Notes under the pieces: model-generated
What the model saw: only the letters and a program-made list of their open reading frames with translations
Told to the model about the DNA's origin: nothing
Databases searched by the model: none
Part shown: in pieces, positions 1-61,393 of the stretch
How the letters are laid out: the number at the start of each line of letters is the position of its first letter
How positions within the stretch are numbered: position 1 is the first letter of the stretch
Program-made: the position numbers and the translations under genes
Source of the DNA: Chiloscyllium plagiosum
Lineage: Eukaryota
Reading direction: 5' to 3'
DNA length: 61,393 nt
Assembly (NCBI RefSeq): GCF_004010195.1
Contig: NC_057756.1
Coordinates: 10,432,911-10,494,303 of the forward strand

Positions 1-303
1 CCAGGGATGTGCAGGTTAGGGTGGATTGGCCATGGGAAATTGTCCCATAGTGTCCAGGGATGTGCAGGTTAGGGTGGATTGGCCATGGGAAATGGTCCCA
101 TAGTGCTCAGGGATGTGCAGGTTAGGGTGGATTGGCCATGGGAAATGGTCCCATCGTGTCCAGGGGATGTTCCGTTTACGTGTGTTTGCGCTGGGGAAAT
201 GCGAGGTTATGGGGTTGGGGCGTTTCTGGATGGGATACTGTTCAAAGTGTCAGTGTGGACATGATGGGGTGAATGGCCTGTTTCCACTCTGTAGGGATTC
301 TAT
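1..303 (+). mobile_element. HE1/V-SINE 3' part with an internal 53-bp tandem repeat (3 copies)
   Basis: gatgtgcaggttagggtggattggccatg units starting near 1, 54 and 107; tail ggcctgtttccactctgtagggattctatga. Confidence 0.8.
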
Positions 304-337
304 GATCGATATTGACACTGATCTATCTCTTCCACAG

Positions 338-361
338 GGGATGAATTACCTCCCGGCTTGA
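338..361 (+). CDS. 24-nt micro-exon (G)DELPPGL
   Basis: ctcttccacag|GGGATGAATTACCTCCCGGCTTGA|gtaagt; TGAC branch-like A at -23. Confidence 0.8.
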   Translation, partial: GMNYLPA

Positions 362-3300
362 GTAAGTTTGGATTTATTCAGTCTCGCTGAAATTAGCTCC
401 CTAAGTTGAGCATTGTAAAGCAGCCCGAATCTGTAAACACAACTTCCCTTCTCTACATTATTCAAATACTCACCTCCACTCAATCATATGTCAGCAAATT
501 GCTTACTGCGTTGATTTTGCCTTTTTGATATTAATTATTTTCTTCCGACAAATGTCATAAAAATCTCTGCACCCCACTGAAGTAGCTTATGCTGTCGATC
601 AAGAAAAACTTTTAATGTTGAGATATTTGTATCTCACGCATTTCGAATTTAAGAACTGGGAGCAGGAACCCTACCCCTTACAGATTCCCCTCTGAGCCCC
701 TCACCATCCTGACTTGGAAAATATCACCGTTCCTTCAGTGCCGATGGGTCAGAATCCTAGAACTCCCTCCTGAAGGGTGTTTGTGGGTCTGTCTACAGCT
801 CACGGACTGCAGCAGTTCAAGAAGGCAGCTCACCCCAACTTCTCAAGGTGTAATTGGGGATGAACAACAAATTCTGGGCCCAGTCCGTGACACCCACATC
901 ATGTCGATGAATTTTACAAGAATTGATCACACTTACAGTCAGATGAATACATGGTGCAGAGGTGAACGTGTCGGGATCTGCACTGACTGTTCTGAAATAT
1001 TCAAATCCTATAGATCTTGTGTCACAAACATTAACATAAATTATTCTCTTTCACAGCAGGTGGAAAAACTGGGGGCAAAGGTAAATATTTTAACTCAGGT
1101 GTTTAATTCTGTTGAATTTTGATGTACATGCCTCATCATAAAGACTAATGATGGTCCCTTGAAGTTCAATTCTTTCCAATATCTCACGGTTCAATCATAT
1201 TGGTTTATACATTTATAACATCTTCATATGGAGCATGTAATATTCTCTGGTTAAGCACAGCAGGTCAGGCAGCATCCGTGGAGCAGGAGAATAGATGTTT
1301 TAGGCATAAACCTGATGAAGAGCTTATGCCCAAAATGTTGACTCTCCTGCTCCTGGGATTCTGCCTGACCTGCTGTGCTTTTCCAGCACCACGCTCTCAA
1401 CTCTGAGCCAGGTTCCTATCCACAGAGCAGGACGAGCAGCTGAACATTGGGAACGACACCATCAGTTCTGGCTCTCTCTCCCCTTATACGGGTCATTTCC
1501 TCTTGGAATGAGAGGCAGGGAGTGATTGAAAGAGATGGCTGAGGGTAGTACAGTTGGAAAAGGTTGGGAGGAGTGGAGGGGGGCAAGGTGCTCTGAGTGA
1601 GTGAGTAGGCAGAGTGGGGCTTGTCATGTGTAGTGGAGCGGTGTGGAGGTGCAGTCTTTGGTCTGGTGCCGGGGTGGGGAACCTGTGGCCCTTAGACCAT
1701 TGCGTGTGGCCTTTTGAATGAATCCAAATTTTGCAGAACAGATCTTTTATTTTTTATTAATATGGTTTTTCATTCTTTATTATTTTTATTTTAATCTTAA
1801 AATGAATGTGTTTAAAATGAGAGTAAAAAAAATTTCAACGAAATAATCCTCACAGACTGACCGCCACAATTAAAAAATTGGTAAGTCATAAGGGCTATTT
1901 CAACATCTGCTATGCTCATGATTTAGTTATAATGCAACTCTAGAATGTATGTTGTCTTCCCCGCCTGACTGGCGCCACTATTGCCTGAGGCTGGTTGGCG
2001 AGAGCCTGTGGGTATCCAGTATGCCAGTGTTTATCAACTTATGACAACAGTGCACATGGCTTTCCATTTGAAGTGAAATTTGGGAATAGTTACACAGTCT
2101 AACTGTATCAACATTTATATAATTGAAGTTTCTTGGATGCGTCCTCTCTCACAAGGATTTTAGTGAGTCCCTCTCTCAGCTCTCCTCCTCCCTCTACAAG
2201 GATCTCAGTGAGTCTCTCTCTCACTGCACTTCCCAGATCATCTACCAGCGCCCCTCCCCCAAATTTCCTCCCCACTGCCTTTTATCTCGGCCCGCTTGGC
2301 ACACCAGACTCATTCCTGAAGAAGGGCTTATGCCCGAAATGTCGATTCTCCTGCTCCTCGGATGCTGCCTGGCCTGCTGTGTTTTTCCAGCACCGCATTT
2401 TTTGGCTGTGGCCTTATTAGATAACAACTAACATAATGTGGTCTTCCAACATGAAAAGGTTCCTCACCTCTGGTCTGGTGAATGAGGGAATTAGTTACAT
2501 GAGACTCTGAGAAAGGCAGAGCACGGGCCTTGGTGGGATGGGTGTGAGAGATGGGGCGAGCGCGAGGTATCGTAGCACTGATAGTGGCACAGAGCGGCGA
2601 GGGTCATTGCCCTTCTTCCGAAAACGGCAGCCATTTCTCTGCAGTGTGAATATTGCACTGACCCAAGTGCCAACCTTGGACCAGAGTGGCAGGGTCTGTT
2701 GGTCTCATGGGCAGTGAGGGGGTCTCTCTCTCTCTCACCCTATCCACCCGGACCTGATTAATTTTGAAAGGAAGTAATGAAATCTGTAATCTGTTGATCA
2801 TTGTCGATGTATTCACTGTGGTATACTGTTCTATGTTCTACTTTCAATTAATTCTCCGGAGACAATGTTAACATGAGCTAATCTCTTCTATAGGAGGGCT
2901 GTTACGTCCCAGCTTCGGTGAGAATACCCACTCAAATTCTTCAATCCTGCTTGATATAATTCTTCAATTTGATTGTGATTCTGTTGTCACAGTCCATAAT
3001 CAAATGTCCTTTCATCAGAGTATTGCAGTACACACTACCATTCATTTGTGTGCTAAAGCACTGCTAAGTCTGTGAATTTTTAATATCGGTGAAGAAATAT
3101 TCTTCAAACAACTCCGTGCAAATCTCCTTAATATTGCTGAAAAACCCTGCATTGTGTGGAAACTTTTCATCTTGCATTCATCAGGATATTTTGCAAGAAA
3201 GCAATTTCAAGAGGAGGACCAACATTGGTTGGTTCAGTTGCAGATCCTGATTGATAGACGTATTGCCATGGACGCATGATTATTGGCAACTCAACAAATT

Positions 3301-6300
3301 CAACCAACCTTGAAAGATAGAGAATGCCTGTCAACCACTCTCCTGCAATGTTAATATTGGTTTTGTTCTCGAGTTTGCATTCTTGCAAAATGTCCAGATG
3401 AGTGCATCTTTTTTCAACAATATTCAGGTTTTGCGTCTACCCAATTACAATTTGCAAATCTCTTTGTTGCTGTGGAGAACCTGAAGCTGTTGATTTTAGG
3501 AAATACTTTAGTCAGAGAATTTACACAAATCAAATGTGAAACACCTCATAGAATTGGCAATGACATATTATTATGGGATATGAGTCCTTCAGAGTAGCCT
3601 CAGCTGGTGAGGGGAATTGAACTCACAATGCTGGCATCCCTCTATGTCGCAAACTAGGCATCTAACAAACTGCGTTGATTTAAAGTGTCAACGTTATTGA
3701 CAGTGCTGGAAATTAAGCCATTACTCCCGTGGACCTGATGTTATACCTGCTTGGAAAACAAAATGTTACTTTCAGCTGTGAGACTCAGAGATATTTTCCA
3801 AACAATGGTTGAGAGATGCATAAGTTGAGGTTGGATCAATAATTGTATTATTTTAATTAATCACAAATAATTAATTATGGATGTTTGAATTGTCGAATAT
3901 GTTAATAAAACTGAGAGCAAATATGTGACTGGTAAAACAAAAGAATGTAAATTAGATTATTAGGGCTCAAGTTATTTATAAAGGAAACACCCGCTTGTAA
4001 TTGATGCTGAACTGACTGTATGAATTGATACACTAGTTCTCTGGAAGTATATATTTCTTTCAATTGAATTGTCAATTTCCGGTGCCAGCAATGTTAACAT
4101 AAATCCATCTCTTCCACAGGAGGGAAAAGACCATCTAGATTGGGTAAATATATTTTGTTAGTTGTTTAGATGTCCTGATTTATGTACTGATCTTGTTTTG
4201 AGCATGATAAGGTAACCACAATCTGTCAAAACATATCCTTTCATTCCATCATTGTAATGTTCAATGATGTTCATTCATGTGTGAAAATATTATCAACTGT
4301 GTTAACATCAGTGAGGAAATAATACAATTATATCCTGCAGTTTGTGCCACTACAAATCTTGTATTTGACTCGACAGCCACCTGATGAGGGAGCAGCGCTT
4401 CGAAAGCTAGTGATTCCAATTAAACCTGTTGGACTATAATCTGGTGTTGTGTGATTTTTAACTTTGTACTTGACTCACAATTGTTGGTTTGGCAAATATT
4501 TTAATATACATTATTTTAATAAAATCATTTGAAACAAATTGCTGACAGTTATATACTTAGAGAATACATTCTCCAGTGGCAGTTTAGAGAGACATTAAAA
4601 ACTGTATGTCCAGTGGTTTAACCATTAAACAGATCTGAATCAAGATTTTAAAAATAGGGAACGTGATGACTTCTCCTGCCTTTTATTGAAGCAGAACAGG
4701 TTTGTATTCCCTGTCACACATTTCTGAACAGGGAACCTTCTCCTCGTTGTCTATCCTCTTAACATAACTGAAGGCATCGCTGACTATTAATAACTACATG
4801 TTGAATAGACTACGTCAGATGTTATTTCAACAACCACTCTCATTGCAACAAGAAACACAAGGGTTTCCTTTTCACAGCCATTAGGATGTGTTTAATGTAG
4901 ACAGAAATGAATTCTTGAAAAATAAATGGAACTGTTGAATGCAATGAGCAAGAATTCAAATGAGAATGATCGATTGTTTTAATCTATCAATATTGTTTGG
5001 TGTATTGAAAATTATTCTGCTGCGCCCTTTGCTCAGATGTTATATGTTAGAACGAAAGCAGAACTGAGAAATATTTACAGATAGACATTAGTTTGAGACC
5101 TTGATATGTAATCCAGAAAATGAATGGAAGGTGAATGTGATGAAGTAACAAGTGTGTCAGTTATGTTGATGAATATAAATTATCACCCATTCTGTCCAGT
5201 ATTGCTGCATGTGTCAGGGCTCTGCATTGATTATGTTAAAATCTCCAATTCCAATTGATCCCTGTCAAGGGTAGTGACACCAATCTATTCATTCCACAGG
5301 AACTGGGAAATTTCCTAGACCCGGTAAGTATTTTATTTCATGACCTGAATTCTGCTCAATTGTGTTACATATGCTTCACTGTAAATTATAATGGCAGTGA
5401 TTCCAAGGGACATTAATGTTCACAATTTCTGATGAAGCCGCTCATCAAATGTGAAGTTTTATGTCACTCCCCTGCCCTGATGTGTCATCATGAACCAGAT
5501 CCCAATCAGGATTGATGACCTGTTAACATGATTACTGTTCTCTCATATTGTCTTCAAACATTGAACTTTTTAGCTCAGCTCAAAAGTGACTGAATAAGTC
5601 CCTTGAGCTCCTTAATTCTCAATTGTCTAACAGAATTAATGATATCTCTGACCCATCATAGCTATTGGCTGACTGCATCAGATATGACTGGTGTTAATTT
5701 AATACTTGCTGTCATTCCTGAATGAATGTCAAGAGTTATCCTTTCAAAGCCCAACATGGAGTGTTTAATATAACCATTAATGAGGGTGATTCTTTTAAAA
5801 GGAACTATTGCATGAAACAAAGTGCAATTTAATTCAGTCGGATCATTTTAATCTGCCAATATTATTTGGTTGTTTAGACACCACATTGGGGGCCATTCAG
5901 TTCCATTGACTGGATAGTTGCATTGTAGTGCAGAGTAATGCTAACAGCGCTGGTTCAATCCCTACCCTGGCTGGGGTCACCATGGAGGTCCCATTGTTTA
6001 ACCTCTCCAGCTGCCTGAGGGATTGTGACCGTACAACACTAGTTAGTTCTCTGTCCCAATCTCTGTCTAATGATAGAGTAGCCCGATGACCCTCTGGGGC
6101 AGTAGTGACTTCACTCCCTTTGAACAGGTGCAGTGAGTTATATAGTAAAAGTGTCTGATACGTATTTGCTGATAGTCTTTGGTTTGAGACCATGATATAC
6201 AATCCAGAAAATGAATGAAAGCTAAATATGATAAAGTAAAAAGTGTATCGGTTCTGATATTGAATAAAATGATCACACATGCAGTCTAGGATTGCTGAAT

Positions 6301-9300
6301 GTGTCAGGGCTCTGCATTGATTCTGTTAAAGTCCGCAAATCCTGCAGGATATGAGCACCAATCTATACATTCCACAGGGGTTCAGAGATCTCCTGTACCT
6401 GATCACTGTTTCAATTCTATGACACCAAATTTGCACAGTTTTGTCATATCACTGTACATTCTAAAGGCAGTAATTCCAAGGGACAGAAATGTTCGCAAAA
6501 CCCCAGCACAATTCAATTATCTTGATCATCCCATAGCTCATTCCCATTCATTTTCTGTGTTAGAAATAGATAAGTGTCTGCTTATTATGTCTTAAATATT
6601 AATGAAATGAATTAATATCGAGTGGGCATATTTGTGGTACCCAAAACTGTCATTCTAAAACATCTATGCATTCAATGAATTCATTTTATGACATCTAAAT
6701 AGATCATTCTGAATTACAATATATGTCGTAAAATGAATCTAATCACTCAAGATTACATTTAATCCCAAGAAGTGACTTAATGTATTGACCTGTCCTGCTC
6801 TGAGGTGACTGTTAACCAGGACACAGTCAATATCTATTGTATAATACAATAGCTATTCATTCACATATGGTAGCTGAACACTAAAAATGTATTAATTGTG
6901 ATGCAGGCTTTAAGGTAGGGAGAGAGATTTTTTACAGGAGCTGATTAATCCTTTTTTTCCTCATTTAAAAGCTTTGGAAACATCCGGTATCCCTATGCAA
7001 TGCTGTCTCCAGGTTTTATTTCATTTGGATCATGTCAATCAATGCAACAATTGTGTTGACATACCTGTCTTTAATTAATGTTTCAATTTCCAATGGACAC
7101 AATGTTAATACAGATCCTCTCTCCCACAAATGCATTCATAACATGCGATTCTTTCGCTTGACAGTGATAATTCCATTCCAATCTCTGAACAAATATCACA
7201 TCAATACACCTTTGCAATATTGATTGTCATTCATTCCTGTGTTTCAACACTATTTACTGTGTACATTTCCTACTGGGAAGGAAGTGATTAAACCAATTAT
7301 ACCATTCTCTTGGTAAGTATCTTAACTCCACCTGGAAAGCAAAAACTGGTCGTTTTGGCAAATTGTTTCGTTCAGAGAATTTCTGTCCCACATTTTTGCA
7401 TAGTTTGTTCAACAACATGAATTTGGAGTGTCACTTTGTGTGGACTGTTTGACTTGAGGGAAAGGTGAAATTGTTCATCAAATTTGAAATGCTATGTTCC
7501 TCTCCTGCCCTGAGGTGTGATCACTAAACAAATCCCAATTAGATTTAAAACATGAGAGATTTAAAATAAAAGCTGAGAGAGGCCAATATCCCATCACCAA
7601 GTTACCCTTTATTTACATGTGCACAGTACATGGGCTCTGACAAGCCAGCTCAGAGCCACTGGCTAGAATTAGGAGAGTCTCTGAATCCCCTGTTTTTTTT
7701 AATATATTAACCCCCACACTACCACCTAAGTGCGGTAGTGCTTATTTTTTCCTCAGCACCCATGGTGTGTGTGTGCAGGTGTGAGACACAGTGAAAGTCA
7801 CAAAGTGCACAAATCTTTATTCAATTTCCACCACCAGGAAGATAGGAAAACACCCGGGTGGCCAGTGACAAACACTGCCCTTCACATCAGAGGGCAATGC
7901 TGTGTGATCAAAACAGTGAAGGGGAGGGGAGGGACTAAATCAAAATAAATCCCCTGTTTATATCTGTCAGTGTGGGTTACCTGATTGAACAGTTTAACGA
8001 GCCCAATCAAGAGTCTCATAGTTAATGAGATCAATTTGGCCTTCTAGCCAACCACTATAGATTGTCTTCAGATATTTACCATCTGTAAGTTGTGTCATAC
8101 ATGACTAAAAATATACCAAAGTGTTGCCTGAGCTCCTTAGGCATCTACCCTCTAACAGAGCTAAATGTATTTCTGGCCCTTAATAGTTATTGGCTGAACA
8201 CATCAAATGTGACTGATGTTAATTTAACAGTGGCCATCATTCTAAAGGATTCAACAAGGATTTTCTGCTCACAGTTAATAGGAAGTGTTAATAAAGACAG
8301 AAACGAGGCTAATTTTTCAAAATGGAACTGTTGAATGCAATGACGGTGGCTCAGTGGTTAGCACTGCTGCCTCACAGCGCCAGGGACGCATGTTCGATTC
8401 CAGCCTCGGGTGACTGTCTGTGTGGAGTTTGCACATTCTCCCCGTGTCTGCGTGGGTTTCCTCCGGGTGCTCCGGTTTCCTCCCACAGTCCAAAGATGTG
8501 CAGGTCAGGTGAATTGACCATGCTAAATTACCCATAGTCTTAAGTGCATTAGTCAGAGGAAATGGGTCTGGGTGGTTTACTCTTCGGAGGGTCGGTGTTG
8601 ACTTGTTGGGCAGAAGGGCCTGTTTACACACAGTTGGGAATCTTATCTAAAGACGGAAAAGTCAATCTATGATGTATCATTTTAATCAGTAAATATCATT
8701 TGACGTATTGGCTATTATGGAGTTCCATTCTTTGAACAGGTATCATATGTTAGAAGAAAAAGAATTGACTGATCAAAATTTACTAGTAGCCTTCAGCTTG
8801 AGACCTTGATATATAATCGGGAAAATCATTGAAGATGAATTTGATGAGGTAACAAGTGTATCAGATACATTGTTGAATTAAGTTATCACATCACACGATA
8901 TTATTGAATGTGCCAGACTCTGCATTAATTCTGTTATAATACCCAAATTCAATTGTTCCCTAAAGAGGATATTAACCCAAACCTGTTCATTCCACAGGAG
9001 CTGGACTATCTCCAGGACCTGGTAATTATTTTATTCATGACCTGATTGTTGCTCAATTATTTGTTTAATGTTTAATTCTAAATTATAATGGCTGTAATTC
9101 TCAGGGACAGAAATGTTCACAAAACCCCAGCACACTCAAATGATGTAGACCATTCCCAGTCCATTGACATCATTTGCATGTGTTAAGAATTATGTAAGTA
9201 ACACTTTATTATATCCTAAATATTAACCAAAATAATTAGCACATTGACACAAATATACAGTATCCAAATTGTAGTTCTATGAATTGAATGAACTAATTTT

Positions 9301-12300
9301 ATTATATTTTAATAGACTATGCAGAATTACCACATGCATTGCAAATGAATTTGGTTACAAAAGATTAAATTTAATCCCAAAAATTGACTGAACATCTAAA
9401 TGTTTCTGTTGTGCCCTGAGGTGTGATTGTTAACCAGATCACTGTCAACATCTATTGTATAACACAATAACTGTTCATTCGTATGTGGGATGAACATTCG
9501 AACGGTATTAGTTATGATCCAGGTTTTTGGGCAGCGACAGAATTTTTGCAGGAACTGATTTATCTGCATTTTCCGAATTAAAAAGCATTGGAAACATCTG
9601 GTATCCCTCTGAAATGTTGCTTCCAGATTTGACTTCATATCACACCAGTCAATGCAGCAATTATGTCGATGCATCTATTTTTAATTAATGTTTCAATTTT
9701 CAATCTGAACACAAATCCTTCTCTCTCCCAAGAGTGACAATACCTTCTGCTTTGAGTAATATCCATTCATTTTCTCCATTCAGGACATGGGATTCTCAGT
9801 TTGAATATCATGCCAATCTGTGAACAAATATCACTCAGTACATCATTGAAAAACTGAATGCCATTCATTCCTGTATTCCAGCACCATAAACTGTGTGCAT
9901 TTCCTGTTGTCAACACTGGGGAAGGAAACACTTCCACCATTTATTTTGGCAAGAATCTTAAGACAAAGGCTTTATTCTACCCAAGGGGCTGCACAGTGGC
10001 TCAGTGGTTAGCATTGCTGCTTCATGGCGCCAGGTACCCAGGTTTGATTCCCGCCTTGGGTGACTGTCTGTGTGGAGTTTGCACATTCTCCCTGTATCTG
10101 CGTGGGTTTCCTCCCACAATCCAAAGATGTGCTGGTCAGGTGAATTGGCCATGCTAAATTGTCCCATTGGTGCATTAGTCAGGAGTAAATGTAAGGTGGG
10201 GAAATAGGTCTGGGTGGGTTGCTCTTCGGAGGGTCAGTGTGGACTGGTTGGGCCAAATGGCCTGTTTCCATACTGTAGGGCATCTAATCTAAAAACTGCT
10301 TATTTCAGGAAATCTTTTAATTCAGAAAAAATGGCTGCCAACAAATTTGCACAGTTCATTCTCCAGTGAAAAGTATGAGTGTCTCTTTGCGTGGACACAT
10401 TGATTAGATTAGATTACATTACATTACAGTGTGGAAACAGGCCCTTCGGCCCAACAAGTCCACACCGACCCGCCGAAGCGCAACCCACCCATACCCCTAC
10501 ATTTACCCTTTACCTAACACTACGGGCAACTTAGCATGGCCAATTCACCTGACCTGCACATCTTTGGACTGTGGGAGGAAACCGGAGCACCCGGAGGAAA
10601 CCCACGCAGACCCGGGGAGAACGTGCAAACTCCACACAGTCAGTTGCCTGAGGCGGGAGTTGAACCCGGGTCTCTGGCGCTGTGAGGCAGCAGTGCTAAC
10701 CACTGTGCCACCGTGCCGCCCGCTATGTGTTGATATGAAGGAAAGTTGAAATTGTTCATCACATTTAAAATTACATGTTATACCCCTGCCCTGAGGTGAT
10801 CAATAGCCAGAACCCAATTAGGATTGACAATCTGTTAATGTGTTTACTGTTCTCTGCCACTGTCTTCAGACATTTATCATCCATAGATCATGTTGTACAT
10901 GACTAAACATGTAAAGACGTGTTCCCGAAACTCCTTAGTCGCTACCCTCTAAAAGAACTATATCTCTGGTCCTTAAGAATGACTGGCTAATCACATCAAA
11001 TGCAGCTAATGTTAATTTAATAATGACTATCATTCCTATGTGAAGAACAAGGAATTCCTGCTCAGAGTTAATAGGAAGAGTTAATGAAGACAGGAATGGA
11101 GCTGAGTTTTCAAAATGGAACTGTTTAATGCAATGAGGGAGAATGAATCTATTTTTAATCTTAATCGGTCAATATCATTGTGTGTATCATTGCTATCATG
11201 AGGCTCCATCCTTTGTTCAGGTGTAATAAGCTGAAGGAAAATAGCTTGAGAACTTTATTTATAGTCCAGAAAAAAGAATGAAAGATGAAAGTAATGAATT
11301 TTGTGCAATTCTGGTCTTCTGCTATGTATTGCAAAGGAATCTTTTCACAAAAGATTAAATTTAATCCCCACAGTGATTTAACAGATAAATGTTTTTGTCA
11401 TGCCCTGGGGTGATTATTAACCTGACCACAGTCAACATCTATTGTATCACGCAATAACTGTTCATTCGTGTGGGCGATAAACACTGGAAATGCATTAGTT
11501 ATGATCCAGGCTTTTGGGAAGGGAGAGAATTTTTACAGGTACTGGTCAATCTGCATATTCCTAATTGAAAATAATTTGAAACATCAGATATCTCTATGAA
11601 GTGCTGCCCCCAGGTTTTCCTTCATTCAGATCATGTCAATCAATGGAGCAATTGTGTTGACATATTGGTTTTTAATTAATGTTTCAATTTTCACATGACA
11701 CAATGTTACCACAAATCCTTCTCTCTCCCATGACTGCATTCAGAACACGAGATTCTTTAGTTTGAACATGACAATTGCATCTCAATCTGTGAACAAATAT
11801 CACATCAGTACATCATTACAGTATTAATTGCCATTTATTTCTGTGTTCCAACATAATTAATTGTGTGCAGTTCATGTTGTCAAAGCTAGTAAGGAAGCAG
11901 TTACAACTCTTTCTTGGCAAAAATCTCAAGACAAGTGTCTTAATTTCAATCAAGATTTAGAAACTGTTCATTTTGGCAAATTTGTTTCCTTCTGAAAATT
12001 GTGTGCCTCACATATTTGCATAGTTCATTCAAAAATATGAATTAAGAGTTTCACTCTGTGTGGGCGCATTGATTTACAGGAAGGGTGAAATTGTTCATCA
12101 AATTTGAAATTATATGTTATGTTATATGTTATATGTTACTCCCCTGTGTGCTCATCAGCCAGATCCCAAATAGGATCGGAGACCTGCTAAAGTGATTAAA
12201 AACTGAGAGAAGTGTGGATGCTGTTTGTCAGAAACAGAAACAGAAGTTGCTGGAAAAGCTCAGCAGGTCTGGTAGCATCTGTGATTCCTGAAAAAGGGCT

Positions 12301-15300
12301 TATGCCCGAAACGTCGATTCTCCTGTTCCTTGGATGCTGCCTGACCTGCTGCGCTTTTCCAGCAACACATTTTCAGCTCTGTGGAGGGAAACCAGAGTCA
12401 ACGTTTCTAGTCCAGTGATCCTTCCTCAGAGCTGTTAATATGGTCACTGTTCTCTCTCATTGTCTGAAGACAATTAACATCTGTAGCTTATGTCAGTCAT
12501 GACCAAACGTGTACAGAAGTGTTTCCCGAGCTCCTGAATCATCTATCCTCTAACAGAACTAAAGGTATTTCTGCCACTTAGTAACTATTGGCTGAATATA
12601 TACTTAATTGTTAATTTAACAGTTACCATCATTCCTATATGAACAACACAATTGCTCACAGTTAATAGGAAGTATTAATAAATTAGATTAGATTCTCTAC
12701 AGTGTGGAAACAGGCCCTCTAGCCCCACAGACCCTCTGAAGAGTAACCCACCCACATCCATTTGCCTCTGACTAACACTATGGGCAAATTAGCACGGCCA
12801 ATCCACCCTAACCTGCACACTGCAGGACAATTTCCCTTGGCCAACTCACCTGACCTGCACATCTTTGGGAGGAAACCGGAGCACCCGGAGGAAACCCATG
12901 CAGACACGGGGAGAATGCGCAAATTCCACACAGACAGTCACCCAAGGCTGGATTGGACCTGGGTCACTGGCGCTGTGAGCCAGCAGTGCTAACCACTGAG
13001 CCACCATGCCACCCCAAAGACAGAAATGGGACCGATTCTTCAAAGTGGACTGTTGAATAAAATGAGGGAGAACTCAATCGACTTTGGACCATTTTAATCA
13101 CTAAACATGGGTTGATATATTGTCTATAATGGTCCTCCTTCTTTTGATCAGGTATCATAGGTTAGAAGGGAAAAAAAACTGAGAAATATTTGCAGAAAGC
13201 TTGAGATCTTGATATGTATTCCAGAAAAGGAATGAAAGATAAAGTGGTGAAGTAACAAGTGTCACTATCAAGTTATTAAGAATCAGTTATGTCGTTAGAT
13301 TAAATTGTGACACAGACAAACCAATGCTAAATATGCTAGGCTCTGCATTGAATCTGTTCAAACCTCCAACTGCAACTGATCCCCCTCCAGGATATTAACA
13401 CCAATCTGTTTATTCCACAGGGGTTGGGAAATCTCCTGGACTGGGTAATTATTTCAATTCATGAGCTTAAAATTTTTCAATATTTTCATACATACTCCAT
13501 TGTAAATAGTAACAGTTGTAACTCTGAGGGACTGAAGTGTTCTCAATTTCCCTAGGACAATTCAATGCTCTACATCATCCCACAACTTGCTAACATCCTT
13601 TGTGTGTGCAAAACATGTAGAAGCATCTGATTATTATGTCCAAAATAATTGATGCAGTGTGGGCAGTCAAATTTGATTTAAATTTCTGAAATCCAAAATT
13701 CTTACTGCAGAAAATCTGTTCATTCAATGAATTCATTTTATTATGTTTAAATGGATCATCCAGCATTACCACCTCGATGGTCTGTTCACAAAAACTTATA
13801 TTTAATCACAAAATGTAACTTTGAATATAACTGATTCTGTCTTGCCCTGAGGTGTGATTGTTAACCAGACCACAGTCAAGATCTATTGTATAACACAATT
13901 ATTGTTCATTCATGTGGTCGATAAAGACTAGAAATGCATTAATCATGATGTCAGCCATTAGGCAGAAAAAAGATTTCTTACAGGAGCCAAATAATCTGCA
14001 TTTTCTTATTTTGATTAATAGTTATTCACCGAGCAATTCAAAACAACATGCAATTCAAAAGCATTGGAAACGTCAGATATCCCTATGAAAGACTGTGTCT
14101 GAGTTTTCCTTCATTCAGAATGCATCAATCAATGCACTAATTGTGTTGAAATGTCCATTTTTGATTAAAACTTAAATTTCCAATTGAGATAGTTAACACA
14201 GCAGGTCAGGCAGCATCTGAGAAGCAGGAAAATCGACGTTTCGGGCAAAAGCCTTTCGTCAAGAATGGTTCCTGATGAGCTTTTGCCCGAAACATCGATT
14301 CCCCTGCTCCTCGGTTGCTGCCTGACCTGGTGTGCTTTTCCAGCACCACTCTGATCTTGACTCTAATCTCCAGCATCTGCAGTCCTCACTTTCGCCTCAT
14401 TTTGTGTGTTGGCTGTTATGGTGCTCCTCCATTTGAACAATAAATTAGACTGAGAAATATTTGCACTCTCCCCCTGGTGATAATACCCCTGCTGGGTAAA
14501 TATATTCACTCAATTTCTTTTTGATATTTGATTCTTAGTTTAACCTTCATAATGTTGTCCCAATTCGTGTGCACATATCACATCAGTACATCATTCCTAT
14601 GCTGATTACTGTTCATTCCGACATTCCAACATCATTAACTATTTTCTATTGCCAACATTGGGAAGGAAACAATTACACCCTTTTTTTTGACAATAATCTA
14701 AGCATAAATGCCTTTCCCATTTAAGCAATTCAGAGATTTGGTTGGTTCATATTTGCATGGATCATTCTCCAGTGTGAATAATGCGTGTCACTCTGAGTGG
14801 AGGCTTTGTAATAAAGAAAAGATTAAACTACTTATCAAATTTGAAATTATATGTCACTCCCGTGCCCTGAGGTGCAATCATTAAACAGATCCCAATTATA
14901 ATTGATGACCGGTTAATATGATTACTGTTCCCTCTCATTGTCTTCAGATGCTTAATACCTGTAGGTTGTGTCAGACATGACTAAACTTGGACAGATGCTC
15001 CTTAATCATCTCTTCTCTAAAGGTATCTCTGGCTATTAATTACTATTGGCTGTACACATCAGTACAACTGATGTAAATTTAACGGTGACAATCATTTCTA
15101 TATGAACAACAAGGATTCATTCCAATTGATCCCTGTACAGGATAGTAACACCAATCTATTCAATCCACAGGAGCTGGGAAAATTCCTGGACCTGGTAATT
15201 ATTTTAATTCATGATGTTAATTTTGTTCAATTTTGTCACATATGCTTCATCACAAATTGTAAAAGTGGTAATTCTGAGGGACAGAATTATTCATAAAATC

Positions 15301-18300
15301 TTCAGCATATTTTAGTTATGTAGATCATACCTCAGGTGATTTGTATCTTTTTTATGTCTAAGAAATATGTAAGTATCAGGTTAAATACTAAGAAAACAAA
15401 TTAATGTAGACTGGACTGCCAAAGTTGACACAAATCTATGGAATTCAATTGATTCCTTTGTAGATAGTAACATTAATCTGTTCAATCCACAGGAAGTCAG
15501 AAATTTCCTGCACCTAGTCATTATTTGAATTCATGCCCTTAAATTTCCTCAATTTTGTCACCTGTGCTTCATCATAAATTGTACTGATAGTAATTGTGAG
15601 GGTCATAAATATTCACAAAACCATAGCACATTTCAATTATGCAGGTCATCTGACAGCTCATTCATATCCTTTATGTGTGTAAGAAATATATATGTATCAG
15701 GTTACTTTATCGTAAATATTAATGAAAATAAATGATACAGCCTGGATATTCAACACTGAACTAAATTTATGGAATCCAAAATTCCCATTCTCGAAAATAT
15801 ATTCATCAATGAACTTGGTTTATTCGGTTTTAACAGATTGTCCAGCTGTACCACATGCGTTCTGAATGAATCTAATCACAAGAGATTATGTTTGATCCCA
15901 AAGAGTGACTTAGAATATAAATATTTCTGTTCTGTCCTGAGGTGTGATTGTTAACTATACCATAATCAACACCTGTTGTATAACACAATGATTATTCATT
16001 CGTATGGGGATAAACATCACAATTCATAATCTACACCTCTAGACAGAGATATAATATTTATAGGAGCTGTTGAATCTACGTTAACCCCTAAGTTAAATTC
16101 ATTGTATTTTAGCCTGACATTCAAATGTGTTGGAAACATCAGAAATATTCTAAGACTATAAGACACAGGACATTACTGAGGCCACTTTTAGGAAACTGCA
16201 CACAGTTCAGGTCACCATGTTATAGGAAGAATGTCATTAAATTGGAAAGGGTGCAGAAAAGATTAACTAGGAAGTTACTGAAAATGAAGGGTTTGAGTTA
16301 TAAGGAGAGGCGGGACAGGCTGGGACCTTTATCTCTTGAAACTCCAGGACTCTGTGACATAGGAGCAGAATTGGGACATTTGGCCCAACTAGTCTACTCT
16401 CCCATTGAATGCTTGCTGATATTTCTCTCAACATATTCTCCTGCCCTTTCACCGGAACCTTTGATCCCCTTAGTAAGCAAGAACTGTTGTGATTAAAATC
16501 AGGTGGATCTTAGTGTCCCAAGATCCTTGATTGGGTTGGTTAACCTGCGCCAATCAGGGAGCCCTGGCTGACAGACATAAACAGGGGATTCTGACTCTCC
16601 TCGCTTCAGGGACTGACTCTGAGCTGGCTGGCTCCAGCAAGTGTACTGTTCACAAGTAAATGAAGGATGGCATGGTGACAGGATATCAGCCTCTGTGCAG
16701 TTAATTCAAGAACCCATCCATCTCAGTCTTAAATACACTCAATGACTTAGCTGCCACAGCCTTCTGCGAATTACACAGATTCCCCACCCTCCGGCTGAAG
16801 AAACTCCTCCTCAACTCAGTTCTAAAGGGTCAGTCTGAGGCTGTGCCTTCTGTTCCTCATCTCTCCTACTGCATGAGAGGGACAGGATTTAAAAGGGACC
16901 TGAGGGGCAACTTTTACATGCTGAGAGTGGTGCGTGTAGTGAATGAGCTAATGGAGGGAGTGCTGGAGGCTGTTACAATTACTGCATTTCAAAGACATTT
17001 GGACAGGTACAGGATTAAGGAAAAGTTTAGAGGAATTTGGGCCAAATGTGGACAAATGAGACTAGTTCAGATATGGAAACCTGGTCAGCAAGGATGAGGT
17101 GGACCGAAGGGCCTGTTCCCATGCTGCTTGCTTCTGTGACTCCCTCCTGATTTGTTAAAATCTCCAATTCAACCGAGAGTATTAACACCAATCTGTTCAC
17201 TCCACAGGAGTTGGGAAGGTTCCTGGAACAGGTATTTATTTTAATTTATAATCTGAATATTGTTTTTCAATTGTGTCATCTGTGCTTCATTCTAATTTGG
17301 AACAGCAGTAACTCTGAGGGACAGAAAAGTCTCAGCTTCCCCAGGACAATTCAATGATCCAGACCATCCCACAGCTCCTTCACATCCTTTTCATGTGGAT
17401 GAAATATGTAAACATCAGATTATTATGTCCTAAATATTAATGAAAATGATTCATACAGCGAGTGCAGGCAAAGTTGTAGCAAATTTCTGGAATCCAAAAT
17501 TCCCAATCTAGAAAATCTGCTCATTCAATGAATTCACTTTATTATGTTTTATCAGTTTACCCAGAATTACCCGTGCTCTCTGAATTAATCTGATCACAAA
17601 AGATTCAATTTAATTACAAAGTGTGACTTAAAATTTAACTCTTTCTGACCTGCCCTGAGGTGGGTTGCTAACTGGACATCATGTTGGGGATAAACACTGG
17701 AAATAGATAAATCCTGATCTGGGCTTTTCACAAAGATAGAATTTTTACAGGAACTGATTAATCTGCACTTTCCCAATTTGATTAACAGTAGTTAACCCGA
17801 AAATTCAAACATGACAGAAATATCTGTTGTCCATATGAAATATTGTCTTTTGGCTTTTCTACATTCTGATATGTCAATTATTGCAGTGAAACGTCTATTA
17901 ATAAATTAATCTTTCAACTTCCAGTGGTGACAATGTTAAACACGTATCTATCTCTCCAACAGGAGTGATAATACCTCCCGCCTTGGGTAAATATATTATC
18001 TCATTTTCTCCTTTCATGATAATGTGATACTCAATTTGAGTATGATAATGTCGTTCCAATTTGTGAGCATATTTCACATCAGTATATCATTACAAGACTG
18101 ATTGCCATTCATTCCAACGTTCAAACACTGCTAACTGTGTACATCTCCTATTGTCAGCTTTGGTTAGGAAACAATTACATTATTTTTAGGCAACAATTTT
18201 GGTTTCAACTTGCCTTTCTTTTATCAGAAATGTTGAAACTGTTCACTTTGGTAAATCCCTTAATTCAGTGAATTGTGGGTCACAGCTTTGTACGGAACAT

Positions 18301-21300
18301 TCCCCAGTGTGAATTATGAGAGTTACTCTGTGTGGAGGCACTGATAGGAAGGAAAAGTGAAAGTGATTATCAAATTCTAAATTATATGTTACTCCCCTGC
18401 CCTGAGGAGTGATCATTACCCAGAACCCATTTAGGATTGATGACCTGTTAATATGATTTCTGTTCCCTCTCATTGTCTTCAGACGTTTAATATGTGTAGG
18501 TCATGTCATGCACTGAAGTATCCCTTGAGCTCGTCAACTATCTCTCCTTTCAAGATATCTCTGGCGTTTAATTAGTACATAAGTACGACTGATGTTAGTT
18601 CAACAGTGACAATCATTTCTATATGAACAACAAGACTTCTGCATTAGGCTGTTAGGAAGTGTTTAACGCTGATAGAAATGGGACTGATTCTTCAAAATGG
18701 AACAGTTAAATGCAATGAGGGAAAGTTCCATCTGTGTTGGATCATTTTAATCGGTCAATATCATTTGGTGTTTTGACTGTTATGATGCTCCTTCATTTGA
18801 TCAGGTGTAATAAGTTAGAAGGAAATAATTGACTGAGCAGTAAGACCATAAGACCATAAGACATAGGAGTGGAAGTAAGGCCATTCGGCCCATCGAGTCC
18901 ACTCCGCCATTCCATCATGGCTGATGCACATTTCAGCTCCACTTACCAGCGTTCTCCCCGTAGCCCTTAATTCCTCTAGACAACAAGAATCTATCAATCT
19001 CAGCCTTGAAGACATTTAGCGTCCCGGCTTCCACTGCACTCCGTGGCAATGAATTCCACAGGCCCACCACTCTCTGGCTGAAGAAATGTCTCCGCATTTC
19101 TGTTCTGAAATGACCCCCTCTAATTCTAAGGCTGTGTCCACGGGCCCTAGTCTCCTCGTCTAACGGAAACAATTTCCTAGCATCCACCTTTTCCAAGCCA
19201 TGTATTATTTTGTACGTCTCTATTAAGTCTCCCCTTAATCTTCTAAACTCCAACGAATACAATCCCAGTATCCTCAGCCGTTCCTCATATGTTAGACCTT
19301 GCAGACAGCTTTGGATAGTTCAGAAAATAAATGAAAGAGATGAAGTAACAAATCTGTCAGTTATGTTGTTGAATTAACGTTTCACCCATTCTGTCCAGTA
19401 TTGCTGCATGTGTCAGGGCTCTGCATTGATTCCGTTAAAATCTCCAATTCCAATTGATCCCTCTACAGGCTAGTAGCATCAATCTATTCAATCAGCAGGA
19501 GCTGGGAAATTTCCTGGACCTGGTAATTATTTTAATTCGTGATATTAATTTTGCTCAATATTGTCACATATACTTCATCACAGATTGTAACAGCAGTAAT
19601 TCTGAGGGACAGAAATATTCACAAAATCTCCAACACATTTCAGTTATACAGATCATCCCTCAGTTCATTTCTATCTCTTTTATGTCTAAGAAATATTTAA
19701 GTATCAGGTTAAATATCAATTAAACAAATTAATGTAGATTGGCCAGCCAAAATTGACACAAATCTGTGGAATCCAATTGATTCCTTTGTAGATAGTAACA
19801 TCAATCTGTTCAATCCACAGGAGGTCAGAAATTTCCTGGACCTTAATTCACGCCCTTAACTTTCCTCAATTTTGTCACCTGTGCTTCATCACAAATTGTA
19901 ACAATAGTAAATGTGGGGGACAAAAATATTGACAAAACCACAGCACATTTCAATTAATTATGACTTGGAGGTGCTGGTGTTGGACTGGCGTGGACAAAGG
20001 TAAAAATCACGCAACACCAGGTTATAGTCAACAGGTTTAATTGGAAACACGAGCTTTCAGAGCGCTGCTCCTTCATCAGGTGGTTGTGGACGTTAGCATG
20101 ATCTTAACCTCCACAACCAGCTGATGAAGGAGCAGTGCTCCGAAAGCTAGTGCTTCCAAATAAACCTGCTGGACTATAACCTGGTGTTGTGTGATTTTTA
20201 ATTTCAGTTATATAGGACACCTGACAGCTCATTAACATACGTTACGTGTGTCAGAAATATGTATGTATCAGGTAACTCCATCTGAAATGTTAATGAAAAC
20301 AATTGATACAGCATGCATGGTCAAAGATGAACCAAATATTTGGAATCCAAAATTCCCTTTCCAGAAAATATATTCATCAATAAACTTGGTTTATTCGGTT
20401 TTAGGGCGGTGCAGTGGCTCAGTGGTTAGCACTGCTGCCTCATAGCACCAGGGTCCCAGGTTCAATTTCAGCCTCGGGCGACTGTCTGTGTGGAGTTTGC
20501 ACGTTCTCCCCGTGTCTGCGTGGGTTTCCTCCGGGTGCTCCGGTTTCCTCCCACAGTCCAAAGATGTGCAGGTCAGGGTGGATTGGCCATGTTAAGTTGC
20601 CCATTGTGTTAGGTGCGTTAGCCAGGGGTAAATGTAGGGGAACGGGTCTGGGTGGGTTGCTGTTCGGAGGGCCGGTGGGGACTTGTTGGGCCGAATGGCC
20701 TGTTTCCACACTGTAGGGAATCTAACAGATTGTCCAGCTGTACCACATGCACTCTGAATGAATCTAATCACAAAAGATCAAGCTTGATCCCAAAGAGTGA
20801 TTAACAATATAAATGTTTCTATTTTGTCCTGAGGTGTGATTGTTAACCACACCACAGTCAACACCTATTGTACAATACAATAATTATTCATTTGTACGGG
20901 GGATAAGCACCACAATTCATATTCTACACCTTGAGGCTGAGATAGAATTTTAACCGGGGCTAATTAATCTACATTGACCGCATTTCATTAACTGTATTTT
21001 GCCCTGAAATTCAAATGTGTTGGAAACATCAGGTAGTCCAAAAGACTATAAAACACAGGACACTGATGATATCACGTTTAAGGTGCTGCACACAGTTCTG
21101 GTCACCACATTATAGGAAGGATGTTATTAAATTGGACTGGTGGCAGAAATGTTAACAAGGAATTTACTGGAATTGAAGGGTTTGAGTTATAAGGAGAGGC
21201 TGGATAGGCTGGAACCTATTCTCACTGAAACGTCGGAGGTCGAAGGGTGATCTATTAGAGGTTTAAAAATTTGTGAGATGCAAATGTGAATTAACAAAGA

Positions 21301-24300
21301 TCTTTTACCTACAGTGGGGGAGTTCAGAATTAGGAGGCACAGGGTCAAGGTGAGAAGTAAAAGATTTAAAATGGACCCGAGGGACAACCTTCTCTCACAG
21401 AGCGCATATGGAATGAACTGCCAGAGAAGTAGTAGAGGCTGGTACTGTTCCAATATTTAAAAGACATTTGGACAGATACGTGAATAGGGAAGGTTTGCAG
21501 GCATATCGGCCAACCGTAGGCAAATGGAACCAGTTTAATTTGGGAAGCCTGTTCGGCAGGGACAAGATGGACCAAAGGGTCTGTTTCTGTGCTGCATGAC
21601 TCTATGACTCTGTGACATAGGAGCAGAATTAGGCCATTTGGCCCAACTAGTCTGCTCTCCCATTGGATCCTCGCTGATATTTTTCTCAACCCATTCTCCT
21701 GCCTTCTCACCGTAACCTTTGATCCCTGTTGTAATCAGGAACTGTAGTGATTGGAACCAGGTGGCTCTTAGTGACCTGAGATCCTTGATTGGGTTTGTTA
21801 ACCTTGACCAATCAGGGAGCCCTGGCTGACAGATATAAACAGAGGAGCCTGGATCTCCTCACTTCAGGGACTGACTCTGAGCTGGTTGGCCCCAGCCAGT
21901 GTACTGTGCACAAGTAAATAAATGATGGCTTGGGACACCGACATCTGTGCAGTTATTTCAAGACCCTATCCATTTCTGTTTTAAATATACCAAACGACTT
22001 GGCCTCTATAACCTTCTGCGACAATAAATTCCACAGATTCACCACCCTTCTTCTGAAGAATTTCCTCCTTATCTCAGTTATAAAGGGTCATCCCTTCACT
22101 CTGAGGCTGTGCCTTCTGTTCCTCATCTCTCCTACTGCATGAGAGGGGAAAGATTTAAAAGAGACCTAAGGGGCAACATTTTCATGCTGAGGGAGGTGTG
22201 TGTAGGGAATGAGTCAATGGAGGAAGTGGTGGAGGCTGGTTTAATAACAACATTTCAAAGACTTTTAGACAGGTACACAAATAGGAAGGGTTTAGACAGA
22301 TTTGGGCCAAATGTGGGCAAACGCAGGTAAATGGGTTTAATTCAGATTAGGAAACCTGGTCAGCATGGACGGGTTGGGCTGAAGGGCCTGTTCCCATGCT
22401 GCTTGCCTCTGTGACTCCCTCCTGATTCTGTTAAAATCTCCAATTCCAACTGAGGGTATTCACACCAATCTGTTCATTCCACAGGAGTTGGGAAGTTTCC
22501 TGGAACAGGTATTTATTTTAATTTATAATCTTAATTTTTTTCAATTTTGTCATTTATGTTTCATTCTAATTTGGAACAGCAAACTCTGAGGGACAGAAAA
22601 GTCTCAGTTTCCCCAGGACAATTCAATGATCCAGACAATCGCACAGCTCCTTCACATCCTTTTCATGTGGATGAAATATGTAAACATCAGATTATTATGT
22701 CCTAAATATTAATGAAAATAAAGTTCCCAATCTAGAAAATCTGCTCATTCAATGAATTCATTTTGTTTTATTTTAACAGTTTACCCAGAATTACCCCGTG
22801 TTCACTGAATTAATCTGATCACAAAAGATTCAATTTAATTACAATTTAAAATTACAACTTAAATCGAACTGTTTCTGACCTGCTAACCGGACAGCAGTCA
22901 GGATCTACTGTATCACACAATAATTGTTCATTCATGTCAGGGATATACACTGGAAATAGATGAATCCTGATCTGGGCTTTTAGGCAGAGATAGAATTTTT
23001 ACAGGAGCTGATTAATCCGCACTTTCCCAATTTGATGAGCAGTAGTTAACCCGAAACTTCAAACATGATAGAAATATCTGTTATCCATATGAAATGCTGT
23101 CTTTGGGTTTTCCTTCATTCTGATATGTCAATTAATTGCAGTGAAATGTCTATTTTTAAACTGATCTTTCAATTTCCAGTTGAGACAATGTTAAAATCAA
23201 TCCATCTCTCCCACAGGAGTGATAATACCTCCCCCCTTGGGTAAATATATCCCCTCATTTTCTTTATTCATGAAATGTGATTCTCAGCTTGAGTGTGATA
23301 ATGTCGTTCCAGTCTGTGAGCATGTATCACATCAGTAGATCATTACAACACTGATTGCTATTCATTCCCATGTTCCTACACTATTGACTGTGTACATCGC
23401 CTGTTGTCAACTTTGGCGAGTAAGCAATTGAATTTTCTTTAGCAACAATTTTGGTTTCAAAGTGTCTTTCTTCCACCAGAAATGCTGAAATTGTTCACTT
23501 TGGCAAATCCCTTAATTCAGAACATTGCAGGTCACAAATCTGTATGGTTCATTCCCCAGTGTGATTTATGAGTGTGGAAGCACTGATAGAAAGGAAAGGT
23601 GGGAGTGGTTATCAAATTCTAAATTATATGTTACTCCCCTGCCCTGAGGTGCAATCATTAACCAGATCTCAGTCGGCATTGCTGATCTGCTCACACAATG
23701 ACAGTTCTTTCTCATTGTCTTCAGACATTTAATATCTGTAGGTCATGTTATACATGACTAAACTTGTACAGAAGTATCCCCTGAGCTTCTTAATCATCTC
23801 TCCTCTCAAGGTATCTCTGATCCTTAATTACCATTGGCTGTACACATCAGTACGACCGATGCTAATTTAACAGTGACAATCACTTCTATATGAGCAACAA
23901 GGATTCCTGTGCACAGTTAATAAGAAGTGATTAATGAAGACAGAAATGAGACTGATTCTTTAAAATGGAACAGTTAAATACAATGAGGGTAAAGTCAATC
24001 TGTGTTGGATCATTTTAATCGGTAAATATCATTTGGTGTTTTGGCTGTTATGATGCTCCTTCATTTGATCAGGTGTAATAAGTTGGAAGGAAATAATTGA
24101 CTGAGAAGTATTTGCAGACAGCTTTTAGTCTGAGAGCTTGATATACATTCCAGAAAATAAATGAAATAGATGAAGTAACAAATCTATCAGTTATGTTGTT
24201 GAATTAACATTGCGTGCAGTATTGCTGAGTGTATCCGGGCTCTGTATTGATTCCATTAAAATCTCCAATTCCAATTGATCCCTATAGAAGATAGTAACAC

Positions 24301-27300
24301 CAATCTATTCTTTCCACAAGAGCTGGGAAATTTCCTGGACCTGGTGTTTATTTTAATTCATGATGTTAATTTTGCTCATTATTGTCACACATACTTCATC
24401 ACAGATTGTAACAACAGTAATTCCAAGGGACAGAAAGATTCACAAAATCCCCAGCACATTTCAGTTATATCGATCATGCCTCAGTTCATTTGTATCTTTT
24501 TATGTCTAAGAAATATATAGGTATCAGGTAAAATATTAATGAAACTAATTAATGTAGAATGGACAGCCAAAGCTGACACAAATCTATGGAATTCAATTGA
24601 TTTCTTTGTGGATCGTAACATCAATCTGTTCTTTCCACAGGAGGTCAGAAATTTCCTGGACCTGGCAATTTTTAAATTCATGTCCTGAATTTTCCTCAGT
24701 TTTGTCACCTGTACTTCGTCACAAATTATAATGACAGTAAATGTGAGGGACAAAAATATTCAAAAAAAAACATCGCACGTTTCAATTGTATATGACTTGG
24801 AGGAGCCAGTGTTGGACTGGCGTGGACAAGGTTAAAAATCACACAACACCAGGTTATAGTCCAACAGGTTTATTTGGAAGGACCAGCGTTTGTAGCCACC
24901 AGGATACATGAACATTAACTAGCCACAAAAGGACATGACCCTTTCTCACTAGTATCCTCACATACGGATGAGGAAGGACACCACTTCGACTGGGACAACA
25001 CATCCATCCTCGGACAAGCCAAACAAAGACACACACGAGAATTCCTAGAAGCATGGCATTCCAACTGGAACTCAACAAACTCATTGAGTTAGACCCCATC
25101 TACCACCCCCTGAGAAAAGGAACAGGAAGTGACTTCACCACAGGAAATAACATCACCACAGGAAATGACACTACCAACCTAAAGAAACCCTAAAATATAA
25201 ATAGAAAGCAGGAATTTTCAGCATTGCTTTGCCTGAGGTCCACTGAAGATGTTACCTAGTAGGGTAACAAAACATCTGGAAATGAAACTTCCAGCTCAGT
25301 GAGCAAATCTCCATCTAAAACCTCCTACAAACCTTCTGAAACCTCAGATCCATTTTAATTTTTTCCCTCTCTAAGCGCTTCGAAAGCTAATACTTCCAAA
25401 TAAACCTGTTGGACTATAACCTGATGTCTGATTTTTAATTTCAGTTATATAGGACATCTGACAGCTCATTAACATACATTACGTGTATACAAAATATGTA
25501 TGTATCAGGTTACTTTATCTTAAGTAGTAATGAAAATAATTGAGCAGCTTGGATAGTCAAAAAACAACAAAATTTCTGGAATCCAAAATTCCCATCCTAG
25601 AAAATATATTCATCAACGAACTTGGTTTATTATGTTTTAACAGATTTTCCAGCTATACCACATGCTTCTAAATGAATCTAATCACAAAAGATTAAAGTTG
25701 ATCCCAAAGAGTGACTTGCAATATAAATGTTTCTGTTCTGTTCTGAGGTGTGATGTTTAACCATACCACAGTCAACTTCAATTGTATAATACTATAATTG
25801 TTCATTCGTATGGGAGATAAACACCACAATTCATACTCTACCCTTTAAGGCAGAGAAAGAGTTTTCAGGGACATGATTAATCTGCATTAACTCCATTTCA
25901 TTAATTATATTTTACCGTGAAATTCAAATGTTTTGGAAACATCAGGTAGACCCTAAGATGATAAGACACAGGACACTGATGAGGTCACGTTTAGGATATT
26001 GCACCCAGTTCTGGTCACCACATTATGTTATTAAATTGGAAAGGGTGCAGAAAAGATGTACAGGGAAGTTACTGGAACTGAAGGGTTTGAGTTATAAGGA
26101 GAGGATGGATAAGCAGGGACTCTTTTCCCCGAAACATCGAAGGTTGAGGGGTGATCTTATAGAGGTTTACAAAATGACGAGAGGCATTGGTAACGTGAAC
26201 AGCAAAGGTCTCTTTCTCAGTGTAGGGGAGCTCAGAACGAGAGGACATAGGTTCAAGGGGAGAGGGAAAAAATTAAAATGGATCTGAGGGATAACCTTTT
26301 CACACAGAGTGTGGTGCATATATGGAATGAACAGCCAGAGAAAGTGGTAGAGGTGGGTTCACTTCTAACATTTAAAGGACCTTTGGAAATATATGAATAA
26401 GGAATGTTTAGAGGCATACGGGCCAACTGCAGGCAATGGAACCAGTTTAATTTGGGAAACTTGGTCGGCGGGGACAGGATGGACCAAAGGGTCTGTTTCT
26501 GTGCTGGAAGACTCTACGACTGTGAGCAGAATTTGGCCATTTGGCCCAGCTATCTGCTCTCCCATTGGATCCTTGCTGATATATTTCTCAAACTATTCTC
26601 TTGCCTTGCCACCATAAACTTTGATCCGCGTTGTAATCAGGAACTGTAGTGATTGGAACCAGGTGGATCTTAGTGACCTGAGATCCTTGATTGGGTTTGT
26701 TAACCTTGACCAATCAGGGAACCTTGGATTTCAGATATAAACAGGGGATTCTGGATCTCCTCACTTCAGGGACTGACTCTGAGCTGGCTGGCCCCAGCCA
26801 GTGTACTGTTCACAAGTAAATAAAGGATGGCTTGGTGACGGGATACCAGCCTCTGTGCAGTTATTTCAAGAACCTATCCATCTCTGTCTTAAATATACTC
26901 AATGACTTGGACCCGATAGACTTCTGTGACAGTAAGCGCCACAGAGTCACCATGTTTTGGCTGAAGAGGTTCCTCTTCATCTCAGTTCTAAAGGATCATC
27001 CCTTCAATCTGAGGCTGTGCCTTCTGGTCCTGGCGTCTCCTACTGCATGAGAGAGGAAAGATTTAAAAGAGACCTGAGGGGCAACTTTTACATGCTGAGG
27101 GAGGGGCGTGTATGGAATGAGCTGGTGGAGAAATTTCAAACACATTTGCACAGGTTCAGGCATAGGAAGGGTTTAGAAGAATTTGGGCCAAATGTGGACA
27201 AATGAGACTAGTTCAGATATGGAAATCTGGTCAGCATGGGCTGAAGGGCCTATTCCTGTTCTGCTTGCCTCCGTGAATCCCTCCTGATTTTGCTAAATTC

Positions 27301-30300
27301 TCCAATTCCAACCAAGGGTATTAACATCAATTTGTTCACTCCACAGGGATTGGGAAGGTTCCTGGAACAGGTATTTATTTTAATTTATAATCTTAATTTT
27401 TGTCAATTGTGTCATCTATGCTTCATTCTAATTTGGAACAGCAGTAACTCTGAGGGACAGAAAAGTCTCAGTTTCCCCAGGACGATTCAATGATCCAGAC
27501 CATCCCACAGCTCCTTCACATCCTTTTCATGTGGATGAAATATGTAAACATCAGATTATTATGTCCTAAATATTAATGAAAATGATTCATACATTTCTGG
27601 AATCCAAAATTCCCAATCTAGAAGATCTGCTCATTCAATGAATTCACTTTATTATGTTTCATCAGTTTACCCAGAATTACCCGGGCTCTCTGAATTAATC
27701 TGATCACAAAAGATTCAATTTAATTACAAAGTGTGACTTAAAATTTAACTCTTTCTGACCTGCCCTGAGGTGGGCTGCTAACAGGACAGCAGTCAGGATC
27801 TACTGTATCACACACAATTATTGCTCATTCCTGTCAGGGATAAACACTGGAAACAGTTAAATCCTGATCAGAGCTTTTCGGCAGAGATAGAATTTTTACA
27901 GGGACTGATTAATCTGCGCTTTCCCAATTTGATTAACAGTAATTAACCCTAAAATTCAAACACAATGAAAATATCTGTTATCCATATGAAATGCTGTCTT
28001 TGGGTTTTCCTTCATTCTGCTATGTCAATCAATTGCAGTGAAATGTCTATTTTTCAATTGATCTTTCAATTTCCAGTGGAGACAATGTTAACACCAATCC
28101 ATCTCTCCCACAGGAGTGATAATACCTCCCCCCTTGGGTAAATATATCCCCTCATTTTCTTCATTCATGAAATGTGATACTCAGTTTTAGTGTGATAATG
28201 TTGTTGCAATCTGTGAGCATGTATCACATCATTTTATTATTGCACCACTGATTGCCATTCATTCCTATGTTCCTACACTATTAAGATTAGATTCCTACAC
28301 TATTAACAGTGGTTAGCACTGTTGCCTCACAGCGCCAGAGACCCGGGTTCAATTCCCGCCTCAGGCGACTGACTGTGTGGAGTTTGCACATTCTCCCCGT
28401 GTCTGCGTGGGTTTCCTCCGGGTGCTCCGGTTTCCTCCCACAGTCCAAAGATGTGNNNNNNNNNNNNNNNNNNNNNNNNTAATCTAATCTAATCTAATCT
28501 AATCTAATCTACACTATTAACTATGTACATCTCCTGTTGTCAACTTTGGTGAGTAAGCAATTGCATTTTTTTGCAAGCATTTTGGTTTCAGTGTCTTTCT
28601 TCCATCGGAAATGCTGAAATTCTTCACTTTGGCAATCCCTGAATTCACAGCATTACACGTCACAAATCTGTATGGTTCATTCCCCAGTGTGAACTATGAA
28701 AGCCACTCTGTGTGGAGGCACTGATAGGAAGGAAAGGTGAAAGTGGTTATCAAATTCTAAATTATATGTTATTCCCCTGCCCTGAGGTGTGATTATTACC
28801 CAGAACCCATTTAGGATTGCTGATGTTTTAATATGATTACTGTTCTCTGTCGTTGTCTTCAGACATTTAATATCATGTCATACATGACTAAACATGTACA
28901 GAAGTATCCTCTGAGCTCCTTAATCATCTCTCCTCTCAAGGTATCTCTGGCCCTTAATTACTATTGGCTGTACACATCAGTACAACCGATGCTAATTTAA
29001 CAGTGACAATCATTTCTATATGAACAACAAGGCTTCCCGGACACGGTTAATAGGAAGTGTTTAATGTAGGCAGAAATGAGATTAATTCTACAAGATGGAG
29101 CTGTTAAATGCAATGAGGGAAAAGTCAATCTGTGTTGGCTCATTTTAATTGGTAAATATCGATTGGTTTATTGGCTGTAATAGTACTCCTCCATATGATC
29201 AGATGTAATAAGTTAGAAGGAAATAATTGACTGGGCAGTATTTTGCAGACAGCTTTTAGTTCGAGACCTCCATATATCTCCCAGAAAATAAATGGAAGAG
29301 ATGAAGTAACAAGTCTATCAGTTATGTTGTTGAATTAAATTATCACCCATTCTGTCCAGTATTGCTGCATGTGTCAGGGCTCTGCAGGATAGTAACATCA
29401 ATCTATTCAATCAGCAGGAGCTGGGAAATTTCCTGGACCTGGTAATTATCTTAATTCATGATGCGAATTTTGCTCAGTATTGTCACATATACTTCATCAC
29501 AAATTGTAAAAGCAGTAATTCCGAGGGACAGAAAGATTCACAAAATCTCCAGCATATTTTAGTTATGTAGATCATGCCTCAGTTCATTTGTACCTTTTTA
29601 TGTCTAAGAAATATGCAAGTATCAGGTTAAATACTAATAAGCCAAATTAATGTTGAGTGGACAGCAAACGTTGACACAAATCTGTGGAATCCAATTGATT
29701 TCTTTGTGGACAGTAACATCAATCTGTTCTTTCCACAGGAGGTCAGAAATTTCCTGCATCCGGTAATTATTTTAATTCATATCCTTAATTTTCCTCAATG
29801 TGGTCACCTATCTTCATCACAAATTGTAATGGCAGTAAATCTGAGAGACAAAAATATTTCAGTTCTACAGATGTCCTGATATATAGATTTTATAATTCAT
29901 GTCCTTAACTTTCCTCAATTTTGTCACCTGTGCTTCATCACAAATTGTAATGATAGTAAATGTGAGGGACAAAAATATTCACAAAACCATAACACATTTC
30001 AATTGTACAGGTCATCCGATAGCTCATCCACATCCTTTATATGTGTGTATGAAATATGTATATCAGGTTACTTTATCTTAAATATTAATGAAAATAAATG
30101 ATAGAGTGTGGATTGTCAAAGATGAACCAAATTTTTAGAATCCAAAATTCCCATTCTAGAAAATATATTCGTCAATGAACTCAGTTTATTCGGTTTTAAC
30201 AGATTGTCCATCTATCTCACATGCACTCTGAATGAATCTAATCACAAAAGATTAAGCTTGATCCCAAAGAGTGACTTAGAATATAAATGTTTCTGCAAAG

Positions 30301-33300
30301 TTTGTGAAGGTTTGTGGCTCAGGTTGAGGTTTAGGGTGTAGGTTTGCTCGCTGAGCTGTAGGTTTGATATCCAGATGTTTCATTACCTGGCTAGGTAACA
30401 TCATCAGTGGCAACCTCCAAGTGAAGCGAAGCTGTTGTCTCCTGCTTTCTATTTATATGTTTGCCCTGGATGGGGTTCCTGGGGTTTGTGGTGATGTCAT
30501 TTCCTGTTCGTTTTCTGAGGGGTTGATAGATGGCATCTAGATCTATGTGTTTGTTTATGGCGTTGTGGTTGGAGTGCCAGGCCTCTAGGAATTCTCTGGC
30601 ATGAGTTTGCTTAGCCTGTCCCAGGATAGATGTGTTGTCCCAGTCGAAATGGTGTATTTTTTCATCCGTGTGTAGGGCTACGAGGGAGAGAGCGTCTTGT
30701 CTTTTTGTGGCTAGCTGGTGTTCGTGTATCCTGGTGGCTAACTTTCTTCCTGTTTGTCCTACATAGTGTTTNNNNNNNNNNNNNNNNNNNNNNNNNNNNN
30801 NNNNNNNNNNNNNNNNNNNNNNNNNNNNNNNNNNNNNNNNNNNNNNNNNNNNNNNNNNNNNNNNNNNNNNNNNNNNNNNNNNNNNNNNNNNNNNNNNNNN
30901 NNNNNNNNNNNNNNNNNNNNNNNNNNNNNNNNNNNNNNNNNNNNNNNNNNNAGGTAACATCATCAGTGGTGACCTCCAAGTGAAGTGAAGCTGTTGTCTC
31001 CTGCTTTCTATTTATATGTTTGTCCTGGATGGGGTTCCTGGGGTTTGTGGTGATGTCATTTCCTGTTCATTTTCTGAGGGGTGGATAGATGGCATCTAGA
31101 TCTTTGTGTTTGTTTATGGCGTTGTGGTTGGAGTGCCTGGCCTCTAGGAATTCTCTGGTATGTCTTTGTTTAGCCTGTCCCAGGATAGATGTTTTGTCCC
31201 AGTCGAAATGGTGGTTTTATTCATCCATGTGTAGGGCTATGAGGGAGCGAGGGTCGTGTCTTTTTGTGGCTAGCTGGTGTTCGTGTATCCTGGTGGCTAA
31301 CTTTCTTCCTGTTTGTCCTACATAGTGTTTGTGGCAGTGCTTGCATGGAATTTTGTAGACGATGTTGGTTTTGTCCATGGGTTGTACTGGGTCTTTTAAG
31401 TTTGTTAGTTTTTGTTTGAGAGTGTTGGTGGGTTAGTGTGCTACTAGGATTCCGAGGGGTCTTAGTAGTCTGGCTGTCATTTCTGAAACTTAGAGGAAAT
31501 AGAGGAAGATTAAACAATGATCTCATTCGACGTAACAGCACTGTTCACCTCCATCAACATCGACCTGGTAAAGGAAACACCACACTTTTAGAAGAGAACA
31601 TCACACACACCCCAACCACCATCAGTCACATTACCAACGAAAACATCATGAAGCTAGTGGACCTGTGCCTCACCACCCACTTCACCTTCAACAACATAGT
31701 CTACAAACAAACCAACGGCACACCCATGGGATCTCCGCTATCAGGACTCGTAGCAGAAGCGGTAATGCAAAGACTACAACAAACAGCCCTACCTACCATC
31801 AAACCAAAAATCTGGGTCTGCTACGTAGATGACACCCTTGTCATCACAAAACGAAACAAGATAGAAGAGACATTTAACATCATCAACAACACCCTCACAG
31901 GCATAAAGTTCACCAAGGAGGAAGAAACCGACAACAAACTCGCATTCCTGGACGTCACAGTCGAGAGAAAGGACAGCGGAGAACTACAAACCTGCATATA
32001 CAGAAAACCGACAAACACTGACCAAATACTCAACTACACCAGCAACCATCCCAACACACACAAACAAAGCTGTATCAGAACACTATTCCGCTGAGCCATC
32101 TCACACTGCAGCACAGACAAACTTCAGAAAACAGAGGAGAACCACCTATACAACGTATTCAAGACGAATGGATACTCAAAAAATACAGTGCACAGATTCC
32201 TCAGGAACAAACCATGACAAGCAGACCAAACACAGCCAGAAACCCTAACCACCTTACCATACATCCACGAACACCAGCTAGCTATAAAAAGACACGACCC
32301 TCTCTCCCTCGTAGCCCTACACATGGAGGAAACAAGCCACCATTTTGACTGGGACAACACATCTATCCTGGGACAGGCTAAGCAAAGACATGCCAGAGGA
32401 TTCCTAGAGGCCTGGCACTCCAACCATAACGCCATAAACAAACACATCGATCTAGATACCATCTATCAACACCTCAGAAAACGAACAGGAAATGACATCA
32501 CCACAAACCCCAGGAACCCCATCCAGGACAAACATATAAATAGAAAGCAGGAGACAACAGCTTTGCTTCACTTGGAGGTCGCCACTGATGCTATTACCTA
32601 GCCAGGTAACGAAACATCTGGATAGCAAACGTACAGCTCAGCGAGCAAACCTACACCCATAAATGTTCTGTCCTGAGGTATGATTGTTAACCATACCACA
32701 GTCAACACCTGTTGTATAACACAATAATTATTCATTCGTACGGGGGATAAACATCACAATTCATAATCTACCCCTTTAGGCAGAGATAGAATTTTTGCAG
32801 GGGTAATTAATCTACATTGACCCCATTTCATTAATTGTATTTTACTCTGAAATTCAAATGTGTTGGAAACTGTAAAGAGTATAAGACGCAGGACGTTAAT
32901 GACGTTAATGAGGCCACTTTCAGTTCTGGTCATCACATTATAAGAAAGACGCTATTAAATTGGAAAGGGTACAGAAAAGATTTATGAGGAAAGTACTGAA
33001 ACTGAACGGTGTGAGTTATAAGGAGAGGCTGGATAGGCTCTATTTTGAGGCTGGATAAGACCTATTTCGACTGAAACATCGGAGGTCGAGGGGTCATCTA
33101 TCCATCTCTGTCTTAAATATACTCAATGACTTAGTCTACACAGCCTTCTATGACAATAAGTTTCACAGAGTCACCACCTTTTTGATAAAGAATGTCCTCC
33201 TCTTCTCTGTAATAAAGAATCATCCCTTCATTCTGAGGCTGTGCCTTCTGGTCTTAGTCTCTCCTACTAGATGAGAGGGGAAAGATTTAAAAGAGACTTG

Positions 33301-36300
33301 AGGGGCAACTTTTACATGCTAAGGGAGGTGCGTGTATGGAATGAGTCATAGAGTCATAGAGATGTACTGCATGGAAACAGATCCTTCAGTCCAACTTGCT
33401 GATCAGATATTCCAACCCAATCTAGTCCTACCAGCCAACACCCGGCCCATATCCATCCAAACCCTTCCCATTCATATACCCATCCAGATGCCTTTTAAAT
33501 GCTATAAATGTACCAGTCTCCACCACGTCCTCTGGCAGCTCATTCCATACACACACCATCCTCTGTGTGAAAAAGTTCCCCTTAGGTCTCTTTTATATCT
33601 TTCCCCTCTCACCCTAAACCTATGCCCTCTAGTTCTGGACTCCCCACCCCAGGGAAAAGACCTTGTCTATTTATCGTATCCATGCCCCTCATGATTTTAT
33701 AAACCTCTATAAGGTCACCCCTCAGCCTCCGACGCTCCAGGAAAAACAGCCCGACGGAGGAAGTGGTGGAGGCTGGTATAATTACCACATTTCAAAGACA
33801 TTTGGACAGGTACAGGAATAGGAAGAGTTTAGAGGGATTTGGGTCAAATGCGGGCAAATGGGACTACTTCAGATTAGGAAACCCGGCCTGCATGGAGGAG
33901 TTGGGCCGAAGGGCCTGTTCCTGTTCTGCTTGCCTCTGTGACTCCCTGCTGATTTTGTTAAAATCTCCAATTCCAACCGAGGGTATTAACACCAATCTGT
34001 TCACTCCACAGGGGCTGGGAAGGTTCCTGGAACAGGTATTTATTTTAAATCTTACTCTTAATTTTTGTCAATTGTGTCATCTGTGCTTCATTCTAATTTG
34101 GAACAGCAGTAACTCTGAGGGACAGAAAAGTCTCAGATTCCCCAGGACAATTCAATGATCCAGACCATCCCACAGCTCCTTCACATCCTTTTCATGTGGA
34201 TGAAATATGTAAACATCAGATTATTATGTCCTAAATATTAAAGAAAGTAATTCATACAGCGAGTGCAGGCTAAGTTGTAGCAAATTTCTGGAATCCAAAA
34301 TTTCCAATCTAGAAAATCTGCTCATTTAATGAATTCACTTTATTATGTTTCAAAGTTTACCCAGAATTACCCTGCGCTTTCTGAATTAATCTGATCACAA
34401 AAGATTCAATTTAGTTACAAAGTGTGACTTAAAGTTTAGTTCTTTCTGACCTGCCCTGAGGTGGGTTGTTAACCGGACAGCAGTCAGGATCTACTGTATC
34501 ACACAATAATTGTTCATTCATATGGGGGATACAGTATGCGCTGGAAATAGATGAATCCTGATTAGGGCTTTTAGGCAGAGATAGAATTTTTACAGGAGCT
34601 GATTAATTTGCACATTCCCGGTTTGAAAAACAGTAGTCAACCCGAAAATTCAAACATGATAGAAATATCTGTTATCCATATGAAATGCTGTCTTTGGGGT
34701 TTCCTTCATTCTGATATGTCAATTAATTGCAGTGAAATGCTTATTTTTAAACTGATCTTTCAATTTCCAGTGGAGACAATGTTAAAACCAATCCATCTCT
34801 TCCACAGGAATGATAATACCTCCCCCCTTGGGTAAATATATCCCCTCATTTTCTTCATTCTCAGCTTGAGTGTGATGTCGTTCCAGTCTGTGAGCATGTA
34901 TCACATCAGTAGATCATTACAACACTGATTGCTATTCATTCCCATGTTCCTACACTATTGACTGTGTACATCGCCTATTGTCAACTTTGGTGAGTAAGCA
35001 ATTGAATTTTCTTTAGCAACAATTTTGGTTTCAACGTGTCTTTCTTCCACCAGAAGTGCTGAAATTGTTCACTTTAGTAAATCCCTTATTTCAGAGAATT
35101 GCGGGACACAGATTTTCACAGTTCATTCATCAGTGCGAATTATGAGAGTCACTCTGTGTGGAGGCACTGGTAGGAAGGAAAGGTGGGAGTTCTTATCAAA
35201 TTATACTCCCCTGCCTTGAGGTGCGATCATTAACCAGATCCCAGTCGGCATTGCTGATCTGCTCACACAATGACAGTTCTTTCTCATTGTCTTCAAGCAT
35301 TTAACATTTTACGTCACGTCGAATATGTCTGAATGTGTATAAAAGTGCCCTTGAGCTCAGTAGTCATCTACCCTTTATCAATGGTACCCCGGCCCTTAAA
35401 ACTATTGACTGGAAACATGAAGGCTGATGTTAATTTAACATCCATTATCATTCCTGTATGAATATAAAGGATGACCTTCTCATGGCCGTTAGGAAGTGTC
35501 AATGCAGACTTAATAATTCTTCTGAAAGGAACTTTTAAATGAAATGAGGAAAAGTTCAATCTAGTTGGGTCATTTTAACCTGTCAATATAGTTTGGCGTT
35601 TGGGTGGGTTTCCTCCACTGACTTGATGGTTGCTTTGTCATACAGAATGCTGCCAGCAGCACGGTTTCAAATCCTACCCTGGCTGAAATGACCATCAACG
35701 TCCCACCTTTTGAACCTCTCCAAGTGACTGAGGCATTGTGACATCGCCCCCCCCCCACTTCCTGGTCGTTTCTCTGCCTCTCCAATGAAAGAGCAGCCCT
35801 CTGGGACTTTACTCACTTTGAACAGGCGTGGTATGTCAGAAAGAAAAATTGACTGATGAATATTTGCTGAAAGTTTTAGGGTTTGAGACCTTGATGTATA
35901 ATCCAGATGACGAATAAATGATGAATGAGGTGAAGCAGTAAGTGTATCAACTAGATGAAAACAATGGCTGCAGATGCTGGAAACCAGAGTCAAGATTAGA
36001 GTGGTGCTGGAAAAGCACAGCAGTTCAGGCAGCATCCGAGGAGAAGGAAAATCAACATTTTTGGTAAAAGCCCTTCATCAGGGCTACCTTCCTGATAAAG
36101 GGCTTTTGCCTGAAATGTCGATTTTACTGGTCCTCGGATATCTGCCTGAACTGCTGTGCTTTTCCACCATCACTCTAATCTAGTAAGTGTATCAGTGTTA
36201 TGTTGTTAAATTAAGTTATTACACATTGTAGACCAGTAGTGCTGAATTTTTCAGGCTGCACTGATTCTGTTAAAATCTCCAATTCTAACTGATCTCTCTC

Positions 36301-39300
36301 TCGAGGATACTAATCTATTCATTCCACAGAAGTTCAGAAGTCTCCTGGCCATGGTAATGATTAATTTGGCTCAATTTTGTCACCTATGCCTGCATTCTAA
36401 ATTGCGAAGGCAGTAATTCTGAGGGTGTTTACAATTCCCCAGTACAGTTCTGTTATGTAGCTCATCCCACAGCCCATTCACATCTGTTTCACTGGCTAGA
36501 GACATCTAAAGAACAGCCTGTTCTGTTCTCAACATTAAAGAGAAGGAGTGAACATTAAACGGGCAGTCAATGTTAGCATAAATTTCTTGAGTCCAAATTC
36601 TTGCAAATCCATTCATTCAATTAATTCACTTTACTGTGTTTTAACAGATCATCCTGAATGGTCACACACACTCTGAGTTAATCTGTTTACAAATAATAAA
36701 CTTTCATCCCAAAGAGTTACTTCACACGTCAATGTTTCTGATCTGCCCTGACGTGTGATTATTGACCAGCCTACGGTCAAACTCTACTGGACGACACAAC
36801 AATTGTTCATTCAGTTGGGAGATAAACACTAGAAATATATGACTCAAGGATCCAGCCTCCAGGCAGAGAAAGATTTTTTTTGCGTTCACTCAAGGGATGT
36901 AGGTGTCACTGGCTGGGTCCAGTATTTATCGCCCCATCTCTAGTTGCCCCCTTTGGGAAGGTGGGAGTGAGCTGCCTTCTTGACCCGCTGCAGTCCATGT
37001 GCTGTAGGGTAGACCCACAATGTCCCTGAGGGAGGGAATCCCAGGATTCTGACTCAGGAAGGAATGGCCGATATATTTCCAAGTCAGGATGCAGAGGGGA
37101 AATTGCAGAGGGTGGTGTTCCCATGTATCTGTTGCCCCTTGTCCTTCTAGATGGAAGTAGCCGTGGGTTTGGGAGGTGCTGCCTAAGGATCTTTAGTGAG
37201 TTTCTGCAGTGCATCTTGTAGCTGTTACTGAGCGTCAGTGGGGGGAGGGAGGGGATGGTACACACTGCTGTTACTGAGCGTCAGTGGGGGAGGGAGAGGA
37301 TGTTTGTGGATGTGGGACCAATCAAGTGGGGACTGCTTTATCCTGGATGGTGTCGAGCATCTTGAATGTTGGAGCTGTGCCCATCCAGGGGTAAGTGGGG
37401 AGTATTCCCTCACCCTCCTGACTCGTGCCTTGTAGACAAATGTGAAGTAACTTTGCCTGATGTAGGGGCAGTGCTCTGACAGCCTGTGATTTCAAATAGA
37501 CCTGATAACCTGGTGTCTATCTGACCTTGTCCACGGCAGTGCAACACCGGCACCTCCACATAATGATAAATTTGCTTGTTACACAGCAGCAGTTTAACCT
37601 GCCACTCCTGGGAAATGATCCTATCTCCTTTTAATTTTAAATAATTCATTCTAGGTTCTGGGGCTGGAGGGTTTGAGCTATAAGGAGAGGCTGGATAGGC
37701 TGGGAATTCTTTTCCCTGGAGCGTAGGATGCTGAAGGGTGACCTTATAGAAGTTTATAAAATCATGAGGGGCATGGACAGGGTGAATAACAAAAATCCTT
37801 TCCCCTATGGTAGAGGGTTTCAAAACTAGAAGGCATAGCATTAAGGTTGGGGGGGGGAAGATTTAAAAGGCACCTAAGGGGCAACTCTTTCACACCGAGG
37901 GTGGAATGAGCTGCCAGAGGAAGTGGTGGAGGCCGGTACAATGACAACATTTGAAAGGCATCTGGATGGGTTCATGAATAGGAAGGGTTTGGAGGGATAT
38001 GGGCCAATTGTTGGCAAATGGGGCTACATTAATTTTGAATATCTGGATGACTTGGGTCCAGCACCACTAATCCAGAATCTGTTTCTCTCCTATATAACTC
38101 TGACTCTATAAAAATGTTTGACTTTGTTGTCATTGGCGGCAGTGATGTTTTGTAATGAGACTGTTCAGGGATGTTAGCACTCACCTCTGGAGCAGTTGGG
38201 ATTTGAACGCAGACCTCCCAGCTCAGTGGTAGGGACACTATTACTGCAGTACAAAAATCCTTTTCCCTTCTGTTAGATGTGAGATAGGGAAACTGAATTA
38301 GCATGGGTGTGAATAAATCATGTGAATTTTGATTTTACTAGAAATGTATTGCAAATAGTAAGCTGTGCAGAGCTGAATGTATCTATCGCGGTACTAATTG
38401 TTGTAATATTAATTTCCAAAGTATTATTTTGACATTGCTAACCCAATTCTTTCTACTCCTCAGGAGGTGGAAAAGATACTGCTTATGGTACATATTTTAA
38501 TTCAGAAACTTCTTTCAATGTTACTTCATGGGGAAATTCAGGAAACCCGTGCACAGTCTGAGCAACAAAATACTGTACCTGAATAAACCCGATCGAATTC
38601 TTATGGAATGGAGGTTGGCCATTTGTTCCATCGAAATGACCCTCTAAAGAGCCTTCCTGGTTACCTGCTGCTCCTGTGTGCTAGCCTTCTGTGATTTGTG
38701 CGCAAGTACCCCCAAGTGATTTAGAGTTTCAGCTTTCTCAGTTTAACTCATACTGGGTGCATTTGTTTACCCTTCCAAAATGAAGTTGATTTTTTTTATT
38801 TTTATTGAAAATTTAACATATTTTTACAAGTTTACAAATAAAAAAGACAAGTATAAACATTAATATACAATTAAATCTTAAATAAATAATAACCAAAATC
38901 TATCAAACAGAAAAAAAGAGATACCAAGAGAAAAAAAACAAAACTCAACTAACTACTGATCTAATCTACAACTAACCAGAGTGTAGAATTAAGTCTCTTA
39001 CATAGTTCAGGGAAACAGAAAAACAACAGATAACACAGAAATTGGGTAGTGAGATAAATGCTCAGAATTGTGTTAACATCAAATCATAATAAATCCCGTA
39101 TTCGTGCGGGATTCCTCTCCCAAGGGGCCCCGGGCCAGCCAGGTTCACCATCTCAATTAAATAAAAGCCCTTGTTAGGATGGCCAAAAAATCTGTATTTG
39201 TGTAATTCAAGAAGGGCTGCCATATTTATGGAATAATTCGGTCTTTTGGTGCACCATATTTGTAAGGAAGTCAAGGGGAATACATTCCATAATTAATCTT

Positions 39301-42300
39301 TGCTAATTTGAAAGTCCAGGGGGGCCCTCAGCCACCCAGTTTACCAAAATATTTTTCCTAGCACATAAAGAGAATAGAAAATAATCTCTTCCCGTGCATA
39401 TCCAGGGAGGGTAAGTTCAAAAAGCCCAAAAGTAGAGATACAGGGTCCACTCTAATTTCCGTTCCTAAGATTTCTGTCAGAGCACTTGCTACTTTAGTCC
39501 AGTATCTACGGATCTTATGACAGGTCCATAGGCAATGTAGAAGAGTGCCCACCTCTATTTTACATTTGGGACACATTGGAGATGCTCCTGCCTTAAATAT
39601 TGCCAATCGATCCGGTGCTATATGGGCCCTATGAAGTATCTTCAGCTGGATAGCCTGACTTCTGTTGCAGATGGAGATTTTTCTGGAATTTTCCCAAATG
39701 TCATTCTACATTTCTATAGAGATTTCCAGTCCCCAAATCCTGATCCAATGTTTTATGCAGATTGTCCGTATCTCCGATACTTCATCATGTAATAAATGAT
39801 AAAGAGTGCTGACCGAAAATACCCCCATTGGCCATAACACTCTATGTTCTCTATCTGATTTATAAAGACTATCTAACAGCATAGTCTTCTTCTGTATGTA
39901 ATCTCGAATTTGGAGATATTGAAAGAGATCACCATTAGGTAATCCAAATTTCTGATGTTAAAAATCACACAACACTAGGTTATAGTCCAACAGGTTTAAT
40001 TGGAAGCACACTAGCTTTTAAACCTGTTGGACTATAACCTGGTGTTGTGTGATTTTTAACTTTGTACACCTCAGTCCAACACTGGCATCTCCAAATCAAA
40101 TTTCTGATGTAGTTGTTCAAAAGACATCAGGACTCCTTCTTTAAACAGATCCCCTAAACAGGAGATACCCCTGGATCTCCAGAGTTTAAAAGTGGCATCT
40201 GTAAGCCCCGGTTGGATTCCCCATGCTCCTATCGGCGCATAGGGGGATGTTTTATGTGAATTGCCCTCATTTTGCCGCATTATACTCCAAGCTTTAATTG
40301 TATTTAGTATTATAGGGTTTTTACAGTGGTCTGTAATGATTTTGCTCTTGTCTGAAAATAAAGGTTAATAAGTGGGCATTTTACTTGAGAAGCCTCGATG
40401 TCCAGCCAGATTGATTGCGGGTCAGGCAAGACCTAATCAGCTATGTAACTTAATATAGAACTTAACTGCTATTTCCTAAAATCTGGGAAGTCCAATCCAC
40501 CCCTTGCCTGTGGAAGCTGTAGCTTCTTCAGCTTAATGAGGGGCCGTCTATGATTCCAGATAAAGGAACCCAACCAGCCATATAATTTACGTAGAGCCAG
40601 CCTTGGCAGCATCACCAGAAGCTTTCTCATAGAGTATAGGAGATGGGGCAGGACATTCTGTTTAATTAGTGCTATTCTACCTAGCCAGGAAATTGGAAGG
40701 TCTCCCCATCGCTGGAGGTCCTGCCTTATCCTTTCNNNNNNNNNNNNNNNNNNNNNNNNNNNNNNNNNNNNNNNNNNNNNNNNNNNNNNNNNNNNNNNNN
40801 NNNNNNNNNNNNNNNNNNNNNNNNNNNNNNNNNNNNNNNNNNNNNNNNNNNNNNNNNNNNNNNNNNNNNNNNNNNNNNNNNNNNNNNNNNNNNNNNNNNN
40901 NNNNNNNNNNNNNNNNNNNNNNNNNNNNNNNNNNNNNNNNNNNNNNNNNNNNNNNNNNNNNNNNNNNNNNNNNNNNNNNNNNNNNNNNNNNNNNNNNNNN
41001 NNNNNNNNNNNNNNNNNNNNNNNNNNNNNNNNNNNNNNNNNNNNNNNNNNNNNNNNNNNNNNNNNNNNNNNNNNNNNNNNNNNNNNNNNNNNNNNNNNNN
41101 NNNNNNNNNNNNNNNNNNNNNNNNNNNNNNNNNNNNNNNNNNNNNNNNNNNNNNNNNNNNNNNNNNNNNNNNNNNNNNNNNNNNNNNNNNNNNNNNNNNN
41201 NNNNNNNNNNNNNNNNNNNNNNNNNNNNNNNNNNNNNNNNNNNNNNNNNNNNNNNNNNNNNNNNNNNNNNNNNNNNNNNNNNNNNNNNNNNNNNNNNNNN
41301 NNNNNNNNNNNNNNNNNNNNNNNNNNNNNNNNNNNNNNNNNNNNNNNNNNNNNNNNNNNNNNNNNNNNNNNNNNNNNNNNNNNNNNNNNNNNNNNNNCTC
41401 GCCTTGATTTCCATATATACAGCAGCATGGTCAGAAATTGCTATACTGCCTATTTTACAGGATGATATGGAATTTTTAAAAATCAAGGGGGCAAAAAACA
41501 TATCAATTCTGGTGTGACATTTATGGGGATTGGAGTAAAAAGAAAAATGGGTGAAGGCATCTCCATACATCTACTAGTCCTAATTCTTTATTCAAATCCA
41601 CCAATTGTCTGGATCTGGGAGATACTCCTGCAGTACTCTTGGAAATCCTATCTATTTCCGGATCCATAATACAATTAAAATCTCCTCCTATAATTGTATG
41701 ACGAGTACCGAGAGCCATCAATTTTGAGAAGGCTTCTGTTATAAATTTAAAAGGATGCGCCGGGGGACAATACAAATTTAAGATCCCGTATTCCTCTCCA
41801 TTTATAAGGGCTTTAATCAGAATATATCGTCCAGATTCGTCTTTTATCTGATTTAGGATTTTGAAAGGGAAATTCTTCCGAATAAGAATAACAACTCTCC
41901 TACTTTTTGAGAAAAGAAGGCCTGATCAAATACACCCTGTTGTAATTTCAAGTGTTCTTTATCCAATAAGTGTGTCTCTTGTAAGAGAGCTATCTCAACC
42001 CTTTCTTTCTTGAGGTTTGATAATATTTTCTTCCCTTTGATTGGTGAATTACTCCCCTTGACATTCCAGGAGCACCATTTAACCGACTGATCACCCATAA
42101 TCGTCCGGGCAAGTCCGAGACCCCTCGGGAGGGGAAACCCTATCCAGAACATCCCGAGCATAGAGCATATAGAATTCACAAAAATAAAGGCTCTTTAATA
42201 CACTCACATCAATATAATAAAAAACTATTTCTAAATAAAAAAAAACGTATTTAAATGGAGATTTTCCCCCTTGTTCCCGGGGCATCACTTCCTTTCCAAA

Positions 42301-45300
42301 AGCTTCCTTTTAGGAAACTTCCTTTCCTTTCCTATCCTCTCCCAACCAGTGCCCCTCCCTTGACCCAGGTGCCCCTCGATAGGGTGAAGAAAATTCAAAT
42401 ACACTACAGAGCTGGAGTTAACAGTGAGCACCCTACCTCCCCCCCACCCACACCAACACCTGTTAATACCATGTATAAACATATATAACTATAAAATTAC
42501 ACAGTCTCAATAAGTAATAATTAAATATAGTAATACAAAATAACAGGGGAAAACAACCCCGCTCCTAAAGACAGCGATAACTTAGGATAAGGTAACCACC
42601 TCCCCACACCTACATTAACTAGACCCCCCGGCCTATATATATATAAAAGGGAGCGGGGGGAAGAAAATCGCTAAGCAGAGAACAAATAAATAAACCAACA
42701 GTAAGGTAATGAAAGGGATTAATATTAAAAAAAAAGGGAGGGTGTAAACCAGGGTGGGGAGGGAGCAAAAACAACATCAATTAACTCTTACAATTTATCT
42801 GAGAGAGTCCAAACGTTCCTTGGCCTTCTCCGGCGATCCAAAGTTGTAGACGGACCCTTCATGGCTAAAGCATAGCGTTGCTGGGTAGTGCATGGAGTAC
42901 TGAATATTTAAGTCCCCTAAATACTTCTTTGCTTCGTCAAATGCCTTCCTCTTTCAGACCAGAGCTGGGGAAAAGTCCTGGAATAGCATAATCTTGGATC
43001 CTTTATAAATCATGGCTTGGGGTATCTTTCCCAGGATTTCTGGAAGCTTCTAAGAGCATCTGCCTCTCCTTATAGCTCTGCAGCTGGAACAGGACTGGGC
43101 GTGGGTGCAGGTTCGAGCCGGGCCCGCGTATTGCGACCCGGTAGGCCCATTCCACCCTTACCCGGCCTGATCCAGCTTCCAGATTTAAAAGCTGTGGCAG
43201 CCACTGTTCGAGAAACGCTGTAAGCTGGCCTTCCTCTTCCCGTTCGGGAAGGCCCAGCAAACGAATACTTTTTCGACGACCTCGAGAATCGATCCATGGC
43301 CGATTCTGCTGTACTCTCGGAGGTCGTGGCCTTTAGCTCCACCCCTCCGACTCGGCGCTAGATTTCCTTGATGCCTCAGTTGTGCTTNNNNNNNNNNNNN
43401 NNNNNNNNNNNNNNNNNNNNNNNNNNNNNNNNNNNNNNNNNNNNNNNNNNNNNNNNNNNNNNNNNNNNNNNNNNNNNNNNNNNNNNNNNNNNNNNNNNNN
43501 NNNNNNNNNNNNNNNNNNNNNNNNNNNNNNNNNNNNNNNNNNNNNNNNNNNNNNNNNNNNNNNNNNNNNNNNNNNNNNNNNNNNNNNNNNNNNNNNNNNN
43601 NNNNNNNNNNNNNNNNNNNNNNNNNNNNNNNNNNNNNNNNNNNNNNNNNNNNNNNNNNNNNNNNNNNNNNNNNNNNNNNNNNNNNNNNNNNNNNNNNNNN
43701 NNNNNNNNNNNNNNNNNNNNNNNNNNNNNNNNNNNNNNNNNNNNNNNNNNNNNNNNNNNNNNNNNNNNNNNNNNNNNNNNNNNNNNNNNNNNNNNNNNNN
43801 NNNNNNNNNNNNNNNNNNNNNNNNNNNNNNNNNNNNNNNNNNNNNNNNNNNNNNNNNNNNNNNNNNNNNNNNNNNNNNNNNNNNNNNTTTCTTCTTCCTC
43901 TTGACAAGAAGCTCCTCTGTTCTTGTCATCCAAGGCTCCTTCACCTTATCATTCCCTGCCTGTCTCAGTCGGACAAAGTTCTCCAACACTCGCAACAAGT
44001 GCTTCGTAAACAGCCTCCACATTCCTGTTGTACAATTCCCATAGAACAATTGTTTCCAATTTATACTCCCGAACTTCTGTCTAATAGCTGTATAATTTCC
44101 CCTCCCCCAATTAAATACCTTCCTATACGATCTGCTCCTATCCCTCTCCATGGCTATGGTAAAGATGAGGAGAAAGTGAGGTCTGCAGATGCTGGAGATC
44201 AGAGCTGAAAATGTGTTGCTGGAAAAGCGCAGCAGGTCAGGCAGCATCCAAGGAGCAGGAGAATCGACGTTTCGGGTATAAGCCCTTCTTCAGGAATTAA
44301 GAAAAACTATTTTCTGAAACCTGCTGCGCTTTTCCAGCAACACATTTTCAGCTATGGTAAAGTTGAGGCAGCTGTGGTCACTGTCACTGAAATGTTTTCC
44401 CACCAAGAAGTATGATACTCAGCCTGGCTCGTTGCCTAGCACCAAATCCAATATGGCCTCCCCCCTCATCAGCCTACCTACATATTGAATCAGGAATTCT
44501 TCCTGGACAAACCTGACAAAAATCGGCTCCATTCAGACCATATGCACGAAAGGAGGTTCAATCAACATTGGGGAAGTTGAGGTCACCCCTAACAACAACT
44601 CTGTTACAACTGCACCTTTCCAAGGATTCATCCTTATGAGACACAATGCAAAGTCCATAATAGTGTCCATATCCCAGCATAGAGTGAAATGTTGCACAGA
44701 ACCTAGTAATTATCAGTCACCTATACATTTCATTGAGGTAAAAACAATGACTGCAGATGCTGGACATTGCCTGCTGAACTGTGGAAAACTATTTTCTGAA
44801 ACCATCAGGAATAACGAAGATTGCCGTTCCAAACATTTTTCCCATTGTTACTTCGGATTTTCTTGGAAGGAAATTATTCAGCTGGAGAGGATTCAGAAGG
44901 GATTTACCAGGATGTTGCTAGGAATGGAGACTTTAAGTTTTTAGGTCAGGCTAGATAGGCTGGGACTGTTTTCACTGGAGCGTAGGGGATTGAGGGGTGG
45001 CCTTTTGGGGTTTTTCACATAATCAGTAGTAGATTCGCCAAGTTTAAGTGCATTTAAGTCGTCATTGGATGGGCAAATGGACGTACATGGAATAGTGTAG
45101 ATGGGATGGGCTTCAGATTGGTATGACAGGGCGGCGCAACATCGAGGGCCGAAGGGCCTGTACTGCGCTGTAATGTTCTATGTTCTATGAGGAGCATAGA
45201 GAAGGTGAATGGCTGCTGTCTTTTCCCCAAGGGTGGAGGATGTCAAGACTATCGGACATATTTTTAAGGTGAGAGGATAAAGATTTAAAAAGGACACGAG

Positions 45301-48300
45301 GGGCATTTTTTTTTTAAATGCAGAGTGTAGGGATAGGGTAAATAGGCAAAGTCTTTTCCCTGGGGTAGTGGAGTCCAGAACTAAAGGGCATAGGTTTAAG
45401 GTGAGAGGGGAAAGATATAAAAGAGACCTAAGAGCCAACTTTTTCACACAGAGGGTGGTACGTGTATGGAATGAGCTGCCAGAGGATGTGGTGGAGGCTG
45501 GTACAATTGCAACATTTAAAAGGCATCTGGATGGATATGTGAATAGGAAGGGTTTGGAGGGATATGGGCTGGGTGCTGGCAGGTGGGACTAGATTGGGTT
45601 GGGATATCTGGTCGGCGTAGACAAGTTGGACCGACGGGTCTGTTTCCGTGCTGTACATCTCTATGACTCTAGGACTGTATGGTACTGCCTCACCTTGCAG
45701 TGTCGGTGACTGATCTGACAACCCTTAGCCCCACCTTCTTGCTTTTTCCCCCAGAATCCCTACTGCTTAAAAATCTGTCCATATGAGCCTTGAGTATGCA
45801 TAACGACCCAGCCTTGGCAGCACTCTTCCATAAAAGAATTCACAACTCTCTCATCCTCAGAGTTCTGGCCAAATAAAGCAGGAAGAGGCCATTCAGCCCC
45901 TTTGTTTCTGTGCTGTACAACTCTATCACTTCTTCATTCACCATATTTTCTCAGTCTATTCATCCTTTATCCATCACAAGTTCAATCATTAACTCACTGA
46001 GATTAAATTATAATTTCCATAAAGCACTCTCTTTTCTGAGCAAGTACAGCTTATTCGAGAAAATAGCCTGGGGAATCCAAAGCTAAAAGTCACACAACAC
46101 CAGGCTATAATGCAATACCTGGTGTTGTGTGATTTTTTAACTTTGTACACCCCAGTACAACACCGGCATCTCCAAATCTGGTGAATCCAGGTGCTGTGAG
46201 CAATTAGGATTCCAAAAACAAAATCAAACTAATTATTTCAAATGGTACTACTAATCTTTTTAACTATCCCTTGGGTTGCAAATATAGAACATAGAACAAT
46301 ACAGCGCAGAACGGGCCCTTCAGCCCTCAATGTTGCACCGACCTGTGAACTATTCTCAGCTCGACCCCCTACACTATCCCATCATCATCCATGTCCTTAT
46401 CTAAGGACTGTTTAAATCTCCCTCATGTGGCTGCATTAACTACATTGGCAGGTAGGACATTCCACGTCCTTACCACTCTCTGAATAATGAACTTGCCTCT
46501 GCCATCTGTCTTAAATCTATCACCCCTCAATTTGTAGTTATGCCCCCTCATACAAGCTGACGTCATCATTCTAGGAAAAAGACTTTCACTGTCTACCCTA
46601 TCTAATCCTCTGATCATCTTGTATGTGTCTATCAAATCCCCACTTAGCCTTCTTCTTTCCAAAGAGAACAGACCCAAGTCCCTCAGCCTTTCCCCATAAG
46701 ACCTTCCCTCCAGACCAGGCAACACCCTGGTAAATCTCCTCCACACCTTTTCCAATGCTTCCACATCCTTCCTGTATTGGGGCGACCAGAACTGTACACA
46801 ATATTCCAAGTGCGGCTGCAATAGCGTTTTGTACAGTTGCGGCATGGTATTGCAGCTCCGGAACTCAATCTCTCTACCAATGAAACCTAACACACCGTAT
46901 GCCTTACATAAAACACATTTCCTTTGCAGTAAATGAGAAATCTTTGATGGGAGTATAGGATTAATGGGAATTCAGGGCCAGATCTGGTCTCCACACTGCA
47001 GGAAGGATGTGGAGGCTTTGGAGAGGGTGCAGAAGAGGTTTACCAGGATGCTGCCTGGATTGGAGCGTATTAGTTAGAAGGAGAGAATGGACAAACGTGG
47101 ATTGTTTCAGTAGAGCATTGGAGGCTGAGGGACGACTTGATGGAAGTGTATAAAATTATGAGAGGCAAGGATGGGGTGGGTAATTGGAGTCTTTTGCCCA
47201 GGATGGAAAAGGGGACATAGGTTTCAGGTGAGAGGGCAAAGTTTAAAGAAGATGTGTGAGGCAGAGTTTATACTCAGAGGGTGGTAGATGCCTTGAACAC
47301 ACTGCCTGAGGAGGAGGTAGAGGCAGATAAATAGCAACATTGAAGGGAAATTTAAACTGACACATGAACAGGCAGGGAACAGATGGAATTAGTTTAGAAT
47401 GGCATCAGGGTCAGCAGAGACATAGTGGGCTGAAGGGCCTGTTTCTATGCTGTACCATTCTATGTTCTAACTCTTGAACTACGGTCTTTGTTATTGCTGG
47501 TGACTTGAGAAAAATAAATTTGACTGGCAACATAGAAAATGAAGCATTTCCGACCTCGATAATTACTGAGTTCTGGCAACCCTTTACTCTGGGCTGAGTC
47601 ATGTACAATATTGGCTATGTTCTTGTGATAGTGACCTCAACAGGAAGAACTGGAGACCGTTCAGAAGAGATTTACCAGGATGTTGCCGGATCTGGAAGGT
47701 TTGAGTTATAAAGAAAGGCTGGTTAGGCTGGGACTTCCTTCAATGGAGCGTAGGAGGCTGAGAGGTGACTTACAGTGTTATAAAGTCACGAGGAGCATAA
47801 ATGGGGTTAAGGAGAGGTTTCTTTTCACTTGGATGGGGGTTTCAAGACTAGGGGACATAATTTTAAAGTGAGAGGAGAGAGATTTAAAGAAGGTATGAGG
47901 GGCAAAAGGTTTTACGCAGAGGGTGGGTCGCATACGGAATGTACTTCCTGTGGAAGTGGTGGATATGGGCCACAGTTATAACTTCTTAAAAATAAACAGA
48001 CAAGTGCACGAATAGGAAAAGTTTAGAGGGATATCGGCCAGGAGCAGGCAGGTGGGGCTAGTTTAGTTTGGGATTATGTTCGGCATGGACTGGTTGAACC
48101 GAGAGATCTGTTTCTGTGCTGTATGACTCTATGACGCTCTAACTAGATTATGTGATTCTTTGAGAGTTGTGTTCTGGTTAATGTTCACACCTCAGTCCAG
48201 GACAGAAACATGCTGACTATCGGCAATTTCATGAAGGTGGTATTTTGAGAGGCTTGTGCTCAGAAAAGTGGGCAGGGTCATTCCGAAAAAAAAAACCAAT

Positions 48301-51300
48301 TCTATAAACACAGAAGACAATATCATGAATTATGCTGAATCTTAATACACCCGTGACACTAATTATGTTGACATGATGTGCAAAAAAATACATTCACTCC
48401 TCACTCTTATCCCAGGAGAAGCTGAATATCACAGTCTTAGTACATTTCTAACTGTTGAGTAAATGCCATTGAACAGCAGAATGATTCAGTGAAGGGATTC
48501 TCTGTTCCAATTTTTATCTACCTTCCATCATTTTTTGCAATTAACCATTATGCATTACAATTAAACAAAATTAGTTTTCCAAAGTAAAATGTTTACCATG
48601 ACCAGTCGATTTACCAGCTCCTGTTGAAGACATAGATCTGTGTTCGCGTTCTCTCCACAAAATCAATTAAAAAATCACATTTTGATAGGAATTGCAAAGT
48701 GAACGACATATTCAGCACTGCAAGTGTTACCAACAAAATCAACTTGCAATAAGTACTCACTGCCACTAATCAGATTGAGCAATTGACCATCAGCAAAATA
48801 GTTAATGATTGTTTCTAAGAAAGAGCAGTTTTCCAGACTGGATAACAATGTATTTGCATGATGATGGGTAAATTGCAATTGTCTTCAATATCATTTAGCG
48901 ATAGCCTGACAGGGTTTTTTTGTGGGGATGTCTTTGAGAGCAATCTGGTAAGTGAGCACACCTCAAGATAGAAACAACTTGTACTTTCTGTGCGAGTGTT
49001 TGGGTGATTGGTTCTACTTTTCAAAAAAAAATGTATACATTCAAAGCGCAATTGGCCACTCACTCTTGGGGAACTGATGACCATGTGAGTCATAAAGTTC
49101 TCAGAAAAAATGATTCATGAGTAAATGTCAGTGAGCTGTGTGACAGTGTCATAAAGTCAGAGCTGTGCGATGAAGATCTCTTATTGGCTTTGATCTTTCT
49201 GAGCAGACAGATGTAATAAAGAGAATTCAATTAAATACGTGGAGCCAATCATACTCACCATATGCGGAAACTGCAGCAGTTCCTGGGGAACAAATAGACT
49301 GGTGTGAACAAAGTGTGAATGAAATATGATTACACATTCCGACCCAGATTGTGGTGGGCACTTGGAGCAACCAGTACCTAATCAATTGGACCATTTGTTT
49401 CAAACTCAATTCCACTTCTCATCGCTAATACATTGACAAAGTCAAACACTCCCAGGAGCACTTTCTTCTCTAAGCCATTTCAGTTCAGCTGAGTGAGCAG
49501 CTTAATTCAAGAAATGTCATGGTTTCTGGAAAAACATGGAATAACTGTTTTATACTCTGCTTTTAAGCTTTCGGTACATTCCTCATCTTATAAAGTGCTC
49601 ACTTGTCTGCACAAAATGTCTCTTCCAGGAGAAGTTCTCTTTGTCAGTGTAATGCCAATATATGGTCAAGAATTAGAGTACATGTGGGTTAATACTGTTT
49701 CTTTACACAAATAGATTTTACAGGCCATTATAAGGACAATCAGCAAATTGAGAAATTGCTGGGAAAACTCAGCAGGTCTGGCGGCATCTGTGGAGAGAAA
49801 TCAGAGTTAATGTTTCAGATCCAGTGACCCTTCCTCAGAACTGAACAAGACAATTAAGCATTATCAGGTCAAAGGCAATTAGTGAGTTCACATAAAAATA
49901 TCACCCTGCTGAGTGATGCACATGATCACATATGCGTCTTAAAAAGTAATTTCAAATGCAAGATGATGTAATTTAGTGTCGAGTAGATCAATCCTGATTG
50001 TGGCCTGGTCATCAAACACACCTCAGGGCAGGACGGAATCATTTACATTGTGAATGACTATAGAAAGTGTTTGGTTTTCCACTCTTTTTGAACAACTCTA
50101 TTGAAAATAAATTACAGAAGCAAATCTAAAACAAACGCATAGTGCACTGAGTTATGAGCTTAGTGAATATTTTTAAAAAGTATACAACATATGCAATTTG
50201 ACCACTACCAAGCCACTAAATGATTCAGAGCTGAAAAATGTGTTGCTGGAAAAGTGCAGCAGGTCAGGCAGCATCCAAGGAGCAGGAGAATCGACGTTTC
50301 GGGCATAAGCCCTTCTTCAGGAATGAGGAAGGTGTGCCAAGCGGGCTGAGATAAAAGGTAGGGAGGAGGGACTTGGAGGAGGGCCTCTCCCAAGTCTCTC
50401 CTCCCTATCTTTTATCTTAGCCTACATAGCACACCTTCCTCATTCCTGAAGAAGGGCTTATGCCCGAAACGTTGATTCTCCTGCTCCTTGGATGCTGCCT
50501 GACCTGCTGCGCTTTTCCAGCAACACATTTTCAGCTCTGATCTCCAGCATCTGCAGTCCTCACTTTCTCCTACTAAATGATTCAGGTTAACATAGGAACA
50601 GGATTAGGCCATTCAGCCCCTCAGCCTGTTCCAATGTTCAATGAGATCACAGCTGATCGGTGGACTCACTCCATATAGGAGAAAGTGAGGACTGCAGATG
50701 CTGGAGATCAGAGTTGGGAAGTGTGGTGCTGGAAAAGCATAACCGTTCAGGCAGCATCCGAGGAGCAGGAGAATTGATGTTTCAAGCATTAGCTTCCTGC
50801 TGAAGAGCCTATGCTTGAAACGTTGACTCTCTTGCTCCTCAGATGCTGTCTGACCAGGCTGTGCTTTTCCAACACCACACTCTCCAGCTCTCATTCCATT
50901 TACCTGCCATTGCCCCATATCCCTTAATAACTTCGCTTAACAAAAATGTACCTATCTCAGATGTAAAATTAACAACGGATCCAGCATCCACTGCTGATGG
51001 ATAAACGTATGGATGATAATGGAATTGTCTTGGTTAGATGGGTTTCAGACTGGGGTCTGTTATTGTGCTGTAATGTTCTGTGTTCTATATCGTTTGGGTG
51101 TAGAAGTGCTTCCTAACATCTCTCTTAAATGGTCTGGCCCAAATCCTCAAACTATGCCCCCTAGATCTAGACACCCAGCCAGTGGGAGTAGTTTATCTTT
51201 ATCTACCGAGTTCTTGTTAATACCTTGAGTGTTTTGATCAGGTTACCCCTTAACTTCCTACATTCTAGAGGAAACAGGCCAACTTTGCATATTATTTCCT

Positions 51301-54300
51301 TATAATATAACCCCTGAAGTCTAGATATCATTCTTGTAAACCTATATGGTATCCCCCTCCAAGACCAATCTATCCTTCCTAAGATGTGGTGCCCAGATCT
51401 GCTTAGAGTACTCCAACTGGAGTCTCGCCAAGGTTTTGTATGACTGTGGCACTAACATCTTGTGCATGGAATTTACTTGAATGTTCATTGGTGATTACTA
51501 AAACCAATGCAAATAAGTTCACATCATCAGTAATTTCTAAACCATGGATTGATATCAGTGAGTGATGGAATGATTTAATTGCCAAGTTGGTTTTGGAATT
51601 TGGAAGGTAAGATGAGTGGGTTTAGGTTTAAGGAGAGAAGGGAAAGATTTAAAAGGGATCTGAAAGGGCAGCTTTCTCACACATAGAGTTGTTCCCAAGT
51701 GGAACAAACTGCCAGAGGAAGTGGTGGAGACTGGTACAATGTCAACATTTAAAAGGCATCTGGATGGGGATATGGATAGGAAGGGTTTAAAGGGATATGG
51801 ACCAAGGGCTGGCAAATGAATCCTCTCCAATTTAGTAGCATCCTTCCTCCAGCAAGGAGACCTGAACTGCACACAGTATTCCAAAATAAGCCCCACCAAC
51901 GTCCTGTACAACCTCAATATGACATCCCAACTCCCATTCTCAAAGGGCTGAGCAATGAAGGCAAGCATGTCAAATGCCTTCTTAACCCCCCCGTGAAAGT
52001 TGCATTGCAGGGAGACAACAAACTATGTAAATGAACCTCTAGATCAGTCTGTACAGTAACACTACTCAGGGCTCTGTAATTAACTGTTATGCCCTGCCCC
52101 AGTTTATTTTACCAAAATACAATCCCCTGCACATATCCAAATTAAACTCCATCTGCCACTCCTCAGCCCACTGACCCAATCAATCAAGATCTTCTTGCAA
52201 TCTTAGATAACCTTCCTCACTGTCAACTATACTAATAATTTTGCTAACCATGCTTCTTAAATTCTCATCCAAATCAATTATATAAATTACAAACTAAAGT
52301 GGACCCATTATTGAACCCAGCGGAACACCGCCAGTCACAGGCATCCAGTCCAAAAAACAACCTTCCACCCGCACCCTCTGTCTCCCACCATCAGGCGAAT
52401 TTTGTATCCAATTGGCAAGCTCACCGTGAATTCCACATAATCTAACTTTACCAATTAGTTGACAATGTGAAACCTTGTGAAAGGCTCCACAAAAGTAGAC
52501 AATGTCTACTGCTTTACCTTTTTTGATCTCGTCCTCAAAAAACTCCATCAAGTTTGTGAGACATGATTTCCCTCGCATAAAGCCATGCTGACTATCCCTA
52601 TCAGTCTTTGCCTTTCCAAATACATGTACATCCTATTTCTCAGAATCCCCTCCAACAACCTACCCCTTCACCAGTGCCCAGACTCATAGGTCTATAGCTC
52701 TGAGGGTTCTCCTACAGCCTTTCTGAAATAAAGGCACAACATTAGTCACTCTCCAGACCTCCAGCATCTCACCTGTACCTGTAAATGATACAGTCTAAGA
52801 AAAAGGGGTAAGCTATTCAGGACTGAGACAAGGAAGAATTTCTTCACCCAGTGAGTTGGGAACCCCTGTAATTCTGTCCCACAGGAAGCTGTTGGGGGCC
52901 AGTTCATTAGATACATCCAAGAGGGAGATGGATATGGATCATGAGGATAAAGGGATCAAGGGGTACAGGGAGAGGGTGGGAATGGGATACTGAGATTTTT
53001 CAGGTAAAAACAATGACTGCAGATGCTGGAAACCAGATTCTGGATCAGTGGTGCTGGAAGAGCACAGCAATTCAGGCAGCATCCGAGGACAGGCAAAATC
53101 GACGTTTCGGGCAAAAGCCCTTCATGGGCTTTTGCCCGAAACGTCGGTTTTGCCTGTCCTCGGATGCTGCCTGAATTGCTGTGCTCTTCCAGCACCACTG
53201 ATCCAGAAACTGAGATTGATCAGCCAAGACTGTATTGAATAGAGGTATTAGCTTGAAGGGCAGAATGGCCTTCACAAGTTCCTGCGCAAATATCTCTGCT
53301 AGGGGTCCTAGACTTCCTTCCCTAACTTCCCACAACATCCTGGGATACACCTACCAGGGATTTATCCACTTTGACCATTTTTTTAGACTTCCTCTTCTGC
53401 AGCGATTGAAGAGGTTCAGATGGTGAGTCCTTCACGGTGACCTCAGGCAGCACCTCCGAGATTTGGACACACCTTTTTGGCATAACTCTGCAATCGCAGC
53501 TCAAAGGATTCTTGAGGGGCAGTGGTAGCGTCCCTACAGTTTGAGCCAGGAGGCCCGGGTTCATGTCTCACCTACTCCAGAGGTTTGTAATGACATCTCT
53601 GAACAGGAGAAGGTGAGGACTGCAGATGCTGGAGAGTCAGGGTCGAAATGTGTGGTGCTGGAAATCACAGCAAGTCAGGCAGCCTCCGAGGAGCAGGAGG
53701 GTCAACATTTCGGCCTTAAGCCCTTCATCAGGGATGTAGAGAGGGAGGGGGCTGAGAGATAAATAGGAGGTGGAGGTGGGGCTGGGGGGAAGGTAGCTGG
53801 GAAGGTGATAGGTAGATGCAGGTGGTGGGTGAAGCTGATAGATCGGAGGGGAGGGTGGAGCAGATAGGTGGGAAGGAAGATGGATAGGTAGGACAGGTCA
53901 AGGGGGCAGTGCCGAGTTGGAGGGTTGGATCTGGGATGAGGTGGAGGGAGGGGAGATGAGGAAACTGGTGAAGTCGGCGTTGATCTCGTGTGGTTGGAGT
54001 GTCCCAAGGCGCAAGATGAAGCATTCTTCCTCCATGCTTTGGGTGGCTTGGATTTGGAGGTGGAAAAGGCCCAGGATTTGCATATCCTTGGTGGAGTGGG
54101 AAGAGGATTTAAAGTAGTCGGCCACAGGGTGGTGGGGTTGTTGGGTGTTTGTGTCCTAGAGATGTTCCCTGGAGTGCTCCACAAGTTGGTGTACTGTCTC
54201 CCCAATGTATAGAAGACCACATTAAGAGCAACAGACACAGTAGATAAGGTGGGACAATATGCAGGAAAATGTCTGCCAGATGTGGGAGGATCCTTTGGGA

Positions 54301-57300
54301 CATTGGACAGAGGTGAGAGGAGAGGTGTGGGTTCTGGTTTTACACCGCTTTCGGCAGCAACGGAAGGTGCCAGGAGTGGAGGGTGGGTTTGGTGGGGGGT
54401 GCGCACCTAACAAGTGAATCACAGAGAGAACCTCTGAACAGGTGGATTAAAACAAACGGGTTTTTTTGCACCACAAGCCAACTGACATTCTCAACCATGG
54501 TGAACCTCAATCGGGACAACATCTAAACCACAAACAAAAATCACACACTGAAAGGTTTAAAATACATGCAAAGTGTCACATCAACAGATCCAATTCAAAA
54601 CATAAGTAATCCTCTGGCTTTGACTTTGGTTTTGATAAGTCTCAAACCATTTTGATTCCAAAACTTATTCTGATTTATAAAAAAAAAATTATTTGCCCGC
54701 CAAGATCACAGCAACAACAACACCACCACTGGGTTGCCATGGCAGCTGCTCTCCAACCTGAGAGCAGCCTTGAAACTGCCTGGATGAGGGCAGACTTGAA
54801 ACTGCTTAACTGCTCACCCTCCTCCAAACTCATAGAGTCATAGAGATGTACAGCACGGAAACAGACCCTTCGGTCCAACCCGTCCATGCTGGCCAGATAT
54901 CCCAACCCAATCTAGTCCCACCTGCCAGCACCCGGTCCATATCCCTCCAAACCCTTTCTATTCATATGCCCATCCAAATGCCTCTTAAATGTTGCAATTG
55001 TACCTGCACCACTTCCTCTGGCAGCTCATTCCATACACGTACCACCCTCTGCATGAAAAAGTTGCCTCGTAGGTCTCTTTTATATCTTTCCCCTCTCACC
55101 CTAAACCTATGCCCTCTAGTTCTGGACTCTGCCACAGGGAAAAGATTTTATCTATTTATCTTATTCACGCCCCTCATGATTTTATAAGTATCATGTACCT
55201 ATGCAAATGTCTTTTAAATATTGGAACTGGACCCACAGTCACCACTTCCTCTGGAAGTTCATTCCCTACACAAAACATAGAGTCATAGAGATGTACAACA
55301 TGGAAACAGACCCTTCGGTCCAACTCGTCTATGCTGACCAGATATCCTAACCTCATCTCGTCCCATTTGCCAGCAGTTGACCCATATTCTTCAAAACCCT
55401 TCCTAATCATGCACTCGTCTTGATGTCTTTTAAATGTTGTAATTGAGCCAGCCTCCATCATTTCCTCTGGCAGCTCATTCCACACATCTATCACCATTTG
55501 CAGGAAAACGTTGTCCTTTAGGTCCCTTTTATGTCTTTCCCCTCACACCCTATACCTATGCCCTCTAGTTCTGGACTCCCTCACCCGATGGAAAAGACCT
55601 TGTCTATTTATCATTTCCATGCCCCTCATGATTTTATAAACCGCTATAAAGGTCCCCCTCAGCCTCCGATGCTCCAGGAAAAACAGCCCCAGCCTATTCA
55701 GCCTCTCCCTGTAGCTCAAACCCTCCAACCCTGGCAACATCCTTGTAAATCTTTTCTGAACACTTTCAAATTTCACAACAGATTTATCCAGCTTCCTCAT
55801 TTGCCCTCTCCCCACCTTATCTCAGTCCCAACCGTCGGACTCAGCACCGCCTTCTTGACCTGCAATCTTCTTCCCGACCTCTCCGTCCCCACCCCCTCTC
55901 CGGCCTATCNNNNNNNNNNNNNNNNNNNNNNNNNNNNNNNNNNNNNNNNNNNNNNNNNNNNNNNNNNNNNNNNNNNNNNNNNNNNNNNNNNNNNNNNNNN
56001 NNNNNNNNNNNNNNNNNNNNNNNNNNNNNNNNNNNNNNNNNNNNNNNNNNNNNNNNNNNNNNNNNNNNNNNNNNNNNNNNNNNNNNNNNNNNNNNNNNNN
56101 NNNNNNNNNNNNNNNNNNNNNNNNNNNNNNNNNNNNNNNNNNNNNNNNNNNNNNNNNNNNNNNNNNNNNNNNNNNNNNNNNNNNNNNNNNNNNNNNNNNN
56201 NNNNNNNNNNNNNNNNNNNNNNNNNNNNNNNNNNNNNNNNNNNNNNNNNNNNNNNNNNNNNNNNNNNNNNNNNNNNNNNNNNNNNNNNNNNNNNNNNNNN
56301 NNNNNNNNNNNNNNNNNNNNNNNNNNNNNNNNNNNNNNNNNNNNNNNNNNNNNNNNNNNNNNNNNNNNNNNNNNNNNNNNNNNNNNNNNNNNNNNNNNNN
56401 NNNNNNNNNNNNNNNNNNNNNNNNNNNNNNNNNNNNNNNNNNNNNNNNNNNNNNNNNNNNNNNNNNNNNNNNNNNNNNNNNNNNNNNNNNNNNNNNNNNN
56501 NNNNNNNNNNNNNNNNNNNNNNNNNNNNNNNNNNNNNNNNNNNNNNNNNNNNNNNNNNNNNNNNNNNNNNNNNNNNNNNNNNNNNNNNNNNNNNNNNNNN
56601 NNNNNNNNNNNNNNNNNNNNNNNNNNNNNNNNNNNNNNNNNNNNNNNNNNNNNNNNNNNNNNNNNNNNNNNNNNNNNNNNNNNNNNNNNNNNNNNNNNNN
56701 NNNNNNNNNNNNNNNNNNNNNNNNNNNNNNNNNNNNNNNNNNNNNNNNNNNNNNNNNNNNNNNNNNNNNNNNNNNNNNNNNNNNNNNNNNNNNNNNNNNN
56801 NNNNNNNNNNNNNNNNNNNNNNNNNNNNNNNNNNNNNNNNNNNNNNNNNNNNNNNNNNNNNNNNNNNNNNNNNNNNNNNNNNNNNNNNNNNNNNNNNNNN
56901 NNNGTGAAAAGTTGCCCTTAGGTCCCTTTTAAAACTTTCCCCTCTCAGCTTAATCCTATGCCCTCTAAATTTGGACTTCCCTACCCTGGGGAAAAGACCT
57001 TGTCTGTTCACCCTATCCATACCCTTCATGATTTTATGAATGTCTATAAGATATTCCGTCAGCCTCCGACGCTCCAGGGAAAACAGCCTCTTCCTATAGC
57101 TGAAACCCTCCAACCCTGGGCAACATCCTTAGAAATCTTTTCACAACATCCTTCCGATAGGAAGGAGACCAGAATTGCATGCATCATTCCAAAAGTGGTC
57201 TAACCAATGTCCTGTACAGCCGCAACATGACCTCCCAACTCCTGTACCCAATACTCTGACCAATAAAAGGAAAACATCCCAAACGCCTTCTTCACTATCC

Positions 57301-57400
57301 TATGATGACTGAAATGTAATAACACGGATATGTTGCCGAGACATGGAATATTTACACAAAGCTAACTTTCCCGCAGGGGATGGGAAAGTTTCTAGCGATA
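338..57400 (+). CDS. Partial multi-exon gene made of tandem 24-nt phase-1 micro-exons encoding a Gly/Pro/Lys-rich 8-residue repeat protein (unidentified; extends beyond the window)
   Basis: 24 segments of exactly 24 nt flanked by pyrimidine-rich ...YAG and GT, plus one with a GC donor. Phase-1 frame open in all, while phases 0 and 2 contain stops. Spliced peptide: xDELPPGL-TGGKTGGK-GGLLRPSF-GGKRPSRL-GTGKFPRP-GAGLSPGP-GVGKSPGL-GAGKIPGP-GSQKFPAP-RVGKVPGT-GVIIPPAL-GAGKFPGP-GVGKFPGT-GVIIPPPL-(GGQKFPGP)-GIGKVPGT-GVIIPPPL-GAGKFPGP-GGQKFPAS-GAGKVPGT-GMIIPPPL-EVQKSPGH-GGGKDTAY-GEAEYHSL-RDGKVSSD. Confidence 0.8.
683..912 (+). mobile_element. LINE 3' end fragment (same family as 36874-37436)
   Basis: caccatcctgacttggaaa...gcagttcaagaaggcagctcacc...gtgacacccacatc matches the reverse complement of 36895-37090. 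Confidence 0.6.
1057..1080 (+). CDS. 24-nt micro-exon (T)GGKTGGK
   Basis: ctctttcacag|CAGGTGGAAAAACTGGGGGCAAAG|gtaaat; TAAC at -23; NAGNAG acceptor. Confidence 0.78.
1253..1406. mobile_element. Penelope-like (Neptune-type) pLTR inverted pair
   Basis: gcacagcaggtcaggcagcatcc ... ctgcctgacctgctgtgc around cctgatgaagagcttatgccc. Confidence 0.7.
2132..2403 (+). mobile_element. Penelope-like 3' fragment with pLTR and hammerhead motif
   Basis: cCTGAAGAagggcttatgcccGAAAtgtcgattctcctgctcctcggatgctgcc. Confidence 0.7.
2894..2917 (+). CDS. 24-nt micro-exon (G)GLLRPSF
   Basis: ctcttctatag|GAGGGCTGTTACGTCCCAGCTTCG|gtgaga; TAAC at -23; upstream gacaatgttaac homologous to D-type exons. Confidence 0.78.
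4120..4143 (+). CDS. 24-nt micro-exon (G)GKRPSRL
   Basis: ctcttccacag|GAGGGAAAAGACCATCTAGATTGG|gtaaat; TAAC at -23. Confidence 0.78.
4372..4468 (+). mobile_element. Penelope-like pLTR, family 2, with minimal hammerhead
   Basis: cacCTGATGAgggagcagcgcttcGAAAgctagtg...aaacctgttggactataatctggtgttgtgtgattttt. Confidence 0.7.
5300..5323 (+). CDS. 24-nt micro-exon (G)TGKFPRP
   Basis: cattccacag|GAACTGGGAAATTTCCTAGACCCG|gtaagt. Confidence 0.8.
6378..6401 (+). pseudogene. Dead micro-exon copy (G)VQRSPVP, donor lost
   Basis: ttccacag|GGGTTCAGAGATCTCCTGTACCTG|atcact: GT replaced by AT. Confidence 0.65.
7562..8059 (-). mobile_element. Solo-LTR-like element (same family as 16485-16708), interrupted by a retroposon
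   Basis: atcccatcaccaagttaccctttatttacatgtgcacagtaca...agccagctcagag is the reverse complement of the 16485 element. Confidence 0.65.
7696..7947 (-). mobile_element. Short poly(A)-tailed retroposon with 12-bp TSD
   Basis: aatcccctgttt at 7684-7695 and 7948-7959; T-run at left end. Confidence 0.65.
8341..8650 (+). mobile_element. HE1 SINE (tRNA-derived V-SINE)
   Basis: A box gtggctcagtggttagc, B box gttcgattcc, V-domain tgtggagtttgcacattctccccgtgtctgcgtgggtttcctccggg, CR1-like tail. Confidence 0.9.
8998..9021 (+). CDS. 24-nt micro-exon (G)AGLSPGP
   Basis: cattccacag|GAGCTGGACTATCTCCAGGACCTG|gtaatt. Confidence 0.75.
9732..9755 (+). pseudogene. Dead D-type micro-exon copy (acceptor damaged)
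   Basis: ctctcccaa GAGTGACAATACCTTCTGCTTTGA gtaata versus intact ctcccacag GAGTGATAATACCTCCCCCCTTGG gtaaat; the remaining AAG acceptor would give 23 nt. Confidence 0.6.
9985..10291 (+). mobile_element. HE1 SINE
   Basis: Same A/B boxes, V-domain and tctaa tail. Confidence 0.9.
10402..10721 (-). mobile_element. HE1 SINE (young)
   Basis: Reverse complement of HE1 with (ttaga)n tail at left. Confidence 0.9.
12185..12432. mobile_element. Nested Penelope-like pLTR fragments
   Basis: gctggaaaagctcagcaggtctgg...cctgaaaaagggcttatgcccgaaacgtcg...ccagtgatccttcctcaga. Confidence 0.55.
12682..13014 (-). mobile_element. HE1 SINE
   Basis: Reverse complement of HE1 with internal duplication of the ggccaat...acctgcaca segment. 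Confidence 0.88.
13421..13444 (+). CDS. 24-nt micro-exon (G)VGKSPGL
   Basis: tattccacag|GGGTTGGGAAATCTCCTGGACTGG|gtaatt. Confidence 0.75.
14198..14398. mobile_element. Penelope-like pLTR inverted pair
   Basis: cagcaggtcaggcagcatc...tcgacgtttcgggcaaaagcc / cctgatgagcttttgcccgaaacatcg...ctgcctgacctg. Confidence 0.7.
14476..14495 (+). pseudogene. Dead D-type micro-exon remnant
   Basis: ctctccccctgGTGATAATACCCCTGCTGG|gtaaat: acceptor AG lost, exon shortened. Confidence 0.55.
15171..15194 (+). CDS. Micro-exon A1 (G)AGKIPGP
   Basis: caatccacag|GAGCTGGGAAAATTCCTGGACCTG|gtaatt; TAAC at -23. Confidence 0.75.
15493..15516 (+). CDS. Micro-exon B1 (G)SQKFPAP, weak donor
   Basis: caatccacag|GAAGTCAGAAATTTCCTGCACCTA|gtcatt (non-consensus +3 C). 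Confidence 0.45.
16140..17140 (+). mobile_element. Composite CR1/HER1 remnant in cassette 1 (B-C intron)
   Basis: RT C-terminal peptide LLRPLLGNCTQFRSP...KLERVQKRLTR; nested opposite-strand CR1 tail and solo LTR. Confidence 0.8.
16485..16708 (+). mobile_element. Solo LTR (~224 bp) with 5-bp TSD AGAAC
   Basis: agaac|TGttgtg...ttaattCA|agaac; internal ccaat, cataaa (TATA-like) and agtaaa. Confidence 0.75.
17208..17231 (+). CDS. Micro-exon C1 (G/R)VGKVPGT
   Basis: cactccacag|GAGTTGGGAAGGTTCCTGGAACAG|gtattt. Confidence 0.75.
17963..17986 (+). CDS. Micro-exon D1 (G)VIIPPAL
   Basis: tctccaacag|GAGTGATAATACCTCCCGCCTTGG|gtaaat. Confidence 0.72.
18840..19299 (-). mobile_element. Young CR1/HER1 LINE 3' fragment
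   Basis: ORF SLEFRRLRGDLIETYKIIHGL...FFSQRVVGLWNSLP; (taagacca)n tail; private to one cassette junction. Confidence 0.9.
19499..19522 (+). CDS. Micro-exon A2 (G)AGKFPGP
   Basis: caatcagcag|GAGCTGGGAAATTTCCTGGACCTG|gtaatt; NAGNAG acceptor. Confidence 0.7.
19821..19843 (+). pseudogene. Dead micro-exon B2 (donor deleted)
   Basis: ccacag|GAGGTCAGAAATTTCCTGGACCT then taattca; the Ggtaattatt segment seen in other copies is missing. Confidence 0.7.
19961..20200. mobile_element. Penelope-like family 2 pLTR inverted pair with hammerhead motifs
   Basis: aaaaatcacgcaacaccaggttatagtc...ctccttcatcagg / CTGATGAaggagcagtgctccGAAAgctagtg...actataacctggtgttgtgtgattttt. Confidence 0.75.
20404..20724 (+). 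mobile_element. HE1 SINE
   Basis: Full-length HE1 motifs; private to cassette 2. Confidence 0.9.
21050..22415 (+). mobile_element. Composite CR1 remnant in cassette 2 including solo LTR 21743-21960
   Basis: Homologous to 16140-17140; TGtagtg...ttatttCA. Confidence 0.8.
22485..22508 (+). CDS. Micro-exon C2 (G)VGKFPGT
   Basis: cattccacag|GAGTTGGGAAGTTTCCTGGAACAG|gtattt. Confidence 0.75.
23217..23240 (+). CDS. Micro-exon D2 (G)VIIPPPL
   Basis: ctcccacag|GAGTGATAATACCTCCCCCCTTGG|gtaaat. Confidence 0.72.
24320..24343 (+). pseudogene. Dead micro-exon A3 (acceptor CAG>CAA)
   Basis: ttccacaa|GAGCTGGGAAATTTCCTGGACCTG|gtgttt; acceptor mutated and donor weakened. Confidence 0.65.
24641..24664 (+). 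CDS. Micro-exon B3 (G)GQKFPGP with GC donor (may be dead)
   Basis: ctttccacag|GAGGTCAGAAATTTCCTGGACCTG|gcaatt. Confidence 0.35.
24793..25437. mobile_element. Penelope family 2 pLTR pair with nested Poseidon-type Penelope 3' fragment (24893-25330)
   Basis: Same insertion site as 19961; nested GIY-YIG C-terminal coding text (HFDWDNTSILGQAKQ...EFLEAWHS). Confidence 0.75.
25960..27280 (+). mobile_element. Composite CR1 remnant in cassette 3 including solo LTR 26645-26868
   Basis: ORF YCTQFWSPH...KLERVQKR...RRLRGDLIEVYK; LTR followed by agaac. Confidence 0.8.
27347..27370 (+). CDS. Micro-exon C3 (G)IGKVPGT
   Basis: cactccacag|GGATTGGGAAGGTTCCTGGAACAG|gtattt. Confidence 0.75.
28114..28137 (+). 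CDS. Micro-exon D3 (G)VIIPPPL
   Basis: ctcccacag|GAGTGATAATACCTCCCCCCTTGG|gtaaat. Confidence 0.72.
28306..28510 (+). mobile_element. 5'-truncated HE1 SINE (with N gap)
   Basis: cagtggttagcactgttgcc...(aatct)n tail; flanked by ctacactattaa repeats. Confidence 0.85.
29418..29441 (+). CDS. Micro-exon A4 (G)AGKFPGP
   Basis: caatcagcag|GAGCTGGGAAATTTCCTGGACCTG|gtaatt; NAGNAG acceptor. Confidence 0.7.
29739..29762 (+). CDS. Micro-exon B4 (G)GQKFPAS
   Basis: ctttccacag|GAGGTCAGAAATTTCCTGCATCCG|gtaatt. Confidence 0.72.
30296..32658. mobile_element. Penelope-like element (Poseidon-type), rearranged: two minus-strand 3' ends plus a plus-strand RT/GIY-YIG part
   Basis: GIY-YIG motif YVGQTGRKLATRIHEH; RT motifs YKQTNGTPMGSPLSG, YVDD, LAFLDV, YRKPT; flanked by ataaatgtt duplication; stops and deletions present. 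Confidence 0.9.
32880..33942 (+). mobile_element. Composite CR1 remnant in cassette 4 (solo LTR deleted; extra minus-strand CR1 at 33344-33752)
   Basis: Homologous to the other B-C introns; (catagagt)n tail of the nested copy. Confidence 0.8.
34012..34035 (+). CDS. Micro-exon C4 (G)AGKVPGT
   Basis: cactccacag|GGGCTGGGAAGGTTCCTGGAACAG|gtattt. Confidence 0.75.
34808..34831 (+). CDS. Micro-exon D4 (G)MIIPPPL
   Basis: tcttccacag|GAATGATAATACCTCCCCCCTTGG|gtaaat. Confidence 0.72.
35955..36182. mobile_element. Penelope-like pLTR inverted pair
   Basis: gattagagtggtgctggaaaagcacagcagttcaggcag ... ctgcctgaactgctgtgcttttccaccatcactctaatc; flanked by agtaagtgtatca duplication. Confidence 0.75.
36330..36353 (+). 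CDS. 24-nt micro-exon (E)VQKSPGH
   Basis: cattccacag|AAGTTCAGAAGTCTCCTGGCCATG|gtaatg. Confidence 0.7.
36874..37436 (-). mobile_element. LINE 3' fragment (CR1/L2-group, distinct from HER1)
   Basis: Frameshifted RT C-terminal peptides YKARVR..REYSPL, YKMHCRNSLKILRQHLPNPR; T-run at left end. Confidence 0.65.
37660..38110 (+). mobile_element. CR1/HER1 3' fragment
   Basis: ggagggtttgagctataaggagaggctggatagg...aatgagctgccagaggaagtggtggaggc. Confidence 0.85.
38464..38487 (+). CDS. 24-nt micro-exon (G)GGKDTAY
   Basis: ctaacccaattctttctactcctcag|GAGGTGGAAAAGATACTGCTTATG|gtacat; CTAAC at -23; resembles the exon at 1057. Confidence 0.72.
38790..43387 (-). mobile_element. Decayed L1 (LINE-1) element, near full length, with gaps
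   Basis: ORF1-like LGLPEREE...PRPVLFQLQSYKERQ; APE motifs SWNVKG, LQETH, GGDFN, RIDMFF, SDH; LPISWLGRIALIK, GGLDFPDF; C-terminal CPKC...LLHCLWTC; poly(A) at 38790-38803. Confidence 0.9.
39959..40096. mobile_element. Penelope family 2 inverted-pair fragment inserted into the L1, 14-bp TSD
   Basis: caaatttctgatgt at 39945-39958 and 40097-40110. Confidence 0.8.
43888..44625 (-). mobile_element. CR1-type ORF2 endonuclease-region fragment interrupted by a Penelope pLTR (44167-44352)
   Basis: Peptide KVFNWGRGNYTAIRQ...INWKQLF...EPWMT; pLTR with tcgacgtttcgggtataagcccttcttcagg. Confidence 0.65.
44865..45672 (+). mobile_element. Nested CR1/HER1 3' fragments
   Basis: QLERIQKGFTRML; ESRTKGHRFKVRGERYKRDLRANFFTQRVVRVWNELP; ctctatgactct tail. 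Confidence 0.85.
46285..46905 (-). mobile_element. CR1/HER1 3' fragment
   Basis: LYKTLLQPHLEYCVQFWSP...LFSLERRRLSGDLIDTYK; (tagaaca)n tail. Confidence 0.9.
46980..48135 (+). mobile_element. Two CR1/HER1 3' fragments (46980-47468, 47650-48135)
   Basis: ggagagggtgcagaagaggtttaccaggatg; LEGLSYKERLVRLGL; ctatgttcta and ctatgactctatga tails. Confidence 0.8.
48416..48439 (+). CDS. Candidate 24-nt micro-exon (G)EAEYHSL
   Basis: cactcttatcccag|GAGAAGCTGAATATCACAGTCTTA|gtacat; same length and phase, unique flanks, weak donor. Confidence 0.5.
50228..50890. mobile_element. Two Penelope-like pLTR inverted pairs (50228-50571, 50677-50890)
   Basis: Long palindrome centred near 50385 with hammerhead motifs on both strands. 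Confidence 0.8.
51615..52790. mobile_element. CR1/HER1 fragments (+ strand 3' part, then - strand RT domain)
   Basis: Minus-strand GKSCLTNLMEFF...VDIVY...AFHKV...GVPLGSIMGPL; LYRTLVGLILEYCVQF. Confidence 0.85.
52998..53208. mobile_element. Young palindromic Penelope pLTR insertion with 9-bp TSD, inside a CR1 fragment
   Basis: 83-bp arms 53038-53120 and 53126-53208 with one mismatch; actgagatt at 52989-52997 and 53209-53217. Confidence 0.85.
53605..54440 (-). mobile_element. Neptune-type Penelope element 3' part (GIY-YIG plus pLTR)
   Basis: Frameshifted peptides CCRKRCKT...FSCILSHLIYCVCC, YIGET, FKSSSHS...MQILGL...RLGTLQPHEINADF, followed by pLTR with hammerhead core. Confidence 0.8.
54830..57303 (-). 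mobile_element. Cluster of CR1/HER1 3' fragments spanning an N gap
   Basis: (catagagt)n tails at 54831 and 55277; FESVQKRFTRMLPGLEGLSYRERLNRLGL. Confidence 0.85.
57377..57400 (+). CDS. Candidate 24-nt micro-exon (R/G)DGKVSSD
   Basis: gctaactttcccgcag|GGGATGGGAAAGTTTCTAGCGATA|gtaaac; GK at positions 3-4 as in the array. Confidence 0.6.
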
Positions 57401-58225
57401 GTAAACATCATCAATTCTGAGAATTTAATTTCAGCATCTCGATTACAGACGTTCCTTCTGCAAGATCAATATCAGACGGTCAATGAGAGATGTTTATTAC
57501 ACAACTAACATTTTTTGGTATCATTCCATAGCTCATTGATGTCAAACTTGATTGTGAGCATATTGCCAATTAATACAGAGCATAGCAGCAAGCCTGCAGA
57601 TGGCTGGTTTGCTTGGTTGGCTCGATTACTTGTTTGCCTTCCAAAGTCAGCCCAACAGCATGGGTTCAATGACACTTTGGCTGAGCCTACGTAGCCGCTC
57701 CCTGTCCATTTGCCTTAGATGTAGCGATACCTTGGCTAGACAGCTATCAGTTCTTTACCTCCTTCGAATGGAAGAGAAGGATTATGGTGATTTCACCCTT
57801 TTACAAAACAATCATGCCTTCTTCCAAGCAGTTGGACAGTAAATTGATCTTGCCCTGTCGATGGAATCCGCCCTTTATGCTCCTGGTAACCATTGCATAA
57901 CCATTGCCTTACATGGTCTTCGCCTCCCCCCATGTTGATTCCTGGGTCACTGACACAGGGTTAAATAAATAATTCACAGTAAAGCAAAGCTAATTCCTCT
58001 AAACATAAAAAGTACAACTTGTATCCTACTCTGAGGTGCAGTGACTTACCACACCACATCCAGAGTTGACAAGATCGAATGTCTGCATTTAAATTTGGTT
58101 GAAATACTTTGCAATTTTGAGATAATCATTGCGGAGCCGGTAATGGAATACAACTAGCAATGCAGATCAAAATTTTGAGGAGATGTGTTCAAACCCCACC
58201 ATGGATTGAATTTGAATCCAATTTT

Positions 58226-58546
58226 TAGATTAGATTACTTACAGTGTGGAAACAGGCCCTTCGGCCCAACAAGTCCACACCGACCCGCCGAAGCGTAACC
58301 CACCCAGACCCATTCCCCTACATTTACCCCTGCACCTAACACTACGGGCAATTCAGCATGGCCAATTCACCTAACTTGCACATCTTTGGACTGTGGGAGG
58401 AAACTGGAGCACCCGGAGGAAACCTATGCAGACACAGGGACAATGTGCAAACTCCACACAGTGAGAGTCGCCTGAGGCGGGAATTGAACCTGGGTCTCTG
58501 GCGCTGTGAGGCAGCAGTGCTAACCACTGTGCCACCATGCCGCCCA
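58226..58546 (-). mobile_element. HE1 SINE
   Basis: Reverse complement of full HE1 with (ttaga)n tail. Confidence 0.9.
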
Positions 58547-59440
58547 TAAATGTCTGACCTGATGATGATTGGCTGTTTCAAGTGGGACTGACAATATTCC
58601 ACACAGTGTATCATTGGTTAAAACCCATGTGGTTCACTAGCAGAAAGGAAATCTGGCACCTTGATCTGGTCCAGTCTACATGTGAGTCTAGACCCACTCT
58701 AGCCAATTAAGAATGGGTAATAAATGCCTACTTGGCCAGTGATGCCCTCATCCTGTGAATATGTAACTGCTTCCAGCTGCCTTTGTAGTCTATGTGACAT
58801 GAAATGCTCTCATTGCCCAGTCTGGACACCTATCCTATTTCAGAAAGTCAGATTAGCAATGACTACTCTCATGGGTTTATGGATGCCCGTTGGATAATTT
58901 ATCCATCAAAGATAGCAACTGTCCAAAACTTCACCTGTGTTGGAACAAACAGTGTCCAAGTCTGGGAACAGAAAGACTTTGTCTCTTACCTTGCTTCTGC
59001 TTGGGAATCATAATTCAAAGGCCAAACCCTTCATTCTTTGGTAACTTCATTCTGCCTCTGGACATAGACTGAGTTTGAGAAAACAGAGGAGCCCAATCGT
59101 ATGCCCATAACTCCCTTCCATTTTAATTTAACCATCCTTGGCTACCACTGTTGTACACTAAAAGATAAAATATTTTTTTGAGACGAGACAAAGTCTACAC
59201 ATTTAGTGAGGGTTTTACTTCAATTAATCCCACTGTATAAGATTCACACTAGCTTCTCATATTGCTACAATTGACACCTAATTAACTATTCATTTATATA
59301 TCCATTGCCCTTTGCCTTGTTTCATTAAGTCTCTGGTGTTCTCTCAGACCACAAGCGATGTTAACAGTAAAGATTATTTCACTGGGGTATCTGATACATT
59401 ACTCACACAGAGTGCATGGCTGGATGACCCCACTAGTTGT

Positions 59441-59512
59441 CTCATGGTGGTGTAGTGGTGAGCATAGCTGCCTTCCAAGCAATTGACCCGGGTTTGATTT
59501 CCGGCCATCGCA
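59441..59512 (+). pseudogene. tRNA-Gly(TCC) pseudogene
   Basis: tggtggtgtagtggtgagcatagctgccTTCCAAgcaattgacccgggtttgatttccggccatcgca closely follows vertebrate tRNA-Gly-TCC. Acceptor stem 5' end, anticodon stem and T-loop (TTTGA) are mutated. TTTT follows at 59518-59521. Confidence 0.85.
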
Positions 59513-59604
59513 GTGACTTTTAAAGAAAAGCCATCGGGGTAAAACCAGAACACAAATGTTTCATTTTGTGGTAAAACGGATCTGTCAGATTGCTCCCTTG
59601 CTTT

Positions 59605-59899
59605 GGGGTGGCACGGTGGCTCAGTGGTTAGCACTGCTGCCTCACAGCACCAGGGTCCCGGGTTCGATTCCAGCCTTGGGCGACTGTCTGCGTGGAGTTT
59701 GCACATTCTCCCCCCAGTGTCTGTGTGGGTTTCCTCCCATAGTCCAAAGATGTGCAGGTCAGGTGAATTGGCCAAGCTTAAATTGTCCATGGTGGTAGAT
59801 GCATTAGTCAGAGGGAAATGGGTCGGGGTGGGTTACTCATCAGTGTGGACTGGTTGGGCCGAAGGGCCTGTTGCCACACTGTAGGGAATCTAATCTAAC
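59605..59899 (+). mobile_element. HE1 SINE
   Basis: A/B boxes, V-domain, aatctaatctaa tail. Confidence 0.9.
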
Positions 59900-60899
59900 C
59901 TGTTTGTTAGGGTTTGTGGGGGGCTTGGTTTGTGGCAGAGTGTTATCAGTGAATTACTTGTCATGAGGCCCAGTTCTGGAGGTACGTGATCGATTTGAGT
60001 TTTGGTACAAGCCTATCTGCTCCCACAAGGCCCTTTGGGGCTCAAATGCCCCGGCAAGCCACTCAGTTTGAGGGCAATTAGGGATGGACAGCAAATATCA
60101 GCGATGCCCACACTCCTGGAACGAAGAAGGAAAACATCAATTATTCACATCTATTGCCTGAAGCTTTCAGGAATAACGGAAAGGTTCAACTAACATTTTC
60201 TCAAATCACTCACAGAATGTGGGCATCACTGGGTCAACATTTATTAACCATCCCTATTTCACCAGAGGGCAGTTAAGAGTCACCCATATTGCTGTGGGTC
60301 TATATTCGTTCATGGGATGAGGGTGTCACTGGCTAGGTCAGCATTTATTGCCCAAGACCTAATTGCCCAGGGGGAAGTTAAGAGTCAATTGCATTGCTGT
60401 GTATCTGGAGTTACATGTGGGCCAGACCAGATAAGGACAACATTTACCTTCCAGAAAGAACATAGAGTCATAGAGTTGTACAGCACGGAAACAGACCCTT
60501 CGGTCCAATTCATCCATGTCGACCAGACATGTTATTTAGTCCCATTTGCCGTTATTCCTGAAAGCTTCAGGCAATAGATGTGAATAATTGATGTGTTTCA
60601 TTCAGATGCTGTCTCATTCATTCTAGACTCCAGTGAGATTCAGGGCTGTTCGGGACCAGCACTAAACCTAGGCCAAGCCAGCGTATTCCATAAACAAATT
60701 CTAAAACATCATCTTCTTCCTCGATAACTCACGAGTTAGAAAATAATTGTTGTTGTATTGGCATTATTTCAAAAGTAAAGTATTCTCTACAGACAATTTT
60801 TTTTTGTTTTGTTTGAGTCGATTATTCAGGTAAATCATTTCATTCAGAGAACTTAATGAACTGCATAATTTTCTCATCAAATCCCTTATAGAGAATGTC

Positions 60900-61393
60900 C
60901 CCTGACACTGTGGCTGTAGCCAGTAGACATTGATTATTTGGATTTTCTTAAAGCCTTTGACAAGGTTCTGCGTGTTAGTACAATTAGATCACATGGGATT
61001 CAGGGTGAGCTTGCGAGTTGGATACACAATCTTAATCCCTTCATTCACTTACCTAGAACCTATAATACTGTCCTGATGAAGGGCTCTGGCCTGAAACGTT
61101 GATTCTCCTGCTCCTCGGATGCTGCCTGACCTACTGTGCTTTTTCAGCAACATACTCTCAACCCACCTATAATTCTGTGTCCTGTTCTGAGATGTGATCA
61201 CTACCCAGACCTCATTCTGAATTGTCCTCACCAACAATAGACAATAGGTGCAAGAGTAGGCTATTCTACCCTTTGAGCCTGCACCACCATTCAATATGAT
61301 CATGGCTGATCATCCTTAATCAGTATCCTGTTCCTGCCTTATCTCCATAACCCTTGATTCCACTATCCTTGAGAGCTCTACCCAACTCTTCCT
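60900..61393. mobile_element. CR1 RT fragment, Penelope pLTR (61071-61161) and minus-strand CR1 tail
   Basis: gtagacattgattatttggattttcttaaagcctttgacaaggtt (VDIDYLDFLKAFDKV); cCTGATGAagggctctggcctGAAAcgttg; (aatagac)n-like tail. Confidence 0.7.

Follow-up and report, generated by a model that had tools for sequence, protein, structure and literature searches.

The question raised by this locus is whether a long run of 24-nt segments, each preceded by AG and followed by a donor-like dinucleotide, represents the micro-exons of a repeat-protein gene in a shark genome. The window, i.e. the whole stretch of 61,393 nt that was analysed (G000:C47:10432911-10494303), belongs to an assembly of 3.56 Gb in 101,977 contigs and contains five N gaps. 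Together with 100 kb on each side, it forms the examined region of 261 kb, about 12% of which is N.

A mechanical scan of the window for YAG + 24 nt + GTRA returned 29 matches on the plus strand, against a mean of about 12.5 and a maximum of 21 for the other 51 lengths (L = 9 to 60). On the minus strand the 19 matches at L = 24 were unremarkable. Obviously related flanks identified 17 of the 29 as family copies, so that the remaining 12 correspond to the background level. An nhmmer profile was then used, built from 17 seeds, each an exon with its 40 upstream and 30 downstream nt. With a cut-off of E<0.01 it detected 31 copies in the window, 29 on the plus strand and 2 on the minus strand. In 26 of them (24 on plus, 2 on minus) the exon is exactly 24 nt long and still follows an AG, with GT or GC as its donor; five copies were decayed. 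The plus-strand family exons include 23 with a GT donor and one with a GC donor, at 24641; the 97%-identical unplaced contig C58916 displays GT at that place. A unit of four exons, about 5 kb long, occurs four times in the stretch from 15 to 35 kb, one A copy and one B copy being dead. Its consensus is AGKFPGP (A), GQKFPGP (B), VGKVPGT (C) and VIIPPPL (D). The features of the window are as follows, with conceptual peptides.

338..361, plus: 24-nt micro-exon, DELPPGL, old D-like copy, between ttccacag and gtaagt (nhmmer E=3.5e-16)
1057..1080, plus: 24-nt micro-exon, GGKTGGK, between tttcacag and gtaaat (E=7.1e-16)
2894..2917, plus: 24-nt micro-exon, GLLRPSF, with an exact copy in an inverted paralogue
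4120..4143, plus: 24-nt micro-exon, GKRPSRL (profile)
5300..5323, plus: 24-nt micro-exon, TGKFPRP (profile)
6344..6412, plus: decayed copy that has lost its donor GT (CCTG then atcact) but keeps the acceptor and 24-nt body
7094..7128, plus: D-type acceptor-flank remnant lacking the exon body (E=0.29)
8998..9021, plus: 24-nt micro-exon, AGLSPGP (profile)
9703..9780, plus: decayed D-type copy, acceptor changed, the sole usable AG giving a 23-nt exon
11698..11725, plus: D-type acceptor-flank remnant lacking the exon body (E=3.5)
13421..13444, plus: 24-nt micro-exon, VGKSPGL (E=6.6e-24)
14477..14519, plus: decayed D-type copy lacking the 5' half and acceptor
15171..15194, plus: unit 1 A exon, AGKIPGP
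15493..15516, plus: unit 1 B exon, SQKFPAP, weak donor gtcatt
17208..17231, plus: unit 1 C exon, VGKVPGT
17963..17986, plus: unit 1 D exon, VIIPPAL (hydrophobic)
19499..19522, plus: unit 2 A exon, AGKFPGP
19788..19842, plus: dead B copy of unit 2, its donor region deleted
22485..22508, plus: unit 2 C exon, VGKFPGT
23217..23240, plus: unit 2 D exon, VIIPPPL
24281..24371, plus: dead A copy of unit 3, with AA in place of the acceptor AG, the shifted AG giving 23 nt
24641..24664, plus: unit 3 B exon, GQKFPGP, GC donor
27347..27370, plus: unit 3 C exon, IGKVPGT
28114..28137, plus: unit 3 D exon, VIIPPPL
29418..29441, plus: unit 4 A exon, AGKFPGP
29739..29762, plus: unit 4 B exon, GQKFPAS
34012..34035, plus: unit 4 C exon, AGKVPGT
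34808..34831, plus: unit 4 D exon, MIIPPPL
36330..36353, plus: 24-nt micro-exon, VQKSPGH, starting with AA, which makes the junction codon Glu
38464..38487, plus: 24-nt micro-exon, GGKDTAY, final plus-strand copy ahead of the assembly gaps (profile)
48416..48439, plus: chance-like AG..GT 24-mer outside the family
48597..48620, minus: 24-nt family exon, AGKSTGH, in a contig bounded by the N gaps 43388-43887 and 55910-56903
49259..49282, minus: 24-nt family exon, TAAVSAY
57377..57400, plus: 24-nt family exon, DGKVSSD, with A as its last base, on a short contig flanked by N gaps

The first-pass annotation of this DNA had counted 24 AG..GT segments plus one with a GC donor. This count could be reproduced when 48416 was included; that segment, however, falls outside the family, as it was matched neither by the whole-exon profile nor by the acceptor and donor profiles. 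It is probably one of the roughly 12 chance 24-mers, and the true family copies of the contig holding it lie on the opposite strand. The 24 family exons of the plus strand stood, but the earlier inventory had omitted the two minus-strand exons, the five decayed copies and the two remnants. In the 100 kb on each side of the window the profile detected just two further copies, one on the plus strand near -3415 and one on the minus strand near 65680. Separate acceptor-side and donor-side profiles revealed, in the 261 kb, no exon that has these flanks but a different length. Past 43 kb the strand orientation of the copies is mixed. The three opposite-strand family copies in or near the window lie in gap-bounded contigs and could reflect mis-oriented contigs or a convergent paralogue.

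In the 26-row alignment of the splice-site-bearing copies the exon columns were ungapped, all 26 exons being exactly 24 nt long. The least variable columns upstream were TAACA at -25..-21 (pi 0.08-0.40) and AATC at -18..-15 (pi 0.21-0.22), and further positions of low variation were T at -12, TCCACAG at -7..-1 and G at exon +1. On the donor side GTAAnTAT was conserved, the T at intron position +8 being invariant. Mean pi was 0.334 for the upstream 30 nt vs 0.459 for the exon, whose first and last bases were among the least variable columns. The conserved module thus consists of a branch-point-like TTAACA, a pyrimidine tract, CAG/G and G/GTAAnTAT, and the conserved part measures about 90 nt made of splice-signal positions. 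Splice-site strength was found to be uneven, with the GC donor at 24641, the gtcatt donor at 15493 and cagcag acceptors. The old diverged copies (338, 1057, 2894, 4120, 5300, 8998, 13421, 36330 and 38464) keep the 24 nt, the AG, the GT and the branch-point motif, and their exon bodies share few bases.

With respect to the reading frame, offset 2 (2 nt + 7 codons + 1 nt, phase 1:1) was open in all 24 plus-strand exons and in both minus-strand copies. The stops reported earlier were recovered exactly: at offset 0 in 338 and in the four D exons, at offset 1 in 338, 4120, 5300, 57377 and 48416, and none in the frame then called phase 1, which is offset 2 here. The junction codon, split G/GA or G/GG, was Gly (GGA or GGG) in 20 of 23 cases. 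When each of the 22 distinct plus-strand exons was shuffled, any shared open frame appeared in 3 of 20000 trials, a test that overstates independence since the copies are paralogues. The stops in the two other frames represent about five independent events, and the open frame alone is therefore weak evidence. Codon-position periodicity was absent (pi 0.456, 0.478 and 0.442 for positions 1, 2 and 3 in 26 exons), and no purifying selection on particular residues was visible across the old copies. The earlier argument that the conserved frame reflects selection on coding is weakened by this missing periodicity and by the small number of stop events. The conceptual product of the 24 plus-strand exons has 191 residues, with 53 Gly (28%), 36 Pro (19%) and 18 Lys (9%), and contains no Cys, Trp or Asn. 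It displays a period of eight residues, Gly occupying the first, third and seventh place of each repeat.

A genome search with the acceptor-flank consensus, allowing 2 mismatches, gave 58 matches vs 3 for the reversed control; a narrower second pattern gave 33 vs 0. The matches outside the window are located at C47:10285529 and 10296186 (minus strand, about 147 and 137 kb upstream), at C48:4349371-4359875 (six matches about 2 kb apart, plus one at 4417239), at C48:7999166-8041257 (minus strand, at least 15 matches, 0.5 to 12 kb apart), at C7:41738913 and on about ten unplaced contigs. The array at C48:7999166-8041257 is probably the largest of the family. The window array is one member of a multi-locus family, a point that the first-pass annotation had missed. 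Exons outside the window were taken from twelve loci of 2-3 kb, some of which lie in the following two arrays.

C48:4347871-4359229 (L031, L044-L047), minus: tandem array of ~2-kb units with one 21-nt phase-1:1 exon each
C47:10284029-10297712 (L028, L036), minus: inverted paralogue, ~135-147 kb upstream, with 18-nt (G)VAKPP exons and the copy of exon 2894; the unplaced contig C87923 (L033) is near-identical to it

The 12 readable exons measure 18 nt (3), 21 nt (7) or 24 nt (2), all multiples of 3, and every one begins and ends with G and is open in the same phase as the window exons. The seven 21-nt exons read (G)YGPGHG and variants, those of the first array being (G)YGPGHG, YRGEHG, YGPRHG, YGPGYG and YRHGHG; the three 18-nt exons read (G)VAKPP, one pair being probably allelic. 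The two 24-nt exons are (G)KSGYGDY, the sole exon read at C48:7999166-8041257 (L032), and the copy of exon 2894, which sits in an 84%-identical segment. Some of the other arrays encode Gly/Tyr/His-rich repeats.

The divergence of exons and flanks was compared at three places. In the four recent units the A and D exons showed 9/288 pairwise differences vs 86/699 in the ±30-nt flanks and are 3 to 5 times less diverged than the immediate flanks, whereas the B and C exons diverged as fast as theirs; for all four exon types together the values were 37/573 vs 137/1249. Since pairwise counts are not independent, Fisher-test P values are indicative only. Exon 2894 is identical (24/24) in the inverted paralogue at C47:10.285 Mb, about 147 kb upstream, where the surrounding 949 nt are 83.9% identical. 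The tandem array at C48 4.35 Mb behaved in the opposite way: its 21-nt exon showed 33/210 pairwise differences vs 350/7934 in about 850 nt of flanking intron, which makes it about 4 times more variable than the introns, with zero indels among the five exons. By our own reading of these five sequences, 8 of the exon changes are non-synonymous and 1 is synonymous. Neutral decay would not leave an exon several times as variable as the introns around it.

These rates bear on the idea that the array is a non-coding tandem or dispersed repeat, for example a transposon-derived one, in which the AG..GT spacing and the frame are incidental. The array introns are full of transposon fragments, and the module recurs at many loci and on unplaced contigs, both of which speak for such a repeat. 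Yet what is conserved is just the stretch of splice-signal positions; the lengths are 18, 21 and 24 nt only (12/12 exons outside and 26/26 in the window); and the copies are spaced irregularly, at 0.3 to 6 kb, with unrelated intervening sequence in the old part of the array. In addition, exons diverge at rates significantly different from those of their flanks, faster at one locus and slower at another, which is unlike neutral repeats. We regard this explanation as very improbable.

According to a second explanation, the array is dying or dead. It would then be a non-expressed segmental duplicate, its exons looking intact because of recent duplication, and the module would have worked once or would work at another family locus. 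The loss of a splice site or of part of the exon in 5 of the 31 copies, the death of all four D-type copies at 7-15 kb, the lack of codon periodicity and the flank-like evolution of the B and C exons are in its favour, as are the mixed strands past 43 kb. It is harder to reconcile with the slower divergence of the A and D exons, with old diverged copies that keep 24 nt, AG, GT and the branch-point motif, and with an exon 2894 that is unchanged between paralogues 16% diverged around it. Such a fate for the array is unlikely, at something like one chance in several.

The ends of the putative gene were sought in the flanks. A crude scan of 60 kb upstream, about 14 kb of it N, yielded no signal-peptide exon, with one poor candidate at -59932. 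No longer Gly/Pro-rich exon was found in the 261 kb (about 12% N), where a crude ORF scan gave two irrelevant matches. The extension both ways that the first-pass annotation had proposed, made here over 100 kb on each side, brought two more family copies but no first or last exon, neither in the window nor in the flanks, by profiles and ORF scans in the 261 kb of which about 12% is N. Neither a LIM nor a kinase domain was present among the 150 longest of 712 ORFs in the 261 kb, a weak test because the exons are short. These 150 ORFs contained transposon domains plus one Tectonin and one CNTF-like domain only. The Tectonin-domain ORF (E=7.9e-43; L024:5426-5929, plus strand) lies about 65 kb downstream of the window, and the ORF with the weak CNTF-family match (E=1.4e-5; L026:6819-7463, minus strand) about 87 kb downstream.

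As protein probes, unspliced read-through ORFs of 47 and 67 residues containing a D exon or exon 2894 were compared with a collection of 5.8 billion clusters, and among longer proteins no relative sharing three words or scoring E<=10 was found with these queries. This is weak evidence that the gene may be absent from public protein sets. The lack of a match to the two read-through probes, like the start and terminal exons that were not found, also fits a dead array. In the literature searched there was no description of a gene with 24-nt exons and an 8-residue repeat, of its peptide motifs, or of shark micro-exon genes.

A third explanation takes the 24-mers as real exons that serve a larger conventional gene as alternative cassettes or in mutually exclusive fashion. 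The rest of that gene would lie in gaps or beyond the 261 kb, and few of the 24-mers would be used per message. Phase 1:1 symmetry permits any subset, the splice sites are uneven in strength (GC, gtcatt, cagcag), N makes up about 12% of the 261 kb, and passages of PMC4350168 describe schistosome MEG transcripts as diversified likewise. Against this stand, though not decisively, the coherent product with its 8-residue period and the duplication of four-exon units as blocks, and no flanking conventional exon was detected in the 261 kb. A role as optional exons of this kind is quite improbable in our judgement.

Several other elements were observed in the region. A 53-nt tandem repeat (3.2 copies, 94% matches) occupies window positions 1-170, right after an N gap. 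The sole Rfam match, a tRNA-like one of 35.4 bits at 59444-59508 of the window (plus strand), is probably the tRNA-derived head of a SINE. LINE reverse-transcriptase/endonuclease fragments were found at 31420-32091 (plus) and 41524-41925 (minus) of the window and at L015:1068-4433 (minus). An element of about 90 nt, with inverted copies and 91-95% identity between loci, occurs at window positions 4377-4470 and 39957-40098 and at L036:351-544, and may be a small retroposon. Both strands of L025:694-3583 contain open frames of 364-476 residues with low-complexity Pfam noise only, probably a simple or satellite-like repeat.

On this evidence the window may well hold most of a tandem array of genuine coding micro-exons, from a family of structural genes that resemble elastin and the MEGs, a reading to which we assign a probability of about 60%. 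The symmetric coding repeat-protein gene postulated at first pass is partly supported, by the 24-nt length, the splice signals, the Gly junctions, the exon and flank rates and the sister exons in multiples of 3, and less by the frame argument on which it had leaned. Counting against the reading of the array as coding micro-exons are the 5 dead copies among 31, the GC and gtcatt donors, the 2-3 non-Gly junctions and the three opposite-strand copies.

A mechanism can be proposed for such a gene. All copies would descend from one ancestral module composed of branch point, pyrimidine tract, CAG, exon and GTAAnTAT, and the array would have grown by unequal crossing-over, with the ~5-kb four-exon unit as its latest amplification. 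This unit would combine three Lys-bearing exons (x-G/Q-K-F/V-P-G/A-x) with one hydrophobic exon, VIIPPPL. Each exon is predicted to open on the second and third bases of one codon and to close on the first base of another. Phase 1:1 together with a near-constant Gly junction means that exons can be gained, lost or skipped in any number with the frame intact, and such frame-neutral loss fits the five copies with a lost splice site beside intact neighbours. The intronic splicing code would be constrained, and the exon bodies would be constrained mainly in length, phase and composition. The predicted product, whose splicing, expression, secretion, cross-linking and tissue we infer, would be a disordered repeat of Gly, Pro and Lys in which every fourth exon contributes a hydrophobic patch. 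Its composition suggests an intrinsically disordered, probably secreted, cross-linkable matrix or structural protein. The gene itself would be a member of a shark family of arrays with 18-, 21- and 24-nt exons.

A wider proposal is made tentatively, at clearly less than even odds. The arrays could form an undescribed multi-locus shark micro-exon gene family in which each array arose from one ~90-nt module, amplified into phase-1:1 exons of uniform length (18, 21 or 24 nt), and the products are elastomer-like, of Gly/Pro/Lys or Gly/Tyr/His type. Its exons would diversify, with positive selection in at least one array, under a constant intronic splicing code, and the number and choice of exons would tune the material, in a vertebrate counterpart of the schistosome MEGs.

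If the array is spliced as predicted, it forms a gene liable to escape standard predictors and short-read aligners, with sister arrays elsewhere in the genome, and its product would be a structural protein class not described in vertebrates. The mechanism, if true, would offer a natural example of repeat proteins being built by tandem duplication of a symmetric exon with its splice signals. It would also exemplify exon birth and death with the frame kept and selection that differs between exon bodies and intronic splice signals. If the gene is already annotated in public shark gene sets, it would be a striking but ordinary repeat-protein gene.

Among known structural proteins, several candidates were set aside. 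A collagen triple helix was rejected, as Gly-X-Y is absent and the period of the array is 8 residues. Shark egg-capsule proteins were not retained as relatives, the source passages naming collagen only, and Calymmin was dropped as a lead. Lamprin of lamprey cartilage has GGLGY-type repeats, which the sister-array repeats (G)YGPGHG, (G)YGYGYG and (G)KSGYGDY presumably resemble in composition; we take this as a lead only. Their Gly/Tyr composition also resembles, by description, the tyrosine-rich non-collagen part of elastoidin mentioned in passages of PMC13120675 and PMC6497306. The actinodins, tyrosine-rich elastoidin proteins, have repeats described in their C-terminal part (passages of PMC13120675), but actinodin and elastoidin were dropped as leads, the source passages containing nothing on micro-exon arrays.

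Two of the parallels drawn at first pass, those with Schistosoma MEGs and with tropoelastin, proved to be the nearest architectural analogue and the nearest known design, respectively. Passages of PMC4350168 describe Schistosoma MEGs as built, over most of the coding region, from tiny symmetrical exons, as grouped into families and clusters where transposons abound, and as fast-evolving in their coding parts. The same passages describe transcripts diversified by alternative splicing and products, each with a signal peptide, whose secretion takes place at the host interface, and report MEGs as restricted to platyhelminths. The visible part of the shark array similarly contains only 24-nt symmetric exons, membership of a gene family and a setting rich in transposons are shared as well, and fast exon evolution is paralleled by the 21-nt exon of the C48 array. 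In contrast, MEG exons vary in length and sequence within a gene, whereas in each shark array a single length and a single module recur, together with the flanks. The array moreover belongs to the shark lineage, is not a sequence relative of MEG-1 to MEG-25, has no signal peptide that was found and stands in a non-parasitic context. By this comparison the Schistosoma MEGs are an analogue of the array in architecture and exon evolution, and the array is not a member of them.

In the tropoelastins of all species every exon is phase 1:1 and the split codon is usually Gly, as stated in passages of bioRxiv 10.1101/2024.12.03.626628. The ray eln gene has 70 exons, including many copies of 36- and 48-nt exons, and in tropoelastin hydrophobic domains alternate with Lys cross-linking domains of KA/KP type with paired Lys (passages of PMC12733013). 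Small symmetric exon arrays of matrix proteins thus have a precedent in cartilaginous fish. The window array is likewise composed of phase 1:1 exons with a Gly split codon (24 exons, 20/23 Gly), was amplified by tandem exon duplication and would specify a Gly/Pro-rich low-complexity product in which hydrophobic and Lys-bearing pieces alternate. Its x-G-K-V-P-G-x style resembles what we take to be the Lys-Pro cross-linking regions of tropoelastin. The differences are equally evident. The array exons are uniformly 24 nt, below any eln exon named in the source passages; there is a single Lys per 8 residues, with no Lys pairs, poly-Ala or KAAK, and Lys exons outnumber the hydrophobic exon (VIIPPPL) three to one. 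At the array no long hydrophobic domain, basic Cys-pair C-terminus or signal-peptide exon was found, and eln is a single gene in sharks and rays, whereas the array module is present at several loci. ELN adjoins LIMK1. Crude scans of the 261 kb, about 12% of it N, turned up neither paired-Lys KA/KP motifs nor a long hydrophobic domain, a C-terminal Cys pair or an adjoining LIM kinase, and the module is not single-copy; the array is therefore not filed as a tropoelastin. Tropoelastin first appears in cartilaginous fish and its ancestor is not known, as passages of bioRxiv 10.1101/2024.12.03.626628 put it. A shark family with the same phase and a similar style therefore bears on the question of elastin origin and, if the multi-locus family is real, could offer a window on how elastin-type genes arose.

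Follow-up and report, generated by a model that had tools for sequence, protein, structure and literature searches.

An array of exon-like 24-nt units in Chiloscyllium plagiosum, likely the middle of an apparently undescribed shark gene

Described systems closest to the array

Tropoelastin varies in two ways, by alternative splicing and by the gain or loss of exons in the genome (PMC12554196), and in ray eln exon repeats of 36 and 48 nt are described together with 24 KAAK motifs (PMC12733013). The MEGs of schistosomes have coding regions made up mostly of very small symmetric exons separated by long introns, with raised dN/dS, and are awkward for automatic annotation (PMC4350168; bioRxiv 10.1101/2023.06.21.545858). 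The SRRM3/4 neural microexons, 3-27 nt in length, are cassette exons that have donors with good U1 complementarity and are defined in part by a UGC enhancer that lies after the polypyrimidine tract and before the acceptor (bioRxiv 10.1101/2024.09.17.613571). In more general terms, disordered proteins show a tendency to symmetric exons that originate from internal tandem duplication (PMC3632108).

The locus considered here lies in a stretch of 61,393 nucleotides of Chiloscyllium plagiosum DNA, referred to below as the window, and includes 26 exon-like units of 24 nt that are likely the middle of an apparently undescribed shark gene, whose predicted product would be floppy and rich in Gly, Pro and Lys. 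With tropoelastin the array shares phase 1:1 borders (26/26 units), a Gly/Pro-rich low-complexity chain, replicated exon blocks, genomic exon gain and loss and the possibility of frame-neutral cassette skipping (PMC12554196; PMC12733013), and since phase 1:1 tropoelastin is extensively alternatively spliced (PMC12554196) some exon skipping is plausible here as well. The differences are a single exon length derived from one ancestral unit, one Lys per exon where ELN has KA/KP lysine pairs, little Ala, and the presence of His, Met and acidic residues; moreover, alternative splicing is documented for ELN while the array is known from genomic sequence alone. Lys is found in 18 of the 26 exons, twice in only one of them and never as KAAK, and thus lacks the arrangement expected of ELN cross-links. 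Synteny with limk1 and septin4/5, a signal peptide and a basic C-terminus with a pair of Cys are further marks of ELN. The 208 residues comprise 28% Gly, 17% Pro, 9.1% Lys, 6.7% Ala and 2.9% Asp plus Glu, with His and Met present, and so depart from the ELN pattern, in which Gly, Ala, Pro and Val predominate, His is absent and Met, Asp and Glu are nearly so, a definition that was made on amniotes and from which fish may deviate.

As in MEGs the exons are very small and symmetric, all 26 of those found being 24 nt. MEGs, however, are reported to be restricted to flatworms; their exons are of mixed length, 15 nt in most cases, their products carry a signal peptide and are secreted or anchored in the membrane, and pools of isoforms made by exon skipping are proven for them. 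Homology between the shark array and schistosome MEGs is not implied. The length of the units falls within the range of SRRM3/4 microexons, and donors with good U1 complementarity are a further likeness, but here microexons constitute the entire visible gene. The rule given for disordered proteins in PMC3632108 fits directly, although the array is an extreme case with at least 26 successive exons of the same size in 57 kb. Our literature search returned no description of the gene, nor a match to three of the exon peptide motifs, and the protein may already be annotated; for shark egg-case proteins nothing was found in passages of PMC9999432.

Units, their descent and their surroundings

When the plus strand was scanned for AG-(n)-GT/GC pairs, the length seen most often among strong ones was 24 nt (10/131). 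With a unit profile scored leave-one-out, members reach 20-86 bits and are distinct from background, and the final set obtained in this way has 24 intact plus-strand units of 24 nt between 338 and 57400, each bordered by AG and GT/GC, to which two on the minus strand are added. In all the window holds 33 recognisable copies, 26 with intact splice sites and seven dead (Table 1). The initial annotation had described every exon as eight codons in phase 1-1, and this description stands for the 24 plus-strand units, where it is the sole open frame; the two intact minus-strand exons, missed there, and the seven dead copies have to be added. A seed candidate at 48416 was dropped from the set on a leave-one-out score of -32, and the remaining AG-24nt-GT matches of the pair scan were set aside on account of their poor fit to the profile. 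A looser scan for acceptor plus donor at any exon length, which relies on the splice signature of the array so that exons with unrelated flanks would escape it, produced one extra pair (196 nt, minus strand), while each of 10 shuffles gave 0-1. Neither a terminal exon nor a signal-peptide exon was found within the window. The 26 exons encode 24 distinct internal peptides. A collagen G-X-Y reading was ruled out, as it is mismatched with the 8-residue period.

Table 1. Copies of the 24-nt unit and the minus-strand assembly piece (positions in the window; peptides are the internal codons; letters A-D are the types of the four-exon block)
Feature	Positions	Strand	Remarks
Intact, DELPPGL	338..361	+	Last base A; donor gtaagt
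Intact, GGKTGGK	1057..1080	+	CAG-CAG tandem acceptor, 24 or 21 nt
Intact, GLLRPSF	2894..2917	+	
Intact, GKRPSRL	4120..4143	+	Flanks D-type
Intact, TGKFPRP	5300..5323	+	Donor gtaagt, top U1 match 10/11
Dead copy	6378..6401	+	Donor GT lost
Dead, D-type	7100..7135 (~7130)	+	Lacks exon and donor; deletion shared with 11732
Intact, AGLSPGP	8998..9021	+	
Dead, D-type	9732..9755	+	Acceptor AG lost; donor degraded, 4/11 U1 matches
Dead, D-type	11700..11735 (~11732)	+	Exon and donor deleted
Intact, VGKSPGL	13421..13444	+	
Dead, D-type	14472..14495	+	Acceptor deleted, donor retained
A, intact, AGKIPGP	15171..15194	+	
B, SQKFPAP	15493..15516	+	Very poor donor CTA-gtcatt; likely skipped or dying
C, intact, VGKVPGT	17208..17231	+	Donor gtattt, 9/11 U1 matches
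D, intact, VIIPPAL	17963..17986	+	
A, intact, AGKFPGP	19499..19522	+	CAGCAG upstream, 24 or 27 nt
B, dead	19821..19844	+	Donor deleted
C, intact, VGKFPGT	22485..22508	+	Donor gtattt
D, intact, VIIPPPL	23217..23240	+	
A, dead	24320..24343	+	Acceptor AG lost, donor weakened
B, GQKFPGP	24641..24664	+	GC donor gcaatt, poor U1 pairing; likely skipped or dying
C, intact, IGKVPGT	27347..27370	+	Donor gtattt
D, intact, VIIPPPL	28114..28137	+	
A, intact, AGKFPGP	29418..29441	+	CAGCAG upstream
B, intact, GQKFPAS	29739..29762	+	Sole B copy with a sound donor
C, intact, AGKVPGT	34012..34035	+	Donor gtattt
D, intact, MIIPPPL	34808..34831	+	
Intact, VQKSPGH	36330..36353	+	CAG-AAG tandem acceptor
Intact, GGKDTAY	38464..38487	+	Donor gtacat
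12-kb assembly piece between two N gaps	43888..55909		Only minus-strand units (2 intact)
Intact, AGKSTGH	48597..48620	-	
Intact, TAAVSAY	49259..49282	-	Sister of 57377 in exon tree
Intact, DGKVSSD	57377..57400	+	Poor donor, 6/11 U1 matches

The exons and their flanks share common descent. Introns between 4.8 and 37 kb of the window align at ~64-75% identity, and a ~5-kb block of four exons (types A, B, C and D) is repeated four times on the plus strand at 15119..35600, with long blocks ~80-87% identical, establishing a four-fold higher-order repeat. Exons are both born and lost within the array, and two of the dead copies (~7130 and ~11732) go back to one common deletion. Since every copy has eight codons and phase 1-1, the frame survives both the duplication of a copy and its loss through decay of a splice site; of the two routes by which tropoelastin varies, genomic exon gain and loss is, as judged from the DNA, the only one visible in the shark array.

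The piece between the two N gaps, which occupy 43388-43887 and 55910-56903, contains no plus-strand unit. The peptide ends of its two minus-strand exons resemble those of the neighbours at 36330 and 38464, and one of the two is placed as sister of the plus-strand exon at 57377 in the exon tree, read for its topology only (Table 1). The AT skew of the piece, +0.020 (-0.019 to 0.056), is opposite to that of the main array, -0.031 (-0.048 to -0.012), yet the intervals overlap so that the skew is only a hint. The piece is probably a mis-oriented (flipped) part of the scaffold; a true inversion or a facing (convergent) paralogue is less likely.

Several other repeats occur in the window. A long LINE-like insertion, which we take to be L1-like, occupies ~38780-43387 on the minus strand in the intron that follows exon 38464; it has one gap inside, is cut by the next, and contains one frame with a sub-threshold match to an endonuclease/RT-family Pfam entry (PF14529, E 9e-5). 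A reverse-transcriptase fragment at 31420-32094 on the plus strand (PF00078, E 3e-8) lies inside the fourth higher-order unit and is flanked by inverted arms of ~396 nt with 93% identity, spanning 30334-32658. At 50235-50531 dispersed-repeat sequence forms a head-to-head palindrome with 148-nt arms, 93% complementary and 1 nt apart, which is either a real foldback or an assembly artefact. At positions 1-170 a 53-nt unit is repeated 3.2 times with 94% matches, in the manner of a SINE tail.

Reading frame and splice sites

The reading that we favour, and hold on balance to be probable, is that of a micro-exon gene, enlarged by tandem duplication, that encodes a disordered structural protein, with inclusion of exons mainly by default and leaky skipping of a few dying copies. 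It has to be weighed in the first place against an alternative that we regard as unlikely, in which the array acts as a MEG-like diversifier, with widespread, partly stochastic or regulated skipping generating a big pool of isoforms whose variety is the function.

None of the 26 exons has an internal stop in the phase 1-1 frame while the other two frames have 5 and 5, and readings in phase 0 and phase 2, both of which contain stops, were ruled out. It had been claimed that exons end in G or A without any stop at a junction, and that any subset of exons can be joined in frame. We confirm both statements: the final base is G in 23 exons and A in three, and all 650 ordered pairings of exons give a sense codon at the junction, Gly in 531 of them. 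The first two bases are GA or AA in 20 of the 26 exons, so that a T at the end of the exon joined to them would create a stop codon; none of the 26 ends in T. Frame safety in every subset is what a diversifier would have. It is known, however, that an exon must be symmetric to be duplicated in tandem without a frameshift and that the donor consensus itself calls for G at -1, the last base of the exon. Descent of all units from one intron-exon unit means that eight codons and phase 1-1 are inherited by every member, and any-subset frame safety results because the exons are tandem copies of one symmetric unit with the usual -1 G. Since a single constitutive transcript requires identical frame safety, the property is no sign of selection for combinatorial use.

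In order to compare donors we have used as a proxy for strength the number of matches over 11 bases (-3 to +8) to the 5' end of U1, the sequence of which we take from general knowledge. The mean is 8.1 for the 26 donors as against 4.3 for 3158 decoy GTs, and at least 8/11 matches are present in 18/26 donors and in 1.3% of the decoys. Good pairing of most donors speaks against widespread skipping. Donors had been described as ranging from the consensus gtaagt to weak gtattt, gtcatt, gtacat and gcaatt; all of these are present as quoted, but by U1 complementarity gtattt does not belong among the weak ones, as the four gtattt donors (17208, 22485, 27347, 34012) each have 9/11 matches, a level reached by 3 of the 3158 decoys. 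A G at +5 is found in only 4/26 donors, and its absence from the other 22 is a point in favour of a diversifier; with so few +5 G donors, and with 24-nt exons being hard to define, skipping could be common. From the base pattern extended U1 pairing at the donor edges seems to replace the usual +5 G. Position +7 is A in 24/26 donors and +8 is T in all 26, steadier than the G at +5. At 7312 a strong donor-like site stands alone, with no acceptor to go with it.

By duplex energy the poorest donors are those at 15493 (-0.2), 24641 (a GC donor, -1.5) and 57377 (-1.8). Two of these three, 15493 and 24641, belong to type B, of which another copy, 19821, has lost its donor by deletion, and their condition looks like decay. 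That the poorest donors are found in a visibly decaying type of exon argues against a MEG-like gene.

CAGCAG tandem acceptors are present at 1057, 19499 and 29418, the three NAGNAG sites that had been noted from the start, but that list lacked a further one with AAG (36330) and 15 with a downstream GAG. The preference at tandem acceptors is CAG > TAG > AAG > GAG (PMC2699507), so that splicing to the downstream GAG in the 15 tandems of that kind is probably rare. In the CAGCAG class both AGs are of the preferred type (PMC2699507), a point in favour of a diversifier. Two derived point mutations seem to account for the three CAGCAG sites, one at 1057 and one shared by 19499 and 29418. TAAC is found at the branch-point position in 15/26 units. 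A TGC motif, searched for in the interval -25 to -4, is seen at none of the 26 acceptors as compared with 23% of 3572 decoy AGs, the 26 being non-independent copies; this counts against a MEG-like diversifier and also separates the units from SRRM3/4 microexons with their UGC enhancer.

Selection, competing readings and meaning

Identity among 12 diverged copies is 0.57-0.71 over -30 to -1, 0.66 over +1 to +10 and 0.24-0.36 farther out, in an ungapped profile that overlaps the unit-search window and is calculated from non-independent copies. Within the four-fold repeat the exon columns show 10 changes where 23.4 are expected from the introns (P=0.0016), while constraint on the acceptor regions is not significant (25 changes, 29.9 expected). 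For codons the picture is different: dN/dS is ~1.3 and no different from 1 (log-likelihood -361.90 vs -362.36), leaving no codon-level purifying signal, and over all exon pairs pS = pN = 0.49. The value of 1.3 is reminiscent of schistosome MEGs with their raised dN/dS (PMC4350168) and, together with 24 distinct internal peptides from 26 exons, is what a diversifier might produce, but it is not significantly above 1. Splicing signals seem to be under stronger selection than the sequence of the peptide, and in our reading of the DNA splicing, length and open frame would be kept and single copies be dispensable, with a peptide that drifts in a Gly/Pro/Lys style. Synonymous exon sites at 15119-35600 are nearly unchanged, a hint of splicing-enhancer constraint inside exons. 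A bolder idea, which we consider doubtful, is that of a vertebrate counterpart of the MEGs, with 8-residue modules free to diversify, splice signals under selection, and a large pool of isoforms shuffled by skipping that would tune a secreted material or barrier protein.

It is less likely again that the array is a once-coding gene which in this species has fallen silent or is in decay. The seven dead copies among 33 and a dN/dS of about 1 would be expected in that case, and the core AG/GT columns of the young four-fold repeat have been lost at close to the neutral rate (3/16 changed, 4.0 expected). All three core losses, however, are confined to types A and B and spare C and D, the exon columns of the same repeat are constrained, and 26 exons remain intact without stop or indel at a mean pairwise difference of 49%. 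In neutral simulations on the exon tree all 26 exons were free of stops in 4% of 2600 runs, or in 16% with halved branch lengths, a comparison in which stop-bearing exons were eligible for the set but the frame was selected as the open one.

Improbable, too, are non-coding spliced units (a lncRNA or untranslated exons) or a degenerate tandem repeat that merely resembles exons. An exact length of 24 nt in 26/26 units, a single stop-free frame, and the absence of a final T from exons most of which start with GA or AA speak against such an origin, even though third codon positions vary no more than the other two (identity 0.47 vs 0.43 and 0.42) and, in the young repeat, conservation is highest at synonymous sites (pS 0.019 vs pN 0.084; 2 synonymous and 23 non-synonymous differences in 18 non-independent pairs). 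Finally, that the array belongs to the tropoelastin gene (eln) of the shark itself, as a part that has diverged and been amplified internally, is highly improbable, for against its phase 1-1 borders, its Gly/Pro-rich chain, an apparent alternation of Lys-bearing with hydrophobic VIIPPPL exons (in the four-fold repeat each hydrophobic exon goes with three Lys exons) and the multiplied short exons of fish eln genes (PMC12733013) stand the lysine arrangement and composition described above, a uniform length unlike that of the ray repeats, and the description of shark and ray tropoelastin as well conserved (PMC12733013).

Under the favoured reading, a tandem-duplicated micro-exon gene, the 33 tandem copies of intron plus 24-nt exon, 26 of them intact, would make up the central part of a large shark gene, presumably transcribed and spliced mostly with default inclusion to give a predicted disordered chain rich in Gly, Pro and Lys. 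In-frame skipping would be a by-product of the duplication history and would be expected mainly at the exons with poor donors (15493, 24641 and 57377), with further variation at the CAGCAG acceptors; the outcome would be modest heterogeneity in length of the tropoelastin kind, and not a combinatorial code under regulation. The protein may be secreted and structural, with possible cross-links at lysine, and its bulk composition would outweigh exact sequence.

That symmetric phase 1-1 exons permit cassette skipping is a principle already published for tropoelastin and MEGs. What is of note is a probable, apparently undescribed shark gene in 24-nt exons, of a kind that ORF-based annotation is expected to miss, and an array that displays the birth and death of exons in progress.

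What the first reader, a model, noticed from the sequence alone, without database searches (positions are those of the whole stretch)
5300..36353. Encoded repeat resembles a cross-linkable elastomeric or structural protein
Seen: consensus G-x-G/Q-K-hydrophobic-P-G-x, with Lys at position 4 in 16 of 25 exons. These alternate with hydrophobic Lys-free GVIIPPPL exons once per cassette. No Cys or Trp. Established: tropoelastin uses symmetric phase-1 exons alternating hydrophobic G/V/P domains with Lys cross-link domains (lysyl oxidase), and human tropoelastin contains GKVPG and RFPG. Against ELN: Lys is mostly single rather than paired KxxK, exon length is fixed, and no GRKRK C-terminus is visible. 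Inference: either a lineage-specific expanded region of an elastin-like gene or a novel matrix protein (for example skin or egg case). QK motifs could be transglutaminase substrates.
Basis: inference. Interest (0 to 1): 0.7.

Follow-up and report, generated by a model that had tools for sequence, protein, structure and literature searches.

The report
Shark elastin look-alike from micro-exons
A shark-type genome carries a long row of tiny 24-base exon-like units that would spell a glycine/proline/lysine repeat protein; it is not the elastin gene, which lies on another chromosome, and it likely belongs to a family of secreted repeat proteins that would harden or cross-link an extracellular material in a tissue not yet identified.

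Summary
The window has 26 duplicated 24-nt phase-1 exon copies on + (338-38487), 22 with AG/GT. No stop occurs in 351 coding-frame codons, and exons vary half as much as flanking intron. It is not elastin: a typical tropoelastin gene (KAAK exons, Cys/basic tail) lies on C28 beside a LIMK motif and a septin. This array is on C47, has no paired lysines, and its neighbours are nectin-, Ly6/uPAR-, fish-egg-lectin- and DCAF11-like genes. Its splice-acceptor sequence is shared with micro-exon genes on C48 that open with a signal-peptide exon and encode Gly/Tyr/His/Lys repeats. Best reading: the repeat body of a Tyr-poor, Pro/Lys-rich member of that family, likely secreted, disordered and cross-linked through lysine; egg capsule is only a candidate tissue. 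The gene is split over mis-ordered scaffolds. Its first and last exons were not found, and the RNA lay gave no test of splicing. The scan noted other members of this family before on other DNA; ten literature searches found no description.

The parts
338..361 (+). 24-nt phase-1 exon copy, Lys-free divergent type
   Evidence: AG/GT
1057..1080 (+). 24-nt exon copy, Gly-rich with two Lys
   Evidence: AG/GT
2894..2917 (+). 24-nt exon copy, Lys-free hydrophobic type
   Evidence: AG/GT
4120..4143 (+). 24-nt exon copy, Lys/Arg type
   Evidence: AG/GT
5300..5323 (+). 24-nt exon copy, Lys type
   Evidence: AG/GT
6378..6401 (+). 24-nt copy without a GT donor (likely dead)
   Evidence: donor reads AT
8998..9021 (+). 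24-nt exon copy, Lys-free variant of the Lys type
   Evidence: AG/GT
13421..13444 (+). 24-nt exon copy, Lys type
   Evidence: AG/GT
15171..15194 (+). cassette 1, first Lys exon
   Evidence: AG/GT
15493..15516 (+). cassette 1, Q-K exon (weak GT donor)
17208..17231 (+). cassette 1, second Lys exon
   Evidence: AG/GT
17963..17986 (+). cassette 1, hydrophobic Lys-free exon
   Evidence: AG/GT
19499..19522 (+). cassette 2, first Lys exon
   Evidence: AG/GT
19821..19844 (+). cassette 2, Q-K copy whose donor is deleted (likely dead)
22485..22508 (+). cassette 2, second Lys exon
   Evidence: AG/GT
23217..23240 (+). cassette 2, hydrophobic Lys-free exon
   Evidence: AG/GT
24320..24343 (+). cassette 3, first Lys copy with acceptor CAA (likely skipped)
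   Evidence: same change in contig C58916
24641..24664 (+). cassette 3, Q-K exon with GC donor (use uncertain)
   Evidence: GT in the C58916 copy
27347..27370 (+). cassette 3, second Lys exon
   Evidence: AG/GT
28114..28137 (+). cassette 3, hydrophobic Lys-free exon
   Evidence: AG/GT
29418..29441 (+). cassette 4, first Lys exon
   Evidence: AG/GT
29739..29762 (+). cassette 4, Q-K exon
   Evidence: AG/GT
34012..34035 (+). cassette 4, second Lys exon
   Evidence: AG/GT
34808..34831 (+). cassette 4, hydrophobic Lys-free exon
   Evidence: AG/GT
36330..36353 (+). 24-nt exon copy, divergent Q-K type
   Evidence: AG/GT
38464..38487 (+). 24-nt exon copy, Lys/Tyr type; first member of a further cassette type that continues on unplaced contigs
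38793..43387 (-). LINE-1-like insertion in the intron; its other end and target-site duplication open contig C101156, which carries three more exons
48597..48620 (-). 24-nt exon copy on the next scaffold (after a 500-N join), likely the same gene in flipped orientation
49259..49282 (-). 24-nt exon copy on the flipped scaffold
57377..57400 (+). 24-nt exon copy in a gap-bounded contig oriented against its scaffold neighbours
5473..36770 (+). 17 copies of a short intronic motif shared by the cassettes (3 more at 48199 -, 50030 -, 61183 +); 0 copies in 360 kb of control DNA
   Evidence: only modestly above the intron mean in an exon-anchored alignment

Best explanation
The array is a row of duplicated 24-base exon-like units, distinct from the elastin gene, that is predicted to be spliced in one frame into the repeat body of a likely secreted, disordered Gly/Pro-rich protein whose single lysines would be cross-linked into an extracellular structural material. 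Shown: symmetric phase-1 units with mostly intact splice sites, an open frame, conservation above intron level, and a shared acceptor sequence with signal-peptide-bearing genes on C48. Inferred: (1) repeated duplication of intron-plus-exon cassettes built the gene, and because every unit is a multiple of three, dead or skipped units leave the frame intact; (2) it has a signal-peptide exon like its paralogues; (3) with 47% Gly+Pro, no Cys and a net positive charge it stays unfolded and flexible; (4) its unpaired Lys residues most likely act as the amine partner for oxidised Tyr of the Tyr/His-rich paralogues (quinone tanning), rather than forming elastin-type desmosine links. Odds by step: coding gene 0.9, secreted 0.8, structural matrix role 0.6, egg capsule as the tissue about 0.3.
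For: Across 51 copies gathered from the window, flanking scaffolds and unplaced contigs, 45 have AG/GT, and stops number 0 of 351 codons in the phase-1 frame against 11 of 402 and 12 of 351 in the other frames (copies are related). With one copy per type, 0 of 20 have a stop, while 30% of 210 random AG-24-GT stretches do (P about 7e-4). In the four cassettes 12 of 96 exon columns vary against 329 of 1306 intron columns (Fisher p 0.004). The acceptor pattern has 53 genome matches against 3 for the reversed control, 10 on C47, 25 on C48, 14 on unplaced contigs and 4 elsewhere. The 28 nt before the AG are 62-64% identical to two C48 genes and 52% to a third, against 31% to true ELN exons and 28% shuffled. 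Three C48 genes show a signal-peptide exon ending in phase 1, followed by long micro-exon arrays rich in Gly/Tyr with Lys or His; 7 of 9 promoter matches carry such a first exon. Composition of the 22 canonical exons: G 27%, P 19%, K 9%; 21 basic against 4 acidic residues.
Against: No first or last exon of this gene was found. RNA laid on 15000-20400 covered interspersed repeats only, with no joint between exons in 4 runs, one of which laid nothing; this is no test either way. 4 of 26 window copies have lost canonical sites, and a 20-nt copy lies on an upstream scaffold. Third codon positions vary least (1 of 28, against 7 and 2 of 28; pooled pS 0.017 below pN 0.075), which is not the usual sign of protein-level selection. 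Kinship with the C48 genes rests on about 28 nt of acceptor and a short intron motif, and the C48 exons were listed with a profile trained on this gene, which inflates the identity. The protein has only 1 Tyr and 1 His in the window's 175 residues, so tanning needs a partner that is not shown to be co-expressed.
Confidence: 0.6

Rival explanations
1. It is a secreted cationic surface or defence protein (mucus, skin or egg jelly) whose micro-exons are skipped in varying sets to make many isoforms, as in schistosome micro-exon genes, or a repeat anchor for a small inhibitor domain, as in trappins.
For: Symmetric exons with weak donors allow frame-preserving skipping. Net charge is strongly positive. 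Neighbours are Ly6/uPAR-, nectin- and fish-egg-lectin-like genes. One C48 paralogue has, downstream on the same scaffold, a Cys exon resembling part of a WAP domain, with a stop before a donor.
Against: The WAP match is below Pfam's cut-off (19 against 20.8 bits), has five Cys, is unique in the genome, and its link even to that paralogue is unproven. No such exon was found in the 461 kb around the window. The exons are near-identical repeats rather than diverse ones. Neighbourhood alone says little in this assembly.
Confidence: 0.2
2. The array is a decaying or silent duplicate: once coding, now a pseudogene whose ends are lost.
For: 4 of 26 window copies and 6 of 51 overall are non-canonical. 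No terminal exons were found. No RNA joint was seen. A LINE-1-like element sits inside one cassette.
Against: Cassettes about 20% diverged still keep exons twice as conserved as introns, with no exon stop in 351 codons. Loss of single symmetric exons does not break the frame. The assembly is gapped at both ends of the array, which can explain the missing ends.
Confidence: 0.12
3. It is a lineage-specific expanded region or second copy of the elastin gene.
For: Phase-1 symmetric exons, with hydrophobic Gly/Val/Pro units alternating with Lys units; replicated short exons are reported for ray elastin (PMC12733013, passages).
Against: A tropoelastin gene with KAAK exons and a Cys/basic end lies at C28:35.19-35.29 Mb, 68 kb from a LIMK motif and about 200 kb from a septin. 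The paper reports a single eln in all non-teleost genomes examined. The array has 0 KxxK and 5% Ala, and its acceptors are no closer to ELN's (31%) than to shuffled DNA (28%).
Confidence: 0.02

Closest known systems
Tropoelastin (ELN), including shark and ray eln (PMC12733013, passages read)
   Same: Many short exons, alternating hydrophobic and Lys-bearing domains, growth by exon replication, Gly/Pro/Val-rich. Phase-1 symmetry was seen in this genome's own ELN.
   Different: Different chromosome and neighbours; single Lys instead of KA/KP pairs; 24-nt units instead of mostly 36-nt and longer; little Ala; no Cys/basic end found; unrelated acceptor sequence.
Gly/Tyr/His/Lys micro-exon genes on C48 of the same genome (found here; also in earlier scan notes; no paper found)
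   Same: Shared acceptor consensus and intron motif, phase-1 micro-exons of 12-36 nt, alternation of a Lys exon with a second exon type in the C48:8.0 Mb gene.
   Different: The window gene is Pro-rich and nearly Tyr/His-free (C48 genes 15-25% Tyr), lies on C47, and its first exon is too divergent or is missing from the assembly.
Schistosoma micro-exon genes, MEG (PMC10526429, search listing and start of abstract only)
   Same: Secreted proteins encoded by very short exons among long introns.
   Different: Unrelated lineage; no sequence link was tested; here the exons are tandem near-copies of one unit.
Trappins/elafin (PMC2831891, passages read)
   Same: Secreted, Lys/Gln-bearing short repeats used as cross-linking anchors; a WAP-like exon lies beside one paralogue.
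   Different: Trappins encode repeats and WAP in one exon of a three-exon gene and are reported as eutherian-specific; the window gene has 2% Gln and no WAP exon nearby.
SCPP genes, including elasmobranch scpp (PMC9122587, passages read)
   Same: Secreted low-complexity proteins grown by small-exon duplication; Tyr-rich parts.
   Different: SCPP introns are mostly phase 0 and the elasmobranch protein is acidic and next to sparc-L; here all units are phase 1 and basic.

Membership tests
Tropoelastin (ELN) | Synteny with limk1 and septin4/5 | tested here: not met
   LIMK motif and septin flank a different gene on C28; window neighbours are nectin-, Ly6/uPAR-, fish-egg-lectin- and DCAF11-like. 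The LIMK motif was recalled, not taken from a call.
Tropoelastin (ELN) | Paired lysines in KA or KP cross-link domains | tested here: not met
   0 KxxK and 1 KxxxK in 175 residues
Tropoelastin (ELN) | Cys pair with basic C-terminal end | tested here: inconclusive
   None in the window, but this gene's last exon was not found; the genome's ELN has it
Tropoelastin (ELN) | Alternating hydrophobic and Lys exons in phase 1 | tested here: met
   Four cassettes
Tropoelastin (ELN) | Coacervation and lysyl-oxidase cross-linking | not testable with these tools
   needs recombinant protein
Shark micro-exon secreted repeat family (C48 genes) | Shared acceptor consensus before phase-1 micro-exons | tested here: met
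   ascertainment bias noted
Shark micro-exon secreted repeat family (C48 genes) | Signal-peptide first exon ending in phase 1 | tested here: inconclusive
   Present in paralogues; not found for this gene. The three nearby signal exons belong to Ly6/uPAR-like and lectin genes.
Shark micro-exon secreted repeat family (C48 genes) | Tyr/His-rich repeats | tested here: not met
   1 Tyr, 1 His in 175 residues; so a compositional variant
Trappin/WFDC | C-terminal WAP domain and KGQDPV-type repeats in one exon | tested here: not met
   No WAP-type Cys motif in 461 kb around the window; repeats lie in separate exons
SCPP | Phase-0 introns, acidic or P/Q-rich product, linkage to sparc-L | tested here: not met
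   Phase 1 throughout, basic, 2% Gln; linkage to sparc-L was not searched
Schistosoma MEG | Isoform diversity by exon skipping | not testable with these tools
   No RNA covered the exons

The most novel reading that the evidence does not exclude
Sharks evolved a second, independent elastin-like polymer. A family of secreted micro-exon genes diversified into Tyr/His-rich hardeners (C48) and this Pro/Lys-rich elastomer with alternating hydrophobic and cross-link exons. Together they form the long-unsequenced non-collagen matrix of the egg capsule or tendrils, tuned by adding, losing or skipping 24-nt modules.
Probability: 0.25. Interest if true: 0.8.

Novelty: new variant of a known kind. Interest (0 to 1): 0.55.

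Why it matters
If expressed, this is a vertebrate structural-protein gene that ORF-based annotation cannot see, and a case of elastin-like design arising outside the elastin gene. With its Tyr/His-rich paralogues it offers concrete candidate sequences for a cross-linked shark material, such as the egg capsule, fin-ray fibres or skin. That makes the composition of those materials testable by one tissue RNA panel and one proteomics run. It is also a clear example of protein growth and pruning by frame-neutral cassette duplication.

Tried and rejected
Expression. No RNA holder was listed for the stretch. The lay on 15000-20400 (runs X1, X2, X9, X10) showed depth only on interspersed repeats, no exon-to-exon joint, a trace of 0.13-0.18 depth in X9 at 17172-17533, and nothing laid in X10; 24-nt exons are also hard to lay. 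This is no evidence for or against expression.

Signal exons rejected: 13 kb before the window and about 122 kb before it (both Ly6/uPAR-like genes), and 62 kb after the window end (fish-egg lectin). Searches with paralogue first exons found none on C47.

Elastin patterns. A CGRKRK pattern gave 7 chance matches against 4 controls and missed the real ELN, which ends in a slightly different basic tail, so it was an insensitive test. A KAAK DNA pattern gave 0 matches. The 200 kb around the C28 septin held no ELN; it lay further up.

Other. The rest of contig C101156 beyond 3.7 kb showed no further exons of this type (output partly cut). Rfam found only a weak tRNA-like match, so the intron motif is not a known RNA family. 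DNA searches from 57377 and from the exon beyond the window end found no further contigs. A generic strict splice-site scan recovered only a few known exons and was uninformative.

Not done: the spliced product was not searched against protein databases or folded, so annotated homologues in other sharks remain unchecked.

Literature: 10 searches listed no paper on this family. The library lacks most subscription journals, and bioRxiv supplements are closed.
Full report
Setting. The window is G000:C47:10432911-10494303 in a 3.56-Gb genome of 101,977 contigs. I read it as a shark from its SINE content (recalled) and from its elastin gene; no call names the species. The region is gapped, with 500-N joins just before the window, at 43388-43887 and 15 kb after the window end.

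The observation. A profile of acceptor, exon and donor finds 26 copies of a 24-nt unit on + between 338 and 38487, one at 57377 on +, and two on - at 49282 and 48620. Shuffled windows never scored above -16.6, against 11-113 for the copies. Four cassettes of four exons each (two Lys exons, one Q-K exon, one hydrophobic exon) fill 15-35 kb and are 78-83% identical. At the neutral rate quoted in PMC9122587 (passage) that is of the order of 100 million years, a rough inference. 22 of 26 copies have AG/GT; the exceptions are 6378, 19821, 24320 and 24641.

Is it coding? Over 51 copies from all pieces, the phase-1 frame has 0 stops in 351 codons, and the other frames have 11 of 402 and 12 of 351. 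These copies are related and some are probably alleles. With one copy per type, 0 of 20 have a stop, against 30% of 210 random AG-24-GT stretches. Exon columns vary in 12 of 96 cases and flanking intron columns in 329 of 1306 (p 0.004). Against a simple reading: third codon positions vary least (1 of 28), and pooled pS (0.017) is below pN (0.075). The constraint may therefore act partly on the splicing signal of such short exons; the numbers are small. RNA gave no test.

Extent. The gene is scattered by the assembly. A scaffold 135-152 kb before the window carries, reversed, cassettes 82-96% identical to the first part of the array. A LINE-1-like insertion starts at 38793; its other end and the target-site duplication open contig C101156, which resumes with three exons. 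The scaffold after 43888 carries four more exons in mixed orientation between gaps. Six small contigs hold further copies or alleles. I estimate 35-45 usable exons, about 280-360 residues, if all pieces are one gene; that is inferred, and the order of the pieces is not settled. No first or last exon was found.

Not elastin. PMC12733013 (passages and one supplement search) defines fish eln by KA/KP lysine pairs, a Cys-containing end and synteny with limk1 and septin4/5, and reports one eln in non-teleost genomes. Here a LIMK motif (recalled) lies at C28:35,358,505 and a septin at C28:35.495-35.506 Mb. At 35.19-35.29 Mb stands a gene with KAAK exons, Val/Gly/Pro exons, a KPPK exon and a Cys-pair basic end. 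None of 62 septin matches lies on C47. The window's neighbours are a nectin-like gene 227 kb before the window, Ly6/uPAR-like genes 6-13 kb and about 132 kb before it (E 4e-4 and 0.015, below Pfam's cut-off), a fish-egg lectin about 64 kb after its end and DCAF11 about 82 kb after it. The product of the 22 canonical exons has G 27%, P 19%, K 9%, A 5%, no KxxK, no Cys or Trp, and GRAVY -0.18.

What it belongs to. A short intron motif shared by the cassettes led to C48 (43 matches, control 0, many of them in an unrelated 65-nt tandem repeat). The same profile then found phase-1 micro-exon arrays at C48:4.28-4.42 Mb, 4.58 Mb, 2.88 Mb and 8.00-8.05 Mb. The acceptor pattern has 53 genome matches against 3 controls: 10 on C47, 25 on C48, 14 on unplaced contigs, 4 elsewhere. 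The 28 nt before the AG are 62-64% identical between the window and two C48 genes and 52% for a third, 31% to ELN exons, and 28% after shuffling. The C48 exons were picked with a window-trained profile, so these values are upper bounds, and blastn finds no longer intron homology. Three C48 genes show a TATA-type promoter, a signal-peptide exon ending in phase 1 and then a long array; 7 of 9 promoter matches have such an exon. Their repeats are Gly 30-47% and Tyr 15-25%, with Lys up to 24% or His up to 15%. The C48:8.0 Mb gene alternates a Lys exon with a His exon, as the window gene alternates Lys and hydrophobic exons. I found these genes before looking up earlier scan notes, which describe the same kind of gene on other DNA of this genome, in another shark-like genome and in a skate. 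Those notes are unchecked and are not counted as support; look-ups by sequence and by relatives returned nothing.

How it most likely works. Shown: architecture, frame, conservation, composition and family link at the acceptor. Inferred: the gene grew by duplicating intron-plus-exon cassettes, and units of 18 or 24 nt in phase 1 can be gained, lost or skipped without a frameshift, which explains dead copies inside a conserved array. By analogy with its paralogues it is secreted. High Gly plus Pro favours a disordered, elastomeric chain over beta-sheet (established knowledge, recalled). A Lys about every 8-16 residues, never paired, suits cross-linking to another molecule more than elastin's desmosine geometry. 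The Tyr/His-rich paralogues are the natural partners in quinone tanning. Gly/Tyr-rich tanned proteins in skate egg capsule are recalled from older work and were not found in the library; PMC8894161 (passages) says only that the oviducal baffle zone secretes a collagenous capsule, and PMC9999432 (passages) had nothing on shark egg cases. The tissue is therefore open. Transglutaminase self-cross-linking is less likely given 2% Gln.

Rivals. A variable cationic surface or defence protein (0.2) draws on skippable exons, the neighbourhood and a WAP-like exon beside one paralogue (Pfam E 0.0017, 19 bits, below cut-off; unique in the genome). Trappins themselves differ in gene structure and are reported as eutherian-specific (PMC2831891, passages). 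A pseudogene (0.12) cannot be excluded without RNA. Elastin (0.02) fails synteny and lysine pairing. SCPP genes are mainly phase 0. Amphibian AEDC genes also amplify phase-1 exons (PMC13487633, passages) but lie at the ADIRF locus, between sncg and glud1 in frogs; no link was tested.

Verdict. A real feature: the repeat body of an apparently undescribed micro-exon gene that works like elastin in design but is not a member of that family, and most likely a Pro/Lys-rich variant of a shark family of secreted repeat proteins. Ten searches of the held library listed no description; automatic annotations in other sharks were not checked. Interest 0.55.

Noticed in passing
L021:3854-3904 and 4423-4473: A 51-nt inverted repeat (96%) containing the shared intron motif brackets the micro-exon just beyond the window end; it could loop the exon out or be a local duplication or assembly artefact.
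   Followed up: partly
window 60131-60182 and 60546-60597: A 52-nt inverted repeat, 96% complementary.
   Followed up: no
window 60818-60829 (+): A possible 12-nt phase-1 exon with a long pyrimidine tract and a GT donor in the same gap-bounded contig as 57377 (read).
   Followed up: no
window 59444-59508 (+): Weak tRNA-like Rfam match (35 bits), perhaps a tRNA pseudogene or SINE head.
   Followed up: no
window 15171-34831: Third codon positions of the cassette exons are the least variable (1 of 28), hinting at nucleotide-level splicing constraint.
   Followed up: partly
L122:9199-9300 (G000:C48:4344199): A single exon with five Cys resembling the second half of a WAP domain, with a stop before a strong donor, 3.6 kb after the last Lys/Tyr micro-exon of a C48 gene.
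   Followed up: partly
L167-L173 (G000:C48:7.999-8.048 Mb, -): A signal-peptide gene with about 20 alternating 24-nt Lys/Tyr and 27-nt His/Tyr exons.
   Followed up: partly
L116-L125, L100 (G000:C48:4.28-4.42 Mb): Facing micro-exon genes with near-identical promoters and signal exons but different repeats (Lys/Tyr/Asp; Tyr/His/Pro; Ser/Tyr/Thr with a Pro/Val/Lys/Tyr exon).
   Followed up: partly
L002:7011-7059 to L001:3827 (+); L013-L014 (-); L009: A cluster of multi-domain Ly6/uPAR-like genes with signal exons; the nearest ends in a hydrophobic tail.
   Followed up: partly
L027:1540-5580 (+): Fish-egg lectin (tectonin) gene with TATA box and signal exon.
   Followed up: partly
L079-L089 (G000:C28:35.19-35.29 Mb): The genome's tropoelastin gene; its basic tail differs slightly from the mammalian motif, and its first exons were not fetched.
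   Followed up: partly
L038 (about 172-176 kb after the window end): Broken retrovirus-like gag/pol/integrase fragments on the minus strand, seen in an ORF listing; observed only.
   Followed up: no
G000:C48:4.348-4.361 Mb, C100447, C34363: A 65-nt-period tandem repeat in the introns of the Tyr/His gene matches the window's intron motif with 2 mismatches.
   Followed up: no
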